Assembly (NCBI RefSeq): GCF_004010195.1
Contig: NC_057757.1
Coordinates: 2,123,940-2,187,939 of the forward strand
DNA length: 64,000 bases
Reading direction: 5' to 3'
From: Chiloscyllium plagiosum
Taxonomy: Eukaryota
Shown: positions 1 to 64,000 of the stretch, in pieces
Layout of the letters: every line of letters starts with the position of its first letter
How positions within the stretch are numbered: position 1 is the stretch's first letter
Position numbers and translations under genes: made by a program
The notes under the pieces: model-generated
Databases searched by the model: none
Told to the model about the DNA's origin: nothing
What the model saw: the letters and a program-made list of their open reading frames with translations, nothing else

Positions 1-135
1 CCTCTAGCTTATCTCTCCACGCTTCAGGCTCGCTGCCTTTATTCCTGATGAAGGGCTTTTGCCTGAAATGTCGATTTTGAAGCTCCTCGGATGCTGCCTG
101 AACTGCTGTGCTCTTCCAGCACCATTGATCCAGAG
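1..135 (+). mobile_element. 3' end (pLTR) of a Penelope-like element with a minimal hammerhead motif
   Basis: CTGATGA at 45-51, extra A, GGGC-TTTT-GCCT stem, GAAA at 65-68, then TGTC; followed by the ggatgctgcctga...ttccagcacca tail shared with copies at 37190, 54100 and 56550. Confidence 0.7.
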
Positions 136-943
136 CGACCTGACATCGTTTGTTTGTAGTGGGGTGCATCCCAAGTCTTAACCTTATGAAAACAACTTCA
201 GGAAGCTGCATTTACATAGCGTCAGAACTATTCCTACAGTGCCCCCTCTCGCCCAAACAAAATGGACACTTTCGAGAAACACATCACGGTGAAAGCTTGG
301 TCAGGGAGGTCGATTTTTAGGACAAGTCTTCGAGGAGGAAAGAGGAGAGAGAAAAGTTGAGGAATTCTAGGAACTAAATGTGGAAGTTATTCCTCCAAAC
401 CCTCTCCCATCAGCTGAGGAGGTGGTGGAGCAACAAAGATCTGGAGCCCTTGGTGGGCAGTAAGGCTGGAAGACAAATCTAAAAGGCAGAGTCCCTTAGA
501 TTCTGCTCTGTAATTGCAACACAGATGCTTTACTTTGCATTCTCACCCCTGTCAACCTCTCACACACCAAATCCCTGGATGCTTAAATTGATACAACAGA
601 GGAGGATGCATGCATGCCCTTCCTTTTCAGGTGACAATTTTCTTTCAAATGTGTCAATTGAACCTTCCACTACCATACCCTGAGGTGATTCATTCCAGAT
701 CCTAAACTTACTGCATGAAAAAATGTATCAAGTCTCCATTACTTCTTTAGCTAATTACCTTGAACCTTTGTCCTGTCATTCCCAATTCTTCCATCAACAG
801 GTACAATCTTGGGATATCTGGTCAGCATGGATGGGTTGGACCGAAAGGTCTGTTCCTGTGCTGTACATCTCTATCACTCTTCCAGGAACCCTTTAACAAT
901 TCTCCTCCAGACCTGTTTTTCTACAAGAAAAAGAGATTTGACT

Positions 944-1243
944 GCATGGTGGCTCAGTGATTGGCACTGCTACCTCAAAGCGCCAGGGCATCTGGGTTCA
1001 ATCTCACCCTTGGGTGAGTGTCTGCATGGGTTTCTTCTGGGTGCTCTGGTTTCCTCTAACAATCCAAAGAATTGCAGGTCAGATGGTTGGCCATGCTAAA
1101 TTGCTCATAGTGTCCAGGGATGTTCAGGCTAGGTGGATAATAACCCCATGTGAGGTCATGGGATTGGTATCTGATGGGATGCTCTTCGGAGGGTCAGTGC
1201 AGACTCAATGAGCGTCTTACTGCACTGTAAGAATTTGGTGTTC
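944..1243 (+). mobile_element. HE1-like tRNA-derived SINE (diverged)
   Basis: tRNA-like head with A box (tggctcagtga) and B box (ggttcaatc), body ttggccatgctaaattg; similar to the intact copy at 61762. Confidence 0.75.
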
Positions 1244-1829
1244 TGCAATCTAGCTACGTGTCTGAAGTTCTCATCTTAGGAACTGTTCTCAGTAAACATT
1301 TTCTGCACTTCCTCTAGTGTTTCCTGATGTGTGATCTCAATGCATTGCTTCAGTTGAGACCAAACTAGGTGTTTTAAGTTGCATTGTGTGCAATTTTTTG
1401 AAAGCCTAGAGGAAAAATGCCTATAAAATAAAATATCCTTTATTGAGAAATGAAGGCTGTTGGTAACTGGGTTAATTGAACTTGGTTGGAGTCTGGACAT
1501 GGACATCTGAGCAGCCAAATCAGAGCACCCTCAGTGGCCATGGATGACAATTCACTGCATTCTCAGATTCAATTCAGAAAGTGCAGGTCCCCTCACATAA
1601 AACCCAGGCCTTTTAAAGTTCTGAAGGGTCACTTTCGCTGAAATGTTACCCTTATTTCTCTCCACAGATGTTGCCTGACCTGCTGAGTTTTTCCAGCAAG
1701 TGCTGTCAAGGGCTTATTCATTTGATGTGTTGTTTCGATTGTGGAACATGAAACCTCAAAGCCTTATTAATGTCTCTTGGCAGATTCAGAGGTATGTTTT
1801 GAGGAAATAATAAAGGCACATGATCATAA

Positions 1830-2532
1830 TGTTATGAAAGTGTAAGGGATACTGTACCTTTAAGGGAGTTAAAAGCTAGCAGAACTACCTGGTAGCACCA
1901 AGTGTTCTGAACAAGATATAATGTAACCTTTTCGTCCAGCAGCTAGGGTAGCTGGTTGCCTAGAGACAAAAACAAATTCGAATTAGGCCAATCAGTTTAA
2001 ATTATACCCTCCCCCCAAAAAAACAAACTCCAATAGAGTTTAAATTTAGTATATTAACAATGTTAAAAGCCAATGGCACAATCCGATGTTTTGGAGGTGT
2101 AAGACTGGGGAAAATTGAACAATTGAGGGAGAACTGCAAAAAGACCAACAGGTGGAGGCTGCCAGTAAGAACCCTCAGAGATACCTGTTGAGAGAAGGAG
2201 TTTGCACAGAGGAAAAACGTCGACACTGACCTGGAGAGAAACTCTACAGAGGAAGATAAGACAGCTGACTGATTTTGAAATTTGAATTTTGGTAAATCTT
2301 AATCAGGGGTTTTATTGGACTAGTATTATAGAAGGAAAGTAAAAGATAGGTTAGAGGACGGAATTGTAAATAGTTGTTAATTAATTTTCTGTTATACTTC
2401 TATAAATAAAGGTGTTAATTTTTGCTTTAAATAGTTCTTGGCCCCTCGAATTTTCACAGATTACTGCACACAATAAATTTTTCTATGTTGCAGGTTCAAA
2501 TTAAGCAGGAGGGTTTATTCCGTGTTGTAACA
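1830..2532 (+). mobile_element. Solo LTR (LTR retrotransposon or ERV), 703 bp
   Basis: Starts TGTTATGA and ends TTGTAACA (TG..CA, inverted TGTTA/TAACA); 4-bp TSD ATAA at 1826-1829 and 2533-2536; internal CCAAT boxes and AATAAA at 2405-2410. Confidence 0.8.
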
Positions 2533-2549
2533 ATAATGTTTTCTGCGCA

Positions 2550-2880
2550 ACATGAGGGGTATGGATAAGGCAAATGGCGGGTGTCTTTTTTTAATGGTGG
2601 GGGACTAGGAGTATATGTTTAAGGTGAGAGGAGAAAAATTTGCAACGGATGAAAGAGGCAACTTTTTTTTTACACACAGTGTGGTTCATGTGTGGAATAA
2701 ACTTCCACAGTAAGTAGCAGATGCAGATACAGTTACATCATTTAAAAGTAAGTACATGAATAGGAACAATTTGGAGGGATATGGGCCAAGTGCAGGCAGG
2801 TGGGACTAGTTTAGTTTGGGATTATGGTTGGCATGAACTTGTTGGACTGAAGGGTCTGTTTAGTGCTCTGTGACTCTACA
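2550..2880 (+). mobile_element. CR1 LINE 3' fragment
   Basis: Typical CR1 3' end (atgaggggtatggataagg...gaagggtctgtt...tgactcta) repeated throughout the window. Confidence 0.7.
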
Positions 2881-3073
2881 ATTGAAATTCAGGTTATGTT
2901 GGGATGGGTGAGTGGGAGGACAGGAGAAAAAAAATCAAATTAAAACCTTAGTGGATGGCAGATTAGGCTTAACTGGCCAAATTACAAGTTAATTACCCTA
3001 TTATTCAACGGCCACATTCAAAGAAGTCCAATAATGTTTAAAATATAACATATTCAGAATAAAAGTCACTAGA

Positions 3074-3248
3074 AAGGGCAGTGTTTGTCACTGGCCACCC
3101 GGGTGTTTTCCTATCTTCCTGGTGGTGGAAATTGAATAAAGATTCGTGCACTTTGTGTCTTTCACTGTGTCTCACACCTGCACACACACACTATGGGTGC
3201 TGGGGAAAAAAAAAGAATGAGCACTAAAAAAAAAGAAAAAAAAACAAA
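3074..3248 (+). mobile_element. Short poly(A)-tailed retroposed insertion (L1/Tx1-type 3' end)
   Basis: 13-bp TSD AAAAGTCACTAGA at 3061-3073 and 3249-3261; internal AATAAA and an A-rich tail. Confidence 0.75.
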
Positions 3249-3534
3249 AAAAGTCACTAGACTCAAAACAGTAATAGTTTATTTCCCCACAGATGCTACC
3301 AGACTTGCAAACTTTAATCCTTTTGGGACTGAGTTCCACATTATCCCTAGACTCTGGGTAAAAAGTTTTTCCCACATTCCCTATTGGATTTACTGGTGAC
3401 CACCTTACATCTGTGGCACAAAATACAATATAAAAGTTTAACAAAAAAAAAGTTAATTGCAAGGTTTACAAAGATAGAAAGGAAGGCTGTGATTGCCCAG
3501 AATAAAATGCTGACTGTTAATCTTCGACAAAGAA

Positions 3535-5075
3535 ACAAAAAAATCACAACACCAGGTTATAGTCTAACTAGTTACCTGATGAAAGAGCAGCACTCTGAAA
3601 GTTAGGAGAACGTGAGGACTGCAGATCCTGGATATCAGAGTCAAAAGCATCATCACATTCCTAAAGAAGACCTTATGCTCGAAACATTGATTCTCCTGCT
3701 CTCGGATGCTGCCTGACCGACTGTGTTTTTCCAGCACCACACTTTTTGGCACTGAAAGCCAGAATTTCCAAATAAACCTGTTGGACTATAACCTGGTGTT
3801 GTGCAACTTTTAACTTTGTCCATCCCAGGCCAAGTGTTCTGTTGCCTGCCACTTCAACAGAACATCATATTCCCTATCAGTGAAACTATCAGATGAAAGG
3901 CTTAACAGACAATCAATTCTTCAATGTATAATTTCAGTTACATCACACTGCAAATTTTTGCTATAAATTCTGTGTTACGATTGAGCCCTCCACAATCACC
4001 TGATGAAGGAGTGTCGCTTCGAAAGCTAGTGTGCTTCCAATTAAACCTGTTGGACTATAACCTGGTGTTGTGTGATTTTTAACATCATATTCCCTAGCTA
4101 ACATCTGTCTCAGGGGCTTGCTGCAGTGCTCCAGCAAAGCAAAGCTCAAGCCGGAAGAACAGCACCTAATTTTCTCCTCGACGACCGATCAGCTCTCAGG
4201 ACCTAATATTGAGTTCATAGAAACATAGAAATTAGATGCAGGAGTAGGCCATTCAGCCCTTCGAGCCTGCACCACCATTCAGTATGATCATAGCTGATCA
4301 TGCTATTTCAGTATCCCATTCCCGCTATACCCCTAGATCCTTTCAGCTGCAAGAGCCATGTCAAACTCCTTCTTGACTATAATCGAATTGGCCCCAACAG
4401 CTTTCTGTGCGAGAGAATTCCACAGGTTCACAACTCTCTCTGAGTGAAGAAATTCTTCCTCATCTCAGTTCCCTCATTCTTAGTCCTTGATCCCTAGTTC
4501 CAGACCTCCCCAACATCAGGAACATTCTTCACACATCTAACTTGTCCAGTCCCATCAGGATTTTATATGTTTCTATGAGATCCCCCTTTATTCTTCTAAA
4601 TTCCAGCAAGTACAAGCCCAGTCGATCCAGTCTTTCATTGTCCGTTAGTCCTGCCATCCCAGGATTTGTGATAGGTCTGGGTGGGTTGCTCTTTGGAGGG
4701 TTGGTGTGGAGTTGTTGGGCCGAAGGGCCTGTTTCCATACTGTAGGAAATCTAATCTAACTGCAACATGACATCCCTACTCTTATACTCAAGCCAGGTTC
4801 AACAATTTTAGGGCCCTAGCACCTTGTCCCATGTCCTTACCCCAACCCACACATACACCAGGCCTTGTCATCTCATGGTCTACTACCACAAACCATCCCA
4901 ATGTCAACCATTCATGGTCCCCATTAGCAACTATTGATTCTCCCAGCTTGACAATTACCCCAGTCCTGGGGCTCCAAACCTTTCCTACAATCAGTTCTGA
5001 AGAAAAGCCACTGGACCTGAAAGGTTAATTCTGTTTTTACCTCCCCCTCCACATGCGCTGCTGAGTTTCTCCAGC
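3535..5075 (+). mobile_element. Cluster of nested Penelope-like fragments interrupted by a CR1/SINE insertion
   Basis: PLE endonuclease C-terminal-like remnant (EEQHLIF...PNIEF) at about 4130-4216, resuming near 4797; inner element 3877-4080 flanked by 16-bp TSD AACATCATATTCCCTA; antisense CR1 3' end at about 4217-4790. Confidence 0.6.
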
Positions 5076-5440
5076 AGGGCTACTACGCAAGCGCAGTGAC
5101 GACCGGCCGTTGTTCCGGGGAGACAGCGGTTGGCTGCGCGGGTCAGGCCACGTGCGGGCGGTTGGTCAGCGGCGCGGGAAATTCAAAACACGTCACAGTG
5201 CCGGGGGCGGAGCCGCTGCCATGACAGCCAGACCGGGGTGCGAGCGGCGTGAGTACTGAAAATGGCGCTAGGCCCCAAAAAGCTCAAGAGGCCAAAAATA
5301 AACGGCGAGTCTTGCGGCCGGTGGCAATGGGTACGCTGAGTGGCTCGGATACAGGCGGACCAACGGTGGTCTGGGGAAATTGGTGAACTTGATTGTGGTT
5401 CAGGTACGGGGTGGGGTCGGGAAATGGCGGACAGATGGAT
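5050..5440. promoter_or_regulatory. CpG-island promoter and first exon of the TMEM217-like gene
   Basis: Sharp CpG enrichment; E-box CACGTG (~5149), GGCGCGGGAAATTCAAA (E2F/CDE plus CHR, ~5171-5187), CACGTCAC, YY1-like AAAATGGCG (~5260) and AAATGGCGG (~5422); donor GGC|GTGAGT at 5249. Confidence 0.75.
5221..5248 (+). CDS. Putative upstream coding exon of the TMEM217-like gene (MTARPGCER, phase 1)
   Basis: GCCATGA start context, 28 nt to a GTGAGT donor; splicing to the ttcag| acceptor at 7685 is in frame with the ATG at 7711. Confidence 0.5.
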
Positions 5441-6340
5441 ACATTGTGATCGGAGTAATGGTGGGTTGAGGGGGGGGAACAGGTGGACCAATAGTGGTTG
5501 AGCACGGAAGGACCTATGCTAGTTGGGCCAATGGTGGCTTGACGATACAGGTGGTCCAATGGTGGCTTGGCGATACAGGTGGTCCAATGGTGGCTTGGCG
5601 ATACAGGTGGGTCAATGGTGGCTTGGCGATACAGGTGGGTCAATGGTGGCTTGGCGATACAGGTGGGCCAATGGTGGTTTGGTGATACAGTTGGGTTAAT
5701 GGTGGCTTGGCGATACAGGTGGGTCAATGGTGGCTTGGCGATACAGGTGGTCCAATGGTGGCTTGGCGATACAGGTGGGTCAATGGTGGCTTGGCGATAC
5801 AGTTGGGTTAATGGTGGCTTGGCGATACAGGTGGGCCAATGGTGGCTTGGCGATACAGGTGGGTTAATGGTGGCTTGGCTACAGGTGGGTCAATGGTGGC
5901 TTGGCGATACAGGTGGTCCAATGGTGGCTTGGCGATACAGGTGGGCCAATGGTGGTTTGGTGATACAAGGGGGCTGAAAATGTGTTGCTGGAAAAGCACA
6001 GCAGGTCAGGCAGCATCCAAGGAGCAGGAGAATCGATGTTTCGGGCATGAGTCCTTCTTCTGGAATCTGAAGAACCTGATACAAGGGGGACCAATGGTGC
6101 CTTGGCTACAGATGGACCAATGGTGCTTTGGTGATACAGGTGGACCAATGGTGGTTTGGTGATACAGGTGGACCAATGTTGATTTGGGGGTGGCGGTGGT
6201 ATAGGTGGACCATAGTGCTTTGAGAGGTACATGTGAATGAATGGTGGTTGAACACAGGTGTACCAATGACACTTTTGGGGCAGGTTGATCAATGGTAGTT
6301 TGGGTACAGGTGGACCAGTGATGGTTTGGACTTAGGTGTT
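5357..6340. repeat. 28/29-bp minisatellite (CAATGGTGGCTTGGCGATACAGGTGG[G]TC)n
   Basis: Homogeneous core at about 5525-5970 with degenerate units on both flanks; interrupted at 5974-6076 by a PLE-tail fragment. Confidence 0.9.
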
Positions 6341-7710
6341 TATGAAGTAGATGGGTTGCTAATCAAATGCATTGATTTGTCCTGGATCGTCTGAAGCCTT
6401 GACTGTTGTTGGAGCTGTATCTTTTCCAAGTAATTGGAGAGTATTCCATCATATCTCTGACTTGAGCCCTGTAGATAGCTCCAGGCACAGGGGGTTGGAG
6501 GGGGGAATATTTTAACCTTTGCAAGTTTGAAGGATATCTGCATTCTCATTAATTTTAGAGATTGTTGCATAATTAGAAATTGAAGGGAAAATCTGGTCTA
6601 TTTACAAATTTTAAGAGGTATACAAGAATGAGAATATCTGGACTCTTCATAGAGTTGTGTTTTTTGAGATGTCTAGACTAACAGTAATTTTCCTTGGATT
6701 TTATAATTTGAAGCATAAGAGGGTTATTAATAGTTCAATGAATGATAGGACTTTTGGAGGAACTTGGAAACTTTGTTTTCGGGTACGAAGTCTGTGAAAA
6801 ATGTGGATCTGTGGCTTTATGTATTCTATTTATTCATCTGAGGATATCTGGAATATTAGGTTTCGAATTGACCTTAAGTATTCCTAATTTGGGAGATAGA
6901 CCATTTTTAGATTTGTTGGACCTTCATTTTTTTTTTGTGTTTGTAAATCTTCTGACTGTTAAAGCATTGAGTTGTAGACAGACATGGTGCATTGTAGGCT
7001 GTTTGCAAAGCAGAAAAAAGTGACCGAAAGCTATATCACATTTTCTCCTTCCTATATATATTGCTTTCCCTCTTCCCCTCTGCTCAAGGTCAGTTCAGGA
7101 ATAATTACAAGACAAACCATCCCACTTATCACAATCGTTTATCCTCCATACATGACCCTTTCATCTTACCCTATTGACATGCCCTTATATTGCTTTCTCC
7201 TATAAGTACTCCTGTAGCTTCCTCTGAAAACTTATGCTACTTGGCTCAACTCCTCCTTGTGGGACTGAGTTCCACATTTTCCCCACTCTCTGGATAAAGA
7301 TATTTCTCCTAACACATCTCAATCTTCTAAAGGAAAGAGAAAAGCCCCCTTGTCCCCAAACTGATTAATTTCTTTCCTCAGATCCACCAGTGGTCAAATG
7401 CCTGACTGTGAAGGATCCTATTGCCCATCTCTTTATTCTTTGTTGAATTCCAATAATTTAAACAACTATTTATAGTAAATTGAGTCGGCTTGGGTAGTGA
7501 CATGTCATTTAAAAGGAGGAATTTTACAGATTTTGTACCAGATTGGATTTGTTCCAGATCTGGAGAAACTAGGAAAGAGGAATTCCTGATTGTACCAATG
7601 TTTATTGTAAAATCTGTTGCAGTGAACTATTTGTCTTGCTTCACGATCCAATTTGCTGAAAAAAAGAAGTCCCTCAACTTTCAGAAGGATGTACAGCACC
7701 AAGAAACGAA

Positions 7711-8292
7711 ATGCTGAACATTCGTAGCTTGCGCGCCAGATTTAGAAAACTGATAACTGGAGAAGTGTGTGGGTTGAACGCCAAAGAAGGAAGTATTGTG
7801 GCCGGACTGTTCATGTTGATGGTATCCATCATGCAGCTCACCTTTGAATCAGGGCATTTTCGTTACTTGAGGCCTGTGACTACTCCTGGCTCCATGAATC
7901 AAATTTCCAGACTTCAAATATACTGCATCATATCAATTATATTTGTCTTTTTCACTCTGATCGCAGTTATTGTCTTGTTCCTATCTATCTGGAAGGAGAT
8001 ATTCTGGGGAGTAGTAGGCTACATCGTTTGGATATTCTTATATGAGATTGTACAGATAAGCCTCCTGAGTTTGTCACTACCTGAGCAAGGTTTGTTCCCA
8101 AAAAGCGTGCAAGTGTTAGAATGGTTTGGGCTCATCATGCGTCTGCTTTCGCACATTTTCTGGATGATTTTTGTGACTGCACATGCAATAGACTTGTACA
8201 AAATCATCAGGAACACTGATGATCCCATGAAAAACAAGCGGAAGACTCCACCGAAGCTCAAATTTGCAAAGGTCAAGGAGCTGGGTGTGTAA
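7711..8292 (+). CDS. TMEM217: Transmembrane protein 217-like (about 4 TM segments), 193-aa uninterrupted ORF
   Basis: Motifs CGLNAKEGSIVAGLF, LTFESGHF, YIVWIFLYE and WFGLIMRLLSHIFWMIFV match remembered human TMEM217 (CGMTAKMGTVLSGVF, LIFEQKHL, YIVWIFFYE, WFGLVSRTVMHCFWMFFV); could be a paralog. Confidence 0.85.
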   Translation: MLNIRSLRARFRKLITGEVCGLNAKEGSIVAGLFMLMVSIMQLTFESGHFRYLRPVTTPGSMNQISRLQIYCIISIIFVFFTLIAVIVLFLSIWKEIFWGVVGYIVWIFLYEIVQISLLSLSLPEQGLFPKSVQVLEWFGLIMRLLSHIFWMIFVTAHAIDLYKIIRNTDDPMKNKRKTPPKLKFAKVKELGV

Positions 8293-8471
8293 ACTTGCCC
8301 CACAGTCTGTATTGTCGAGTGACAGTCCTTCTTTGACAAAGAAACGTTCCTCCAAGTCATACTGGGCTTCCTCCAGACAGTCGTCCCACAGACAGCGAAG
8401 GCTTGGTCCGCTCCTTTACGTTGAAACTTGACACAATGGCATTTTTACAGAAAGGTTAAATCTGCAATTAC

Positions 8472-8760
8472 AATAAATGCCCAGGATTTTAACCTATGGT
8501 GGATTATTGGGATGCTTACTAAATATGTTAAAATATGTGTAAATATGAATGTATATTATATATTTTACAGCACACTCCAGAACGATAAGGGTACAATATA
8601 TTTTTGATTTTTTTTAAAATACTGTACTGATTGAAACATTTGTATATAACTCCAGTTGATTGTAAAGACTAATTGTACCCCTTTTAAAAAAATTAAGTTG
8701 TTACAATTAATAATTCTTATTAAAAAGTTAACATTTTGGTTAGTTCTGTCTTTTAGTTTG
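8472..8760 (+). terminator. Candidate polyadenylation signals of the TMEM217-like gene
   Basis: AATAAA at 8472-8477; ATTAAA at 8719-8724 followed by a GT/T-rich tract. Confidence 0.5.
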
Positions 8761-9967
8761 TTTATAAATGGAGCATTAGCTCCTAGATTGCCCAGATGGT
8801 AATGTCAGCAAAGGAATAACTGCTTGCAGTAACATTGTACTAAGAGCAACTGAGTCATAAATAGTGTAATAGAGCATGAAATCCAAGAAAGTATGCTAAA
8901 TTAAGTATATTGAGTCTGATTCTGGGCAGTACACTTTACGAGCGATGTCAAGACCTTAGGGAAGATATCCACTAGGGAAGGGTGGCTTCAGTGACGTAGA
9001 AAGATTTAAGTAGCTGGGATTGTTCTCCTGAGAACGTGAACAGTTCAGGCAAAATTGAATAGAAGTGTTTGAAGTCATGGATGTGGGTAGATAAATTCTT
9101 TCCAACGGCAAGATATCACAGGACGTGGAATAACTTTAATTGCAAATGGAAACAGAGAGGGCAGTGATTGTTACCTTTAGTGCAGCAAGTTTTGCTTATC
9201 TGGAAAACGCTGTCTGAAAGGGCGGTGGAAATAAATTCAATTGCAAATTTCAAAAGAGGATTGAATAAATACTGAAAGGGAAAAGAAGTTGCAGGACCAT
9301 GCCAAGAAAGAAGAACGAGGGGTGGTTAACTGTATCGCTCTTCTAATGACTTAGTAGAGGCAACATGAGACATAGAGATGAATGGGGAGGGGTGTGTTGC
9401 TGAGACTGGGTGATTGGCCGTGGCTAAATATGTCTGCTGTCAATAAATTGCATCAAGACAGGATCAAATTAAATTAGTCAGAGACCTCACACAATTAAGG
9501 TTCACACTGATCCTGCTGTAATTCAGATCTGTATGAAGCCATGTGCCAACTTTGCCTGGTTAAACCAAAGGATCAGCATGATTTTAAAATTCACAGACAG
9601 CCTTTTTTGATCTTTCAGCAAGACATCTGCTCCCACTCTAAACCATGCTGATGTGAATTAGTATTATAGAATTATAAAATAGTTACAGCACAGCCTTTTG
9701 GCCCACCTGCCCGCATGAGCACAACTCATTTTGTCTCACTTGCCACCCTCTTCTCCATAGTTTTGCAAATTTCTTTTAAAGCTTTTCTGGTGTTATTTTC
9801 CACCGACAGCAGAAGGCTGTAATCTCATTAAATCTTGAGTTAATTAGCTTGTAGTAAAAATATCCAGGATGTCCAACTTTTACTTATGTCTGACATTCTA
9901 TAAGAACCATCTCAAATCAGAACAACATTGCTCTTTTTAATTTATATTTAACTGTAAACACCAACAT

Positions 9968-9973
9968 TTTATT
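9968..9973 (-). terminator. Candidate poly(A) signal of the APRIL-like gene
   Basis: First AATAAA I found on - downstream of the stop at 12088; ATTAAA variants at about 10121 and 10219. Confidence 0.35.
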
Positions 9974-10784
9974 GTCCTACAAAACCTAGGAATTGGCATA
10001 TCTGTGCCACAGTGATGGAACAAAGAAAGTAACACTGATATATCAAGAAATGTCAACACAGAATTAGCAACTAGTACAGGAAAAGTTCACTGGAGAGATG
10101 GAATTCCTCAGACGGTCATTTTTAATGGTTCTGATTCTATTAATTGCTTTGTGGAATTATAACTCATTTTCAGGTCATGGCTATATGCCAAACCAGTCAA
10201 AATGTGACAGGGTCTTTGTTTAATTTAAATTCTGATTTCAGAACATTGTTTGTAGGGAGCAGTAATGTTTTAGTAATGGCAGGATAACTGGGAGAAATCT
10301 GCTGTTTGATTGGGTGATCCTATCAGCTGGCAAGGAACGGGGAGGGTGACTCAAATGCAGGATTTTTCAATCATTGTACTCTTTGTCCAGAGCTTCCAAT
10401 GGCTAGGATCACCAATTCAGTGTTGGATTTACAATCAAGTATTTGTTTTCATTTGTGAAAATTAATTGGAATTGTTTAGCATGGGTATATGCCCTGCTAA
10501 TGTCCCTACCTCTGAACTAGAAGTCCCACCTACTCGAGGTGTGTCATACATCTCTGAACAGGTTGATTAAAAATATCTATACTCTTACACCAATTCAAAT
10601 TGGGTACAGGAGTTAGTAAACCAAGATAGACCTGCATTTATATAGCTCTTTTGACAACCAGTGGATATCCCAAAGTGCTTCACAGCCAATATCGTCATCA
10701 TTGAGATATCGTCATCATTGCAATGGAATCATGGTGGACAGTTTGCACACAGCAAGTTCCCACAAACAGCAATGTGGTGAATTA

Positions 10785-11092
10785 TAGAATCGCTACAGTG
10801 TGGAAGCAGGCCATTCAACCCATCTAGTTCATACAGACCGTCCGAACAGCATGCCACCCACCCTTCCCCTATCCCTGTAACCCTGCATTTCCTACGCTTA
10901 ATCTGCACATCCCTTGACACTGTGGGCAATTTAACACGGCCAATTTACCTGACCTCCATGTCTTTGGACTGTGGGAAGAAACCCACGCAGACACAGAAAG
11001 AATGTGCAAATTTCACATAAACAGTCGCCCGAGGCTGGAATTGAACCCTGGTCCCTTGCGCCGTAAGATAGCAGTGCTAGCCAGTGCCACCC
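10785..11092 (-). mobile_element. HE1-like SINE nested in an older Deu-domain-type SINE (about 10630-11340)
   Basis: Reverse-complement SINE head (ggaattgaaccc...gcagtgctagccagtgccacc); flanks (tttgcacacagcaagttcccacaaacagcaatg) resemble SacSINE1/AmnSINE1-type sequence. Confidence 0.65.
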
Positions 11093-11718
11093 CTGGTGAT
11101 GACCAGATCACCCGTTTTTGTGATGTTGACTGAGGAATAAATATTGGCCAGGTCAATAGGGATTTCTCCCCTGCTCTTAGTAAAAGTAGTGTTGTGGGAT
11201 CTTTTACGTCAAACCAAACCTGGGTTGAATGTCTCATTGGAAAATCAGTACCACCAACTGAGCCACAATCTAAGTATTGACAGCTTGAGTTTTATGTTCA
11301 AGCCCTACGTAAATTCAAACACAGAATCTTGTGACTCAAAGGTAAAAATCCTACCAAAAGTTGTGATCTCTGTGTTAAGGTTCTTAAGAAACCAAAAGTT
11401 ATACAGCCGAGGTGGTTTGGAAGAGAATTCCCAAGAAATGTGTGCAGATAGAATGAGCCACATATCAGAGGAAGAGGAAAACATGGTGTGTGCGGAGAGG
11501 ACATCTCTGGATGTAATTTCACAATTGGCAATGGAACAGGTTGGAGGGACTGCGTATTTCTCCCCAGTTGGGGAGATAAGGACAAAAAGGGACAAAAAAT
11601 CCAAATCACAAGAGCTTGGGGGAGCCAGCAGAGTTTGAGATGAAAAAACACAAAATGAGCTCAAAGTGCATGATGGCTGCTGCTGGGGAAGATGTCAGGT
11701 GATGGATAGCCCCTCTGG

Positions 11719-12080
11719 TACAAAATTATGAGGGGCATAGATAGGATAAATAGATAAAGTCTTTTCCCTGGGCTCGGGGAGTCCAGAACTAGAGGGCATA
11801 GGTTTAGGGTGAGAGGGGAAAAATATAAAAGAGACCTAAGGGGCAACTTTTTCACGCAAAGGGTGATATGTGTATGGAATGAGCTGCCAGACAATGTGGT
11901 GGAGGCTGGTACAATTGCAACATTTAAGAGGCATTTGGATGGGTATATGAATAGGAAGGATTTGGAGGGATACGGGCCGGGTGCTGGCAGGTGGGACTAG
12001 ATTGGGCTGGGATATCTGGTCGGCATAGACAGGTTGGACCGAAGGGTCTGTTTCCATGCTGTACATCTCTATGACTCTAT
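11719..12080 (+). mobile_element. Young CR1 3' fragment, antisense in the APRIL-like 3' UTR
   Basis: RGNFFTQRVICVWNELP ORF2 end and the conserved 3' tail; ends about 7 nt from the APRIL-like stop codon. Confidence 0.85.
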
Positions 12081-12087
12081 GGTTAGG

Positions 12088-12197
12088 TCACACTTTCATC
12101 AATCCCATGAAAGTCGAATCTTTCTCCATGACAATGGTCGCAGAATTCCGAGGAATCACCAGTTCTATGATGTCCCCTTTCTGTAGCTTGTAGATAC
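12088..12197 (-). CDS. TNFSF13: TNFSF13 (APRIL)-like exon 6: GIYKLQKGDIIELVIPRNSATIVMEKDSTFMGLMKV*
   Basis: Acceptor tctccttttgaag|, phase 1, TGA at 12090-12088; TNF-domain C-terminus (LxxGD...IPR...TFxG) as in APRIL and BAFF. Confidence 0.9.
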
Positions 12198-12379
12198 CTT
12201 CAAAAGGAGAATAGAGAAAACAAATTATCTTCAGTATAAAAACAAGATCGATGTATTTTTCTGGGGAATTGCATAAGTGTATGAGGAAGAAGGGATAGTG
12301 GATTATCCTGGAGGAAGAATGAGAAGAGCTCGAGCAGCAAAAATGCTGGCAAGAGCATAGTTTCTTGAACGTGGAGTCA

Positions 12380-12940
12380 CAGGTAGTTAGGGTGATGAAG
12401 AAGGTGTTTAGTATGCTTGCCTTCATTGGTCAATGTATTGAGTTCAGGAGTTGGGATATAATGGTTGCAGCTGTACAGGACATTGGTTAGGCCACTTTTA
12501 GATACTGTGTTTAGTTCTGGTCTCCCTGCTATAGAGAAGATGTTTTTAAGCCTGAATGGATTCAGAAAAGATTTACAAGTATATTGCCACAACTGGAGGG
12601 TTTGAGCTATAGGGAGCGGCGCTGATTAGGTTGGGGCTTTTCTCCCTGGAGCATCGGAGGCTGAGGGGTGACGTTTATAGAGGTTTATAAAATCATGAGG
12701 GGCATGGATGGGGTAAATAGCTAAGGTATTTTGCCCAGGGTAGGGGAGTCCAAAACTAAAGGGCATAGGTTTAAGGTGAGAGAGGAAAGGTTTGAAAGGG
12801 ACCGGTGGGGTGTGCAAAAACATCTGGATGGGCACATGAATTGGGAGGGTTTAGAGGGATATGGGCCAAATGCTGGCAAATGGGACTAGTGGATGAGTTG
12901 GACTGAAGGGTCTGTTTCCGTGCTGTATAACTCTGACTCT
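12380..12940 (+). mobile_element. CR1 LINE 3' fragment
   Basis: Degenerate ORF2 C-terminus and CR1 tail. Confidence 0.75.
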
Positions 12941-14289
12941 AAATGATCTATTTATGCAAATTCTTTGAATATAAAACCTTACTGATAGGAAAAGGAGAAA
13001 TCCATTCAGCCCCATGAACCTTTCTGTCATTCCATGAGAATAATGGCAGATCTGCAGTCAAACTCCATGTACCTGCCATTGTTTTATATCATTTATATGT
13101 ACAGTTAAGAGCACCCTAACAATGTCAGATTTAAAATTAAACTACTGAGCATCAAATTACCATTTCTGAAAAAGGTTTCAATATTCTTCCATACCTTTAC
13201 TGCAGAAGTGTTCCCAAATTTTATGCTGGAAAAGATTATTCTAATTCTAGTTCACTTTTTCCAAGACTAGTCAATCAAGGGAACAGTTTCTCTCTACTGA
13301 TCAAATTTCACTTAAATTCCAAAGAATTGTATTCGAAAGGACACAAACAAATGTGTAATTTCCACGTATGAATAAACTCTTTGCATCCAGGTATCATTCT
13401 GAGGAGTATATTCTACTGATCCTCCCCTTAAGCTTTGCCCAGTATTGATCATGGTGCTCTAGATTTGATCTATAATGCCAATGAGGAAGTGCTACATGTG
13501 AGGATGTAGCACCTTTCAGTTACAATGCCTTGTCTGCCCCTCAGGGTAGGTGTAAAAATTGCTGTGGTTGTATTGTATTTCAAAAGGGAACAGTACAGAC
13601 CTGTTCAATATCTATGCTCAATCCAACCTCGCTATAAAAGTCGATTATCTAGTATTTTGTTACATTTACACTAAGATTTGTAGGGTCTTTCTGTTTGCAT
13701 TTCCAACATTACAATGATGATTGCACTACCAAAAAGGCATTGCATTATTTGTAATGAATTTAATTCCTAGAGGTGGAAGAAGCTATAGAAGTGCAATCTA
13801 TCTTGAAAGTCTAACATCTGAGTAAACAAGTCATTTCAAACAGGGGAGCTGAGTTAAGAGTCATTGTCTTTTGGTGCCTTTACTTATGTTGAAGACAAGT
13901 AATGTATTTGATCAGTTTAATAAAGAAAAATATTTCCTCTGATGGTAGGCAATCCAGAATAGGGGATGGAGGTGATAGAAGCTTAAAATTCAAGCCAGGC
14001 CACTCAGGCAATGTCAGGAAGCAGTTTTTCACTGAGTTGTCCATCTGATAAAAATAATTGATGCTAATGGCTTTTCAAAACTGACATTGATAGACCTCTG
14101 TTTGGCAAGGGGGTTACATGTTACAGAACTAAAGTGGCTAGATGCCGTTACAATGCAGATCAGGCATGATTTCATTGGACAGTCTCAAGGGGCTGAATGG
14201 CCTTACCCGTTCCTTTCTTAATGGATCAACATTTCTATTGTAAGTTACTTTCCAAAATCAAGCAAGCAAGATTGCTTGCAATTATATAG

Positions 14290-15190
14290 GACTTTGGTGA
14301 GGAGCACAGTAGGCAATTAATCTTGCATTAACCAAGCTTGTGTGTGAGGTGGGCCAAAAAAGGTTCACCAGACTGATTCCTGGAATGAAAGAGTTATTGT
14401 ATGAGAAGAGATTCAGTAGAATAGGCCTATATTCACTGGAGCTTGAATGAATAAGATGTGGTCTCACTGAAATGTATAAAGTCCTTAGAGTGCTTGAAGG
14501 TATATGTGAAGAAATTATTTCCCCACCTGGAGAATGTAGAACTGATGGAGAATGCCTTTCAGTAAGGCAATCGTCATTTAGGGTCAAGATGAGAAGAAAT
14601 GTCTTCAGTCAAATAGTTATGAATATTTTAGTTTGGAATTTTCTACTTCAGAGAGCTGTGAGTGCTCAGTCGATAAGTATATTCAGTATTGTGATTGATC
14701 GAACAATACAGCACAGGAACAGGCCCTCCAAGCCTGCGCCAACACATACGAAAATTATCTTCGCTTCGCTTACAAGATCCGTATCCCTCTATTCCCTTCC
14801 TATTCATGTCTTTGTCCAGGTGCTTCTTGAATGCTGCTATTGTGTCTGCTTCCACCACCTCCTCTGGCAATACGTTCCAGGCACTCACCTCCCTTTTGTG
14901 TGAAAGACTTGCCTTGCACATCTCTTTTAAACACCCACCCCCTCCCTGTGTCCCCTAGTAATTGACCTCTCCATCCTGGGAAAAAGAGTGAAAAATATGA
15001 AGCTATCTATGCCATTCACAATCTTATAAATTTCTGTCAGGATGCCTCTCAACTTCCTGCATTCTAGTGACTTCTGGTCACAAAGGTAAATGTGATCTAA
15101 GAAGGGTGGAAGATCACCTGAGATCTTTTTGGATGGTGGAACAGGTTCAAACTGCTGAATGCCCTTCTCCTGATTTTATTACTTATGCTC
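14290..15190 (+). mobile_element. Old CR1 3' fragment with a nested antisense CR1 tail (about 14704-15068)
   Basis: ORF remnants on both strands (REVSAWNVLPEEVVEAD on -). Confidence 0.6.
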
Positions 15191-15269
15191 TTATAATACA
15201 TCAACAACCCTGTCATAAGTATGTATTTGAGTTTTAATAGCTATCACTGTCAATGAGTATGTGCTGAAT

Positions 15270-17258
15270 TGAGTACAAGAGTCAGGATGTCATATTGCGG
15301 CTTTATAAGACTTTGGTTAGGTCACACTTCGAGTATTGTGTTCAATTCTGGTCACCATATTACAGGAACAATGTGGAGGCTTTGAAGAGGGTACAGAAAT
15401 GTTTACCAAGATGCTGCCTGGTTTAGAGGGTATGAGCTATAAGGAGAGGCAAGAAAAACTTGGGTTGTTTTGGATGTGAGTTTGCTTGCTGAGCTGGAAG
15501 ATTCAGTTTCAGACATTTCATCACCATACTAGGTAACATCATCAGTGAGCCTCCGGTGAAGCACTGGTGTTCTGTCCTGCTTTCTATTTATGTGTTTAGG
15601 CTTCCTTGGGTTTGTGATGTCATTTCTGCTTTTTGGTAGATGGGATCCAAATCAATGTGTTTGTTGAGAGTTCTGAATGGAATGCTATGCTTCTAAGAAT
15701 TCTCGTGCATGTCTCTGTTTGGCTTGTCCTAGGATGGATGTGTTGTCCCAGTCGAAGTGGTGTTCTTCCTCATCTGTATTTAAGGATACCAGTGATAGTG
15801 GGTCATGATAGTAGGTTTTTGTGGCAAGTTGATGTTCATGAATCATGGTGGCGAGTTTTCAGCCACTTGGTCCAAAGTAGTATTTATTACAGTCCTTGCA
15901 AGATATTTTGTAGATAATGTGCATTTTGCATGTTCTTTGTATAGGGTCTTTTAAGTTCATTAGCTGCTGTTTAAATGTGTTGGTTGGTTTGTGGGCTACC
16001 ATGATGCCAAGAGGCCTGAGTAGTCTGGTAGTCATTTCCGAGATGTCTTTGATGAAGGGTAAAGTGGTTAGGGTTTCTGAGTGCATTTTGTCTAGGTGTT
16101 TGGGTTTGTTGTTGAGAAATCAGCAGATTGTGTTTATTGGGTACCTGTTCTTCTTGAATATGCTATATAGGTGGTTTTCTTCTGCTGTTCATAGTTCCTT
16201 GGTGCTGCCGTGTGTGGTGCCTCATTGAAATAATGTCCGAATGCGGCTTTGTTTGTGGATGTTGGTATGATTGCTTAAGTAGTTAAGTATTTGATCCATA
16301 TGTGTGGTTTTCCTGCAGACGCTGGTTTGAAGTTCCCCGTTCCTATTGTGACATCTAGGAATGGCAGTTTGTTGTTGTTTTCCTCCTCTTTTTTGAGGAA
16401 GACTGCAAAGACTGTGCAGGAATTTAATAAACATTACTTTGGACAAACAGGTAGAAAACTAGCCACCAGGATTCATGAATGTCAGCTGGCCACAGAAAGA
16501 AATGACCCACTATCACTAGTATCCTTATATACAGATGAAGAAGAATACACTTTGACTGACACAAAACATCCATCCTAGTACAAACCAAACAAAGGCATGC
16601 ATGAGAATTCCTAGAAGCATGGCATTCCATCCAGAACTCTACCAACAAACACATTGATTTGGACCCCATCTACCATCCTCTGAAAAAGGAATCGAAATGA
16701 CATCACCAACCCAAAGAAACCTAAACACATAAATAAAAAGCGGGACAGAACACCAGTGATTTACCTAGTATGGTGATGAAACATCTGAAACTGAACCTTC
16801 CAGCTCAGCAAGCAAACTCACGTCCAGAACCTCAACCTGAGCTACAAATATTTTCAAAACTCGGGTTCTTTTCTCTGGAGCAATGGAGGCTGAGGGGAGA
16901 CTTCATAGAAGTCTATAAAATTATGAGAAACATAGATAGGGTTGAATCTTTTTCTCAGAGTTAAAACGTCTAAAACTAGGGGGCTTATATTTAAGGTGAG
17001 AGGGGGAAAAGTTCAAAGGCGTTGTGCGAGTTTTATACAGAGTGGTAGGAGTCTGGAACGTGCTACTAGAGGTGGTGGTAGTGGCAGAAATGAAAGGGGT
17101 GTTTAAGGGACTTTCAGATAAGCACAGGAATATGCAAGGAATGGAGGCATATGGACCAACAGCAGGCAGGCAGGAAGTATTGGTTTAATTTGGTGTTCTA
17201 TTCGGTACACCATTATGGGCTGAAGGCCTGTTCCTGTGCTGTACAGTTCTGTGTTCCA
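15270..17258 (+). mobile_element. CR1 3' fragment split by a Penelope-like insertion
   Basis: CR1 sequence stops at about 15471 (aaaacttgggttgtttt) and resumes at 16857 (aaaactcgggttcttttctctggag). Confidence 0.75.
15472..16856 (-). mobile_element. Truncated Penelope-like element with an inverted duplicate of its 3' end
   Basis: Minus-strand RT C-terminus (RKTTHMDQILNYLSNH...RTLF) and GIY-YIG-like IIYKISCKDCNKYYFG; inverted copy at about 16408-16856; about 17-bp TSD with 2 mismatches; hammerhead motif at 15509-15548 (-). Confidence 0.85.
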
Positions 17259-17552
17259 ATAGAAGCAATTATGGAACTAAACGTTTAACAGAGGAATCTA
17301 TACACCATCAATATGGAAATTGTCACCTAATTGTTGAATTCTGAGTTTGTTAACACTATAATACTCTGAAGCTCCATTATACAGTGGCCAGTTTGAAATC
17401 ACAGCAGAATGTGAGCCGTGTTAGACAAAGACAGCCATTAATATTCCTGATATAATTTTCCCTCCAACAAACAGGAAATGAAAGAAGATATTATGAACGG
17501 GAATACATCTACTTTGGAATGATGGAGTGCAATAGCAGAAGAGAATACTTAC

Positions 17553-17694
17553 CTGCACTGTAGCAGGTGTTGAAAGGCTGTTCCTCAGGCATATTCTGTG
17601 TGCATCTGAGCAGGGTCTCTTCCTCTTTCTGCCTGTTCTGTTCCTTTCTTTTTACGACATGACCCATGACAAACGTCCGGTCCTTATACAGGAC
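17553..17694 (-). CDS. TNFSF13: TNFSF13-like exon 5: VLYKDRTFVMGHVVKRKEQNRQKEEETLLRCTQNMPEEQPFNTCYSAG
   Basis: cccag| acceptor, G|GTAAGT donor, 142 nt, phase 0 to 1; the TLxRC...NxCYSAG signature of the BAFF/APRIL family. Confidence 0.93.
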
Positions 17695-18384
17695 CTGGGT
17701 ACAGTGTTGAAACGGCTGTCAGTATTGGAGGTATAACAAGCCCTCTCCCCACTGTCCGACCCCATCAGGATCTCTAGTTACCTCCTCAAATGAAGGAATC
17801 ACAGTGCATTCCAGATCACAACAACTTGCTAATATAAATACTTAGGACTGGAGTCCCAGGCTAATGTTCTGGGGAATGTGGGTTTGTTTGAATCTCACCA
17901 TAGCTATATGACTTTTGAATTAGAACTCAAGAAAGGTATAGACTAATGGTGACCCGTGTAACCACTTTCCAGATTCTGTTTAACATGATCTGGGCTACTT
18001 GTGCCCTTTTGGAAAGGAAATCTGCCACCCTAACCTGGTCTGGCATACATGTGACTCCAGATTCTTGGTAATTCAATTGATTCTTAAGTGGAACAATTGG
18101 GGATGGGAAATAAATGCTGGCCAAGTCAGCATCTCATTAACATACTTATTAATTTTGATTCATTTATTCATATGCTAATTTTTTTCTTTCATTCAGTGCT
18201 TCATTCACTTACTCCATTCATTCATTCCATCTCTGTCTCTCGCTCTCGCTCTCATTTCTCCTTTTCCCTCAAACCAAGTCAATATTTAGGGATCAGCTTC
18301 ACCTCAGACAATAAGTTACATCCATCCCTGACCAAAGCACCTGGCTTGAGCCTCTGGCTATTGAAAGTGCAGCCTTCTCCGTAC

Positions 18385-18497
18385 CTGAGTGTAAATAAGA
18401 TAGTAACCATTCCCTTTAATGGCAATTGTACTGTTGTTCTGTTCGAAGGATTGCCCGGTATGTATGATCTTCTGCCAGTGAATAATGGTATTGTCAC
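18385..18497 (-). CDS. TNFSF13: TNFSF13-like exon 4: GDNTIIHWQKIIHTGQSFEQNNSTIAIKGNGYYLIYTQ
   Basis: cttttag| acceptor, CAG|GTACGG donor, 113 nt, phase 1 to 0; TNF W and GxYxIYxQ motifs. Confidence 0.92.
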
Positions 18498-19559
18498 CTA
18501 AAAGAAGCGTCAGGGAAAACACAGAGACAATGCACATTATCATTCTGATAAATATTACCAGCTTTCCTCTCATGAACTCTGTATCTTCTCCTCTTTCTTT
18601 AATTACTTGGATGTCTTCCAGTGCCTTATCCACCCTTCACTGAGAAGCCAAGAAAGCAAATGGTGCAAGGCGATTGAACTGCAGCTGTCGCAGCCTACCT
18701 CAATCATGTCCTTAGCCATTAACTGTGCATCTCCGCTGGGTAACAGGGGCAGCATTGGTCATTCTTCATCAAGAACATTAACTCGAGACCCTTCACCCCA
18801 GACTTGGTCTGCAGTTTTCCAGTTCTGGACTATCACTTGTCCCCCTCTCCAACCAGTAAATCCAACCAACCTCTCTAGCATCAAGGAACATCGGAGCAGG
18901 CCTTTCCAACTTTTCAGTCCTGTTTTACAATTTAATAAGATCTTGGCCGATCTGTATTGTCACTCTACTCATCTCTGTTCTGAAACTCAGCTCCTTACCC
19001 CGCTAAAAATTTCCAATTGACTCTCAACCTTGACAGCATTTTTCAGATTAGAGAGTTACAGTTTTGTTTTCAAGGTTCCTTTAAACAGCATCTTCCAAAC
19101 CCATGACCTCTACCACCTAGAAGGACAAGGGCAGCAGATATGAGAACACACATTCTGCAAGTCATACACCATCCTGACTTGGAAATATATCACTGTCCCT
19201 TCAGTGTTTCTGGGTCAATATCCTGGAACTCCCTCCCTAACAGCACTTTGGGTGTCCCTACACCATACAATGCAATAGTTCAAGAAGGCAGCTCACTACC
19301 ACTTTCTCAAGGTCAGCCAGGGTTAAGCAATAAATGCTGGCCCAGCCAGCAACACCGACATCCTGTTGAAGGATTATCAATAAATGTGCTTCCAAACATC
19401 CCTCCTAAATGGCCTGCCTCTAATTTTAAGTTCTGAATTCTCTCCACCAGATGATTTAGTTTCTCTTTATTGACCCTATTGAACATTTTCATCAAATTCT
19501 ACTAATTATCTGGTTTTAAGCTATCAATCATGGAATATTCTGAAGCTGTTGACCCCACT

Positions 19560-19975
19560 TCTCCCTTACAACTTGAACCCTTCCACCTACCTTGGCCCTA
19601 CTTACCACCCTCCCATTTCTCTGTCCCACTCATCCCTTGCCTCTGCTCTTTCTCTCTTCCTCTCGTTTGTCTCCATCTCCATGTTCTTCCTCATCCTCTC
19701 CACCTTACTCAACCTTTCCATTTCTCCAATTCCCTATTTCTCCCAATCCCTTGCCTCTGTCCTCTCACTTTCTCCCTGTCCCTCTCAATCTCCTTCCTTT
19801 TGTCAATCCCTACAACCACTCCATCCATCTCAACGTCTCTCCCCACCTCCATTCCCATCTCCTCCCAAACCCTCCCCCTCCATCCTCCCCTCCTACATAC
19901 CATCCCCTCCATCCTTTCAAGACATCGAACACTCAATCCCTTCCTAACAACTCCCTCTCAAACCCTGTAACTCCC
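19560..19975. repeat. Pyrimidine-rich (CT) low-complexity tract
   Basis: Strong C/T bias on +; the overlapping P/S/L-rich ORFs are artefacts of this composition. Confidence 0.7.
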
Positions 19976-20114
19976 AAACTCCTGAGTATTCTATGTTTGA
20001 ATACTCAGGAGTTGGAGTTGCTAAGGATGATACAAGGTTCTGGAATTCTGTTCCCTGGGACTAAAGTCTCACATTTTGTTCCTGTCCATTGACAATATCC
20101 CAGCCTTTACTCAC

Positions 20115-20162
20115 CCTCTGATTGATAAGAGGTTGGTGCTAGGTGAATCAATGAGTTTCTTC
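20115..20162 (-). CDS. TNFSF13: TNFSF13-like exon 3: (R)RNSLIHLAPTSYQSE(G)
   Basis: ttccag| acceptor, G|GTGAGT donor, 48 nt, phase 1 to 1; aligns with APRIL QHSVLHLVP. Confidence 0.88.
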
Positions 20163-22336
20163 CTGGAACGAATGAGAACAAGGGTCAGTAACAATGATTA
20201 CAACTCAAACTCCTTCCACAAACCCCATGGCATCACTTACAGATGGGTCAGCAAACCAACCACATGATGAAACTGCATTCAAATCCACTCCATGATCTTG
20301 CTTCTCCCTTATTCCAGCCTGAACATTGCTAAAAAGAGAGACACATTGCAAAAGACTTGCACCTTGCGCTCATCAGGACAAATGCAAGAATGCCAAATTT
20401 TAGACAATCACAACAATGTGTACTGCAGAAGAAAAAGATGCTGATTGATTGGTAAGTTGATTGTGATGTATTGCCAGGAGAAGGCAACAGGAAACTGTGT
20501 GTTTCTTCTTCTCCTATAGTATAAATTGTTGTGATTTTTTAAAATTTAGCAATCTTGCGTTTGTCCTGATGTGAGCAAAACTTTGGTCTTTTCAGCAGTA
20601 ACTCCACCCTCCTCAAAGCCCCGCTCAGAAGGTTCAAGTCTGACTGCAATTATGCAGAACTTTGGTGCAGTCAAACTAGAAGTATTGTGTACAGTTTTGG
20701 TTCTCATACCTAAGGAGGACATAGCAGGAATCTCAAGGAGCTTGATAGTTAATAGGTGGGGTAATGATCTTCCTTACTGAGGAGTCTAGGATATAGTCTC
20801 AAATGGCTGACTTCTTGTGAGCTTGAGGTGAAGAGAAATGTCATCACTAAGAGTGTTGTGAGATTTTATGATTATCTTAGGCGGTTATGAATGAAGAATG
20901 ACAGAGATTAATTGATTTTTTAGGAAACTAACGAAATCGTGGAACAGGATTAGAAATTGAGGTAGAAGTCAACTGTGCTTCTATTGAATGGTGGAGCAAC
21001 CGTGATAAACTGAACAAAATTTTACTCCCATTTCTTATACACAACCCTGTGACATCTCGGGTCACTACGCTCCTCTGACTACTACCTCTTGTCTATTTCC
21101 CTTCCCCTACATTTATAACTCCCACCTTTGCCCCTTTCAGTTGCCTGCACCCTAAACTTTAAAATATTCTTTGTAAATCTCTCTACCTTCCTCTCCCTCC
21201 CTTTTCCTTTAGGACAGTCTTCAAAAACCTCCTTGTTTTCACTGAAAACTTTTGGCTGTCTCTTCTAATACCTCCCTGTGTGGCTCAGTGTTAGATTTTT
21301 ATTTGGAAATTGGAATTGTGAAATGATCGTTGGCAAAATCGTAGGTGCTGTATAAATGCAGATTGCTGTTCTTGTTGAAAGTCAAATGATCAGCCATGAT
21401 CAAGTTGAATACACTGGCCCTTTAAAATTGATATACAATCTCTAAACTGGTACACCACCCCTCAGATTGGGAAATAGCTCCTGAGATTGCTACTTTGAGG
21501 TCAGTCAAAGGACCAAATGGCCTACTCCTGCATTAGAATGTTTCAATAAACATAGGTTGCATCAATCTGTGACTCAACTTCAATGGAAATGGCAGTTTAT
21601 GCCCAGAGGTGAACCTTCTGTCTCAACCTGAGTAAATCCATCTGGGCAGAATTAGTTTGAGGGACAGTTTCCAATATCAGAGGAACTTTTACTGTCAGCA
21701 AGAACATTGATATAAGGCAGAGTGACATATTTACTGATTCAGCACTTTGATTTCTGTCATGAGCTTCACAACCTGAGACATTGCTGCTGCCTCCTCCCCG
21801 CCAGCGCTTTACACCAGACCAAGTGGCTTTTGCAATGTAGTCAATGTGCTAATGTAGGAAATATAGCAGCCAAATTATGCGCAGCAAGCTCCCATGAGTC
21901 TATAATCTGATTTGATGAGATTGTTTGAGGGATGAATATTAGTCTTGAGACACCTAAACCACACCCCTACTCACCCTCCATTTCAGAATAGCAGCCTGGG
22001 GACCATCTGCATTCAAATGAGAGAGAAAGTCTCACTTTAATATCACACACATACTGTGGTCCCTCAGGCCTACACTCCAAGTTTCAGTTGATGCTCTGGG
22101 GAAAGGGACTTGAACCCATACCCCTGAGATTGGCACACTGTCTATGAAATTTGTACACTGCCTCTGAGATCGGTACACTGGCCCTTTAAAATTGATATAC
22201 AATCTCTAAACTGGTACACCACCCCTCAGATTGGGAAATAGCTCCTGAGATTGCTACTTTGAGGTCAGTCAATGTCCAAACCAGGGCTGAAAGGACGGTG
22301 AATGAAACGGAGACCAAATTATCTGCTTATGCTCAC

Positions 22337-22499
22337 TTCTCTGCCTGTGCCTCAGTTTGCTCCCGGAGTCTCGTTCCACACGGAGAGTTTGTCGCTCTGG
22401 TTCCCTGTGGTGGAAATGGGCAGGATGCAGTGGGTCCCAGTGTGGAGTTGCGGGCAAGGTGTTGCTAGGTGACCTCTTGTTACCCAGTGCAGGGGAGAC
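22337..22499 (-). CDS. TNFSF13: TNFSF13-like exon 2 (stalk): VSPALGNKRSPSNTLPATPHWDPLHPAHFHHREPERQTLRVERDSGSKLRHRQR
   Basis: cccacag| acceptor, A|GTGAGC donor, 163 nt open in phase 0 to 1, bridging exons 1 and 3; ends in a basic, furin-type region. Confidence 0.78.
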
Positions 22500-23423
22500 C
22501 TGTGGGTAGAGCCAGGGTCAGAGGGTCATTCCAAAAGAGAAACGCAACTCAACAGACCGAGTTTGGGTCTCAATCTTTGGGAGAGTTAATCTGGAAAATG
22601 CCCAAATTGCACTGCCCCAAAGTGAGAAACTTCTCAAAATGCCACCTCTAATGACATTCCCTCCTCTTTCTGAGCCATTGATTAGTATCTGGGATTGTAC
22701 TTGGTCTAATCAGATCTTACCTCCAAGTCCCACTTTGACTGTAGTGTTAGCTGTGGCCTAGAGTATAGAACCTAAGCAGCAACGTTTTTAGTGCAGAGAC
22801 ATCATGGGACAAACTGCCAGAGGAAGTGGTGGAGGCTGGTACAAAGACAACATTTAAAAGACATTGGATGGGTACATCTATAGGAAGAGTAGAGAGCGAT
22901 ATGTACCAAATGCTAGCAAATGAGAATAGATTAATTTAGGATATCTGGTCAGTGTGGACCGAAGGGTCTGTTTCCATGCTATGAATCTTGCCTCTGACCT
23001 CAAGGTGTCTATGCCAGAGAACATATAATCCCAGCAGACATGCCCCAGTGTGGGAGTGAGCACTGAGGGAGAACCGCATTGTTGGTGATGTTTTTGTTTC
23101 CCATCCCAATTTGCCTCTTGAGCTGAGTGGCTCACTTGGCCATTTCAGAGAGCAGTTAAGAATCAGCTACACTGTTGGATGTCTGGAGTCACATGACGGC
23201 CAGACCAGCTAGGGATGGCAGATTTCCTTCCCCACAGGACATTAGTCAACCAGAAATTATTTATTTTACAAAAATGAACAAGTTTAATTGGGACTGTCAT
23301 TGAGACCAGCTTCCAATAGCAAATTTTATTACTAAAAAATTTCAGAGTGTCAGGATTTGAATCCAGGTTTGCACAGCATTAACCTGAGCCACTGGAGCCC
23401 AGTGATATTACCTTTCTCATTAT

Positions 23424-24945
23424 TTAAAAAATGTACTTTATTCATAAAAATATTTATATACGTACATAGTTGCTAAAGCAGTTAAGTTCTGTGCAGCAGC
23501 ATATGAAGAAACAACAAATATTGGTGTGATTCTATCCAAAAAATAAACTAAAGGCATTTATTATTGTACACAACTCTATTTACAAATATTTGAGGCATCA
23601 AGGTAACTGAACAGGCCCCCATTTAACTTGGCCAGAAAGACCCTCCAATGGTGGTTTTTGCTCACTGCATCTTGGTGGCAGCTGCCCCAAGTTTTAGTGT
23701 GCTCCTGTCATTGTCCTGGACCTTGGAAAGTGCCAGTCTGCAACACTCAGTCAGGGTCAACTCCTTGCTCCGGAAGACCAACACATTTCAGGCAGTCCAA
23801 ACAGCATCTTTCACCAAGGTGATGGTCTTCAAGGTGCAGTTGAAGTTTATCTCGGTGTTGGGGAACAAACGGTAGAACACAGAGTCCTGCATCACGGAGT
23901 TGCTCGGGACAATCCTCGACAGGAACCGCTGCATCTTCCTCCAGGCTTCCTTTACAAAGGCACATTCCAGAAGGAGATGTGTGACAGTCTTTCCACCCTC
24001 TCAGTTGCTGCAAGGGCAGCGTGTGGTGACACACAGAGTCTGGACATATATAGAGGATCTCACAGCTACTGGTCTTCTCACCACCAGCCAAGTGATAGCT
24101 TGGTGCTTGTTGGAAAGTACTGGCTATAAGGCATCTGCCAAATGACTTTGACAGCCTGCTCAGGGAACACCCCAACAGGGTCCACCCTCTCCTTTTCCAG
24201 CCGGGTCTCGAGGATGCTTTGTGCTGACTACATCCTGCCGGACTTGTGGTTAAAGGTGTTTTTCTTTATAAACTTCTCTATGAAGGACAGGTGTGAGGCC
24301 AGTCCAATCCTTTGCAACACTAGGGACAGGTAGAACCTCGGTATGTAGTGAAATTTGGTATTTGAGTACTAAAGGTCTACGCAGAGCTTGATTAGATTAG
24401 ATTCCCTAAAGTATGAAAACAGGCCATTTGGCCCAACAAGTCTTCACTGACCCTCCGAAGAGTAACACACCCAGACCCATTCCCTTACATTTACCCCTAA
24501 CTAATGCACCTAACACTGTTGGCAATTTAGCATGGCCAATTCACTTGACCCGCACATCTTTGGATTGTGGGAGGAAACCGGAGAACCTGGAGGAAACCCA
24601 CGCAGACATGGGGAGAATTTGCAAACTCCACATAGACAGTCACCCGAGGCAGGAATTGAACCCGGGTCCCTGGCACTGTGAGGCAGCAGTGCTAGCCACT
24701 GAGTCACCGTGCCACCCCGTGATTAGCCCCACACACACAAAGGTGGCAATCAGGATGAGGGTGATGTTGGGTACGTTCTTTCCCCCTTTAGCCAGAACTT
24801 TGCACATGGTGTCCCTGCAGACACTGTCCATCTTAAACCTTTAGATGAAGTGGAAATGGGTGTGACTCCAATGGGGAATAGGCCAGACAACAACAGAGAA
24901 GTGCCTCACCCAGTGACATTACTGGTATATCACTAATCCCTTGTG
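23424..24945 (-). mobile_element. Tx1/L1-like LINE 3' fragment interrupted by an HE1-like SINE (24390-24718, -)
   Basis: Minus-strand ORF2 C-terminal zinc-knuckle remnant (TVTHLLLECAFVKEAW); AATAAA near 23436-23441; SINE flanked by TGATTAG repeats. Confidence 0.65.
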
Positions 24946-26415
24946 AACATACAGAATCTTTTCTTGAATGCTGCTTGCAAGTTAACTACACAGGCCCTTC
25001 ACCCTTGTCCAGTTGGCTTGGCTTCAGCAGTTACTGTTTTCGGGAATTTCTATTGAGAAATCAGCAATTAGCAGCATTTTTCTGGTTAGTGAGAGCATGG
25101 GGGAGACAGAAAACCATTGGCACTAGCTTGACTATTCCATAACCTCAGATTTCAAAGATCAAATCCCAGATCCCTGCAACAGAATAGGGTAGGACGTTCT
25201 GGAAACACACCAAGAGTCTGTCAATGCCTGCCAAAAGAAACTAAGGGCAAGTCAGAGATGAATTAGAAAAAATGATTTCTCTTTCGTTACTGGCTTCAAG
25301 GATTTTCAATGGATGTTTCAGATTTAGACTTAGACGTTATTGTCATGTGTACTCAAGTACATAGGATTACAGTGAAAAGTTTTTCATATTGCCCCACACG
25401 ATGCCATCTGAAGGTCTAGCACCTTGGTACAAACACTTAAGAACAAGGTAAAAAGAAAGAACTTAAAAGTTAAACATTACAGTCATTTAGTATAGCATTA
25501 AAAAGTTAAACATTACAGTCCTAGTCAAAAAACAAAGATTTTAAGCTAAAAGGTCAAACATGTTGTTGATGGAATGCTATAATTATATACTGTACATGTC
25601 AAAATGTCAAGCCATTGCTCCTAAATTGCTCTCCATTTCCCATCAGAAGTACAGTTAAAGGGTAAGTTGCTGTGACAAACAGGGACAAAAAACCTGCAGC
25701 GAGTCCTGTTAACACTTCCCTCGCTGTATTTGCTGACTGGCATTGGTTCTTGGTCCAGCAACACTCCCATTTGAATATTCTCTTCCTTTGTTCTCCAATC
25801 CATCTATGGCCTCGCCTCCTCCCTTTCTCTACAACCTCCTTCAACCCCTCAAGCCTCTACACCCCTCCAATCCTGGCATTGAGCACCCCACCCCCAATTT
25901 TCCTCTCTCTACCATTGGCTGGCCTTCTCTTTGGTTGTCTGGGACCTTACACTCTGCAGTTACCTCCCTAAAACTCTTAATCTCTCCCTTTTCTCTCTTG
26001 CTTTCTCTCTCCCCTCCTTTAAGACCTACATCTTACAAAGCATTTAATCACCTCTCCTGATCTCCTTGTGTGGCGCCTGTCAGAAGCACTTTGAAACGTT
26101 TTGTTATGCTAAAGATGCTATACAGCTGCAGGTTGTTGTTGAATTATTAATTCTTGTTATAATTCTTAATTTTACAAAATCCTGAACATCTGATCAAAAT
26201 TGTAGAGTGATAGCGCACAAGAGGCCATTCAGCCCACTGCATCTGTTTTGAAACTATCCAATTAATTTTATGCCCCTCTGCTCTTTCCTCAACAGTCCTA
26301 CATATAATAATGCCCTCCTTTTGCGTATATATACACCCCATTTCCCTTTGAGGGTTACTGCTGATTCTTTCAGGAATGACATTGCTGTACATTGGGCAGC
26401 TTTCTCCTGGATTAG

Positions 26416-27485
26416 ATTCATAGAGATGTACAGCACAGAAAAAGATCCTTCGGTCCAACTCGTCCATATCAACCAGATATCGTAATCTAATCTAGTCCCA
26501 TTTGCCAGCACCTGGCCCATATCCCTCTAAATCTTTCCTGTTCATCTATGCATCCAGATGCCTTTTAAATACTGTACTCCACCACTTTCTCCGCAGCTCA
26601 TTCCATGCACACACCACCGTCTGCATGAAAATGTTGCCCCTTAGGTCCTTTTTATTATCAATTCCCTCTCACCCTAAACCTATGCTCTCTAGTTCCAGAC
26701 TACCCCCAATAGTCACAGGTGAGGTGTCGGAAGACCATAGGTTGGCTAACATGATGCCACTATTGATGACAGGTGGTAAGGAAAAGCTAGGGAACTATAA
26801 GCCGGTGAGCCTGATATCGGCGGTGGGAAAGTTACTAGAAGGAATTTTGAGGGACAGAATGTACACGTATTTGGAAAGGCAAGGCCTGATTAGGGATAGT
26901 CAACATGACTATCATGTCTCACAAACTTGATAGAGTTTTTTGAAGAAGTAACAAAGAGGATTGATGAGGGCAGATATGGGGATGTGATCTATATGGACTT
27001 CAGTAAGGCGTATGTCACAGTTCCTCATGGAAGGCTGGTTAGCAAGATTAGATCTCATGGAATACAGGGAGAACTACTATTTGGAGACAGAACTGGCTCA
27101 AAGGTAGAAGACAGAGGGTGGGGGTGGAGGGTTGCTTTTCAGACTGGAGGCCTGTGACCAGTGGAGTGCCACAAGGATCAGTGCTGGGTCCACTACTTTT
27201 CATCATTTATATCAATGATTTGAATGTGAACATAAGAGGTATAGTTAGTAAGTTAGCAGATGACACAAAAATTTGGAGGTGTAGTGGACAGTTGAGAAGG
27301 TTACCTCAGAGTACAACGGGATCTTGATCAGATGGGTCAATGGGCTGAGGAGTGGCAGATGGAATTTAATTTAAATAAATGCGAGATACTGAATTTTGGA
27401 AAAGCAAATCAGAGCAGGACTTATACACTTAATGGTAAGGTCCTGGGGAGTGTTGCTGAGCAAAGAGACCTTGGGAGTGCAGGTT
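26416..27485. mobile_element. CR1 with an internal inversion: antisense 3' tail (26416-26705) joined to a sense RT region (26710-27485)
   Basis: NYKPVSLIS, YMDFSKAY and [14 protein letters not shown] on +, abutting a reverse-oriented CR1 tail. Confidence 0.7.
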
Positions 27486-28314
27486 GAAGCACATTCCTTG
27501 TTTGTCTCACCTCTTAGCAACAGTCCTTGACTTTGATATCTGCGTTCACTTAATTGTATAAGCCAAAGTCTGGATCCAGCCTCTCCACCCACCCTTTATC
27601 TCTTGTGTGTTCATGGGGTGTGCCAATCCCTAATTGCCCTTGAACTAAATGGCTTGCTTGGCTATTCCAGATGGCAGTTAAGAATCAACCACACCACTGG
27701 GTTTTGAATCACATGTAGGCCAAAATGGTTAAGGACAGCAGATTTCCTCCCTAAAGTGAACCAGTTGTTATGCAATTAACATTGGTTCAGTGAGGCCAGC
27801 TTTTTGTCCAAACTACGTCCCCAGCCTGGACGTTCTTCATACCCACTCAGTATGTTCCCACTCTGCTGCTGCTTCCCCATTCATTGACTGAAACATGCAC
27901 CTCTGTGGTGTCTTGCCTTCCCACAGCCAATCAGAATCTGAATACACTCATTTTCCAATTGAATGCTTCATGACTCTTGGTCATTGTCCTTCCCTCTGTT
28001 CACTCATCACCAACAGATTCCTAACTTAAAATGTATAGAAACAGACTACTTGGCTCATCTGCTCTCAGGTGCATGCAAGTGCTCATCTCAACCAATCAGC
28101 AAGTTCTTGTAATCCTTTCTTCCTCATGCATTTATGCAGTTAATTATATCTCTTGTACTTGACTACTCCCTGCTGGGGTCAAGTTCTACATCTTCCATCT
28201 CTGGGGAAGAACTTTCTCCTGGATTCCCAGTTGGAGTAATTTATGACTATTGCATATTGACAGTTTACAGTTTGGGTCTCTCTTCAACAAACACACACAC
28301 ACACACACACACAC

Positions 28315-28870
28315 AGTCATAGAGTTGTACAGCATGGGGAAAGACTCTTTGGTCCACTTTTCCTAAATGAATCTAGTCTCATTTGCCAGCATTTGGCCCA
28401 CATCCCTCTAAACCCTTCCTATTCATATATCCATCTAGATGCCTCTTAAATGTTGTAATTGCATCTGCTTCCACCACTTCCTCTGGTACCACTCTCTGGA
28501 TGGAAAACAGGTTGCCTCTTAGGGGAAAGATCTAAAAGGCACCTATCACCTTAAACCTATAATTTTGGACTTCCCTACCCAGGGGAAAAGACCTTGATTG
28601 TTCACCCTATCCATGCCCCTCATGATTTCATAAACCTCTATAAGGTCACCCCTCAGCGTCCGATGGTCATGGGAAAATAGCCCCAGCCTATTCAGCCTCT
28701 CTTGGCAAGATCCTTGTAAATCTTTTCTGAACCCTTTCAAGTTTCCTATAATTGAATGCAGTATTCCAAAAGTGGCCTAACCAATGTCCTGTACAGCCGT
28801 GACATGACATCCCAACTATCCCTATACAGTACTCAATGCACTGACCAATAAAGGCAAGCTTACCAAACAG
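28315..28870 (-). mobile_element. CR1 3' fragment next to a (CA)n microsatellite at 28290-28314
   Basis: RLNRLGLFS...LRGDLIEVY on -. Confidence 0.75.
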
Positions 28871-29942
28871 AGCTACTATCTTCTCTATTGTCAACCCGAT
28901 CAAAACCAATCTGTCCTCACTATGATTTTTCTGTTGTGCCTTGCCAGAGTTTCCAGGTGATTAATCTTTCTCCATCCCTGGACAATTCCTCTTCCTGGAT
29001 TCACTGTCCAAAGGCAGGTCCGATCCATGGAGTTGCAAAGTCCTTCTAGGATAGCGGCAAATAAATGTTATCTCTACCCCAGTCAGGATGGGAGATCAAA
29101 CCCTATATGTGTGATACACCGGGCGGGCCCCACACTAGCAGTGTGTGTTGCCATGGCACCATATACCTTCATGTGCATGTTGCAGTCTGGATAGTGACAG
29201 CAGAGGCTCCTATATTCTTTGCACCACCAACCTGGGATCTCTCACACTGTCATTGCACTCTATAAGCTTGTGTTGGAAGGACGTTTGAGACTCAACCAGT
29301 TTGGCCACATCGTCAACTGCATTATTTCTTTTGCCATCGAACCCTTGAATGGGGCTGGATCCTGGAGTTTCTGGTTCAGAAGCAGGGACACTACCCACTG
29401 CATCATCAGACCTCCTATCCTGGAGAGGATTAACCACTCTTTACTCCATGCTGTGTCACTCCCTCCACTGAAACACAATACTCCCACACAGTTCAAATCC
29501 GATGGGCAGCTGGAAGACTGAAACACAGAGGAGTGTAAAACTGAAATCAATCTTAACCTGGGAATAATCCATGGTGAGTAATGCAACTTGTCAATATTTG
29601 ATTACATCACACACAGCCAAAACAATGGCCCTTTCAGCTAAAAACACATTGCTTAGTCAGTGTCACAAGAGAACATTCCGGATAAAGAGGAATCACAGAA
29701 GTCGTCCGGATGCTTGAATCTGAATGCCTCTCTACCTCCTCCCCCACCCAAGTACTGGGATCACCAAGCTTCTAGCAGGAAGCTTTGTTAAATGTCCAGC
29801 AGACAGACTGGGAAAATTTTCCGAGGAGAATTACGTCGTCATTTACTAAATTTCATTGGAAGCCATCTCTGCTACTGCAAAACAAAAATGGGGATCAAGT
29901 CTGTCCAGTGGAGAGCTAGGAATCAGCCAACGAGGAAATGAA

Positions 29943-32443
29943 CATAGAACATTACAGCGCAGTACAGGCCCTTCGATCCTCGATGTTGCGCCGCCCTGTC
30001 ATACGAATCTGAAGCCCATCCCACTTACACTACTCCACGTACATCCATATGCCTGTCCAGTGTCGATTTAAATGCACTTAAACTTGGCGAATCTTACTAC
30101 CGTTGCAAGCAAAGCATTCCATACCCTTATTACTCTCTGAGTAAAGAAACTACCTCTTACATCTGTCTTATACTTCTCTCCCCTCACTTTAAAGTTGTGT
30201 CCCCTTGTGTTTGCTGTTCCCATATTTGGAAAAAGGCTCTCCCTGTTCACCCTATCTAACCCTCTGATTATCTTGTATGTCCCTATTAAGTCACCGCTCA
30301 ACCTTCTTCTCTCTAATGAGAACAGCCTCAAGGCCCTCAGCCTTTCCTCGTAAGACATTCCTTCCATACCAGGCAACATCCTAGTAAATCTCCTCTGCAC
30401 CCTTTCCAAAGCTTCCACATCCTTCTTATAATGCAGTGACCAGAACTGTACACAATACTCCAAGTGTGGCCGTACCAGAGCTTTGTACAGCTGCAGTATA
30501 ACCTCCTGGTTCCGGAACTCAATCCCTCTATTAATAAAGGCCAAAACAGTGTATGCCTTCTTAACAGCCCTGTCAATCTAGGTGGCAACTTTCAGGGATC
30601 TGTGTACGTGGACACTGAGATCTCTGCTTATCTACACCCCCAAGAATCTTACCAGTAATTTGTATTCCGATTACTCTGTCCAAAGTGTATCAACCCACAC
30701 TTGTCCACATTAAACTCCATTTGCCACCTCTCAGCCCAGTTCTGCATCCTATCTATATCTCTCTGCAACCTACTACACCCTTCGTCACTATCCACAACTT
30801 CACCGACCTTAGTGTCGTCCGTAAATTTACTAACCCACCCTTCTAAGCCCTCATCCATTTTTAAAAATGACCAACAGCAGTGGACCCAACACCGACCCTT
30901 GCGGTACGCCGCTAGTAACTGGACACCAAGATGAACATGTTCCATCAACTACAACCCTCTGTTTTCTTTCAGCAAGCCAATTACTAATCCAAACTGCTAT
31001 GTCTCCCACAATCCCATTCCTCCGCATTTTGTATAATAGCCTACTGTGGAGAACCTTATCGAACGCTTGCTGAAATCCATATACACCACATCAACCGGTT
31101 TACTCTCATCTACCTGTTTGGTCACTTTGTCAAAAAACTAATTGAGATTCGTTAGGTACGACTTACCCTTCACAAAACCGTGCTGACTGTCCCTGATCAG
31201 ATTATTCTTTTCCAGATGGTTGTAAATCCTATCTCTTAGAACCTTTTCCAACACTTTACCAACAACTGAAGTGAGACTCACTGGTCTNNNNNNNNNNNNN
31301 NNNNNNNNNNNNNNNNNNNNNNNNNNNNNNNNNNNNNNNNNNNNNNNNNNNNNNNNNNNNNNNNNNNNNNNNNNNNNNNNNNNNNNNNNNNNNNNNNNNN
31401 NNNNNNNNNNNNNNNNNNNNNNNNNNNNNNNNNNNNNNNNNNNNNNNNNNNNNNNNNNNNNNNNNNNNNNNNNNNNNNNNNNNNNNNNNNNNNNNNNNNN
31501 NNNNNNNNNNNNNNNNNNNNNNNNNNNNNNNNNNNNNNNNNNNNNNNNNNNNNNNNNNNNNNNNNNNNNNNNNNNNNNNNNNNNNNNNNNNNNNNNNNNN
31601 NNNNTATAATGCGGTGACCAGAACTGTACACAATACTCCAAGTGTGGCCGTACCAGAGCTTTGTACAGCTGCTGTATAACCTCCTGGTTCCAGAACTCAA
31701 TCCCTCTATTAATAAAGGCCAAAACACTGTATGCCTTCTTAACAACCCTGTCAATCTAGGTGGCAACTTTCAGGGATCTGTGTACGTGGACACTGAGATC
31801 TCTCTGCTCATCTACACTCCCAAGAATCTTACCAGTACTTTGTATTCCGATTACTCTGTCCAAAGTGTATCACCTCACACTTGTCCACATTAAACTCCAT
31901 TTGCCAACTCTCAGCCCAGCTCTGCATCCTATCTATGTCTCTCTGCAACCTACTACACCCTTCGTCACTATCCACAACTCCACCGACCTTAGTGTCGTCC
32001 GTAAATTTACTAACCCACCCTTCTAAGCCCTCATCCATTTATAAAAATGACGAACAGCAGTGGACCCAACACCGACCCTTGCGGTACGCCGCTAGTAACT
32101 GGACACCAAGATGAACATGTTTCATCAACTACAACCCTCTATTTTCTTTCAGTAAGCCAATTACTGATCCAAACTGCTATGTCTCCCACAATCCCATTCC
32201 TCCGCATTTTGTATAATAGCCTACTGTGGGGAACCTTATTGAACGCTTGCTGAAATCCATATACACCACATCAACCGGTTTACTCTCATCTACCTGTTTA
32301 GTCACTTTGTCAAAAAAGTCAATAGGATTTGTTCGGCTCAACCTACCCTTCACAAAACTGTGCTGACTGTCCCTGATCAGATTATTCTTTTCTAGATGGT
32401 TATAAATCCTATCTCTTATAACCTTTTCCAACACTTTACCAAC
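29943..32443 (-). mobile_element. Two tandem CR1 RT/3' segments on either side of an assembly gap
   Basis: Long intact ORF2 pieces (LYKALVRPHLEYCVQFWS, SKFTDDTKVG); 30428-31265 is repeated at 31605-32443; AAATGAA at 29936-29942 and 32444-32450. Confidence 0.85.
31288..31604. other. Assembly gap (N run)
   Basis: Run of N characters. Confidence 1.
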
Positions 32444-34610
32444 AAATGAAAGGTCTGCTCATTTCTTGATTGATTGTTGGAGGGCATGGGGAGGTCAGAG
32501 CTCTCATCATGACCCATTTGTGGGGGCTGGGGTAACCAGAATTAGATCAAACCTTCATAATTGGTCTAACTAAAGTTGGCAGCCATTAGTCCCAATCAGC
32601 TGTCCTACTAAACCAAACCAAACCAAACCAATCATCCATTCTTATCCGCCCGCCCGCCCGCCCACCCACCCAAGAAGGTACTGGTGAGCTGCCTTCTTGA
32701 ATCGCTGCAGTCCATTTGCTGTGGGTATGCTGTAAGGGAGGATCTTCCAGGATTTTGACCCAGTGACACTGAAGGAATGGTGATGTACTTCCAAATCAGC
32801 GTGGTGCATCTGCTGCCCTTGACCTTCCAGATGCCAGAGGTCACAAATTTGTAGAAGGAGCCTTGCTGCAGTACATCCATTGAGCATTGGTGGTGGAGGG
32901 AGGGAGTGTTTGTGATGTAGTGGGCTGCTTTGTCCTGGATGGTGTCAAACATCTTTGAGTGTTGTTGGAGCTGCACCTATTCAGGTAAGTGAAGAGTATT
33001 CCTTCTCATCCTGACTGTTGACTTGTAGATGGTGGAAAGGTTTGGGAGACAGTGAATCACTTACAGCTGTGGTATTCTCACATTTGTCTTTGCATCTTGA
33101 TTTCCCCACATTACCAGGGAAACTCAGCTATTTGATGAGGAGAGTTACCCCATTAGCAAGCACAAACAGAGACTGAAAGACCTGTCCTACAAAACCATCC
33201 ACTTGGCAATGTCAAACTTGTAGACTTTTTCCATCAATTACTCTGACAAGCCCTTTCAATACATCCACTGGTGTCCCTCTGACATAACATCACCAAGTCC
33301 TGATCACACCATCACCTTTTAAAGCTCATTGACACATCCAGTAATGCCTTGATTTTAAAAAATCCCATACTTGTGTTCAAATTCTTCTTCTGTCTCATTG
33401 CTTCTCTCTAATCCTGGTCATCTTCCCTAGCCCCTATGACTATCCAAGATCTCTGCACTCTGCCAACTCTGGCCTCTTGAGCATCCTCCAATTCCCATTG
33501 GCAGCCACACCTTCAGCTGGCTGGACTGTGAGCTCTAGAATTCCGTCCCTCAACCTCTCTCCTTTAAGGTGTTCCTCTGTCCACTGTATCTCCTAGTGTG
33601 GCTTGGTGTTAAATTCTGTTCGAAAACTGGAATTGGGGTCTCATAACGAATCCATAACAGGCCAACTCCTCTTGCATAATGCAAGCCTGATAGCTCCATC
33701 TCTCGGAAGTGTCACACAGGGTTGCCAACTGTATTCCTGGAAGTTTCTTAACCACCTCCAAGTTCCTGCTTTGGTTGACTAATCCTCCACTCCTCACACT
33801 CCCAACTCCCACAGGCAACCAAAAAGCGGGTAGAATCTGTACTCCCTTCAGCCCAGTGACACTCAGTACTCTTAAGTGTCTTACAACTGGTTTAAAAAGA
33901 AACACTGGGAGGGGAGAGAGAGAAAATAAGAGTGAATAAAAATCCTGTGAGATTTCCTTACCGGACTAGCCCCCAGCAGTTTAGTTAATCTGATTCTTGA
34001 GGTTGTGAGATAATCCTGGTTTCTCTGGCGAGGCCTAACCTAGAGTGATTAGCCGAAGATGCTTCCTTATAGCTGATTAATTTTAAAACCATTCCTCAGG
34101 ACGTTTAAGAAATGACATCCTTTGCATTCCACCAGGTAGGCGACCCATCCCAGAAACTCTGGAATATTAACCTCAACCCCTTTGCTGAACCTGAAGTGAC
34201 AGAAAGTGGCCATTCGGCCCAATATGAGAAGCATTTTCCCCATCCACCCTGCTCCTTTTCATTGGCCCTGCAACATAGTTTTACAAGTTCCTTTCTGCCT
34301 CCACCCCCCCCCCCCCCCCCATTTCAGTCAGTTTATTCCAGATTGCAACTCAAAATTATTTCACCTCGCTTCCCCATTCCTGCAGTGACAAGTCACTGAT
34401 GCTGTACATTTAAACACAGATATCAAATTTTGATCTCATTTGTGGGCTCCAGACAGAGCACGAGCAACGAAACCTAATGACAATCAACGAGTAACAGCCG
34501 ACACGGTCGAGTCTTTTGAGACAATCAGCCTCAGAGCTCTCCCCGGTTTCTACACGAACACATTCTGTCACTTGCAAAGTGCCACTCTGAGGGTAAGGTT
34601 GCAAACTCAC

Positions 34611-34769
34611 ATCCAGTGACCTGCCGTCGCCCTGGTCACCGCACTCCGCCCTTAGCCCCTCCAGCTCCCTCCTGAGCCTCGCCACTTCGGCTGACTGCAG
34701 GAGCTGCGTGGCCAGGCACAGCAAGACTCCGGCCAGAGCAGCGAGCCCCAAGGAGACCGGCGAAACCAT
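34611..34769 (-). CDS. TNFSF13: TNFSF13-like exon 1: MVSPVSLGLAALAGVLLCLATQLLQSAEVARLRRELEGLRAECGDQGDGRSLD
   Basis: ATG at 34769 with an in-frame upstream stop; hydrophobic anchor followed by EVARLRREL (APRIL: ELQSLRREV); GAT|GTGAGT donor in phase 0. Confidence 0.85.
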
Positions 34770-34854
34770 CTGCTTCCCACTCCTCTGCAGGCGGCCGAGC
34801 GAAGTGAGAGCAGGGACCAAGCCGCTGGCAGAGCAGCTGGATTCTGGCCCAAAG

Positions 34855-35015
34855 TGGGAGGGAAACTTTCACTAAGCCAGGTCCTAGTTTCACGAATTGC
34901 TGAACAGGCAGCCTAAAACAATCAAATAACACACATACACACGGCGCATAGCATTATAATCCAGGTTAAACCCTTGATTTGTTTTTACATTGCAGCTGCA
35001 AATTCTGATTGGTTG
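34855..35015 (-). promoter_or_regulatory. Candidate proximal promoter of the APRIL-like gene
   Basis: CCAATCAG on - (ATTGG at 35008-35012), TATA-like ATTATAAT (~34953-34960), kB-like GGGAAACTTTC (34860-34870); motif evidence only. Confidence 0.35.
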
Positions 35016-35267
35016 ACAGAGCGAAAACTGGGATTAAGGAGACAGGCAACAGCAGCTCAGGTGCAGATCTGGCAAAGCTGAGAGGGAGCTGGAAGTGTTA
35101 ACACCGATCAGACGAGAAGGCTGACAAAGATTCCCCCGTCCCCACCCAAGCCCACAGGGCCCAGCCTGACTCAATCTGTACACGGGGCAAGTGGCGAGAA
35201 CATCATCGGTTCAGGGACCCAGAGACTGGGCGAACGTTCAGCTCAGGGCTGGGACACGGGTCCAAAC

Positions 35268-35957
35268 CATAGACCCCCTCGCAGTGTGGAAGCAGGCCAT
35301 TCGACCCATCGAGTTCACTCCGACCGCCCGAAGAACATCCCGCCTCTCGCGTCACCTTGTATTTCCCACGGCTAACCCACCCAGCCTGCACATCCCTGGC
35401 CACTGTGGGTTAATATCCCATGGGCAAACCACTTAGCCTGCACGTCGCTGGACACTACAGAGCAATTTGGGGGTCTAGATTAGAGTGGTGCTGGAAAGGC
35501 ACAGCAGGTCAGGCAGCATCCAAGAGCAATTTACCGTGTCTAATCCACCACCTACACATCCCTGGATAATATGGGTAATTTGCTGTGGCTAATCCACCCG
35601 AACCTGCACATCCTTGGATACTATGGACAATTTACCATGGCTAATCCACCTAGCCTGCACATCCCTGGAAAATACAGGGTAATTTACCATGGCTAATCCA
35701 CCTAGCTGGTACACCCCGGGATACTCTGGGGCAATTTACCATGGCAAATCCACCTAACCTACGCATCCCTTGATACTACAGGCTATTTACCATGGCTAAT
35801 CCACCTAACCTGCACATCTTTGGACTGTGGGAGGAGACTGGAGTACCTGGAGGAAACCCATGCAGATATAGGGAGAACGTGCAAACTCCACACAGACAGT
35901 CGGACAAAGGTGGAATTGAACCCTGGTTCCTGGTGCCATGTGCTAACAACTGAGGCA
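35268..35957 (-). mobile_element. HE1-like SINE with an internal tandem expansion of about 50-55 bp
   Basis: About 7-8 copies of ctaatccacctagcctgcacatccctgga...caatttaccatgg between about 35370 and 35815. Confidence 0.75.
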
Positions 35958-37055
35958 CCTTGTAGATGCTGGAATTTAAATTCAATTTTAAAAAGAAAAG
36001 TCTGTAATTGGAAGGTAGTCCTAGCGATTGTGGCCATGAGACTATTGTCAGAAAAATCCATCTGGTTTTGCTAATGGGAAGGTTTGGCCATCTTTACCTG
36101 GTCTGGTCTACACGTGACTCCCAGACCCACAGTGATGCAGGTGACAGTCACCCGTCCTGTCTGACAAGCCGCATCCCCGCTACACTTGTTTTTCTGTCCG
36201 CAGCACACCTGACTCTTGACTGTTCTCTGAAACAGCCGAGCACATTGCAATTCCCAAATATCTTCCCATCGTGGCCCTGGTTTGGTGCTTGAAATTTGCT
36301 GAGAACCCAGAACCCTGTGGGGGATCTGAGTGGGGGTATCCCAGTGTATGCAGGGCTGGGGATGGAGATGACAACCCTCCCTATTCATGTACTTATCCAA
36401 ATGTCTTTGAAATGTTGTAATGTGCCTGCATCCATCACTTCCTCAGGAAGTTCATTCCACACACAGACCACCCTTGTGTAAATATTTTGCCCTCCATGTC
36501 ATTTCTAAATCTCTCTCCTCTCACCTTAAAAATATGCCCCCTAGTCTTGAAATACCCCACCCGAGGGGGAAAAACACCTACCATTAACTCTATCCATGCC
36601 TCTCATGATTTTGTAAACCTCTATAACATCACCTCTCAATCTCCTACATTCCAGTGAAAAAAGTCTCTGCCTATCCAGCCTTTCTTTATAATTCAAACTT
36701 TCATTCCCAGCGACACCCTGGTAAATTTCTTCTGAACCCTCTCCAGCTTAATAATATCCTTCCTATAACAGGGCAACCAGAACTGGACACAGTGCTCCAG
36801 AAGGGGCCTCACCAACGTCCTGTACAACTTCAACATGACGTCCCAACTCCTGTACTCAAAAGGTCTGAGCAATGAAGACAAGCTTGCTAAATGCCTTCTT
36901 AACCACTCTGTCTATATGTGAGGCAAATACATATGTGTACCTCTAAGTCCCTCTGTTCTACAACCCTACCCAAGACCCTACCATTAATTGTATAAGTCAT
37001 GCCCATGTTTATTGCCTCAAAATACATTACTTTGCATTTATCCAGATTGAACTCA

Positions 37056-37279
37056 GAAAGTGAGGACTGCAGATGCTGGAGATCAGAGTCGAGAGTGTGG
37101 TGCTAGAAAAACACAGCGGGTCAGGCAGCATCCGAGGAGCAGGAAAATCAACGTTTCGGCAGCAGTCCTTCATCAGGAATTTGAAATTCCTGATGAAGGG
37201 CTTATGCCCGAAACGTCGATTCTCCTGCTGCTCAGATGCTGCCTAACATGCTGTGCTTTTCCAGCACCACACTCTCAAC
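37056..37279. mobile_element. 224-bp palindromic PLE-derived element with a hammerhead motif on each strand
   Basis: 15-bp TSD TCCAGATTGAACTCA at 37041-37055 and 37280-37294; arms of about 96 bp centred on G37183. Confidence 0.85.
37186..37222 (+). ncRNA. Minimal type-I hammerhead ribozyme motif
   Basis: CTGATGA at 37190-37196, extra A, stem II GGGC/GCCC with TTAT loop, GAAA at 37210-37213, GTC triplet at 37215-37217; stem I weak, stem III minimal. Confidence 0.6.
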
Positions 37280-38544
37280 TCCAGATTGAACTCAATCTGC
37301 TGTACCTTTTCCAGTCTTCCCTGCGCCCTGGACATAAAACAGATTATCCTTTAGTCAGTACCACCAAACTCATCCCTGCCTGCAGAGAAATTGTCCAGTT
37401 GGAAGATCGGGCCCTGACTGAGACCTACAGCAAGACCCAAAGGCAAGTCTGAGGCTTCCGCACCCTTTAGAAGTCAGCTTATCCAACACTCTGATTTCCT
37501 TGTACCCTCAATCCAGCTAAGCTCCACTCAGCCTTCACCGCATAGTTCGACTCTTCCAGCCACCCACTACTGACCTATGTAAACTCCCAGAATCCTAAAT
37601 CCTTCGATTCAAAGATACTCATCGTCCTATTTCAATCCATCTATTAGTTACTCTACCCTCCCTCAGTCCCACACCCATAGTCCTCCCCTCCCTGAGATCT
37701 CTGCCCTCTTCCAATTCTGGCCTCTTGCTCATCATAGGTTTCTGTCTCACTACAATTGGTGGCCGTACACTCGGCTGCCTAAGCCTCAAGCCATGGAATG
37801 ACCCCTTTTAACCCTTTCTCTGTCTCTTTATCACTTTTCTCCATTCGGACACTTCGGACTCCTTGACCAAAGCCTCGTGATGTCACTTAATACTGTGTTA
37901 TGTCTGAGGACTCTCCTGTGAGGTCCCTTTTGGGAGCTTTTAACACATGAAAGGTGATGTATAAATGCAGGATGTTGTTGCAAGGTCATGATCTCTAACT
38001 CAACTTTAAGCTGTCACTTCTTGTTTGCATGGCCCTCTCTAAACATCACGACTTAAACCTTTCTTAACCTTCCTCCTGACCCCTGCCAAATAACAAAAAC
38101 GTGCACACTATAGAGTTCCATCCAATATCGTTTCTTTCAAATGCAAGCAAAGCAATTTTTTTAAGAAGTAACAATAACTGATGTCTGGTAACTAATAAGT
38201 GGAAAAAAGTTATTACTAAACAAGTTCCTTAAGTTCAAATTGTGTTCCAACCTGGGAACATCCTGAGAGCAAAATACCAGAGACATCAAATGTAACAGCT
38301 GAAAGCGAAGGCTGCGGTGTCGGAAACCCAGCCACCAGTTGTTGCACCGCAAGATCCCAAAACATGGTAAACACAGGATTATTTGTTTTCATGATGTTGG
38401 GGTATGAATGTTGGCCTGGAAATGACAGCTAGCAACTCTCCCCAGTCTTCTCTAAAACAGTGAGGGGGTGTCAGAGGCTCTGTTTAACATCTCTTGACTA
38501 TGCTGCATATCTTCAGTGTTTCACTGAATTCTCTTTATTTGCAC

Positions 38545-39745
38545 TCATAGAGTCATACTACATGGAAACAGATCCCAACGTCCAACTCATCCATACCGAC
38601 CAAGTTTTCCAAACTAAACTACTCCCACTTCCCTGCATATCCCTCTAAACGTTTCTTATTCATGTACCTGTCCAAATGTCTTTTAAATGTTGGAACTGTA
38701 TCTGCATCTACCAAAGATTTCCAACAGATTTGTCAGGCACAAACTCTCCTTGACAAATCTGCGCTGACTTAGTCCTATTTTCCCATGCACTTTCAAGTAC
38801 TTTGCAATCTCATCCTTAACAATCATAGAATTCCTACAGTATGGAAACAGGCCAATTGGCCCAACAAGTCCACACCAACACTACTAAGAATAACCCACCC
38901 AGACCCATGTCCCTACTCTATTGCTCAAATTTCCCCTGACTAATGCACCTAACCTACACATCCGTGAACACTGGACAATTTTGAATGGCCAATCCACCCT
39001 AACCTCCATATCTTTTGACTGTGGGAGGAAACCCACGCAGACATGGGGAGAATGTGCAAACTTCACACAGGGTGGAATCGAACTCAGGTCCCTGGCACTA
39101 TGTGGCAGCAGTGCAAGTCACCGTGTCACCCATGGAGTCTAATAATGGACTCTAAAATCTTACCAACAACTGAAGTCCGGCTAACTGGCCTAGTTTCTTG
39201 TCTTCTGCCTCCCTCCCTTCTTAAGCAGGGGTGTTAGATTATTCATTTTCCACTGAGATCAAAGCAGATCTGGACAGGAAAGCCTTAGGGACAGACTCCC
39301 TCAAATTATCATACAGTCATAGAGTTGTGCAACATAGAAACAAACCCTTGGGTCTTAACTCATCCATGCCAACCCACTATCCTAAATTAATCAAGTCCCA
39401 TTTGGTAGCATTTGGCCCATATTCTTCTAAACGCTTCCTAATCATGTACCCATCCAGATCCCTTTTAAATGTTGTAATTGTACCAGCTCCCACTACTCCC
39501 TCTGTCCATACACACATCACCCTCTGTGTGAAAAACTTGTCTGTTAAATCCCTTTTAAATCTTTCCCCTGTCACCTTAAACCTATATCCTCTAGTTCTGG
39601 ACTCTACTACCCTACCAAAGATTTCTAACAGCTTTGTCAGGCATAACCTCCCCTTGATGAAACTGTGTGACTCAGTCCTATTTTCCCATGCATTTTCAAG
39701 TACTCTGCAATCTCATCCTTAATAATGGACTCTAAACTCTTACCC
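38545..39745 (-). mobile_element. Mosaic of CR1 fragments and an HE1-like SINE (38824-39132)
   Basis: Antisense CR1 tails, two related RT fragments, and a SINE head at about 39070-39130. Confidence 0.65.
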
Positions 39746-39767
39746 ATAGCCTATTCACTCCATCTAT

Positions 39768-40400
39768 TCAAGGTTTGTGCGAAGATTTGTAGCTCGGGTG
39801 CTCGTTGTTGTGGTTCTGTTCACCGAGCTGGGAATTTGTGTTGCAGACGTTTCGTCCCCTGTCTAGGTGACATCCTCAGTGCTTGGGAGCCTCCTGTGAA
39901 GTGCTTCTGTGATGTTTCCTCTGCCATTTGTAGTGGTTTGTATCTGCCACTTCCGGTTGTCAGTTCCAGCTGTCCGCTGCAGTGGTCGGTATATTGGGTC
40001 CAGGTCGATGTGCTTGTTGCTTGAATCAGTGGATGAGTGCCATGTCTCTAGGAATTCCCTGGCTGTTCTCTGTGTGGCTACTAAGGATAGCTGAGTTTGA
40101 CTGGGAGAACACTACTATTATAGGACAAGCCAAACAGAGAACAGCCAGGGAATTCCTAGAGGCATGGCACTCATCCACAGATTCAATCAATAAGCACATC
40201 GACCTGGACCCAATATACCGACCACTGCAGCGGACAGCTGGAACTCATAACCGGAAGCGGCAGATTCAAACCACTACAAATAGCGGAGGAAACATTACAG
40301 AAGCAATCCACAGGAGGCTCCCAAGCAGTGAGAATGTCACCCAGACAGGGGACAAAACGTCTGCAACACATTCCCAGCTTGGCGAACAGAACCACAACAA
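39768..40400. mobile_element. 633-bp palindromic Penelope-like 3'-end insertion
   Basis: 12-bp TSD CACTCCATCTAT at 39756-39767 and 40401-40412; arms at about 39805-40079 and 40128-40400; endonuclease C-terminus FDWENTTIIGQAKQRTAREFLEAWHS on +. Confidence 0.88.
39843..39882 (-). ncRNA. Minimal type-I hammerhead ribozyme motif with an intact core
   Basis: Minus strand reads gca CTGAGGA t GTCACC tagaca GGGGAC GAAAC GTC tgc; 3-bp stem I (GCA/TGC). Confidence 0.65.
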
Positions 40401-41019
40401 CACTCCATCTATGCCCCCCATGATTTCATAAACCTCTATAAGGTCACCCCTCAGCCTCTGACACTCCAGGGAAAACAGCCCCAGCCTGTTCAGCCTCTGC
40501 CTCTAACTAAAACCCTCCAACCCTCTTTGTAAATCTTTTCTGAACCCTTTCAAGTTTCACAACTTTGTTATAGCAGGGAGACCAGAAGTGAATGCAGTAT
40601 TCTGAAAGCTGCAACATGACATCCTAACCGCTATAATCTGCAGGAAAGAGGTTGAAGCCTTAGGGAGAATGTCGAAAAGTGTTTGTCCATTCATAGATTG
40701 TGCTGGCTTTCTTGGCAATTATTGCCAAATGCCCTTGATGGTAAGCTGGTGAGTCTTTGGAATATATGATTACCTACTATTCCCTAAGGAGGGAATTCCA
40801 GGATTTTAGACCACAGAACATTACAGCACAATACAGGCCCTTCAGCCCTCAATGTTGTGCCAACCTGTGAAACCGATCTTAAAGCCCATTTAAACTACAT
40901 TATTCCATTATCATCCATATGTTTTACCCAATGACCATTTATGACCCTGGGAAAGTAATGGAACATTGATATAATTCCAAATCAGGAGTGTGTGTGACTT
41001 AGAAGTAATGTTCTCATGT

Positions 41020-41475
41020 GTGTTGCCAGGACTGAAGGGTTTGAGTTATAAGGAGAGGCTGGATAGGCTGGGACTTTTTTCACTGGAGCATTGGATGCTG
41101 GGAGGTGACTTTATAGAGGTTTATAAAACCTTGAGGGCCACTGATAAGATGAATAGCCAGCGTCCTTTTGCAGCAATGAGGTATCCAAAATTACAGGGCA
41201 TAGGTTTAAGGTCAGAGGAAAAGATTTTAAAAGGACCTACGGTGGCAATGTTTTCACGTGGAGGGTGGTGCAAGTTTGGAATGAGCTGCCAGACAAAGTG
41301 GTAGAGCCGGGTACAATTACAGCATTTAAAAAGACATTTGGGCAGCTCCAGGGATAGGAAAGGTTTAGAAGGATATGGGCCAAATGCAGACAAATGGGAC
41401 CAGTTCGGTTTGGGATACCTGGTCGACATGGACAGTTTGGGCCAAAGGGTCTGTTTCTGTGCTCTGACTCTATCT
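41020..41475 (+). mobile_element. CR1 3' fragment
   Basis: LPGLKGLSYKERLDRLGLFSLE and CR1 tail. Confidence 0.75.
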
Positions 41476-42120
41476 CCTACTGCCTTTGTCCTTTTGGGTT
41501 GTGCTGCAATGGGATTGTTTGCAGTTGAGCCTGGGTTGCAATTGAGCTCATGTTGGCTTAGCTGTTGCATTTATTTCCAGTCTATTAGACACACCCTTAC
41601 TCAGAATAGGTGTTACCCTTCAAATTCTTGTTGCTGTCAGGGTTTATACAATGAAGAATGTATTTGAAGGGTTGTGCTATCAGTGGAGCCATCTGTATAC
41701 TGCAAGTTACCATGATTTCCACATCAGCAGTGTGATGATGACCCAGATCTTCTGGGAGTTTTAGGGTGTTGATTGAGAGATAAATATTATCCCAGGACAT
41801 TGGGGAAAAGGGCCCAGTTACATTTCTTGGAAATAGTGGTCATGGGATCATTACCATCCACCTCAGTCTAATACCTCTTCTAACTCTAGCACCTCTGACT
41901 GTCCCCCAGAAGCACAGGCTGATAGGAACGGGAAATTGTAAGAGGAGAGAAAGACATTTCAGTTACAACATCTATCATTAGGTCTCTCATTGATGCAAAT
42001 CAATCTAAGTCAGTACAACTTTGGTAAGAGTGGAAAATTGACAATGAGAATGCAGCTGTGAATTTGCAAAAATGTGAGTAAGAAGCAGGAGTGGGCTACG
42101 CAGCCCCTCAGGACCTCTCT

Positions 42121-42725
42121 CTGCCTCACAGTGCCGGAGACCTGGCTTCGGTTCCACGTGGAGTTTGCACGTTTGATTAGATTAGATTAATTATAGTGTG
42201 GAAACAGGCCTTTCGGCCCAACAAATCCACACCGACCCTCCGCTGAGCAGCCCACCCATACTCATTCCCCTATATTTACCCCTTCACCTAACACTACGGG
42301 CAATTTAGCATGGCCAATTCACCTAACTTGCACATTTTTGGACTGTGAGAGGAAACCCACGCCGACACTGGGAGAACGTGCAGACTCCACACAGACAGTT
42401 GCCTGAGGCGGGAATTGAACCCGGTCTCTGGCGCTGAGAGGCAGCAGTGCTAACCACTGTGCCACCGCGCCGCCCACACGTTCTCCCCGTGTTTGCATAG
42501 CTTTCCTCCCGTTTCCTCCCACAGTCCAAAGATGTACTGGTTAGGGAGGATTGGCCGTGCTAAATTATCCCGTGGTGTCTAGGGATGTGCTGGCTGGGTG
42601 GATTCGCCATGGGAAATGTAGGGTTACTGGGATGGGAGAATATGGGGGGGTTGTGGGATGCTATTCGGCGGGTTGGTGCAGACTTGATGGGTTGAATGGC
42701 TTCTTTCTGTATTGTAAGGATTCCA
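42121..42725. mobile_element. HE1-like SINE (-, 42174-42476) nested inside an HE1-like SINE (+)
   Basis: CACGTT repeated at 42168-42173 and 42477-42482; (GATTA)n tail. Confidence 0.75.
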
Positions 42726-44484
42726 CGAATTGCACTGGGAGCATCAGCGCAGATATCATTCTCAGGTCTGTGGGCACATAGTGACTTAGAACTCGCTCTT
42801 GGACACCAGTACCCACCTCCTCACCTAATCAGTATTGAAATTGATGGCACAGGAGGACATTCTGCCCACCATGCCCTGTGTTAGCCCTTCGAGCTTTCCA
42901 ATTAGTGCAACTCATCCCACCCTTTCCCCATAGAATCCTGCAATTTTTCACCCCCTCAAATATTTATCTAATCCCTTTCTGAAAGTTCCCACTGAATCTG
43001 CTTCCACCGCCCTTTCAGGCAGTGTGTTCCAGATCACAATTACTCAATGTGTGAAAAAAAATCTCATTTCCTCTGCCCATTCTTTTACCAAAGACATTAA
43101 ATTGGTCCCTCTGTGGTTACCAAGTAGCTGAGAACCATTTCTCCTTATTTTACTCCATCAAAACTTTGCAAGATTTTGACAACCTTGCTTCAATCCTTTT
43201 TTTTAATATTAACAATCGCAAAAATCGCTGGAAAGGCTCAGCGGGTCTGGCAGCATCTGTGGAGAGAAATCAAAGTTAACATTTCAGGTTCAATGACCCT
43301 TCTTCATTGCTCAAAGCAGAACAATCTCAGATCCCCCAGTCTCTCCACGTAACCGATGTTGTTTGAGTAAATCCCTCTCTAACACAATGGGACACCTTGC
43401 CGAACTTTCCCCCCACCCCTCCAAAGATGACACACAGGGCTCAATCCAGAATAAAAAATAATGTATTGAAATACAATAATACCGACAAAGGCCTTTTTCA
43501 TAGCAGCAACATTACAAAGCTTCGCTTGAGAGCTGACATCTCCTTGAATGAAAGTTAGGGGATGGTGCTTCAAATCAAATCACAGTTAGATACAGTTCAA
43601 CCCAAATTCACAGTTTTTGAAGTAACGACAACATCTTTGGATGGAAACGTTCACCCGGACGTGTTCCTGAACAGAGATCACACAATCTCCACCCTCTCAC
43701 CATTGACAGCGGGAAGGTGATGGGTGACCAGTCAGAAAGCAGAGATCCCTCTCTCCACCTCTCAGACTTTAAGATTGTCCACTTCTCCCCCAGCCAGTTT
43801 CCTGGGCTTTATTTATGAGGACAGAGAGCTCTTGCCGAACTTGTGCAGGTCTACCTAGAGGTGGGGGGGGCGGGGTGTCCAGATCTGGTTGCCATGCTTT
43901 AGGAAGGAGGTGTAGGTATTGGGGGGGAAAAAAGAGAGCAGGAGACGTTGTAGAGTTAGCTCTGCTGCTGGGTACATGGTCCCTGTCTTTACATGTACAC
44001 TGCAGCCCCCCCCCCACTGACATCTCCCAACACCTTGGTAATTTTGGTTGTGTCCAGTTTCTCAGATGATGAGCAACTGCACCCTAACGAAGTGCAAATT
44101 CAGACAGAGAACCATGCACTAGCCCCCCCCCGACAAAAGGGATGTGCCGCAGAAAAATCATTCCTGTTAACACTTTACATTACTAAATGACAATTCACGT
44201 TTGGTTAAATATACATACACACTATAAATCAAAACTAACACCCCCAAATCATGAGATGCTGAGGCTGTGGAGGGACGAGTGAAAATGACTTCTTGTTGGT
44301 TACGGGATCAACAGGTGAAGATAGAAATCAGCCACGATCCTCCAGGAAGGATGGAACAGGCTCGATGGGCTGAATGAAATGCAAAGAGGCAGTATTTAGG
44401 ACATTATCAGCCAGCCACACGCAGGCACAGGTTCAGATATTGCTGGCTCGGCAACCATTCATAGAATGGAGCATCGAATCCATA

Positions 44485-44778
44485 TCGTGGGAGCAGGCCA
44501 TTTGACCTATTGAATCCACACCAACCATCTGTAGAGCATCCCATTCCTGTAACCCTGCATTTCCCATGGCTAACTCACCTAGCCCGCACATCCTTGGACA
44601 TTATGGACAATTTAGCATGGCCAGTCCACCTAACCTTCACATCTTTAGACTGTAGGAGGAAACCAGAGCACCCAGAGGAAATCCAAAGGGAGAAGGTGCA
44701 AACTCCACACAGGCATTGGAATCTCCCGAGATTGGAATTGAACCTGGATCCTTGGCACTGTGAGGCAGCGGTACCAGC
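44485..44778 (-). mobile_element. HE1-like SINE
   Basis: Reverse-complement SINE body and head. Confidence 0.7.
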
Positions 44779-46084
44779 AGCTGAGTATCTCTTCAGATTT
44801 TGATTCACAGTTACTAAGGATCCTGTAACTCATTGAAAAACCTTCCAACATATTATTTGAAATCAAAGACAAATAAACCTTCCAGAATTTAGGTTAGCAG
44901 ATTAGATGCAGTCAATAACCAGCGACTGAGAATATCAAATGAATCTAAGCGGGAGATTCAGCAGAACGCTCTCCACTTACAGAGCGGTGGCAATGCAGAA
45001 CTCACAAACTCAGTTCAGGAAAGCACTTGCCTACAATTGTTCTTGTCACTGCTCAATATCAAAATATCATCTTTGCAATCAAATCCCTCCTTGGTCCTCA
45101 TTCCCCTCCTTATCTCTAACTTCCTCCAGCCTTAAGATCCTCCAGATCTTAAATTTCCTCCAGTAGCAAATTGAAGAGCCACGGAGAGCGGGCAGGAAAG
45201 GTGGAGCTGAGGGAGAGATTAAATCAGTAATATTGGTATTAAATGGCCCAATCTAGCTGCGGGTACTTATGTTCCACAACCATCCAGGATCTCTGTGCTC
45301 CTCCAAATCCAGCATTCCCCGATTCCCATCTCTGCACCATCCTTTGTGTGAATGGAATGAGCTGCCAGACGAAGTGGTGGAGGCTGGTACAATTGCAACG
45401 TTTAAAGGGCATCTGGATGGGTAATTGAATAGGAAGGGTTTGGAGGGATATGGGCCAAGTGCTGGAAAACGGGATTAGCATGATTTAGGATATCTGGTCA
45501 GCACGGATGAATTGGATTAAAGAGTCTGTTTCCATGCTGTACAGCTCCTTGACTCTAAGGTGCTGAGCAGGACATGCTAGAACTGAGAGTCTGGTTAAAG
45601 TTTGAGTTTCGCAACAGGTATTTCATGTCATTTGACCTCTGCTTTCTCATTCCCATCGTTTCCATTGTCCACTTTTTAAGTGTGAGGATAGTGGCTTTCT
45701 GATTTTCGTGTTACACCAGAGTTTCTCAACTGAAATTTGTCTTAATTTCATTTGAGAGCCTGCACTTATATAGCGCCTTTTCATGTAGAGAGACACCCAT
45801 GTGTTTAAATCAAATGAGCACATCCAGCCAGAGATCAGGGAGAGACGATCGAAAGTTAGATCAAAGAGACTGGAAGGGGAGAGGTTCAGGTAGGGGAATT
45901 CCACAGCCTCACGCTCGGGTAGATGAAGGCACAGCCACCAATGGTGGAGCAAGGAAATCGGGGGATGCTGGAAATGGAGGAGCACAGAGATCCTGGACTG
46001 TTGTGGAATGTAAGTGCTTGCAGCTAGATTAGGCCATTTAATACCATCGTGGCTGATTTAATCTCAGCCTCAATCTACCTTAGG

Positions 46085-47695
46085 TCCCCTCTTTCTCCTC
46101 TCATCATCAACCTATGCCCTTTAGATTTGGACTCCCCTACCCTGGAGAAAAGATCTTGTCTATTTACTCTATCCATGCCCCTCATGATTTTATAAACCTC
46201 TCTAAGTCACCCCTCAGTTTCTGACGCTCCAGGGAAAACAGCCCCAAGCCTGTTCAGCCTCTCCCTGTAGCTCAAACCCTCCAATCCTGGCAACATCCTT
46301 CTCAATCTTTTCTGAAGCCTTTCAAGTTTCACAACATCTTTCCAATAGCACAGAGACCAGAATTGTATGTAGTATTCCAAAAGTGGTCTCCTTCCTATTG
46401 GAAGGATGTTGCAAAACTTGAAAAGGGTTCAGAAAATATGTACATGGATGTTGTCAGGGTTGGAGGGTTTTAGCTATAGGGAGACGCTAAATAGGCTGGG
46501 GCTGCTTTCCCGGAGCGGCAGAGGCTGAGGGGTGATCTTAGAGGTTTATAAAATCATGAAGGGCATAGATAGGATAAATAGACAAGTCTTTCCCCTGGGG
46601 TGGGGGAATCCAGAACTAGAGGGCATATGTTTCGGGAGAGGGGAGGAAGGGACCTGAGGGGCAACTTTTTCACACAAAGGGTTGTGTATGTATGGAATGA
46701 GCTGCCAGAGGAAGTGGTGGAGGATGGTACAATGACAATGTTTAAAAGGCATCTGGATGGGGATATGAATAGGAAGAGTTTAGAGGGATATTAGCTAAAT
46801 GCTGGCAAATGGGATGAGATTAGGTTAGGATATCTGGTCAGCATGGAGGAGTTAGAGCAAAGGGTCTGTTTTCGTGCTGTACATCTCTATGATTCTATAA
46901 TGTCCTGTACAGCTGCAATATGACATTCCAACCCCTATATTCAATGCACTGACCAACAAAGGCAAGCCTACCAAACACTTCCTTCACCACCCTGTCTCCC
47001 CATGACTTCACTTTCAAGGAACTAAGAACTTGCAATCAAAAGGTCTCTGTTCAGCAAAACACCCCAAGAGCTACCATTAAGTGTATTCGACCCACTTTTC
47101 TGCCTTTCCAAAATGCAACACCTCACATTTATCTAAATTAAACTCCATCTGGCATCCCTTGGCCCATTGACTCATTTGATTAAGATGCCGTTGTATTCTG
47201 AGGTAACTTTCTTCACTGTCCACTACATCACCAATTTTAGTGTCATCTGCAAACTTACTCACTATACCTCCAATATTCACATCCAAATCACTTATACAAA
47301 TGTCGAAAAGCAGTGGACCCAACACCGATCCTTGTGACATATGCCTGGTCACAGGCCTTCAGTCCGAAAAACAACCCTCCACCTCCACCCTCTGGTCTTC
47401 TACCTTCGAACCAGTTCTATATCCAAGTGGCTGGGTCTCCCTGTATTCCTTGTGATCCAACCTTGCTAACTAGTGTACCATGAGGAACCTTGTCAAACCT
47501 CTTACTGAAGTCTGTATAGACAACATTCATCTCTGCCTTCATCAATCTTCTTTGTTACTTCCTCAAGAAAACTCAACCAAGTTCATGAGACACGATTTCC
47601 CACATTGACTATCCCTAATCAGTTCTTACCCTTCCAAATACATGTAAATCCTGTCCCTCGGAATTCCCTCCAACAACTTACCCAGCCCTGATGTC
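46085..47695 (-). mobile_element. CR1 RT/3' fragment with a nested opposite-strand CR1 3' copy (about 46390-46900)
   Basis: [10 protein letters not shown]...SKFADDTKIG on -; RGNFFTQRVVYVWNELP on +. Confidence 0.8.
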
Positions 47696-49731
47696 TTTGG
47701 CTGTGCAGTGCTCCATCCAGCCCTCCCTGAATCTTTAAGAGCTATTGTTTTCCTTCTAATCCTCTACTTCCCTCTCTGCAGCTTGACAGAGATCATTTCA
47801 GAATCCGCCCAGTGATTTAAGCCAACAAAAATGTTTGCAGCTCACTGAATTCCTGCACGCCCAGTATCGCTTGCCTCTTTTTCCAATACCTGTTATTCTC
47901 CGTTACCCCCCTCACCCCTGCCATGCCTCTTCCAACTCTAAAAGACCAATTTTTAAGTAGATTTGTTATTGTGATGTGGGTAGAACATTGCTGCCCCTTC
48001 CCTAGCTGCCCCTTTGAAAAGGTGGGAGTCAGCTGCCTTCTTGAACCGCTGCAGTCCTGCATGGTGCAGAGACCCCCACACAGTGTCGTGAGAGAGGGAG
48101 CTCCAGGATTCTGACCCAGCGACACTGAGGGAACCGCCGATATATTTCCAAGTCAGGATGGGGAGTGGCTCAGAGGGGAACTTGAAGGTTTGAAGGTGCT
48201 GTCAGAGAAACCCTGGTGAATTTCTGTAGTGCATCTTATAGATGGTACGCATTGCTACTCCTAAGCGTCGGTGGAGGAGGGAGGGGATGTTTGTGGATGT
48301 GGTGCCAATCAACCAGGAGCTGCTTTGTCCTGGGATGGTGTCGTGCTTCTAGAATGTTGTTGGAGCTGCCCCCATCCAGGGCAAGTGGAGAGTATTCCCT
48401 CACACTCCTTGTCAATGGTGGGACAGGCTTTGGGGAGGAGTCAGGATGGAGTGATTTGTCCAATGCCCTGATCGGGTCTGACCTCGCCCTCCCCAAAAAC
48501 AACGGGCTGTTTTGGCAACAACATTCACCGTTGTGCTTTTGTTAATCTTCAAGTTCCTTTATCCCTAAAGGTGCCATTTCCTTCCTGAGCTGCCAATCCA
48601 TCAGAAACCTCCAATCTGAAACCTGCCAATTTAACTATTTAACTGCAACGGGTCTCTCAGTAGCTCCAATGTTCCCCCCCATCACACTGGAGGGTCACAG
48701 TTACAGAGCTGCCACTGGGGTCAGTGAACACAGGAGAGATGACGGACTGAAATTGGCCTTTACCTATAATTCCAGCAATCTCAATTTTGAAGGCACTTGG
48801 GAACAGGAGCAGTGCAAACGATTCTCCACTCGCAGTACAGGATGCAGGCTACCCCAACCGAAAACCAGAAAGGGAACTGACTGAGTCAGGAAGCTGGGAT
48901 AAAAAAAAACCCATGAGGAGACAGTAACAGCAATGACGAGGGAAAATAGTGAATCACTGCAACCTACAGAAGGCCACTTGGCCCATCATAATACTCCAGC
49001 TCTTTAAAAGAGCTTCCTCACTTTGCCTTTCAATCTGTGACCCTGTTGGAATTATTTGTGGGATCATCCTTTATCCCTTTCCCAGGTGGAGATTGTCAAC
49101 TCTCTCCGAACGGAAAACCCTTCCCGTAACTCCCTCCCTACCAATTTCAAATCTCCGGTCTCTGGTTATCAATCCTGTCAGCAGAGGTCACTTGGGGGAG
49201 AAATGGGAAATGAAAGAGAGAAGCTCTGGGAAGAACACAACAGGTAATGTCTCAAAGACTTACACAATGCATACATCTTAACTTTCAATAGTGCTTTTTG
49301 CTCTCCCATTCCAACTGAGACCTTGGAGGTATTCCTGGATACTTGAACAGGTGACCTTTGCCCCCTGACCCCTGATACTTAATATAGCCAAGGGCCTGAC
49401 CCTGCCACCTGCCAACCAATCATGAAACAGACAAAAACAAGTCTCCCGCGTTCTTACAAGAAGGAAAATTGTTTGAAGAAACTCAAATTGGAGATTAGAA
49501 ACAGATTGGAAAAGCCTCTCCAGACTGACACCCCACACTTTCACTCTTGTGACATTTTGCGGCCATGGATCCTGGTACTGTCCTGTTGGCCGCAGCCTTG
49601 CAACCCTCAGGCAGCCAGCTATTCGACTGAATGGGGCACCACAGCCAAATCCTCCCCACTGCCCTACACGCACACGCAGCCAGGGTCCTCGTCCCATATC
49701 GGGGAAGAATCATGTTGGATATTAACCCCAT

Positions 49732-49769
<38 letters not shown>

Positions 49770-50092
49770 GAGCCTGTTGAGTTTCTCTGGCACTTTCTTT
49801 TCGTGTCGCTGTCCAGAGAGTGAGCTCGAAAGTCAGGGAAAAGAGCTAATCTCGGACGACGGGAGGGGCAAATCGCAGAACCCTCTGGGTGTTTTCTCGC
49901 GCCAAGTGGTCTGCCGTTGTCAGGATTGCAGGTGGATCTAGTCAAAAGGAAGAAAAGGTACAAGAAAAGTCTGTCTCTCTCCCTCCCTCTCTTTGACACA
50001 GCGGTCTCTCAGTTTAAGAAGGCCAGGCTGTATGTAGTAGTCTCCCCACACACTTGCGCACACAGACACGCGGACACAGACATGGTCCCCTT

Positions 50093-50338
50093 TTACAGCT
50101 TGAAGAGCCCGAAGTGAGTGAAGGTTTTGGGTTTCAGGTGCACCCCGGCGATGCTGTAAACACTGATCTGGGACTTCTTCCGGAGCCGAACTAATCCAGA
50201 CGCTTGGCAAGAATGCACAGCCAGTTGCTGGCTGTAGGTAGGGGTCGGCGGTAATCCCTGAACACACCGAAAAGTCAATTCTTTGTCCACCATCACGTCC
50301 AGCTTTAAGTAGGCTGTGGTGTTGTCATCGCAATGAAC
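50093..50338 (-). CDS. TNFSF12: TNFSF12 (TWEAK) last coding exon: VHCDDNTTAYLKLDVMVDKELTFRCVQ...CQASGLVRLR...THFGLFKL*
   Basis: ctgcag| acceptor in phase 0, TAA at 50095-50093; aligns with human TWEAK VHFDEGKAVYLKLDLLVDGVLALRCL...CQVSGLLALR...TYFGLFQV. Confidence 0.93.
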   Translation of the reverse strand, partial: VHCDDNTTAYLKLDVMVDKELTFRCVQGLPPTPTYSQQLAVHSCQASGLVRLRKKSQISVYSIAGVHLKPKTFTHFGLFKL

Positions 50339-50427
50339 CTGCAGATACATCGAGAGAGAGGTTTGTCAGTTCCACTGACATTCAGGAAAGGAGAACAGAA
50401 ATGTTCAAGCCTTCAATAGCTCACTCG

Positions 50428-50460
<33 letters not shown>

Positions 50461-50864
50461 CCCCCCCCACACCCCCCATACCGGGCGGCACAGTCCCTTC
50501 ATCTCCCTATCCCTCTCTCTATCCCCATCTCTTCCCTTCCCGACCCCCCATTTATCTCTCTCTTCCCCCCCCCCCAATCCCTCTATCCCCCGTTCCCATT
50601 CTTCAGAATGGAGGCAGAGATTATGGGTGTGAGTCCCACTCCTGACAATGAAATATCAACCTTAGCAGATGCACTAAGTGGGTGTGGGTGGGGGGAATGG
50701 TGGTGGTAGACTTTTGGAATTTCCAGCCCAACAGGGCCCTCAGTATACTTAAGACAGACAGCACTAGCCTTCTACATGTTAAAGATATCAAGGGATAGTG
50801 CGGAAAAATGGTGTTGAAGAAGATCAACCGTCATCTGACCGTACAACAATGCCTGCACCCTCAG

Positions 50865-51385
50865 CAACAATCCTCCCACAGTGCCCGCTCCCTCAATACT
50901 GACCCTCCAACAATAGCCACTCAGTCAGTGCTGACCCTCTGACAGCGCCCGCTCCCACAGCGCTGACTCTCCGACACTGCAGCGCTCCCTCAGCACTGAC
51001 CATCCAACACTGTGATGCTCCCTCAGTGCTGACCCTCCAACACTACGAAGCTCCCTCAGCACTGACCCTCTGCCAGTGTAGCGCTCCCATAGTGCTGACC
51101 TTCCGACAGTGCCTGCTCCCTCAGCACTGACCCTCTGCCAGTGTAGCACTCCCATAGTGCTGACCTTCCGACAGTGCCTGCTCCCTCAGCACCGACTCTC
51201 TGCCAGTGCAGCATTCCCTCAGCGCTGACCCTCCGCCAGTGTGTTGCTCTCTCAGCACTGACCCCCCTGACAGTGCCTGCTCCGTCAGCACTGACTCTCC
51301 GACAGCACCTGCTTCCTCAGCATTGACCCTCCTACAGTGTGGCGCTCCCTCAGCGCTGACCCTCCAACAGTGCCCACTCCCACAG
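50865..51385. repeat. Tandem repeat of about 31-33 bp (cagtgc..gctccctcagcactgaccctccga)n in the TWEAK last intron
   Basis: About 15 diverged units visible. Confidence 0.85.
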
Positions 51386-51495
51386 ACAGTGAGGTTTAAA
51401 CCTGTTTGACCAGTACTTAAAACGAAAATATTTTTTGGACAATGTTCAGCTGGAAAGGTGGGGTGGGGTGGGGGTGGAGGGGAGAGGTGTCTTGC

Positions 51496-51617
51496 CTGAC
51501 TGTATATGTAGTAGACTCCCTCCCGGTGTACGGTGAATCTGGCCGTCTTGTTGTTGTAGGTCACTGCACTTTTGGTCGTCTCAAGTGGGCATTCTAACCA
51601 CTGCCTGATGATCCCAC
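51496..51617 (-). CDS. TNFSF12: TNFSF12 penultimate exon: GGIIRQWLECPLETTKSAVTYNNKTARFTVHREGVYYIYSQ
   Basis: aaacag| acceptor in phase 1, 122 nt, ends CAG|GCAAGA (GC donor); aligns with human YNRQIGEFIVTRAGLYYLYCQ. Confidence 0.9.
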
Positions 51618-52169
51618 CTGTTTGTGGAAAGTGAGAGAGAAAAACAAAAGGTGAAGCTTCACCACTTTATCAGAGAGAGTGGTACACAGTGAGATTATTG
51701 ATGTGAAACACTGTTCCTATTCGATGTTGAAGTCCTCACCCCGGTCTCCAAATCCCACTGTGCCCTTGCTCCCTCGGATCCTGGTTCTCTCCCGTAAACT
51801 CTGCAGGGTCTCAGTGTTCCTCCAATTCTTTCTCTGCCACGCCCTGTCTGGGGCTCACCCTGTGGTATCCCATCCTAAACCTCTCCCTATGTTCCTTCAG
51901 GCGTCCCCACCTTGGCCAAGCCTTTGGTTACCTGTCCTCATATCTCCTTTTGTGGTTCACTGTTGAGTTTTGATGATTCTTGGCATCATCAAGAGCCCTG
52001 GAGATGCTTTGCAATGCCAAAAACTCCATTCAAATGCAAGTGGCCAGGCGTTGTTGTTGTGCACAGAACATTTCCAAGATACCTCTTTCCTTCACCATCC
52101 AGGAGGGATTTCCGCTACCTTGAGAAGCTGGGCCCGTTGCCTTTCCAGCCCAGAAAGTGAAGATTTAAT

Positions 52170-52468
52170 CCCTACAGTGTGGAAGCAGGCCATTAAGCCC
52201 ATCGAGTCCACACCACCCCTCCGAAGAGCATGCCACCCAGACCCATCATCCGACATTCCCCATGACTAATCCACCTAGCCTGCACGTCCCTGGACATTAC
52301 AGGACAATTTCCCACCCTAACCTGCACATTTTTGGAGTGTGAGGGAAACCAGAGCATCCAGAGGAAACTCATGCAGAACGTGCAAACTCCACACAGTCAG
52401 CTGAGGCTGGAATCGACCCCGGGACCCTAGTGCTGTGAGGCAGGAGTGCTAACCTCTGAGCCGCCATG
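52170..52468 (-). mobile_element. HE1-like SINE
   Basis: Reverse-complement SINE head and tail. Confidence 0.7.
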
Positions 52469-52529
52469 CTGAATGCTTTATTCAATGCTGTATCACTCTA
52501 TGATAACGTGTACTTGTTGACGTGTTGAG

Positions 52530-53860
52530 TACAAGGATAGACAAGTTATGCAGCAGCTTTATTAGAACTTTAGTTCAGCCACACTTGGAATATTGCGTAC
52601 AGTTTTGGTCACTACACTACCAGAAGGATGTGGATGCTTTAGAGAGGGTACAGAAAAAGTTTACCTGGATGTTGCCTGGTATGGGGGATTTTAGCAATGA
52701 AGAAAGATTGGATACACTGGGTTTGTTTTCACTGGAACGCAGGAGGTTGAGGGGCGACCTGACAGAAGTTTATAAGATTGGGAATGGTGTGGATAGAGTG
52801 GGAAGAATGAGGCTTTTTCCCAGGGTGGAGGGGTCAATTACTCAGAGGCACAGGGCCAAGGTGCCTTGGGGTATGGGGTGCAGTTTACAAGAGATGTGCG
52901 AGGCATGTTTTTCACACACAGGGAGGTGAGTGCGTGGAATGCGCTGTCAGAGGAGGTGGTGGAAGCAGACACAATAGCAGCATTCAAGAAGCACCTGGAT
53001 AAATATGTGACTAGGAAGGGAATGGAGGGATACAGATCCTTTAAGTGAAGACAGATTTAGTTTGGAAGGGTAGGCTTTCCAGCTGCAGGGCCTGTTCCTG
53101 TGCTGGATTGTTCACTATTCTTTAATGTGTTCAAGGTTGCAGTACATTTGAAGGAGTGAATGAGGTTCTGCTCCTATACAAGACTTCACCATTCCCAAGG
53201 GACAGAGGGACTCTCTGATGTTTGGATCTGGACAGAAACCTCCCCAACAGGTGCCTGAATCTGCTCGGGCTTCGTTCATTCTGCCCTTGCCCTGGTCACC
53301 ACCACTCCAGAAGTAAGAAGGGCTTTCATTACTCTAGCGCCCACTCATACCTTAAGCGTGCCCCATTGCACTTGGCAGATGCAGAGAAACCCTTCCCCGG
53401 TTGGTGCACATTCAGATTCCACACTGGTTAGAGTGTTGCGTTCAATTCTGGTCATCACATTACAGGAGGAAGGTGGAGGCTTTGGAGAGGGTGCAGAAGA
53501 GGTTTAGCAGGATACTGCCTGGAGTAGAGGGTATGGGCTATAAGGAGATGCTAGAAAAGCTTGAGTTGTTTTCTCTGGAGCAGCAGAGGTGAAACATGAA
53601 AGAAGTCTTTCAAAGTATGAGATGTGTAGATAGGGATGATGGACAGACTCTTTCCCCCCCCCAAAATTTAGGATGTGTAATACTAGGGGGCATGTATTTA
53701 AGATGAAAAGGTGGGCGGGGGGGGGGGGAAGTTCTAAACGAGATGTGAGGGGAATGTTTTTTTTAAAACACAGAGTGGTAGGAGTGTGGAATGCAGTGCT
53801 GGGGTGGTGGTGGAGGCATATACAATAGGGGCGTTTAAGAGACTTTTAGATAAGCACGAC
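52530..53860 (+). mobile_element. Two CR1 3' fragments (about 52530-53120 and 53430-53860)
   Basis: LVQPHLEYCVQFWS...ERRRLRGDL and ECCVQFWSSHYRRKVEALERVQKRF. Confidence 0.75.
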
Positions 53861-53994
53861 TGATTAGTCCACTAACATTACCACTTCAGCACTTTGTCCA
53901 CCTGAGATCTTCACAGTAAACAGAACCGATGTTCCAAATCAGATCCTTTTAAGCTGAAACTCTTAACCATCTGACCTGGTTTCGAGGGATATGG

Positions 53995-54137
53995 GAGAAA
54001 GTGAGGACTGCAGATGCTGGAGAGTCAGATCGAAAAGGGTGACCCTGGAAAAGCATAGCAGGCCAGGCAGCGTCCGAGAAGCAGGAGAGTCAACGTTTCG
54101 GGCATGAGCCCTTCATCAGGAATTTCTGAAGGGCTTA
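53995..54137 (-). mobile_element. PLE 3' tail with an intact hammerhead core
   Basis: Minus strand reads attc CTGATGA a GGGC TCAT GCCC GAAAC GTT gac (about 54089-54123). Confidence 0.7.
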
Positions 54138-54139
54138 GG

Positions 54140-55815
54140 CAAGAGTGGACCTTTGGACTGCTGGAAAATGAGGCTGGAGTAGTAGTAATGGGGAACAAAG
54201 AAAAGGTGGAGGAACTGAATAGGTACGTTGCATCAGTTTGCACAGTTCAAGACACCAGCATTTCAAGAGAGTTGGGGCAGATGTGAATGTAGCAGCCATT
54301 GCTAAGGAGATGATGCAGGGAAAACTGAAAGGTCTGAAAGTGGATAAATCACCCAGACCAGATGGACTACACCCCAGGGTTCTGAAGGAGATAGATGAGG
54401 AGATTGTTGAGGCATTGGTGATGATCTATCAGGGAGGGTCCGAGAGGACTGGAAAATGGCTAATGTAACACTGTTTAAGAAGCAATAGAAGTAGAAAACA
54501 GGATACCATCAGTCAGTTAGCCTTACTACAGTTGCTGGTAAGATTTTAGAGTTCATTGTGAAGAATGAGATTGCAGAGTACTCCAAAGTGCATGATAAAG
54601 TAGGGCTGAGTCAGCAATGCTTTGTCAAGAGGATGTCATGCCTGACAAATTTGCTAGAATTCTTTGAGGAGGTAATGAACAAGTTAGATGCAGGAGAGCC
54701 AGTGGATGTGATCTATTTGGTTTTCCAGAAGGCCTGTGACAAGGTGCCACAGAGGAGGCTGCTAAATAAGAGCCCATGGTATTAGGGGCAAGGTACTGGC
54801 ATGGATAGAAGATTGGCTGACTGGCAGAAGTCAGCGATTGAGGATAAAAGGGTCTTTTTCAGGATGGCAGCCCAGTTTTGCATGGGTCCGTGTTGGGACC
54901 ACAACTATTCACGTTATATGTTAACAATGTGAACAAACAAACTGGGTTGTTACTTGGTTTACAGATGACACAAAGATAGATGGAGGGACAGGTAGCATGG
55001 AGAAAGCAGAGGAGGCTCCAAAGGGCTTTGTCAGGCTAGGAGAGTGGGCAAAGAAGTGGCAGATGGAGTACAATGAGGTTATGCATTTTGGTAGGAAGAA
55101 TAGAGGTGTAGACTATTTTCTAAACAGGAAAGGCTTTGGAAATCTGAAGTACAAAGGAACTCAAGTCCTAGTTCAGGATTCTGTCAAGGTTAACATGCAG
55201 GTTCAGTTGGTAGTTAGGAAGGCAAATGCAATGTAAGCATTTATTTCAAGAGAGCTAGAATACAAGAGAAGGAATGTACTGCTGAGGCTGTATAAGGCTC
55301 TGGGCAAAATCGCTTTTGGAATATTGAGAGCAGTTCTGGGCCCCCGATCTAAGCAAGGATGTGCTGGCCTTGGAGGGGGTCCAGAGGGGATATTCAAGAA
55401 TGATTCAGGGGGTGAAGGGCTTGTCATGTGGGGAGCAGTTGAGGACCCTGGGTCTGTCCCTGATGGAGTTTAGAAGGATTGGTGGTGAGGGGGGTGGGTG
55501 TGGTGGTTTGGAGTCGGATTGAAACTTTTGGAATCCTGAGAGCCCTGGTTGTAGTGGAGGTGGGGAAGGTATTTCTACCAGTAGGACAAACTAGGACCCA
55601 AGGGCACAGCCTCAGGGTGAAGGGATGGACTGATATGGGGAAGGAATTTCTTCAGCCGGAGAGCTGCGGAGGCCAAGTCATGGAATGTCTTTATGACAGA
55701 GATAGGTTCTTGACCGGTAAGGGGGTTCAAGGGTTATGGGGAGAATGGGGCTGAGAAACAATATCTGCCACGATCGAATGCTGGAATAGACTCGATGGGC
55801 CAAAGGGCCTATGGA
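54140..55815 (+). mobile_element. Degenerate CR1 ORF2 fragment
   Basis: KSPRPDGLHPRVLKE, SCLTNLLEFFEEV and EWAKKWQMEYN remnants. Confidence 0.8.
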
Positions 55816-56063
55816 ATTATTTCAGGAATTCCGAGCTGGTGAAAGGCAATGCAGCAACTTGCTTTTTCTGTAAAAAGGGGTGTTTTCTCATGTTAAATGC
55901 TTCCCAAACAGAAGTTGAGTGTAACCTTTCTTCAGGACTGTTCAGGCCTTTGGGTTACACCTGAAATGTCGACTTCTCTACCTCCTGATGCTGCCTGGCT
56001 TGCTGTATTCTTCGAGCCTTCTGCTTGTCCACCTAAGATTCAGCATCTGCAGTTTCTTGTCCC

Positions 56064-56081
56064 TGGCCACCAGATGGCAGC
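56064..56081 (+). promoter_or_regulatory. CTCF-like motif
   Basis: TGGCCACCAGATGGCAGC fits CCASYAGRKGGCRS. Confidence 0.55.
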
Positions 56082-56464
56082 TTTGCCTGAACCTCCCCAG
56101 CTCACTGAACGACGCCATAGGCTGCCTTTGAGGGGGAGGTAACAAGGGGGAAAATGTGACAAACTCTGTCATTACTGAATGCCCATCTGTCAAAGTGAAG
56201 CTACCAGCTACTGAACGGGAACAGAAAAGTTAGAACGATAAGACATTGGAGCAAAAGTAGGCCATCCAGCTCAATGAGGCTGCTCTGCCTGTCAATGAGA
56301 TAGTAGCTAATCCTGAACTCTACCTGCCAAGGCATGTGACTGGGTCTAAAACCTGCGGAAAACGCGAGGTGGGTTATTTCAGCCTGAACGCAGAAGGGGT
56401 TTGTTCAGCCAGAAGGTGAGGAATCTTCAAAATTCTGAGAGTGACAGCCCTTGACATCAAGGAG

Positions 56465-57050
56465 GAGAAAGTGAGGACTGCAGACGCTGGAGATCAAAGT
56501 CGAGGATGTGGTGCAGGTCAGGCAGCATCTGAGGAGCAGGAGAATCGACGTCTCGGGCAAAAGCCCTTCATCAGGAATGAGGCTTGTGAGCGGAGAGGGT
56601 GGTGAGATAAATGGGAGGGGGTTTGGAGCGGTAGCTGGGAGTGCGATAGAGAGATAGAGTTAGGGGGTGATGGTGATAAGTTGGAGAGGAGGGTGGAACG
56701 GATAGGTGGGAAGGAAGATGGACAGGTAAACAGGGCGGTGCTGAGTTGGAAGGTTGGATCTGGGATAAGGTTGGGGAGGGGGGGGTGGAAAAATGTGGAA
56801 ACTGGTGAAATCCACATTGACGTCGTGTGGTTGGAGAATCCCAAGGTGGAAAATGAAGCGTTCTTCATCCAGGCATCGGGGGATGGAGGAGGCCCAGGAC
56901 CTGCATATCCTTGGCAGAGTGGTAGGGGAAGTTGATGTGTTCGGCCACGGGGCGGTGAAGTTGGTTGGTGTGGGTGTTCCAGAGATGTTCTCTGAAGCGT
57001 CAAGGCGGTGTCTGACAGACTGGCGTCAAGAAGCCTGAGAAAAACTGAAG
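56465..57050 (-). mobile_element. Penelope-like element 3' part (endonuclease C-terminus, pyrimidine-rich UTR, pLTR)
   Basis: Minus-strand EERFIFHLGILQPHDVNVDFTSF remnant joined to the same tail as the 37056 element; hammerhead with GAAA changed to GAGA. Confidence 0.7.
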
Positions 57051-57075
57051 GCAATGGCTGTCAGGGAGCAAACTC

Positions 57076-58085
57076 TTGATGGTTGGAGTCATACATGGGA
57101 AGATGCTCATGGGTGTTGGACGTCAATTATCTCAGCTCCAGGACATCTCTGCAGGGGTTCCTGAGGGTAGTGTCTTAGGCCCGACCATCTTCAGCTGCTT
57201 CATCATTGACCTTCCCTCCACCATAAGGTCAGAAGTGGGGAAGTTCGCTGATGATTGCACAATATTCAGCACAATTCGCCACTCAGATAATGAAGCAGTC
57301 CGTGTCCAAATGCAACGAGATCAGGACAATATCCAGGCTTGGGTTGACAAGTCGCAAGTAACATTTGTACCACACAAATGCCACACTAAGACCATCACCA
57401 TTAAAACACAATCTAACCACTGCCCCTTGACATTCAATGGTGTTACCATCACTGAATCCCACACTATCAACATTGTGGGGGATACCATTGGCCAGAAGCA
57501 AACTGGACTCTCCACATGAACACAGCGGCTACAAGAGCAGGTCAGAGGCTGGGAATCCTGCAGCAAGTAACTCCCCTCCTGACTCCCAAAAGCCGGTCCA
57601 CCATCAACAAGGCACAAGTCAGGAGTGTGAGGGAATACTCCCCACTTGTCGTGCATGGGGGCAGCTCCAACAACACTCAAGAAGCTCAACACCATCCAGG
57701 GACAAAGTAGCCCCCCAGTTGATTGGCTTCACATCTACAAACATACCACTCCCTCCCCCACCAACACTCAGTAGCAGCAGTTTGTACCATCTACAAGATG
57801 CACTGCAGCGACTCATTGCAACTATCATCGACAACACCTTCGGAAGACATGACCTTGACATTGAGGAGAACAAGGGCAGCAGATATAAAAGGAACAACAG
57901 TCCCTGCAGGTTCCCTTCTTCGCCCCTCTCCAGCCTGACTGGGAAATATATCAACCGTTCCCCAACAGCATTGCAGGTCTCCCCTAAGCAAACAGACTGC
58001 AGCAGTTCAATAGGGCTGCTTGACACCTTTCTGCAGGGTGAAAAAGCATGGCTAATTAAATGCTGGGTGAAGTGATTCCCACATC
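57076..58085 (+). mobile_element. CR1/L2-group LINE RT and 3' fragment (second family)
   Basis: GVPEGSVLGPTIFSCFI.DLP...FADDCT; related tails at about 19085-19370, 32680-33050 and 47975-48450. Confidence 0.75.
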
Positions 58086-58309
58086 CAGTGAATGAATCAA
58101 GAGTGAAAAATAACAGTATTCTTAAGTGTGTGATGTTTATGCTGAACGCCCTCTTGTGTTGCTCACAGGATAAAGCTTTAATTGTGGAATTGTCCTACTC
58201 CCAGCTGAGTGACAGTAGGGGCCAATCACTATGTTTCCTCTGCACTGTCAGCTGATGCAGGTTACCAGCCAAGATGGTTGTATTATCTAGGATGAGTGTC
58301 AATATATTT

Positions 58310-58858
58310 AGACCACATTTGGAACACTGCATTCAATTCTGGTTCACCTGCTATAGGAAGGATGTTGTGAAACTTGAAAGGGTTCAGAAAAGATTTACAA
58401 GGATGTTGCCAGGGTTGGAGGGTTTGAGCTATAGGGAGAGGCTGAACAGGCTGGGGCTGTTTTCCCTGGAGCGTCGGAGGCTGAGGGGTGACCTTATAGA
58501 GGTTTATAAAATCATGAGGGGCATGGATAGGATAAATAGACAAAGTCTTTTCCCTGGGGTCGGGGAGTCCAGAACTAAAGGGCATAGGTTTAGGGTGAGA
58601 GGGGAAAAGATAAAAGGGATCTAAGGGGTAACTTTTTCATGCAGAGGGTGGTACGTGTGTGGAATGAGTTGCCAGAGGATGTGGTGGAGGCTGGTACAAT
58701 TACAACATTTAAAAGGCATCTGGATGGGTATATGAATAGGAAGAGATGAGAGGGATGTGGGCTAAATGCTGGCAGATGGGACTAGATCAATTTATGAAAT
58801 CTGAACAGCTTGGACAAATTGGACCGAAGGGTCTGTTTCCATGTTGTACAGCTCTATA
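58310..58858 (+). mobile_element. Young CR1 3' fragment
   Basis: Intact RPHLEHCIQFW...LERRRLRGDLIEVYKIMRG. Confidence 0.85.
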
Positions 58859-59580
58859 TACAAATGTTCCCTCGCTCTCTCTGCAGTTGGCCAACTGGCA
58901 TTGACAAGGTATCACTGTGACACAATTAAGAACTGAACACTCCCCTCTCCCAAACCCAATGTCCCAGCAATTCATACCCATTCCTGACATCTCAATGTGC
59001 ACAGGAACTGTTGCGCTCCAGGTGTAGACAGGTGCATTTCTGTAGCATCTTTCATGACACGGCAAAAACCCCAGAGGCAATCAAGGGTCTTTTTTTCTGA
59101 ATTGAAGCAACTCCTACAATGAATGGAGTGGGGCCTCCGTTTTGAGCACTGCATGATCCCACAACCTGATGACAATCGGCTGAAATCTTTCCGAATGGCG
59201 ATGGCAGAGTTGTGAATATTAGGCCCAGGACACATTGGGGCAGGGGGTGGAGGGGAAACTCATCTGCTGCTGCCCCTCAGTTTTATATTCTCTCAGCATC
59301 AGCATGGATGACTCCGTGAAGATGAACTGGATTCTGTCAACGCTTTGTCTCTCTAGTCTTCCAGCAAGCAGGAGAGTCACCAACAATAATTCCTGTCCAT
59401 TGACTAACTCCCAGTTAATGATTCAAACTCACCCTGCAGTGTCAAATGGATGGGAATTTATCTCTGAGGCAGGATGCCCAGGTTCTAATCCAGACTGCTC
59501 CAGAGATGTGTCATAATGTCTCAGAACAGACTGGAGAGAAAATATGTAAAAAGGCAACACCATCAAAAGTAGCTACCTAC

Positions 59581-59622
59581 CCTTCTCAACGATGTATGTC
59601 CCATCCACATTATTGGGCATCA
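59581..59622 (-). CDS. TNFSF12: TNFSF12 small exon: (V)MPNNVDGTYIVEK(G)
   Basis: tattttgcag| acceptor, G|GTAGGT donor, 42 nt, phase 1 to 1; completes AAHFEV (human AAHYEV). Confidence 0.75.
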
Positions 59623-59714
59623 CTGCAAAATAAATACAAACAAGAGTAAAAATTCAGAAAAACCAAAAGATCATTAACCCTCTTCTCATAAACACTCAAA
59701 CTCTGAATCAGTCT

Positions 59715-59747
59715 GTCTCTCACACACTGACTCTCACTGGGGTACAA

Positions 59748-59778
<31 letters not shown>

Positions 59779-60735
59779 TGCACACTCTCTCACTGGGTAC
59801 AGCTCCTACACACACTGACTCTCACTGGGATGCAGTTCCTACACACACACTGACTCTCAGTGGGATACAATCCCTCTCTCTCTCTCACACACACGCACGC
59901 ACGCACACAGACTCTCACTGGGATACAGTCCCACACATACACTGACTCTTATTGGAGTACAGTCCCATGCACATACACACACTGACTCTCACTGGGATAC
60001 AGTCCCACACATACACTGACTCTTATTGGAGTACAGTCCCATGCACATACACACACAGACTCTCACTAGAGTACAGTCCCACACACTGACTCTCACTGGG
60101 GTACAGTATCACACATACACTGACTCTTATTGGGGTACAGCCCCTACACACATTGACTCTCACTGGGATACAATCCCTCTCTCTCTCACACACACGCACG
60201 CACTCTCACTGGGGTACAGCTCCTACACACACTGACTCTCACTGGGATACAGTCCCACACATACACTGACTCTTATTGGAGTACAGTCCCATGCACATAC
60301 ACACACAGACTCTCACTAGAGTACAGTCCCACACACTGACTCTCACTGGGGTACAGTATCACACATACACTGACTCTTATTGGGGTACAGCCCCTACACA
60401 CATTGACTCTCACTGGGATACAATCCCTCTCTCTCTCACACACACGCACGCACTCTCACTGGGGTACAGCTCCTACACACACTGACTCTCACTGGGATAC
60501 AGTCCCACACATACACTGACTCTTATTGGAGTACAGTCCCATGCACATACACACACAGACTCTCACTAGAGTACAGTCCCACACACTGACTCTCACTGGG
60601 GTACAGTATCACACATACACTGACTCTTATTGGGGTACAGCCCCTACATACACACACACACACACTGACTCTCACTGGGGTACAGCTCTCTCACACACTG
60701 ACTCTCACTGGGGTACAGCTCTCTCTCACACACAC
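59715..60735. repeat. CA-rich minisatellite with a 250-bp higher-order repeat
   Basis: Basic unit of about 26-30 bp (cacactgactctcactggggtacagtcc); identical blocks start at 60026, 60276 and 60526. Confidence 0.9.
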
Positions 60736-60762
60736 CCCATTCTGTGTGAACACAGACCTTAC

Positions 60763-60807
60763 CTTCAAAATGAGCTGCCATAGGCTGCTTGGTTTTGACC
60801 CCAGAAT
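60763..60807 (-). CDS. TNFSF12: TNFSF12 exon: xSGVKTKQPMAAHFE; the upstream exons were not found in the window
   Basis: ttcaacag| acceptor, G|GTAAGG donor, 45 nt, phase 1 to 1; AAH motif of TNF strand A. Confidence 0.82.
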
Positions 60808-61274
60808 CTGTTGAATAAAGAGAATCGGAAATGATTACCCTCATCAAGTAAATCTACATTTCTGGAATAGTGCGCACAGTTCTGGTCACCGTACTTAGAA
60901 AAGGACGTTAATGCGTTGAAAACAGTTCTGAGAAGGTCTATTAGACTAATATTAAAAATGAGTGGATGAGGAAAGCCTAGACGGGCTAGGCCTGTGAACT
61001 CTGGCATTTCGAAAATTGGAAATAACTTCTTTGAAACACAAGATCCTGAGGACACTTGATTGTGCGGATATGGAGAGAACATTTCCTCTAATGGATCATG
61101 GTTTAAACATTCCAGATAGAAGCGAGGAAAATAATTGCCCTCTCTCAAAGGCTTGAGTGTCAAATGGCAGTCAACGCAAAATCTCTCGATATTTTCAAGG
61201 CCGAGGGGCGTCGTTTATTGGTTACGAAGGGAATGAAAGACTAAATCGGGAAAGTGCAGGAACATGGAGCAGAT

Positions 61275-62130
61275 TTTATTTGTCATTTCTACCATATACA
61301 GTAAAAACCGAGACAGCGTTACTCCAGGACCAAGGTGCTACATGAACAGCACAAACTACACGATCGTACGCAGGGCGGCATAAGAAGTGCAAAACACGCA
61401 AATTACAGTGTCATAAAAGAATGATAATTAATAGACGTTCTAGCAGCAATTTGAAGTCGTGCAAAGAATTTCAGATGGAATAGAGTCCGATCATACAATG
61501 TTAAGGAGCCTGATGGCTTGGGGGAAGAAAATGTTGCACAGTCAGGCCGTGAGAGACCGAATGCTCCGGTATCTTCTGCCAGATGGCAGGAGGGAGAAGA
61601 GTTTGAGTGAGGGGTTTGTGGGCTCTTCCACAATGCTCTTAGCCTTTCGGATGCAGCGTGTGGTGTAAATGTCTGTAATGGAGGGAGAGAGACCCCGATG
61701 ATCTTCTCAGATGTCCTCACCATCCTCTGTAGAGTCTTATGATCTGAGACGGTGCAATTCCATGGCGGCACGGTGGCACAGTGGTTAGCACTGCTGCCTC
61801 ACAGCGCCAGAGACCCGGGTTCAATTCCCGCCTCAGGTGACTGTCTGTGTGGAGTTTGCACATTCTCCCAGTGTCTGTGTGGGTTTCCTCCAGGTGCTCT
61901 GGTTTCCTCCCACAGTCCAAAAATGTGCAGATTAGGTGAATTGGCCATGCTAAATTGTCCATAGTGTTAGGGGCAGGGGTAAATGTAGGGGAATGGGTCT
62001 GGGTGGGTTGCGCTTCGGTGGGTCGGTGTGGACTTGTTGGGCCGAAGGGCCTGTTTCTACACTGTAAGTAATCTAATCTAATCTAATTCCTGAACCAAGC
62101 AGCAGCTCAGGGTACTCTTAATGAACCAGG
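61275..62130 (-). mobile_element. Rex1/Babar-like LINE 3' fragment split by a SINE
   Basis: NCTVSDHKTLQRMVRTSEKIIGVSLP and an LLPSG-type C-terminus on -. Confidence 0.65.
61762..62084 (+). mobile_element. Full-length HE1-like SINE
   Basis: A box TGGCACAGTGG, B box GGTTCAATTCC, (TAATC)n tail; TSD AATTCC at 61756-61761 and 62085-62090. Confidence 0.88.
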
Positions 62131-62714
62131 TCAGTCATGAACTGGGGGTCATGGTGTAAGGATATGTGGTCGGACTGAAAGGAGGAAAAAAATGTCTTCA
62201 CCCAGAGAGTGGGTGGAATTCTCTAGCACGGACAAGTGAGGTCAAAACATTGAGTGTTTTCAAGGAAAGTTGGGTATAGTTCTTGGGGTGAAAGGGATCT
62301 AAGGGCAAGGGGGAAAGAAACAGGAACAGGGGTCTGAGGTGGACGATTCCTTGTTCGTTATGTTTGGGTCACGAAGGGTTCAGAGAGAAAGAATATGGAC
62401 AGACAATATGGGCAGACGACCAGAGAGGTACAGATAAATGACAGCAGGCAAGTGGAAAGGCAGGGGGGGGGGGGGATGAGGAGTTTATATTTTCGGTTGG
62501 GGTCCGGAATGGGTTGCTGAAAGAGTCATGGGCGAGGGAGGAAGGTTTGGGAAGAGAATGACTCCAGCTCAGAACGCAAGCAGAGATTTTCGCATTGGGT
62601 GACAAAACGCACAGAGTATGACACCCATGCTCCTTTGCACACTTTCTATTCCATGGTCAACCTACCTTAACCTTTGACTGTGGAAGGAAACCAGAGCAGA
62701 CAGGGTTACAATGT

Positions 62715-63890
62715 AGCCATGAAGGAACTGAAGAATGGACTTAGGAGAGGTAGAGGGGGGTAATAAGAAAGCTTTAGTGGACAGGATTAAGGAAAGCCCT
62801 GTGAGGAATGAGAGGATTACCAGAGTGAGGGTAGGGCTGATCAGGGATAGTGGAGGGAGGGAAGGTTCTGAATGAATACTTTTGCTTCAGTATTCACTAC
62901 TGAGAGGGACCTTGTCACTCATGAGGACAGCGTGAAACAGGCTGATACACTCAAACAGCTTGATGTTAAGGAGGATGTGCTAAACATTTTGAAAAACAAG
63001 GCTAGATCAGTCCCCTGGGCCAGACGGGATATTCTCAAGGCTACTACAGGAAGCGAGGGAAAAGATTGCTGCACCTTTGGCGATGAACTTTGCATCCTCA
63101 CTGTCCACTGGAGTAATGCTAGATGATTGGAGGTTGGCAAATGTTATCCCTTGTTCAAGAAAGGGAATTCTTGAGAATTACAGACCAGTCAGTCTTACCT
63201 GTGTGATGGGCAAAGTATTGGGAGAGGATTCTGAGAGACAGGATTTATGATTACTTGGAAGGCCATAGTTTAATTAGATATAGTCAGCATGGCTTTGTGA
63301 AGGGCAAGTCATGCCTCACAAACCTTACTGAATTCTTTGAGGATGTGACAAAACACATTGATGAAGGTAGAGGAGTAGATATGGTGTACATGGATTTTAG
63401 CAAGGCATTTGATAAGATTCCCCATGATAGTCTCATTCAGAAAGTAAGGAGGCAAGGGATACAGTGAAATTTGGCCGTCTGGATACAGAATTTGCTGGCC
63501 CATAGAAGACAGAGGTGGTGGTTGATGGAAAGTATTCAGCCTGAAGCTCGGTGACCAGTGGTGTTCTGTAGGGATCTTTTCTGGGTCCTCTGCTCTTTGT
63601 GATCTTTATAAGTGACTTGGCTGAAGAAGTGGAAGGATAGGTTAGTAAATTTGCCGATGACATGAAGGTTGGTGGAGTGGTGCGTAGTGTGGAGGGCTGT
63701 TGTAGGTTGGAATGGGACATTGACAGGATGCAGAACTGGGCTGATAAATGGCAGATGGAGTTCAACCTGGAAAAGTGTGAAGTGATTCATTTTGGAAGGT
63801 CAAATTTGGATGCAGGATTCTTGGCAGTGTGGAGGAACAGAGGGATCTTGGGGTCCATGCCCATAGATCCCTCAAAGTTGCCACCCAAGT
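62715..63890 (+). mobile_element. CR1 RT fragment
   Basis: SQHGFVKGKSCLTNL.EFFE, YMDFSKAFDK and WADKWQMEFN. Confidence 0.82.
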
Positions 63891-63894
63891 TATG

Positions 63895-64000
63895 ATTTGG
63901 AGATGCCGGTGTTGGACTGGGGTGTACCAAGTTAAAAATCACGCAACACCAGGTTATAGTCCAACAGGTTTAATTGGAAGCACACTAGCTTTCAGAGCGC
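63895..64000 (-). mobile_element. PLE 3' tail of the same family as 3877-4080, cut by the window edge
   Basis: Reverse complement of gaaagctagtgtgcttccaattaaacctgttggactataacctggtgttg. Confidence 0.7.

What the first reader, a model, noticed from the sequence alone, without database searches (positions are those of the whole stretch)
41..64000. Several families of PLE-derived minimal hammerhead ribozyme motifs are scattered across the locus
Seen: CTGANGA-(extra nt)-stem II-GAAA-(CG/GC/TG)-TH motifs in at least four unrelated flanking contexts. Family A is at 45(+), 37190(+), 37176(-) and 54119(-), with mutated copies at about 6050(-) and 56570(-). Family B is at 3576(+) and 4000(+). Family C is at 15545(-) and 39879(-). 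Family D is decayed (about 4998+, 43300-). Known: Penelope-like elements carry minimal type-I hammerheads that lack a stable helix III and cleave as dimers, and an extra base after A9 is tolerated. Inference: several minus-strand copies lie within TWEAK or APRIL pre-mRNA or between the genes and might cut nascent RNA.
Basis: partly seen in the sequence, partly recalled or inferred. Interest (0 to 1): 0.7.

Follow-up and report, generated by a model that had tools for sequence, protein, structure and literature searches.

The report
Shark Penelope-element hammerhead stubs
These are real tiny self-cutting-RNA (hammerhead) motifs at the ends of Penelope-type jumping genes, a known kind present about a hundred thousand times in this shark genome; the copies near TWEAK and APRIL are broken, weakened or predicted to be locked in hairpins and likely do not cut those genes' RNA, although U6 RNA copies joined exactly at the predicted cut elsewhere suggest the parent elements do cut in living cells.

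Summary
The motifs are there: 6 of the 12 named sites pass a minimal-hammerhead descriptor (5 strict hits; 0 in 100 shuffles); 37176(-) and 3576(+), listed as intact, are broken. All four families sit behind RT/GIY-YIG remnants of Penelope-like elements (A, B, D Neptune/Nematis-type; C Poseidon-type). They are genome-wide (47 strict hits in 751 kb elsewhere; one 32-mer occurs 30,393 times); this locus is not enriched. Within families the core is not significantly better conserved than the tail, so copies mostly decay neutrally. Cutting of TWEAK/APRIL RNA is unsupported: the APRIL-intron copy and the intergenic ones are predicted to pair with inverted twins; the two TWEAK-intron copies carry A14G or a UU site with a 2-bp stem I. 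The interesting part concerns the element: short copies start at the ribozyme's 5' edge about 30 nt behind a TATA-like box (likely the transcription start), not at the cut, while 4 of 4 family-A U6 fusions join exactly at the cut, indirect evidence of cleavage in vivo. The scan noted both earlier on other DNA of this genome; I reproduced them, but not the reported cap-derived G. New member of a known kind.

The parts
6..135 (+). Family A (subfamily A2) pLTR end; hammerhead C3 at 45, predicted cut 72/73; helix III insert TG (CpG decay), stem I 2 bp
1597..1707 (+). Family D copy, core deleted
3540..3833 (.). Family B fold-back (inverted tail 3540-3573; hammerhead C3 3576+) split just after its cut site by a nested family-A palindrome (inverted tail ~3605-3647, sense copy 3653-3748 with mutated core); B resumes 3749-3833
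3877..4083 (+). Family B pLTR end, C3 at 4000, predicted cut 4028/4029, TATA-like box ~38 nt upstream, ATTAAA poly(A) signal ~+40; 16-bp target-site duplication (3861, 4081)
   Evidence: family-wide poly(A) at +57/+60
4985..5076 (+). Family D copy, C3 at 4997, stem II and helix III decayed
5973..6070 (-). Family A short copy, U4A core mutation, 13-bp target-site duplication (5961, 6077); likely antisense in intron 1 of a TMEM217-like (DUF4534) gene
12091..34769 (-). APRIL (TNFSF13) coding exons: 34769-34605, 22499-~22335, 20160-20110, 18498-18383, 17692-17550, 12198-12091
15472..15900 (-). Family C2 (Poseidon-type) 3' end with GIY-YIG remnant; C3 at 15545, core intact, G10.1-U11.1; sense in APRIL intron 5; predicted to pair with the twin at 16717-16825
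16400..16830 (+). Inverted C2 twin with GIY-YIG remnant, CUGANGA deleted
35479..35524 (-). Family A tail only, no ribozyme
37055..37280 (.). Head-to-head family A palindrome: 37176- (stem II broken, UU site) and 37190+ (descriptor-positive); both arms start at -4; 15-bp target-site duplication (37041, 37280); folds as one long hairpin
39768..40404 (.). Head-to-head family C1 palindrome with GIY-YIG C-terminus; 39879- core intact, 40328+ core mutated; 12-bp target-site duplication (39756, 40401); folds as one long hairpin
43208..43317 (-). Family D copy, C3 lost
50096..60805 (-). TWEAK (TNFSF12) exons ~60805, 59632-59582, 51618-51493, 50350-50096; a further exon lies ~1.5 kb right of the window
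53994..54125 (-). Family A short copy with long tail, C3 at 54119, core intact, UU at the site, stem I 2 bp; sense in a TWEAK intron
55955..56017 (+). Weak family-A-like fragment, antisense to TWEAK
56463..57000 (-). Family A 3' end with GIY-YIG C-terminal remnant; C3 at 56574, A14G; sense in the same TWEAK intron
63889..64000 (-). Family B tail; its core lies just outside the window, has C3G, and is part of a fold-back

Best explanation
The motifs are minimal type I hammerheads in the terminal repeats (pLTRs) of four to five Penelope-like retrotransposon families, left here as 5'-truncated, often fold-back insertions that likely decay neutrally and likely do not cut TWEAK or APRIL RNA. Shown: PLE RT and GIY-YIG remnants upstream of each family, target-site duplications, two alternative 3' ends (optional tail), head-to-head arms, genome-wide abundance. 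Inferred mechanism: the pLTR promoter (TATA-like box, initiator-like motif) starts transcription at or just before the ribozyme's stem I; the element's RT primes in the tail and usually runs to the 5' end of the uncut RNA, giving ~100-130-nt copies that often fold back or join on 1-4 nt microhomology. The ribozyme cuts ~30 nt into the element's RNA only when two copies pair through the palindromic helix III, probably with help from the element's protein (shown in vitro for an Anolis Poseidon, PMC11167929); some cut 5'-OH ends were likely ligated to U6 and retrotransposed. Selection for the motif acts on the active parent elements, not on these copies.
For: Descriptor 5 strict hits vs 0 in 100 shuffles; 47 strict in 750,704 unselected bases vs 0 in 8 shuffles; window expectation 4.0 vs 5 seen. 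Exact 32-mer 30,393 times, reversed control 0. RT (YIDD-type) + GIY-YIG behind A (L146, L144; Pfam GIY-YIG below cut-off; homologues carry PF26215/PF00078/PF01541), B (L151, L152), D (L174, L175, L188) and C (L136, L137). TSDs of 12-16 bp at 4 of 11 units tested. Across families the stems differ in sequence yet pair (2.1-1.1 C-G, A-U, U-A; helix III ACGU vs AGCU). Within subfamilies core vs tail non-CpG mismatches: A 35/885 vs 208/4003 (p=0.15), B 14/228 vs 93/1055 (0.23), D 29/243 vs 249/1714 (0.33), C2 1/70 vs 12/201 (0.19). Longer arm starts at -6..+2 from C3 in 26 of 34 A pairs; 1 of 68 arms starts at the cut. In C2, whose TATA-like box lies 10-13 nt further upstream, 12 of 31 starts fall at -22..-6 and 0 at -5..+8. 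U6 joined at +28 in 4 of 4 family-A fusions among 46 U6 loci. Sense copies predicted locked or weak.
Against: The core is slightly less mutated than the tail in all four families (base-corrected A: 35 seen vs 47.8 expected, p=0.06). No full-length intact element was recovered: the long 'open frames' were mostly assembly gaps. No TSD found at 7 of 11 window units. Transcription start is inferred only: no read-start pile-up at -4 or at the cut in a 3' poly(A) single-cell run; a cap-derived G was not seen (10 G vs 13 A at -5); family C1 shows no 5' pile-up (45 arms). Folding models ignore proteins, tertiary contacts and co-transcriptional kinetics; even young consensus-like dimers are not the lowest-energy fold, so the model cannot rule activity in or out.
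Confidence: 0.85

Rival explanations
1. One or more sense copies cut nascent TWEAK or APRIL (or read-through) RNA and lower or reshape expression, e.g. the intact 54119 core cutting the intact GUC site of 56574 as a heterodimer.
For: 54119- and 56574- are same-family, same-strand and in one TWEAK intron 2.45 kb apart; a nested heterodimer can be drawn with a 4-bp helix III. 15545- has an intact core in APRIL intron 5. U6 fusions suggest family A can cut in vivo.
Against: Heterodimer active fold -9.6 kcal/mol vs -21.6 for the two free strands and -28.1 for the best dimer; stem I is 2 bp plus a mismatch. 15545- is predicted fully paired with the twin transcribed before it. PLE min-HHR dimers cleave weakly in vitro (PMC4209133); 1 of 9 Xenopus retrozyme dimers cleaved (bioRxiv 10.64898/2026.07.22.740005). 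Introns cut by slower hammerheads still splice, as summarised in PMC2995048. Locus density equals the genome background.
Confidence: 0.05
2. The pile-up of 5' ends at the ribozyme's edge comes from RT stalling or fold-back at self-complementary bits of the motif (TTC/GAA around C3, stem II), not from a transcription start.
For: Many junctions have 1-4 nt microhomology and six share one junction around the TTC/GAA mini-palindrome; no cap G; no C1 peak.
Against: Solo copies without fold-back also pile up (A 30 of 71 at -10..+9; D 15 of 29; B 8 of 17). The peak moves to -22..-6 in C2 along with its TATA-like box. A stall at stem II would end copies near +19, not -3.
Confidence: 0.25
3. The short copies are an independent non-autonomous family (SINE, MITE-like palindrome or non-LTR retrozyme) spreading as a unit.
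For: Most copies are ~100-130 nt; 68 of 150 family-A hits are arms of joined palindromes; six share an identical junction.
Against: Most junctions differ; short and long copies share subfamily sequence with RT-EN-bearing copies; no head-to-tail arrays of ribozyme units in the window.
Confidence: 0.1
4. The U6 fusions arise by RT template switching at a sequence or structural stop, so they do not show cleavage.
For: About 16 of 46 U6 loci are, by eye, joined to the head of a tRNA-like SINE, so U6 joins by routes that need no ribozyme; the one C1 fusion is ambiguous over 4 nt.
Against: 4 of 4 family-A junctions are at +28, where 1 of 68 other arms start, and none at the far commoner -6..+2 stop (35 of 68); no microhomology; RtcB joins U6 cyclic phosphate to 5'-OH ends but not 5'-triphosphate (PMC6789731).
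Confidence: 0.2

Closest known systems
Minimal hammerheads (min-HHR) in pLTRs of metazoan Penelope-like elements (Cervera and de la Pena 2014, PMC4209133; parts 1-2 of 4 read: results, discussion, bioinformatic methods)
   Same: Type I core, extra base between 9 and 10.1, G10.1-C11.1, palindromic 15.2-16.2, short helix I, several unrelated families per genome, mostly single or opposite-strand pairs.
   Different: Sharks are not among the taxa named in the parts read; copy number here is of order 10^5 against about 4,000 (coelacanth) and 9,000 (Xenopus) there; the commonest A subfamilies have a U-U mismatch in stem I; supplements not seen.
EN+ PLE insertion structure, Neptune/Nematis and Penelope/Poseidon clades (Craig et al. 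2021, PMC8557442; Arkhipova et al. 2013, PMC3846280; passages read)
   Same: 5' truncation, inverted 5' copy, optional 30-40-nt tail, palindromic junctions, TATA- and Inr-like motifs in the pLTR, linker Zn-finger present in A, B, D and absent in C.
   Different: The sharp pile-up of 5' ends at the ribozyme's 5' edge was not described in the passages read.
Anolis Poseidon PAc (Frangieh et al. 2024, PMC11167929; parts 1-2 of 4 read)
   Same: Two RT start sites define the tail; both DNA strands nicked and extended; ribozyme near the ORF start; uncut RNA is the main template.
   Different: They found cleavage only with protein in vitro and no RNA-seq ends at the cut; here U6 fusions give indirect genomic evidence of cutting.
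U6/L1 chimeric retrocopies made by RtcB (Moldovan et al. 2019, PMC6789731; passages read)
   Same: U6 3' end ending in T run joined to a retroelement RNA 5' end.
   Different: L1 junctions are variable and need an unknown nuclease; here they fall on one ribozyme bond.
Non-LTR retrozymes (bioRxiv 10.64898/2026.07.22.740005; parts 1 and 3 and passages read)
   Same: Type I hammerheads related to pLTRs; one chondrichthyan was surveyed.
   Different: Retrozymes are head-to-tail tandem arrays; these are solo or head-to-head.
Domesticated intronic hammerheads such as the RECK intron ribozyme (named in a figure legend of PMC6155905; details recalled)
   Same: Hammerhead in sense within a vertebrate intron.
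   Different: Those are single-copy, conserved and have stable helices; these are young repeats without helix III.

Membership tests
PLE minimal hammerhead (min-HHR) | CUGANGA and GAAA..UH core in type I order | tested here: met
   6 of 12 named sites; 47 strict in 751 kb; 0 in shuffles
PLE minimal hammerhead (min-HHR) | Extra base after A9, G10.1-C11.1, palindromic 15.2-16.2, no helix III loop | tested here: met
   Family consensuses and covariation across families; some window copies decayed at CpG
PLE minimal hammerhead (min-HHR) | Located in the pLTR behind a PLE ORF | tested here: met
PLE minimal hammerhead (min-HHR) | Self-cleavage as dimer, not monomer | not testable with these tools
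   Only folding energies and indirect U6 junctions
EN+ Penelope-like element | One ORF with RT and C-terminal GIY-YIG endonuclease | tested here: met
   424-codon frame with RT and EN 150 nt before a family-A motif (L146); frameshifted equivalents for B, C, D
EN+ Penelope-like element | Inverted 5'-truncated copy, optional 30-40-nt tail, TSD | tested here: met
   3' ends bimodal at about +85-95 and +120-130; TSD at 4 of 11 units
EN+ Penelope-like element | Full-length copy between two direct pLTRs; retained intron | tested here: inconclusive
   13 candidate loci fetched; 12 hold assembly gaps, none gave a full ORF; intron not examined
Neptune/Nematis clades (families A, B, D) | CX2-5CxxC linker before the EN | tested here: met
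   A L146, B L151 clear; D decayed but visible in L175, L188. Neptune vs Nematis not separated; no tree built
Penelope/Poseidon clade (family C) | No CX2-5CxxC linker | tested here: met
   90 residues before the EN in 9 loci show none; no tree built
Non-LTR retrozyme | Head-to-tail tandem units each with a hammerhead | tested here: not met
   None in the window; genome-wide arrays not searched
Domesticated host ribozyme | Core conserved above flanks, monomer-competent helix III | tested here: not met
Domesticated host ribozyme | Conserved at the orthologous site in other species | not testable with these tools
   No relative genomes held for G000

The most novel reading that the evidence does not exclude
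In shark PLEs the hammerhead is the very first structure of the pLTR transcript: uncut capped RNA is the normal template for the ~10^5 short copies, while cutting, which does occur in the germ line (recorded by U6 ligated at the exact bond), removes the first ~30 nt and so could act as a built-in decapping switch between mRNA and template or decay. In family B a working poly(A) site lies 28 nt after the cut, so host transcripts that end there carry a potential self-deadenylating element.
Probability: 0.45. Interest if true: 0.62.

Novelty: new member of a known kind. Interest (0 to 1): 0.36.

Why it matters
The class is published and the locus is ordinary, so the link to TWEAK/APRIL adds little. 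The open question in the field is what PLE hammerheads do and whether they cut in vivo (stated as unclear in PMC8557442; no RNA ends found in PMC11167929). This genome's copy number turns insertion ends into a record of the RNA ends: 5' ends mark a likely start site at the ribozyme's edge, and U6 fusions mark the cut. Both make the question directly testable with CAGE, 5'-OH sequencing and a few constructs.

Tried and rejected
Rfam scan: no hammerhead family at E<=10; only hairpin matches to miRNA models from the palindromes. Full-length elements: long open frames reported were mostly N runs. 5'-boundary estimate by all-against-all BLAST was confounded by inverted arms and replaced by panel alignment. 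One family-D seed was misoriented and fixed; the D 'intact core 2 of 30' count depends on fixed offsets and is not relied on. Cap-derived G (lead from earlier notes): not seen, 11 G of 67 and 10 G vs 13 A at -5. RNA: no listed holder was on record as RNA; run X20 gave no reads; X19 (3' poly(A) single-cell, about 2 in 100 read) showed no begin/end pile-up at cut or start, which says little because cut fragments would be lost and 251 loose-end rows were not shown. Family C1 5' ends: no peak. Sample-based extrapolation (220,000; 95% 164,000-296,000) overshoots: the same sample predicts 56,850 for a 32-mer that occurs 30,393 times, so I give 1.2-2.2 x 10^5. Lunse et al. (PMC5785218) is not held; cited only through the review PMC6765202. 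Literature searches for hammerhead+Penelope+shark, Penelope+shark+Chiloscyllium, Penelope+hammerhead+transcription start and U6+RtcB+hammerhead+Penelope returned no paper on these points; the library lacks most subscription papers and Repbase, and supplements were not seen.


Full report
Setting. The window is G000:C48:2123940-2187939 in a 3.56-Gb genome. The first APRIL exon matches a protein labelled Chiloscyllium punctatum TNFSF13 at 100% over 55 residues, so this is a bamboo-shark-type genome. That protein and a fused TWEAK-APRIL model from another shark map six APRIL exons (34769-12091) and four TWEAK exons (~60805-50096) to the minus strand; a further TWEAK-like exon lies just right of the window. 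A DUF4534 (TMEM217-like) frame lies at 7660-8292 plus. One APRIL junction (17692-18383) is seen in contigs of X1 and X4 and in 3 reads of X19.

The observation. All 12 named sites exist as repeat copies. A minimal type I descriptor finds 6 in the window (45+, 4000+, 37190+, 54119-, 39879-, 15545-), 5 in the strict form, against a mean of 0.13 loose and 0 strict in 100 shuffles. Two sites given as intact are not: 37176- keeps 2 bp of stem II, and 3576+ is split by a nested family-A palindrome one base after its cut site. The four listed as mutated or decayed are so. Profiles find 22 pieces in all. Positions below are counted from C3 of the core.

What they are. Each family lies behind Penelope-like coding remnants. 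In the window, GIY-YIG C-termini precede 56574- (A), 15545- and 39879-/40328+ (C). Elsewhere a 424-codon RT+EN frame ends 150 nt before an A motif (L146), with homologues carrying RT, PF26215 and GIY-YIG domains (direct Pfam hits were below cut-off in 2 of 5 frames and absent in 3). B (L151, L152) and D (L174, L175, L188) have frameshifted equivalents, as does C. A and B have the CX2-5CxxC linker, D a decayed one, C none, which by PMC8557442 (passages) means Neptune/Nematis-type and Penelope/Poseidon-type. Four of 11 window units tested have 12-16-bp target-site duplications. 3' ends are bimodal, the optional tail that PMC11167929 ties to two RT start sites. The A and D tails share a motif predicted to pair with the far end of the long tail. 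No full-length element was recovered; 12 of 13 candidate loci contain gaps.

Abundance. In 77 stretches of 10 kb taken at round coordinates on 38 large contigs (750,704 bases, not chosen by sequence) there are 52 descriptor hits, 47 strict, against 0 strict in 8 shuffles. One 32-mer spanning the A1 ribozyme occurs 30,393 times (control 0). The sample overpredicts that count 1.9-fold, so the total is about 1.2-2.2 x 10^5. The window's 5 strict hits match an expectation of 4.0: no enrichment.

Conservation. Across families only the core is shared and stems covary, so active lineages keep the fold. Across copies within subfamilies, core and tail mismatch rates at non-CpG sites do not differ significantly (A 35/885 vs 208/4003, p=0.15; B 14/228 vs 93/1055; D 29/243 vs 249/1714; C2 1/70 vs 12/201; only copies spanning -1 to +70 were used: 90 of 150, 24 of 34, 30 of 47, 7 of 10). 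The trend is towards a better-kept core in all four (A base-corrected p=0.06), which unresolved tail variants or selection on parents could explain. G12 and C17 of family A lie in CpGs and decay fast; 56 of 90 A copies keep an intact core.

Can they cut TWEAK or APRIL RNA? 15545- is sense in APRIL intron 5, has no second sense family-C copy in that gene, and is predicted to pair with the inverted twin at 16764-16792, transcribed before it. 37176-/37190+ and 39879-/40328+ are intergenic palindromes that fold into long hairpins; opposite-strand pairs cannot form the dimer in one transcript. In the TWEAK intron 56574- has A14G and 54119- has a UU site and 2-bp stem I; their heterodimer is drawable but about 12 kcal/mol above the free strands. 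Young consensus-like homodimers are also above the free strands (2-16 kcal/mol), so folding alone cannot decide. Published PLE min-HHR dimers cleave weakly (PMC4209133), the Anolis one only with protein (PMC11167929), and slow intronic hammerheads do not block splicing (as summarised in PMC2995048, passages). I put a real effect on these genes at about 5%.

What the ends show. Of 150 family-A hits in the sample, 68 are arms of 34 directly joined head-to-head pairs (pairs with a gap over 15 nt or overlap over 8, duplicates and the window's pair left out). The longer arm starts at -6..+2 in 26 of 34 (median -3); 35 of 68 arms start there and 1 at the cut (+28). B (2 of 3) and D (4 of 5) agree, as do solo copies (A 30 of 71 at -10..+9). 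Copies were therefore made mostly from uncut RNA. The stop lies about 30 nt behind a TATA-like box (clear in B and D, weak in A) at an initiator-like A at -4 in A and D (promoter consensus recalled). As a test set up beforehand, I collected family C by its tail: in C2, with the box at -48, 12 of 31 internal starts fall at -22..-6 and none at -5..+8 (16 of 47 arms ran to the end of the reference and were left out; p about 2e-6 after a scan correction). C1 shows no peak (45 arms), no cap-derived G was seen, and RNA reads show no start pile-up. A transcription start at the ribozyme's edge is thus likely but not shown.

U6 fusions. Earlier notes of this scan led me to U6. Among 46 loci behind 48 U6 matches, four have a family-A tail directly after the U6 T run, all at +28 (L264, L281, L298; L291 in both arms, read by eye because the aligner began at +37 in that subfamily); one C1 fusion is ambiguous over 4 nt; two loci lacked a 3'-end match. 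None is at the common -6..+2 stop. RtcB joins U6's cyclic phosphate to 5'-OH ends, the product of hammerhead cleavage (PMC6789731, passages). About 16 loci are, by eye, U6 joined to a tRNA-like SINE head, so template switching also happens. The fusions are indirect evidence that family A cuts in the germ line; none lies in this window.

Family B poly(A) site. In X19, 827 and 119 reads carry poly(A) at +57 and +60 of a family-B copy, 12-15 nt after an AWTAAA hexamer and before a GU-rich stretch; coverage is mostly sense and runs through the intact ribozyme. Reads come from any similar copy, so the source loci are unknown.

Verdict. Observation largely right; PLE reading right; effect on TWEAK/APRIL unsupported. 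The class was described in 2014; I found no paper on shark copies, the 5'-end pile-up or U6 fusions, but the library is partial and supplements were not seen. The scan had already noted the pile-up and U6 fusions on other DNA of this genome; the pile-up reading was mine before that look-up, the U6 test was not.

Noticed in passing
L079:8118-8121; window 4057-4060: Family B pLTR carries a working poly(A) site 28-31 nt after the predicted ribozyme cut (about 950 poly(A) reads in X19); source loci unknown.
   Followed up: partly
L264, L281, L291, L298, L293: U6 copies joined to PLE tails, four exactly at the predicted cut; two are fold-backs that include the U6 end.
   Followed up: yes
L269, L270, L274, L279, L282-L289, L292, L295, L301, L302: Many U6 copies are joined to the head of a tRNA-like SINE (identity recalled as HE1-type).
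   Followed up: no
family D, e.g. window 43255-43285 (-), 1650-1670 (+): Right after the cut lies a branch-point-like TTAAC, pyrimidine tract and CAG followed by ATG, resembling a 3' splice site; a second CTRAC/pyrimidine/CAG ends at -3.
   Followed up: no
families A and D tails, e.g. window 54075-53996 (-): Shared GATGCTG...CAGCATC pairing predicted across the long tail in two otherwise unrelated families; candidate RT-binding or priming structure.
   Followed up: partly
window 3540-3833: Family A palindrome nested in a family B fold-back, landing next to the B cut site.
   Followed up: partly
window 5465-6330: 28-bp minisatellite next to the CpG island, with a family A insertion in it (13-bp TSD).
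   Followed up: no
window 5050-5405 and 7384-8693: CpG-island promoter and likely first exon (donor at 5404) of a single-coding-exon TMEM217-like (DUF4534) gene.
   Followed up: partly
L031:519-722 and 3573-4064 (-): Exons resembling WRAP53 (recalled from the translation) left of the window, transcribed away from it.
   Followed up: no
window 34769-50096: TWEAK and APRIL are adjacent and co-oriented; another shark's annotation (P0007) fuses them, as in the mammalian read-through (recalled).
   Followed up: no
window 30068-32429, 57049-58800 and elsewhere: Many CR1/L2-type LINE 3' fragments and SINE copies; a tandem LINE fragment around the gap at 31288-31604.
   Followed up: no
window 50950-51400 and 59720-60730: 33-bp and 250-bp minisatellites in TWEAK introns.
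   Followed up: no
L082:3993-4724 (+): 244-codon frame resembling a retroviral pol segment (recalled).
   Followed up: no

What the first reader, a model, noticed from the sequence alone, without database searches (positions are those of the whole stretch)
22337..51617. TWEAK-APRIL tandem with exon phases compatible with a shark TWE-PRIL fusion
Seen: both genes are on -, with about 15 kb from the TWEAK stop to the APRIL ATG. The TWEAK penultimate exon ends in phase 0 (..YIYSQ| at 51496) and APRIL exon 2 starts in phase 0 (|VSPALG at 22499), giving an open chimeric frame. Known: mammalian TWE-PRIL joins TWEAK exon 6 to APRIL exon 2. Inference: the capacity for this read-through may date to the jawed-vertebrate ancestor. 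Phase compatibility alone does not show that it is expressed.
Basis: partly seen in the sequence, partly recalled or inferred. Interest (0 to 1): 0.8.

Follow-up and report, generated by a model that had tools for sequence, protein, structure and literature searches.

The report
Shark TWEAK-APRIL tandem, fusion unproven
Two neighbouring immune-signal genes, TWEAK and APRIL, sit head-to-tail in this shark as in mammals and would give an in-frame fusion if spliced together, but that fit is likely a by-product of the gene family's shared exon layout, and no fused message turned up in the few RNA assemblies checked.

Summary
The anatomy is right. TWEAK and APRIL lie on the minus strand, 15,323 bp apart. 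Joining 51496 to 22499 gives an open 383-aa frame. My exon models equal the RefSeq proteins. The tandem in cartilaginous fish is already published (PMC11762692).

The phase match says little. 13 of 25 TWEAK-donor/APRIL-acceptor pairs are in frame, and the same phase-0 intron sits in unlinked BAFF- and BALM-like paralogues.

RNA: of 3 contig sets covering APRIL exon 2, two join exon 1 to exon 2, one joins exon 4 back to exon 2 (a likely circular RNA), and none joins TWEAK. The TWEAK side was not examined in RNA. None of 41 shark or ray proteins has the TWE-PRIL junction.

One lead favours read-through: a catshark RefSeq model splices from inside TWEAK's last exon into APRIL exon 2, but out of frame.

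Verdict: a known tandem, probably with some leaky read-through. A functional shark TWE-PRIL is not excluded (about 15%) but is not shown.

The parts
60763..60807 (-). TWEAK coding exon 3 (45 nt, phase 1 to 1). Exons 1 and 2 lie beyond the window, at extended window coordinates 89125-88898 and 65453-65315.
   Evidence: model equals P0001
59581..59622 (-). TWEAK coding exon 4 (42 nt, phase 1 to 1)
51496..51617 (-). TWEAK penultimate coding exon (exon 5; 122 nt, phase 1 to 0), ends YIYSQ, followed by a GC donor
   Evidence: RefSeq P0001 runs from YSQ into VHC; Pfam TNF
50093..50338 (-). TWEAK last coding exon (246 nt, phase 0, stop at 50093); holds a weak cryptic GT donor after 50268 (phase 2) at the place where the catshark model leaves TWEAK
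34770..50092 (-). TWEAK 3' region and intergenic stretch, 15,323 bp. 0 of 24 ORFs of 100 aa or more had a Pfam match; first ATTAAA at 46062, first AATAAA at 43813
34611..34769 (-). APRIL coding exon 1 (159 nt, ends phase 0); the hydrophobic segment starts at residue 1
   Evidence: exon 1 to exon 2 join in contigs of X2 and X15
22337..22499 (-). APRIL exon 2 (163 nt, phase 0 to 1); its acceptor is the one a TWE-PRIL splice would use
   Evidence: single match in the genome
20115..20162 (-). APRIL exon 3 (48 nt, phase 1 to 1)
   Evidence: exon 2 to exon 3 join in 3 of 3 contigs
18385..18497 (-). APRIL exon 4 (113 nt, phase 1 to 0), ends IYTQ at the position homologous to the TWEAK YSQ intron; its end is joined back to exon 2 in the X1 contig
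17553..17694 (-). APRIL exon 5 (142 nt, phase 0 to 1)
12088..12197 (-). APRIL exon 6 (110 nt, with stop)
17989..23254 (.). Inverted repeat arms 17989-18061 and 23182-23254 (73 nt, 78% complementary) bracketing APRIL exons 2-4

Best explanation
This is the known TWEAK-APRIL tandem, two genes whose in-frame exon 5/exon 2 fit is likely a by-product of the exon layout shared across this branch of the TNF family, with at most probable low-level leaky read-through and no dedicated fusion protein shown. Shown: gene structures, phases, APRIL spliced from its own exon 1, and the same phase-0 intron in unlinked paralogues. Inferred: polymerase that occasionally runs past the TWEAK end reaches the APRIL exon 2 acceptor about 28 kb on. 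That acceptor follows a 12-kb intron and appears to take several donors (exon 1, exon 4 by back-splicing, a SINE-derived first exon in one RefSeq model, and a cryptic TWEAK donor in a catshark model). Such leak would give a mix of in-frame and out-of-frame messages, too rare to survive in assembled contigs.
For: 13 of 25 TWEAK-donor/APRIL-acceptor pairs are in frame. APRIL exon 4, the BAFF-like gene on C6 (also with a GC donor) and the BALM-like gene on C15 (acceptor side seen) have the same phase-0 intron. 0 of 3 contig sets covering exon 2 show a TWEAK junction; 2 of 3 show exon 1. 0 of 41 chondrichthyan proteins from 18 species carry the in-frame junction, although a 383-aa fusion lies inside the 150-478 aa range. 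The one shark model that enters APRIL exon 2 from TWEAK does so out of frame (59 of 59 codons fit the +1 frame; best unrelated offset 5). Penultimate-exon to second-exon splicing is the commonest pattern for neighbouring genes and was found in 8 of 10 random human pairs under 10 kb apart (PMC2953495, passages).
Against: The RNA test is weak: contigs drop rare forms, only 4 of 24 listed runs were laid, the raw-read run gave 0 reads, tissues are unknown, and TWEAK expression in these runs was not examined. Human TWE-PRIL itself had only one supporting mRNA or EST in PMC2953495, so annotation can miss it. No AATAAA or ATTAAA lies in the first 4 kb after the TWEAK stop (2.7 expected, P about 0.06), and the competing donor is a GC. 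5 of 96 unnamed predicted proteins have the TWE-PRIL layout, four of them not mammal-like by inspection.
Confidence: 0.68

Rival explanations
1. Sharks make a regulated, functional TWE-PRIL: read-through skips the TWEAK last exon and APRIL exon 1 and puts the APRIL receptor-binding domain on the TWEAK membrane anchor and 35-residue cytoplasmic tail, as in mammals. The fusion would then date to the jawed-vertebrate ancestor.
For: Same order, strand and phases as the human exon 6 to exon 2 junction (PMC6862657 table). Shark APRIL has no cytoplasmic tail in this species (hydrophobic segment from residue 1), so a fusion would add something. GC donor and no canonical poly(A) hexamer within 4 kb. 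The catshark model suggests that transcripts can cross the gap. TWE-PRIL-layout predictions exist that look non-mammalian.
Against: No junction in 3 of 3 contig sets or 41 proteins. The phases are generic, and the GC donor is shared with the BAFF-like gene, which has no such neighbour role known. A 29-kb intron must outcompete a 1.2-kb one. The predicted chimera keeps basic furin-like motifs at residues 115-121 and 244, so it may be cleaved.
Confidence: 0.15
2. Read-through is real but regulatory rather than coding: it uses out-of-frame donors (such as the cryptic one after 50268), yields messages with an early stop that would be degraded, and may dampen APRIL or TWEAK output.
For: The catshark model P0013 ends in APRIL exons 2-3 read in the +1 frame, with a stop in exon 3. 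The matching cryptic GT exists here and is also out of frame (72 aa to the first stop).
Against: It rests on one gene model. The other catshark species' TWEAK model has a frameshifted last exon, so an indel in that exon may have pushed the predictor to a minor or invented intron. The cryptic donor scores poorly (1.3, against 2.4-8.9 for the ten donors of the final models bar TWEAK exon 2, which was not scored, recalled weight matrix).
Confidence: 0.1
3. The downstream gene is not the APRIL orthologue but another TNFSF13-family paralogue, so the TWE-PRIL comparison would not apply.
For: Solved BAFF structures score slightly above APRIL (109 against 105 bits). In one tree the shark genes group with BAFF/BALM-like rows at 90/92, below the starred level.
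Against: It is adjacent to TWEAK, the published hallmark of TNFSF13 (PMC11762692). BAFF-like (C6, C39) and BALM-like (C15) genes lie elsewhere in this genome. An APRIL clade is not rejected (AU p 0.53). NCBI names it TNFSF13 or TNFSF13-like.
Confidence: 0.05

Closest known systems
TWE-PRIL (TNFSF12-TNFSF13 read-through, human and mouse)
   Same: TWEAK directly upstream of APRIL on one strand; the penultimate TWEAK exon and APRIL exon 2 join in frame (human exon 6 to exon 2, PMC6862657 table); the predicted product has the TWEAK tail and membrane segment plus the APRIL TNF domain.
   Different: No hybrid message or protein shown here. The gap is 15.3 kb and the chimeric intron 29 kb (the human gap is about 1 kb, recalled). 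Shark TWEAK has six coding exons and a GC donor at the junction exon.
Chondrichthyan TNFSF12/TNFSF13 tandem (Marin 2020, PMC7674686; Marin 2025, PMC11762692)
   Same: The same adjacent pair, reported in both bony and cartilaginous fish and argued to predate the vertebrate genome duplications (passages).
   Different: PMC11762692 does not mention TWE-PRIL or readthrough (0 occurrences in the main text). Exon phases did not appear in the passages seen from either paper.
Generic conjoined (read-through) transcripts (Prakash 2010, PMC2953495)
   Same: [quoted passage not shown]
   Different: That study found no significant conservation of human junctions in fish or frog ESTs; sharks were not among the species named.
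Exonic circular RNA made by back-splicing
   Same: A join of exon 4 back to exon 2 in one contig whose length (354) equals the 324-nt circle plus a 30-nt overlap; an inverted repeat brackets these exons.
   Different: One contig at depth 3.7, library type not on record, no test of circularity.

Membership tests
TWE-PRIL | TWEAK immediately upstream of APRIL on the same strand | tested here: met
   0 of 24 intervening ORFs match Pfam; 0 Rfam matches in the window
TWE-PRIL | Penultimate TWEAK exon and APRIL exon 2 join in frame | tested here: met
   383-aa open frame, junction after residue 192
TWE-PRIL | A hybrid mRNA with that junction exists | tested here: inconclusive
   0 of 3 contig sets show it, and 1 raw-read run gave no reads; 0 of 41 chondrichthyan proteins. 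Contigs drop rare forms, and the TWEAK side was not examined in RNA.
TWE-PRIL | Fused protein at the cell surface with the APRIL receptor-binding domain | not testable with these tools
   Mammalian property taken from passages of PMC3396365 and PMC6262789
TWEAK (TNFSF12) | Type II membrane segment plus TNF domain closest to TWEAK | tested here: met
   Best solved relative is TWEAK 4ht1, E 3e-24, next 2e-8; hydrophobic segment 36-54; Pfam TNF above cut-off
APRIL (TNFSF13) | TNF domain of the BAFF/APRIL group | tested here: met
   BAFF and APRIL chains at E 1e-29 to 1e-30, other TNF ligands 7e-7 or worse
APRIL (TNFSF13) | Groups with APRIL rather than BAFF or BALM in a tree | tested here: inconclusive
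   Unstarred grouping with BAFF/BALM-like rows; APRIL clade not rejected, AU p 0.53; bony-vertebrate rows were unnamed predictions
APRIL (TNFSF13) | Adjacent to TWEAK, with BAFF and BALM elsewhere in the genome | tested here: met
   synteny criterion from PMC11762692. The BAFF and BALM labels for C6, C39 and C15 are my reading of the sequences.
Exonic circular RNA | Back-splice junction at annotated splice sites | tested here: met
   The X1 contig joins the end of exon 4 to the start of exon 2; one contig only
Exonic circular RNA | Covalently closed (RNase R resistant, divergent RT-PCR) | not testable with these tools
   needs a bench test

The most novel reading that the evidence does not exclude
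Sharks make an in-frame TWE-PRIL from a read-through transcript (51496 to 22499), giving their tail-less APRIL a membrane anchor and cytoplasmic tail. The fusion would be about 450 million years old and would help explain why the TWEAK-APRIL tandem has been kept.
Probability: 0.15. Interest if true: 0.65.

Novelty: already known. Interest (0 to 1): 0.3.

Why it matters
As it stands this is a published tandem of two annotated genes. If an in-frame fusion were shown in sharks, it would be one of the oldest conserved read-through proteins, would move membrane-bound APRIL signalling (including the reverse signalling reported in mouse neurons, PMC6262789) back to the origin of jawed vertebrates, and would offer a reason why the pair stays linked. 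The analysis makes that test cheap: one exact junction, two control junctions, and a measured baseline showing that phase fit alone is worth little. The likely APRIL exon 2-4 circle and the out-of-frame catshark model are small, testable extras.

Tried and rejected
No run was on record as an RNA holder ('no RNA holder listed'); 19 of 24 rows held the exon. The single-cell raw-read run X20 gave 0 reads on exon 2 from about 2% of the run: no test. The TWEAK side of the junction has no RNA data in this report.

The 507-aa Mustelus model P0033 (whole TWEAK, a 9-residue linker, whole APRIL) was rejected as evidence of TWE-PRIL: it keeps both skipped exons, and 8 of 96 representatives show similar merges that keep the TWEAK last exon, so predictors seem to merge this pair often. 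The alternative first exon of APRIL model P0036 was rejected as TWEAK-derived: its six residues match (up to one mismatch) eight SINE-like copies across the region, so it cannot be placed. A retrocopy of a fused message was not found: exon 2 has one match in the genome. The GC donor was rejected as a fusion-specific feature because the BAFF-like gene has it too.

Trees did not resolve APRIL against BAFF/BALM. The Atlas search with P0001 gave only CD40L and TWEAK clusters. Rfam gave 0 matches. Two look-ups of earlier findings were empty.

Literature: searches (listings and abstract starts) showed no report of TWE-PRIL outside mammals; one search showed no shark APRIL circular RNA; one search showed nothing on the GC donor. 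Pradet-Balade 2002 and Redmond 2022 are not held, so I could not see whether the latter mentions shark read-through. I did not open the supplements of the Marin papers, which hold the synteny detail.
Full report
Observation. The window is G000:C48:2123940-2187939. On the minus strand I rebuilt a six-exon APRIL-type gene (34769-34611, 22499-22337, 20162-20115, 18497-18385, 17694-17553, 12197-12088) and a six-coding-exon TWEAK gene, four exons inside the window (60807-60763, 59622-59581, 51617-51496, 50338-50093) and two beyond it. The models translate exactly to P0001 (273 aa, RefSeq TNFSF12 of Chiloscyllium plagiosum) and P0023 (244 aa, TNFSF13). The TWEAK stop and APRIL ATG are 15,323 bp apart. 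Joining 51496 to 22499 gives an open 383-aa frame.

Is the fit more than chance? No. Of all 25 TWEAK-donor/APRIL-acceptor pairs, 13 are in frame. The phase-0 intron after YxY(S/T)Q is a family feature. APRIL exon 4 ends there in phase 0. The unlinked BAFF-like gene on C6 has it, also with a GC donor. The BALM-like gene on C15 has the matching phase-0 acceptor. Both TWEAK and APRIL also end exon 1 in phase 0. So the phases follow from shared ancestry of exon layout, whether or not a fusion is made. The BAFF and BALM labels are my reading of the sequences.

Identity of the genes. TWEAK is clear: the best solved relative is TWEAK at E 3e-24. The downstream gene is in the BAFF/APRIL group, but similarity alone does not separate them (BAFF 109 bits, APRIL 105), and trees were unresolved (AU p 0.53 for an APRIL clade). 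Orthology rests on position next to TWEAK and on three other family members lying elsewhere in this genome. Marin 2025 states that TNFSF12 and TNFSF13 are adjacent in both osteichthyans and chondrichthyans (PMC11762692, passages); Marin 2020 discusses the tandem as very ancient (PMC7674686, passages). The tandem is therefore already known.

RNA evidence. 24 runs were listed for exon 2 and 19 held it. I laid 4 of the 24 on 22290-22640. Contigs of X2 (depth 24.8) and X15 (depth 133.5) cover exactly the exon, and their loose ends equal the end of exon 1 and the start of exon 3 (checked). The contig of X1 (depth 3.7) instead has the end of exon 4 in front of exon 2. X20, raw single-cell reads, gave none. 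So 0 of 3 informative sets show a TWEAK junction. This is weak: contigs drop rare forms, tissues are unknown, the runs are only guessed to be RNA or have no kind on record (the intron-free joins argue that they are RNA), and the TWEAK side was not examined, so it is open whether TWEAK is expressed in these runs.

Protein evidence. Three searches and three cluster look-ups gave 41 chondrichthyan TWEAK or APRIL proteins from 18 species. None has TWEAK YSQ followed by APRIL exon 2 (P0007, missed by the pattern, read by eye), though 383 aa lies inside the range searched. Two of the 41 do link the genes. Catshark P0013 (XP_038642829.1) leaves TWEAK inside its last exon and continues with a 58-residue tail. 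That tail plus its stop fits catshark APRIL exons 2-3 in the +1 frame at 59 of 59 codons. Among 9,955 control offsets, a second catshark APRIL sequence gave 59, three orthologous exon 2 starts gave 10, and the best unrelated offset gave 5. NCBI files catshark APRIL as isoform X2 of the same gene. This is a TWEAK-to-APRIL exon 2 splice in a shark gene model, but out of frame and with an early stop. I could not see its read support, and the other catshark species has a frameshifted TWEAK last exon in its model, which may have steered the predictor. Mustelus P0033 is whole TWEAK plus whole APRIL. A profile search of 1.84 billion representatives gave 96 hits; 13 of 96 carry both TWEAK and APRIL parts, 8 keeping the TWEAK last exon and 5 with the TWE-PRIL layout. 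These are unnamed predictions. By inspection one looks mammalian and four look sauropsid; none looks shark-like. They show that predictors often merge this pair, and they leave open a non-mammalian TWE-PRIL.

Mechanism. Most likely (0.68) the two genes work separately, and any read-through is leak. The APRIL exon 2 acceptor follows a 12-kb intron and is seen with exon 1 (contigs), exon 4 (one contig), a SINE-derived first exon (model P0036) and a cryptic TWEAK donor (catshark model), which suggests it accepts several donors. That step is inferred. Conjoined transcripts of this pattern are common: 8 of 10 random human pairs under 10 kb apart gave one (PMC2953495, passages). A functional shark TWE-PRIL (0.15) remains possible. 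For it: shark APRIL here has no cytoplasmic tail, no canonical poly(A) hexamer lies within 4 kb of the TWEAK stop (0 seen, 2.7 expected, P about 0.06), and human TWE-PRIL was itself supported by a single mRNA or EST in that survey. Against it: no junction seen, generic phases, a 29-kb intron, and furin-like motifs on both sides of the junction. A regulatory, out-of-frame read-through gets 0.10.

Comparison with TWE-PRIL. The human fusion joins exon 6 to exon 2 (PMC6862657, table row) and places the APRIL domain at the cell surface (PMC3396365, passage); mouse work ties it to reverse signalling in sympathetic neurons (PMC6262789, title, abstract start and passages). The shark locus meets the two structural criteria. 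The defining one, a hybrid message, is inconclusive. It should not be filed as TWE-PRIL.

Side result. The X1 contig is 354 nt. Exons 2-4 total 324 nt, and 324 plus a 30-nt overlap is what a closed circle would give with 31-letter words (my inference; only 30 letters of each loose end were shown). The circle has no stop and no Met in the coding frame. A 73-nt inverted repeat brackets these exons, and exon 2 has one match in the assembly. It is a likely circular RNA, from one low-depth contig; template switching is not excluded.

Papers seen. PMC11762692, PMC7674686, PMC6262789, PMC2953495, PMC6862657, PMC3396365, PMC6001812, PMC8517431 and PMC6764479 as passages; PMC5316386 as the first third of the text. 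Pradet-Balade 2002 and Redmond 2022 were not available. No supplements were read. Searches listed no report of TWE-PRIL outside mammals, which covers only the open library.

Verdict. Real, correctly described anatomy of a known tandem; the phase fit is uninformative; shark TWE-PRIL is neither shown nor excluded. Interest 0.3.

Noticed in passing
window 18385-22499 (-), contig of run X1: The end of APRIL exon 4 is joined back to the start of exon 2 in a 354-nt contig (324-nt circle plus 30). Likely a circular RNA with a stop-free, Met-free coding frame; an inverted repeat at 17989-18061 / 23182-23254 brackets it.
   Followed up: partly
window 51495-51494 (-) and L030:1440: TWEAK and the unlinked BAFF-like gene both use a GC donor at the homologous intron after YSQ, while APRIL has GT there.
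   Followed up: partly
L024 (G000:C39:16288246-16288665, -): An intronless BAFF-like gene in a 325-aa open frame, sister to the intron-containing BAFF-like gene on C6 (99/96); looks like an intact retrocopy.
   Followed up: partly
P0013, P0015, P0021 (catshark TWEAK models): Models from both Scyliorhinus species have aberrant C-termini. The S. torazame tail matches another frame of the TWEAK last exon, so the exon may carry a real or assembly indel.
   Followed up: partly
P0070, P0073, P0074, P0076: Unnamed predicted proteins with the TWE-PRIL layout that look sauropsid rather than mammalian; read support unknown.
   Followed up: no
window 7660-8292 (+): A 210-aa single open frame matching DUF4534 (E 1.5e-23; TMEM217-like, label recalled), convergent with APRIL.
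   Followed up: no
window 35300 and 52193 (-), among other copies: The alternative first exon of APRIL model P0036 matches the end of a SINE-like repeat; one copy lies 530 bp upstream of the APRIL ATG and one in TWEAK intron 4.
   Followed up: partly
window 31288-31604: Assembly gap inside APRIL intron 1; many more gaps lie beyond the window end.
   Followed up: no
window 5524-5974, 50835-51385, 59721-60731: Tandem repeat arrays (periods 28, about 33/65, and 34-250); the latter two lie in TWEAK introns.
   Followed up: no

What the first reader, a model, noticed from the sequence alone, without database searches (positions are those of the whole stretch)
37041..37294. 224-bp TSD-flanked palindrome carrying back-to-back hammerheads
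Seen: a perfect 15-bp TSD and arms of about 96 bp meeting at GGAATTT-G-AAATTCC. The + strand reads CTGATGA a GGGC ttat GCCC GAAAC GTC and the - strand reads CTGATGA a ggactgctgcc GAAAC GTT; there is no coding sequence. In either direction the antisense arm is transcribed first, so the ribozyme would be locked in a long hairpin. A similar inversion point appears at about 54120-54137 and near 3655-3660. Inference: either a non-autonomous, ribozyme-bearing hairpin element mobilised by PLEs, or a recurrent fold-back product of PLE integration just 5' of the ribozyme. It could also be a source of small RNAs.
Basis: partly seen in the sequence, partly recalled or inferred. Interest (0 to 1): 0.75.

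Follow-up and report, generated by a model that had tools for sequence, protein, structure and literature searches.

The report
Twin-primed Penelope stub palindrome
This 224-base mirror-image insert is real and is one of an estimated hundred thousand or so short head-to-head stubs of a Penelope-like jumping gene in this genome; each was likely built on landing from two short DNA copies of the start of the element's RNA, so it is probably not a self-spreading ribozyme element but a footprint of how these elements make their long-unexplained inverted ends.

Summary
Observation largely confirmed: perfect 15-bp TSD, head-to-head arms, a minimal hammerhead motif on each strand. Missed: the left arm has an extra 30-nt tail, the arms are only ~86% alike, and the minus-strand stem II is damaged. 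The arm is the pLTR/5'UTR of a Neptune-type Penelope-like element (RT + GIY-YIG). In 1.36 Mb of blind genome sample, 57 such palindromes (estimated 1-2 x 10^5 genome-wide) vary in length and centre, so this is not a fixed family. Of 42 with classifiable ends, 41 pair one tail end with one end ~30 nt inside; none has two tails. In several insertions each arm holds sequence the other lacks, which argues against fold-back. 5' ends pile up at the hammerhead's upstream edge, not at its cut site; near-full-length copies also start there. Best model: both nicked target strands prime at the two known PLE start sites on uncleaved RNA, run off its 5' end, and join head-to-head. The layout is published (inverted pLTR + one-sided tail); I did not find this mechanism in print. 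The scan found the same thing many times before on other DNA.

The parts
37041..37055 (.). Target-site duplication, left copy (15 bp)
   Evidence: 100% identical to 37280-37294; family TSDs are 10-18 bp, mode 14
37056..37085 (-). 30-nt one-sided 'tail' of the long arm (to about arm position h128; h1 = A of ATTCCTGA)
   Evidence: Unpaired; matches the tail end (h126-132) used by 47 of 57 sampled palindromes; the 30-40-bp tail is described in PMC8557442 and PMC3846280
37056..37180 (-). Long arm: PLE pLTR/5'UTR segment from h1 to the tail end
   Evidence: the same segment follows GIY-YIG + 3'UTR and precedes the ORF start
37150..37176 (-). Minimal hammerhead core on the long arm, stem II damaged, predicted cut after GUU
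   Evidence: motif scan; fold
37181..37185 (.). Head-to-head junction with 5 bases (TTGAA on +) not matched by any parent upstream sequence seen; inferred non-templated or repair fill
   Evidence: parent upstream 8-mers listed; this centre is unique among 22 scored similar copies
37186..37279 (+). Short arm: same segment from h1 to the inner end site (~h95-97), with 2-nt microhomology into the TSD
   Evidence: inner ends of sampled palindromes cluster at h85-103
37190..37217 (+). Minimal type I hammerhead core on the short arm (CUGAUGA, 4-bp stem II, GAAAC-GUC with palindromic ACGU), predicted cut after 37217
   Evidence: architecture as in PMC4209133
37280..37294 (.). Target-site duplication, right copy
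56461..57100 (-). 5'-truncated parent-type PLE copy: decayed GIY-YIG C-terminus, 3'UTR, then the same arm with tail
   Evidence: translation and alignment
53997..54137 (-). Sister insertion: full arm with a ~17-nt inverted remnant
3608..3743 (.). Decayed sister inverted pair, most of the tail arm deleted

Best explanation
The insert is the shortest size class of head-to-head insertion of a Neptune-type Penelope-like retrotransposon, likely built at the target from two separate cDNAs rather than copied from an earlier palindrome. Shown: both arms are the element's pLTR/5'UTR segment; one ends at the tail site and the other ~30 nt inside; they meet at the hammerhead's 5' edge; a 15-bp TSD flanks them. 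Inferred steps: (1) the element's endonuclease nicks both target strands ~14-15 bp apart; (2) each nick primes reverse transcription at one of two staggered start sites (h~97 and h~131) on uncleaved RNA from one source; (3) when the 5'UTR copy is used, both cDNAs end near h1, most likely because the RNA begins there; (4) the two cDNA ends anneal through 2-4 nt microhomology or are joined with a few filler bases, and each is completed on the other. The ribozyme motifs are passengers, predicted to be locked in the hairpin.
For: Parent: the arm lies ~870-960 nt downstream of RT in the same orientation in many RT-bearing loci. One 754-aa frame has RVT_1 (E 9e-8) and GIY-YIG (E 2.5e-4, just under the cut-off) with a CX4CxxC linker. 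The arm also runs into the ORF start. Abundance: 57 palindromes in 1,361,428 bases, estimated 1.1-1.9 x 10^5 per genome. TSDs in 34 of 55, against 0 of 110 mismatched flank pairs. Ends: 41 of 42 classifiable pairs are tail + inner end, 20.9 expected if independent (P 8e-12). All 15 longer or rearranged inverted insertions with a TSD (145-2955 bp) have one tail end and one shorter end. Both sites also serve as 3' ends of unpaired arms (59 tail, 52 inner of 164). Against fold-back: the tail-less arm reaches further 5' than the tail arm in 14 versus 5 short palindromes (27 even; P 0.06), and in 5 of 6 resolvable long ones (169 vs 80, 1755 vs 978, 454 vs 0, 194 vs 0, 927 vs 288). 5' stop: 67 of 96 palindrome arms and 47 of 74 arm-only copies end at h-5 to h+10, versus 6 and 2 at h29-38 around the cut site. 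Of 40 copies with the pLTR-ORF junction, 16 reach h<=6; 12 stop at h1-6 and none extends more than ~30 nt further. Arms share subfamily alleles (9.7% differ versus 32.1% shuffled). In vitro, a lizard PLE cuts and extends both strands, starts at two sites bounding the tail, is predicted dimeric and uses uncleaved RNA (PMC11167929).
Against: No direct evidence for a transcription start at h1: the one informative RNA run showed no pile-up of molecule starts (single-cell polyA data). An extra G from a cap is not significant (21 of 65, P 0.11). The short-palindrome asymmetry is only P 0.06 and could include later deletions. Four of the 40 junction copies (3 events) start at h30-31, next to the predicted cut, so some templates may be cleaved. 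This insert's own arms differ more than most (5 of 18 diagnostic sites), so age or two templates cannot be told apart for it. A few 'stops' at h1 may be diverged upstream bodies that I failed to recognise. The in vitro data come from a Poseidon element, not a Neptune one. In D. virilis Penelope the hammerhead lies after an intron that starts 46 nt past the start site, not at the start (PMC2377424, PMC4209133).
Confidence: 0.7

Rival explanations
1. Two cDNAs as above, but they stop at h1 because of an intrinsic block (RNA structure, bound protein, or the pyrimidine-rich tract upstream), not because the RNA begins there.
For: 37 sampled arms continue 35-400+ nt upstream, so the site is not absolute; no start pile-up and no significant cap G.
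Against: Copies that carry the pLTR-ORF junction never extend more than ~30 nt past h1 (16 reach it), unlike the broad 35-400 nt spread of 3' copies. The site reads TC-ATT-CC, an initiator-like sequence (consensus recalled), which is weak evidence in a pyrimidine-rich tract.
Confidence: 0.2
2. Fold-back: one tail-primed cDNA self-primes near h1 and copies itself until it is cut or stops near h97.
For: Arms of one insertion share subfamily and rare alleles. Junctions sit on short inverted microhomologies. Self-priming was proposed for palindromic junctions in PMC3846280.
Against: A fold-back copy cannot reach further 5' than its template, yet the tail-less arm does so in 14 vs 5 short and 5 of 6 long insertions. 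The inner end is also a common 3' end of unpaired copies.
Confidence: 0.12
3. A non-autonomous hairpin element (MITE-like or retrozyme-like) that is itself transcribed and re-inserted by PLE proteins.
For: Very high copy number; TSDs; one microhomology junction recurs in 5 of 57; RNA reads cross such junctions.
Against: Lengths run from 117 to 300 bp. There are 10 different spacers among 14 scorable random copies and 20 among 22 close copies. The recurring junction has different outer ends (h90, 66, 95, 67, and one cut by the sample edge). The same end pattern holds up to 2955 bp and in near-full-length copies. No head-to-tail repeat at this locus.
Confidence: 0.06
4. This copy is a host-retained hairpin used for small RNA production or gene regulation.
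For: Strong hairpin; weak Rfam miRNA-type matches; it lies between exons that resemble TNF-family genes.
Against: The Rfam scores are far below gathering thresholds (37 vs 97 bits). The arms have drifted apart by ~14%, which is more than in most sister copies.
Confidence: 0.03

Closest known systems
Typical insertion unit of endonuclease-bearing Penelope-like elements: inverted 5'-truncated pLTR, 30-40-bp tail at one end, TSD, palindrome at the head-to-head junction (PMC3846280, PMC8557442; passages read)
   Same: Head-to-head arms, one-sided 30-nt tail, variable TSD, hammerhead in the pLTR; the parent has RT + GIY-YIG with a CX2-5CxxC linker (Neptune/Nematis type).
   Different: No ORF or body at all; junctions concentrated within ~15 nt at the hammerhead's 5' edge; about 10^5 copies; TSD mode 14 bp versus 8-10 bp in the rotifer examples.
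PAc (Anolis Poseidon) in vitro system (PMC11167929; parts 1-2 of 4 read, supplements not seen)
   Same: Two RT start sites bounding the tail, both strands extended, hammerhead near the ORF start, uncleaved RNA as template.
   Different: Different clade. The text I read does not explain inverted copies or report that the two ends are coupled, one per site. Here the ORF starts ~37 nt after the tail, not inside the hammerhead.
Minimal hammerheads of metazoan PLEs (PMC4209133; parts 1-2 of 4 read)
   Same: Core boxes, unpaired base before stem II, palindromic helix III needing a dimer; that paper already notes opposite-strand pairs 100-700 bp apart in Schistosoma.
   Different: Here the two motifs are back-to-back ~14 nt apart and predicted to be sequestered; one is damaged.
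Non-LTR retrozymes (bioRxiv 10.64898/2026.07.22.740005, part 1 of 5 and passages; PMC7229834, listing only)
   Same: Non-coding, hammerhead-bearing, derived from PLE pLTRs.
   Different: Retrozymes are head-to-tail tandem units; this is head-to-head with no fixed unit.
LINE-1 twin priming (recalled, no call)
   Same: Both target strands prime on the RNA, the cDNAs join by microhomology, and an inversion forms inside a TSD.
   Different: In L1 the two cDNAs copy adjacent, non-overlapping parts; here both copy the same ~95 nt from fixed start sites ~30 nt apart.

Membership tests
EN+ Penelope-like element insertion | Parent ORF with RT and C-terminal GIY-YIG linked to this terminal segment | tested here: met
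EN+ Penelope-like element insertion | Inverted 5'-truncated copy, head-to-head, with a 30-40-bp tail at one end | tested here: met
EN+ Penelope-like element insertion | Variable-length TSD | tested here: met
   15 bp here; 10-18 bp in 34 of 55 sisters, 0 of 110 controls
Neptune clade | CX2-5CxxC linker plus CCHH in the endonuclease | tested here: met
   Motifs seen in the translation; definition from PMC8557442; the linker is shared with Nematis
Neptune clade | RT phylogeny with named Neptune elements | not tested
   No named reference sequences were fetched
Minimal type I hammerhead of PLEs | Core boxes, stem II, palindromic helix III | tested here: met
   Met for the + arm; stem II damaged on the - arm; helix I pairs only weakly
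Minimal type I hammerhead of PLEs | Self-cleavage as a dimer | not testable with these tools
   Needs an in vitro assay; the core is predicted paired in the hairpin; no Rfam hammerhead match
Non-LTR retrozyme | Head-to-tail tandem units each with a hammerhead | tested here: not met
   Head-to-head at this locus
Non-LTR retrozyme | Circular RNA form | not testable with these tools
   No suitable reads
Self-propagating non-autonomous hairpin family (MITE-like) | Fixed length, centre and ends across copies | tested here: not met
LINE-1-type twin-priming inversion | Inverted and direct parts copy non-overlapping parts of the RNA | tested here: not met
   Both arms copy the same segment; it works like twin priming but is not the L1 product
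miRNA precursor families (Rfam) | Score at the gathering threshold | tested here: not met
   37.1 vs 97 and 31.7 vs 90 bits

The most novel reading that the evidence does not exclude
Penelope-like elements integrate by obligate two-site twin priming. A dimeric enzyme primes both nicked strands on one uncleaved RNA, one at each end of the tail, and the 5'UTR copy is the default template, so most events leave 100-130-nt run-off stubs or their palindromes. This one rule would explain the inverted pLTR, the one-sided tail and the mass of solo hammerheads in PLE-rich genomes, and it would put the hammerhead at the first nucleotides of the transcript.
Probability: 0.5. Interest if true: 0.65.

Novelty: new member of a known kind. 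Interest (0 to 1): 0.4.

Why it matters
As an object it is ordinary: one of about 10^5 stubs of a known insertion layout. Its value is statistical. PMC8557442 calls the formation of tandem/inverted structures an undefined part of the PLE cycle, and these stubs give sharp predictions for the existing in vitro system: coupled ends (one per start site), both nicks needed, and a stop at the RNA 5' end rather than at the ribozyme cut. About 10^5 hairpins of ~200 bp are also a large potential source of dsRNA, which was not tested here.

Tried and rejected
Rfam: no hammerhead family match, only sub-threshold miRNA-type hairpin hits. Two different RNA templates as the rule: rejected, since arms share subfamily alleles; it remains possible for this copy. 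TSD versus arm divergence as a clock (2.4% vs 8.1%): not used, because TSD detection favours perfect pairs. Ribozyme cleavage as the main 5' boundary: rejected, with a possible minor peak. Cleavage upstream of CUGAUGA in another topology: rejected on pairing rules (my inference). Extra cap G, a lead from an earlier finding: 21 of 65, P 0.11, inconclusive. Sequencing-run search: no RNA holder listed as on record among the indexed holders. Of two raw RNA runs from one sample, one gave 1632 reads on a parent copy and the other none; the two contig runs are only guessed to be RNA. Whether the insert lies in an intron was not determined; a genome-wide TNF family search did not list the window's exons. 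The first 30 genomic hits were chosen by likeness to the query and were not used for frequencies. Literature searches found no paper on these stubs or on twin priming in PLEs. One search listed 3 papers with both terms, seen as listings only, none on this subject by title. Supplements (e.g. Fig. S2 of PMC11167929) were not seen and may bear on novelty; most subscription papers are not searched.

Full report
Observation. A perfect 15-bp duplication (37041-37055, 37280-37294) flanks 224 nt whose halves are 86-88% complementary around a 1-nt loop. The RNA hairpin has z = -16. Hammerhead core motifs lie at 37190-37217 (+) and 37176-37150 (-), and in both full transcripts CUGAUGA is predicted paired. 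Three points were missed: the left arm is 127 nt against 96 nt, leaving a 30-nt tail; the minus-strand stem II is damaged; and the sites near 54120 and 3655 are degenerate sisters. Rfam gave no hammerhead match. The genome is 3.56 Gb; that it is a shark is my recollection from the repeat content and comes from no call.

What the arm is. In the window, 56461-57100 (-) carries a decayed GIY-YIG C-terminus, a 3'UTR and then the same arm. An RT fragment from a sampled locus found 61,644 candidates, and in many of the 40 loci examined the arm lies ~870-960 nt downstream of RT on the same strand. One 754-aa frame matches RVT_1 (E 9e-8) and GIY-YIG (E 2.5e-4, 21.7 bits against a cut-off of 22.6) and has the CX4CxxC linker and CCHH motif. 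PMC8557442 assigns that linker to the Neptune and Nematis clades (passages); no tree was built. Walking upstream, locus L246 shows the arm's tail running into an ORF that starts ~37 nt later. So the arm is both the 5'UTR and the terminal pLTR segment of a Penelope-like element. I number it from h1, the A of ATTCCTGA.

Family survey. I fetched 140 stretches of 10 kb at round coordinates on the large contigs without prior inspection (1,361,428 non-N bases). A profile of the arm found 278 hits: 57 head-to-head pairs and 164 unpaired. This extrapolates to 1.1-1.9 x 10^5 palindromes, including some older relatives. Lengths run from 117 to 300 bp. TSDs of 10-18 bp (mode 14) were found in 34 of 55 with full flanks, and in 0 of 110 mismatched flank pairs. 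Centres vary: 10 spacers among the 14 random copies with both anchors intact, and 20 among 22 scorable close copies (of 30); this window's centre occurs once. The commonest junction (5 of 57) is a 3-nt microhomology with different outer ends.

Ends. Unpaired arms end at two sites, the tail (59 of 164) and ~30 nt inside (52 of 164); 53 end elsewhere, many in older relatives. In palindromes the sites are coupled. Of 42 pairs with both ends at one of these sites, 41 are tail + inner, 1 inner + inner and 0 tail + tail, against 20.9 discordant expected (P 8e-12). The other 15 pairs had an eroded or intermediate end; none had two tails. All 15 longer or rearranged inverted insertions with a TSD (145-2955 bp) also have one tail end and one shorter end. 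The 224-bp object is thus the short end of a continuous series.

Two cDNAs or fold-back. Arms of one insertion share subfamily alleles (72 of 741 diagnostic sites differ, 9.7%, versus 32.1% on shuffling, minimum 27.3% in 500), so they come from one source. This insert is among the most diverged (5 of 18 diagnostic, 5 of 52 other, 2 of 10 CpG sites). A fold-back copy of a tail-primed cDNA cannot reach further 5' than its template. Yet among 46 tail-bearing palindromes without N, the tail-less arm reaches >= 8 nt further in 14, the tail arm in 5, and 27 are even (P 0.06). Among 10 long inverted insertions examined, 6 were resolvable and in 5 the tail-less arm holds more body (169 vs 80, 1755 vs 978, 454 vs 0, 194 vs 0, 927 vs 288; the exception is 35 vs 48); 2 had gaps and 2 had other DNA between the arms. 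Later deletions could produce some of this, but not a bias in this direction.

Where they stop. Among arms within 15% of a reference copy, 67 of 96 palindrome arms and 47 of 74 arm-only copies have their 5' end at h-5 to h+10, and only 6 and 2 at h29-38 around the predicted cut at h32/33. 37 further arms continue 35-400+ nt upstream. A few apparent stops may be diverged bodies, and profile boundaries erode in old copies. Of the 40 best matches to the pLTR-ORF junction (younger subfamilies than this copy), 16 reach h<=6. Of these, 12 stop at h1-6, several with an inverted arm; one extends ~29 nt and three (one shared form) ~17 nt; none extends further. Four (3 events) start at h30-31 and the rest are truncated further in. 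That is the pattern expected if the RNA begins near h1, and the context TC-ATT-CC resembles an initiator (consensus recalled). Direct support is lacking. RNA reads from one single-cell run lie on both strands, cross head-to-head joints at h1, and have 96 loose ends at h1 with mixed upstream sequence, but show no start pile-up. An extra G at -1 is seen in 21 of 65 (P 0.11).

Mechanism. Shown: identity of the arms, coupling of ends, junction position, TSD. Inferred: both target strands are nicked and prime at the two start sites on uncleaved RNA; on the 5'UTR copy both cDNAs run off near h1 and join by microhomology or filler bases. PMC11167929 (parts 1-2 of 4) reports for a Poseidon element that both strands are cut and extended, that RT starts at two sites bounding the tail, and that hammerhead cleavage is dispensable. 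It also reports that RNA downstream of the start sites is required, which would favour priming on the copy followed by the ORF (my inference). Confidence by step: integration by-product rather than family ~0.9, two cDNAs ~0.75, RNA start as the stop ~0.6.

Relation to what is known. The layout is published: inverted 5'-truncated copy, one-sided tail, TSD and palindromic head-to-head junctions (PMC3846280 and PMC8557442, passages), and opposite-strand minimal hammerhead pairs (PMC4209133, parts 1-2 of 4). PMC3846280 explains the palindromes by self-priming on an antisense template. Seven searches found no account of these stubs or of twin priming in PLEs; supplements were not seen. It fails membership of retrozymes (no tandem units) and of fixed hairpin families. 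The scan's earlier notes (one search returned none) report the same kind of object many times, in this and other genomes, with much the same reading. I had formed the reading before looking; they are not independent evidence.

Verdict. A real feature and a new member of a known kind of PLE insertion, of modest interest as an object (0.4). It is useful because the population of copies turns the open question of how PLE inverted ends form into specific tests.

Noticed in passing
L274, L282, L287 (G000 C19, C20, C4): The same head-to-tail tandem unit of 224 nt (17 nt of upstream sequence + arm h1-131 + ~76 nt of ORF start) occurs at three loci, two of them with an inverted arm upstream; a retrozyme-like tandem derivative that may itself have been propagated.
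   Followed up: no
L279, L281, L299/L306: Three independent near-full-length copies begin at h30-31, beside the predicted hammerhead cut, with none between h7 and h29; possibly a minor class of cleaved templates.
   Followed up: partly
window 40039-40168 and 39846-39879: A second long near-perfect hairpin, inside a decayed frame resembling the endonuclease end of another (Poseidon-type, recalled) PLE, with a hammerhead-like motif on the - strand; a similar motif is at 15512-15545.
   Followed up: no
window 3576-3603, 4000-4028, 4997-5026, 59166-59187: Further hammerhead-like cores with other stem II sequences, probably from other PLE families.
   Followed up: no
window 51121-51666 (-) and 34410-34868 (-): An exon with a Pfam TNF match (E 7.7e-5) and a transmembrane-type exon (BAFF/APRIL-like by recollection) flank the insert at a distance; the gene structure was not worked out.
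   Followed up: partly
window 7660-8292 (+): Open frame matching DUF4534 (E 1.5e-23).
   Followed up: no
L246:1486-2208 (-); G000 C15 near 4.035 Mb and C32 near 37.688 Mb: The N-terminal part of the PLE ORF holds a proline-rich 12-residue tandem repeat that has expanded into kilobase arrays at some loci.
   Followed up: no
arm h120-h136, e.g. L246:2890-2905 (-): The tail ends in a pyrimidine tract followed shortly by AG, just before the ORF start; it could be a splice acceptor (inference).
   Followed up: no
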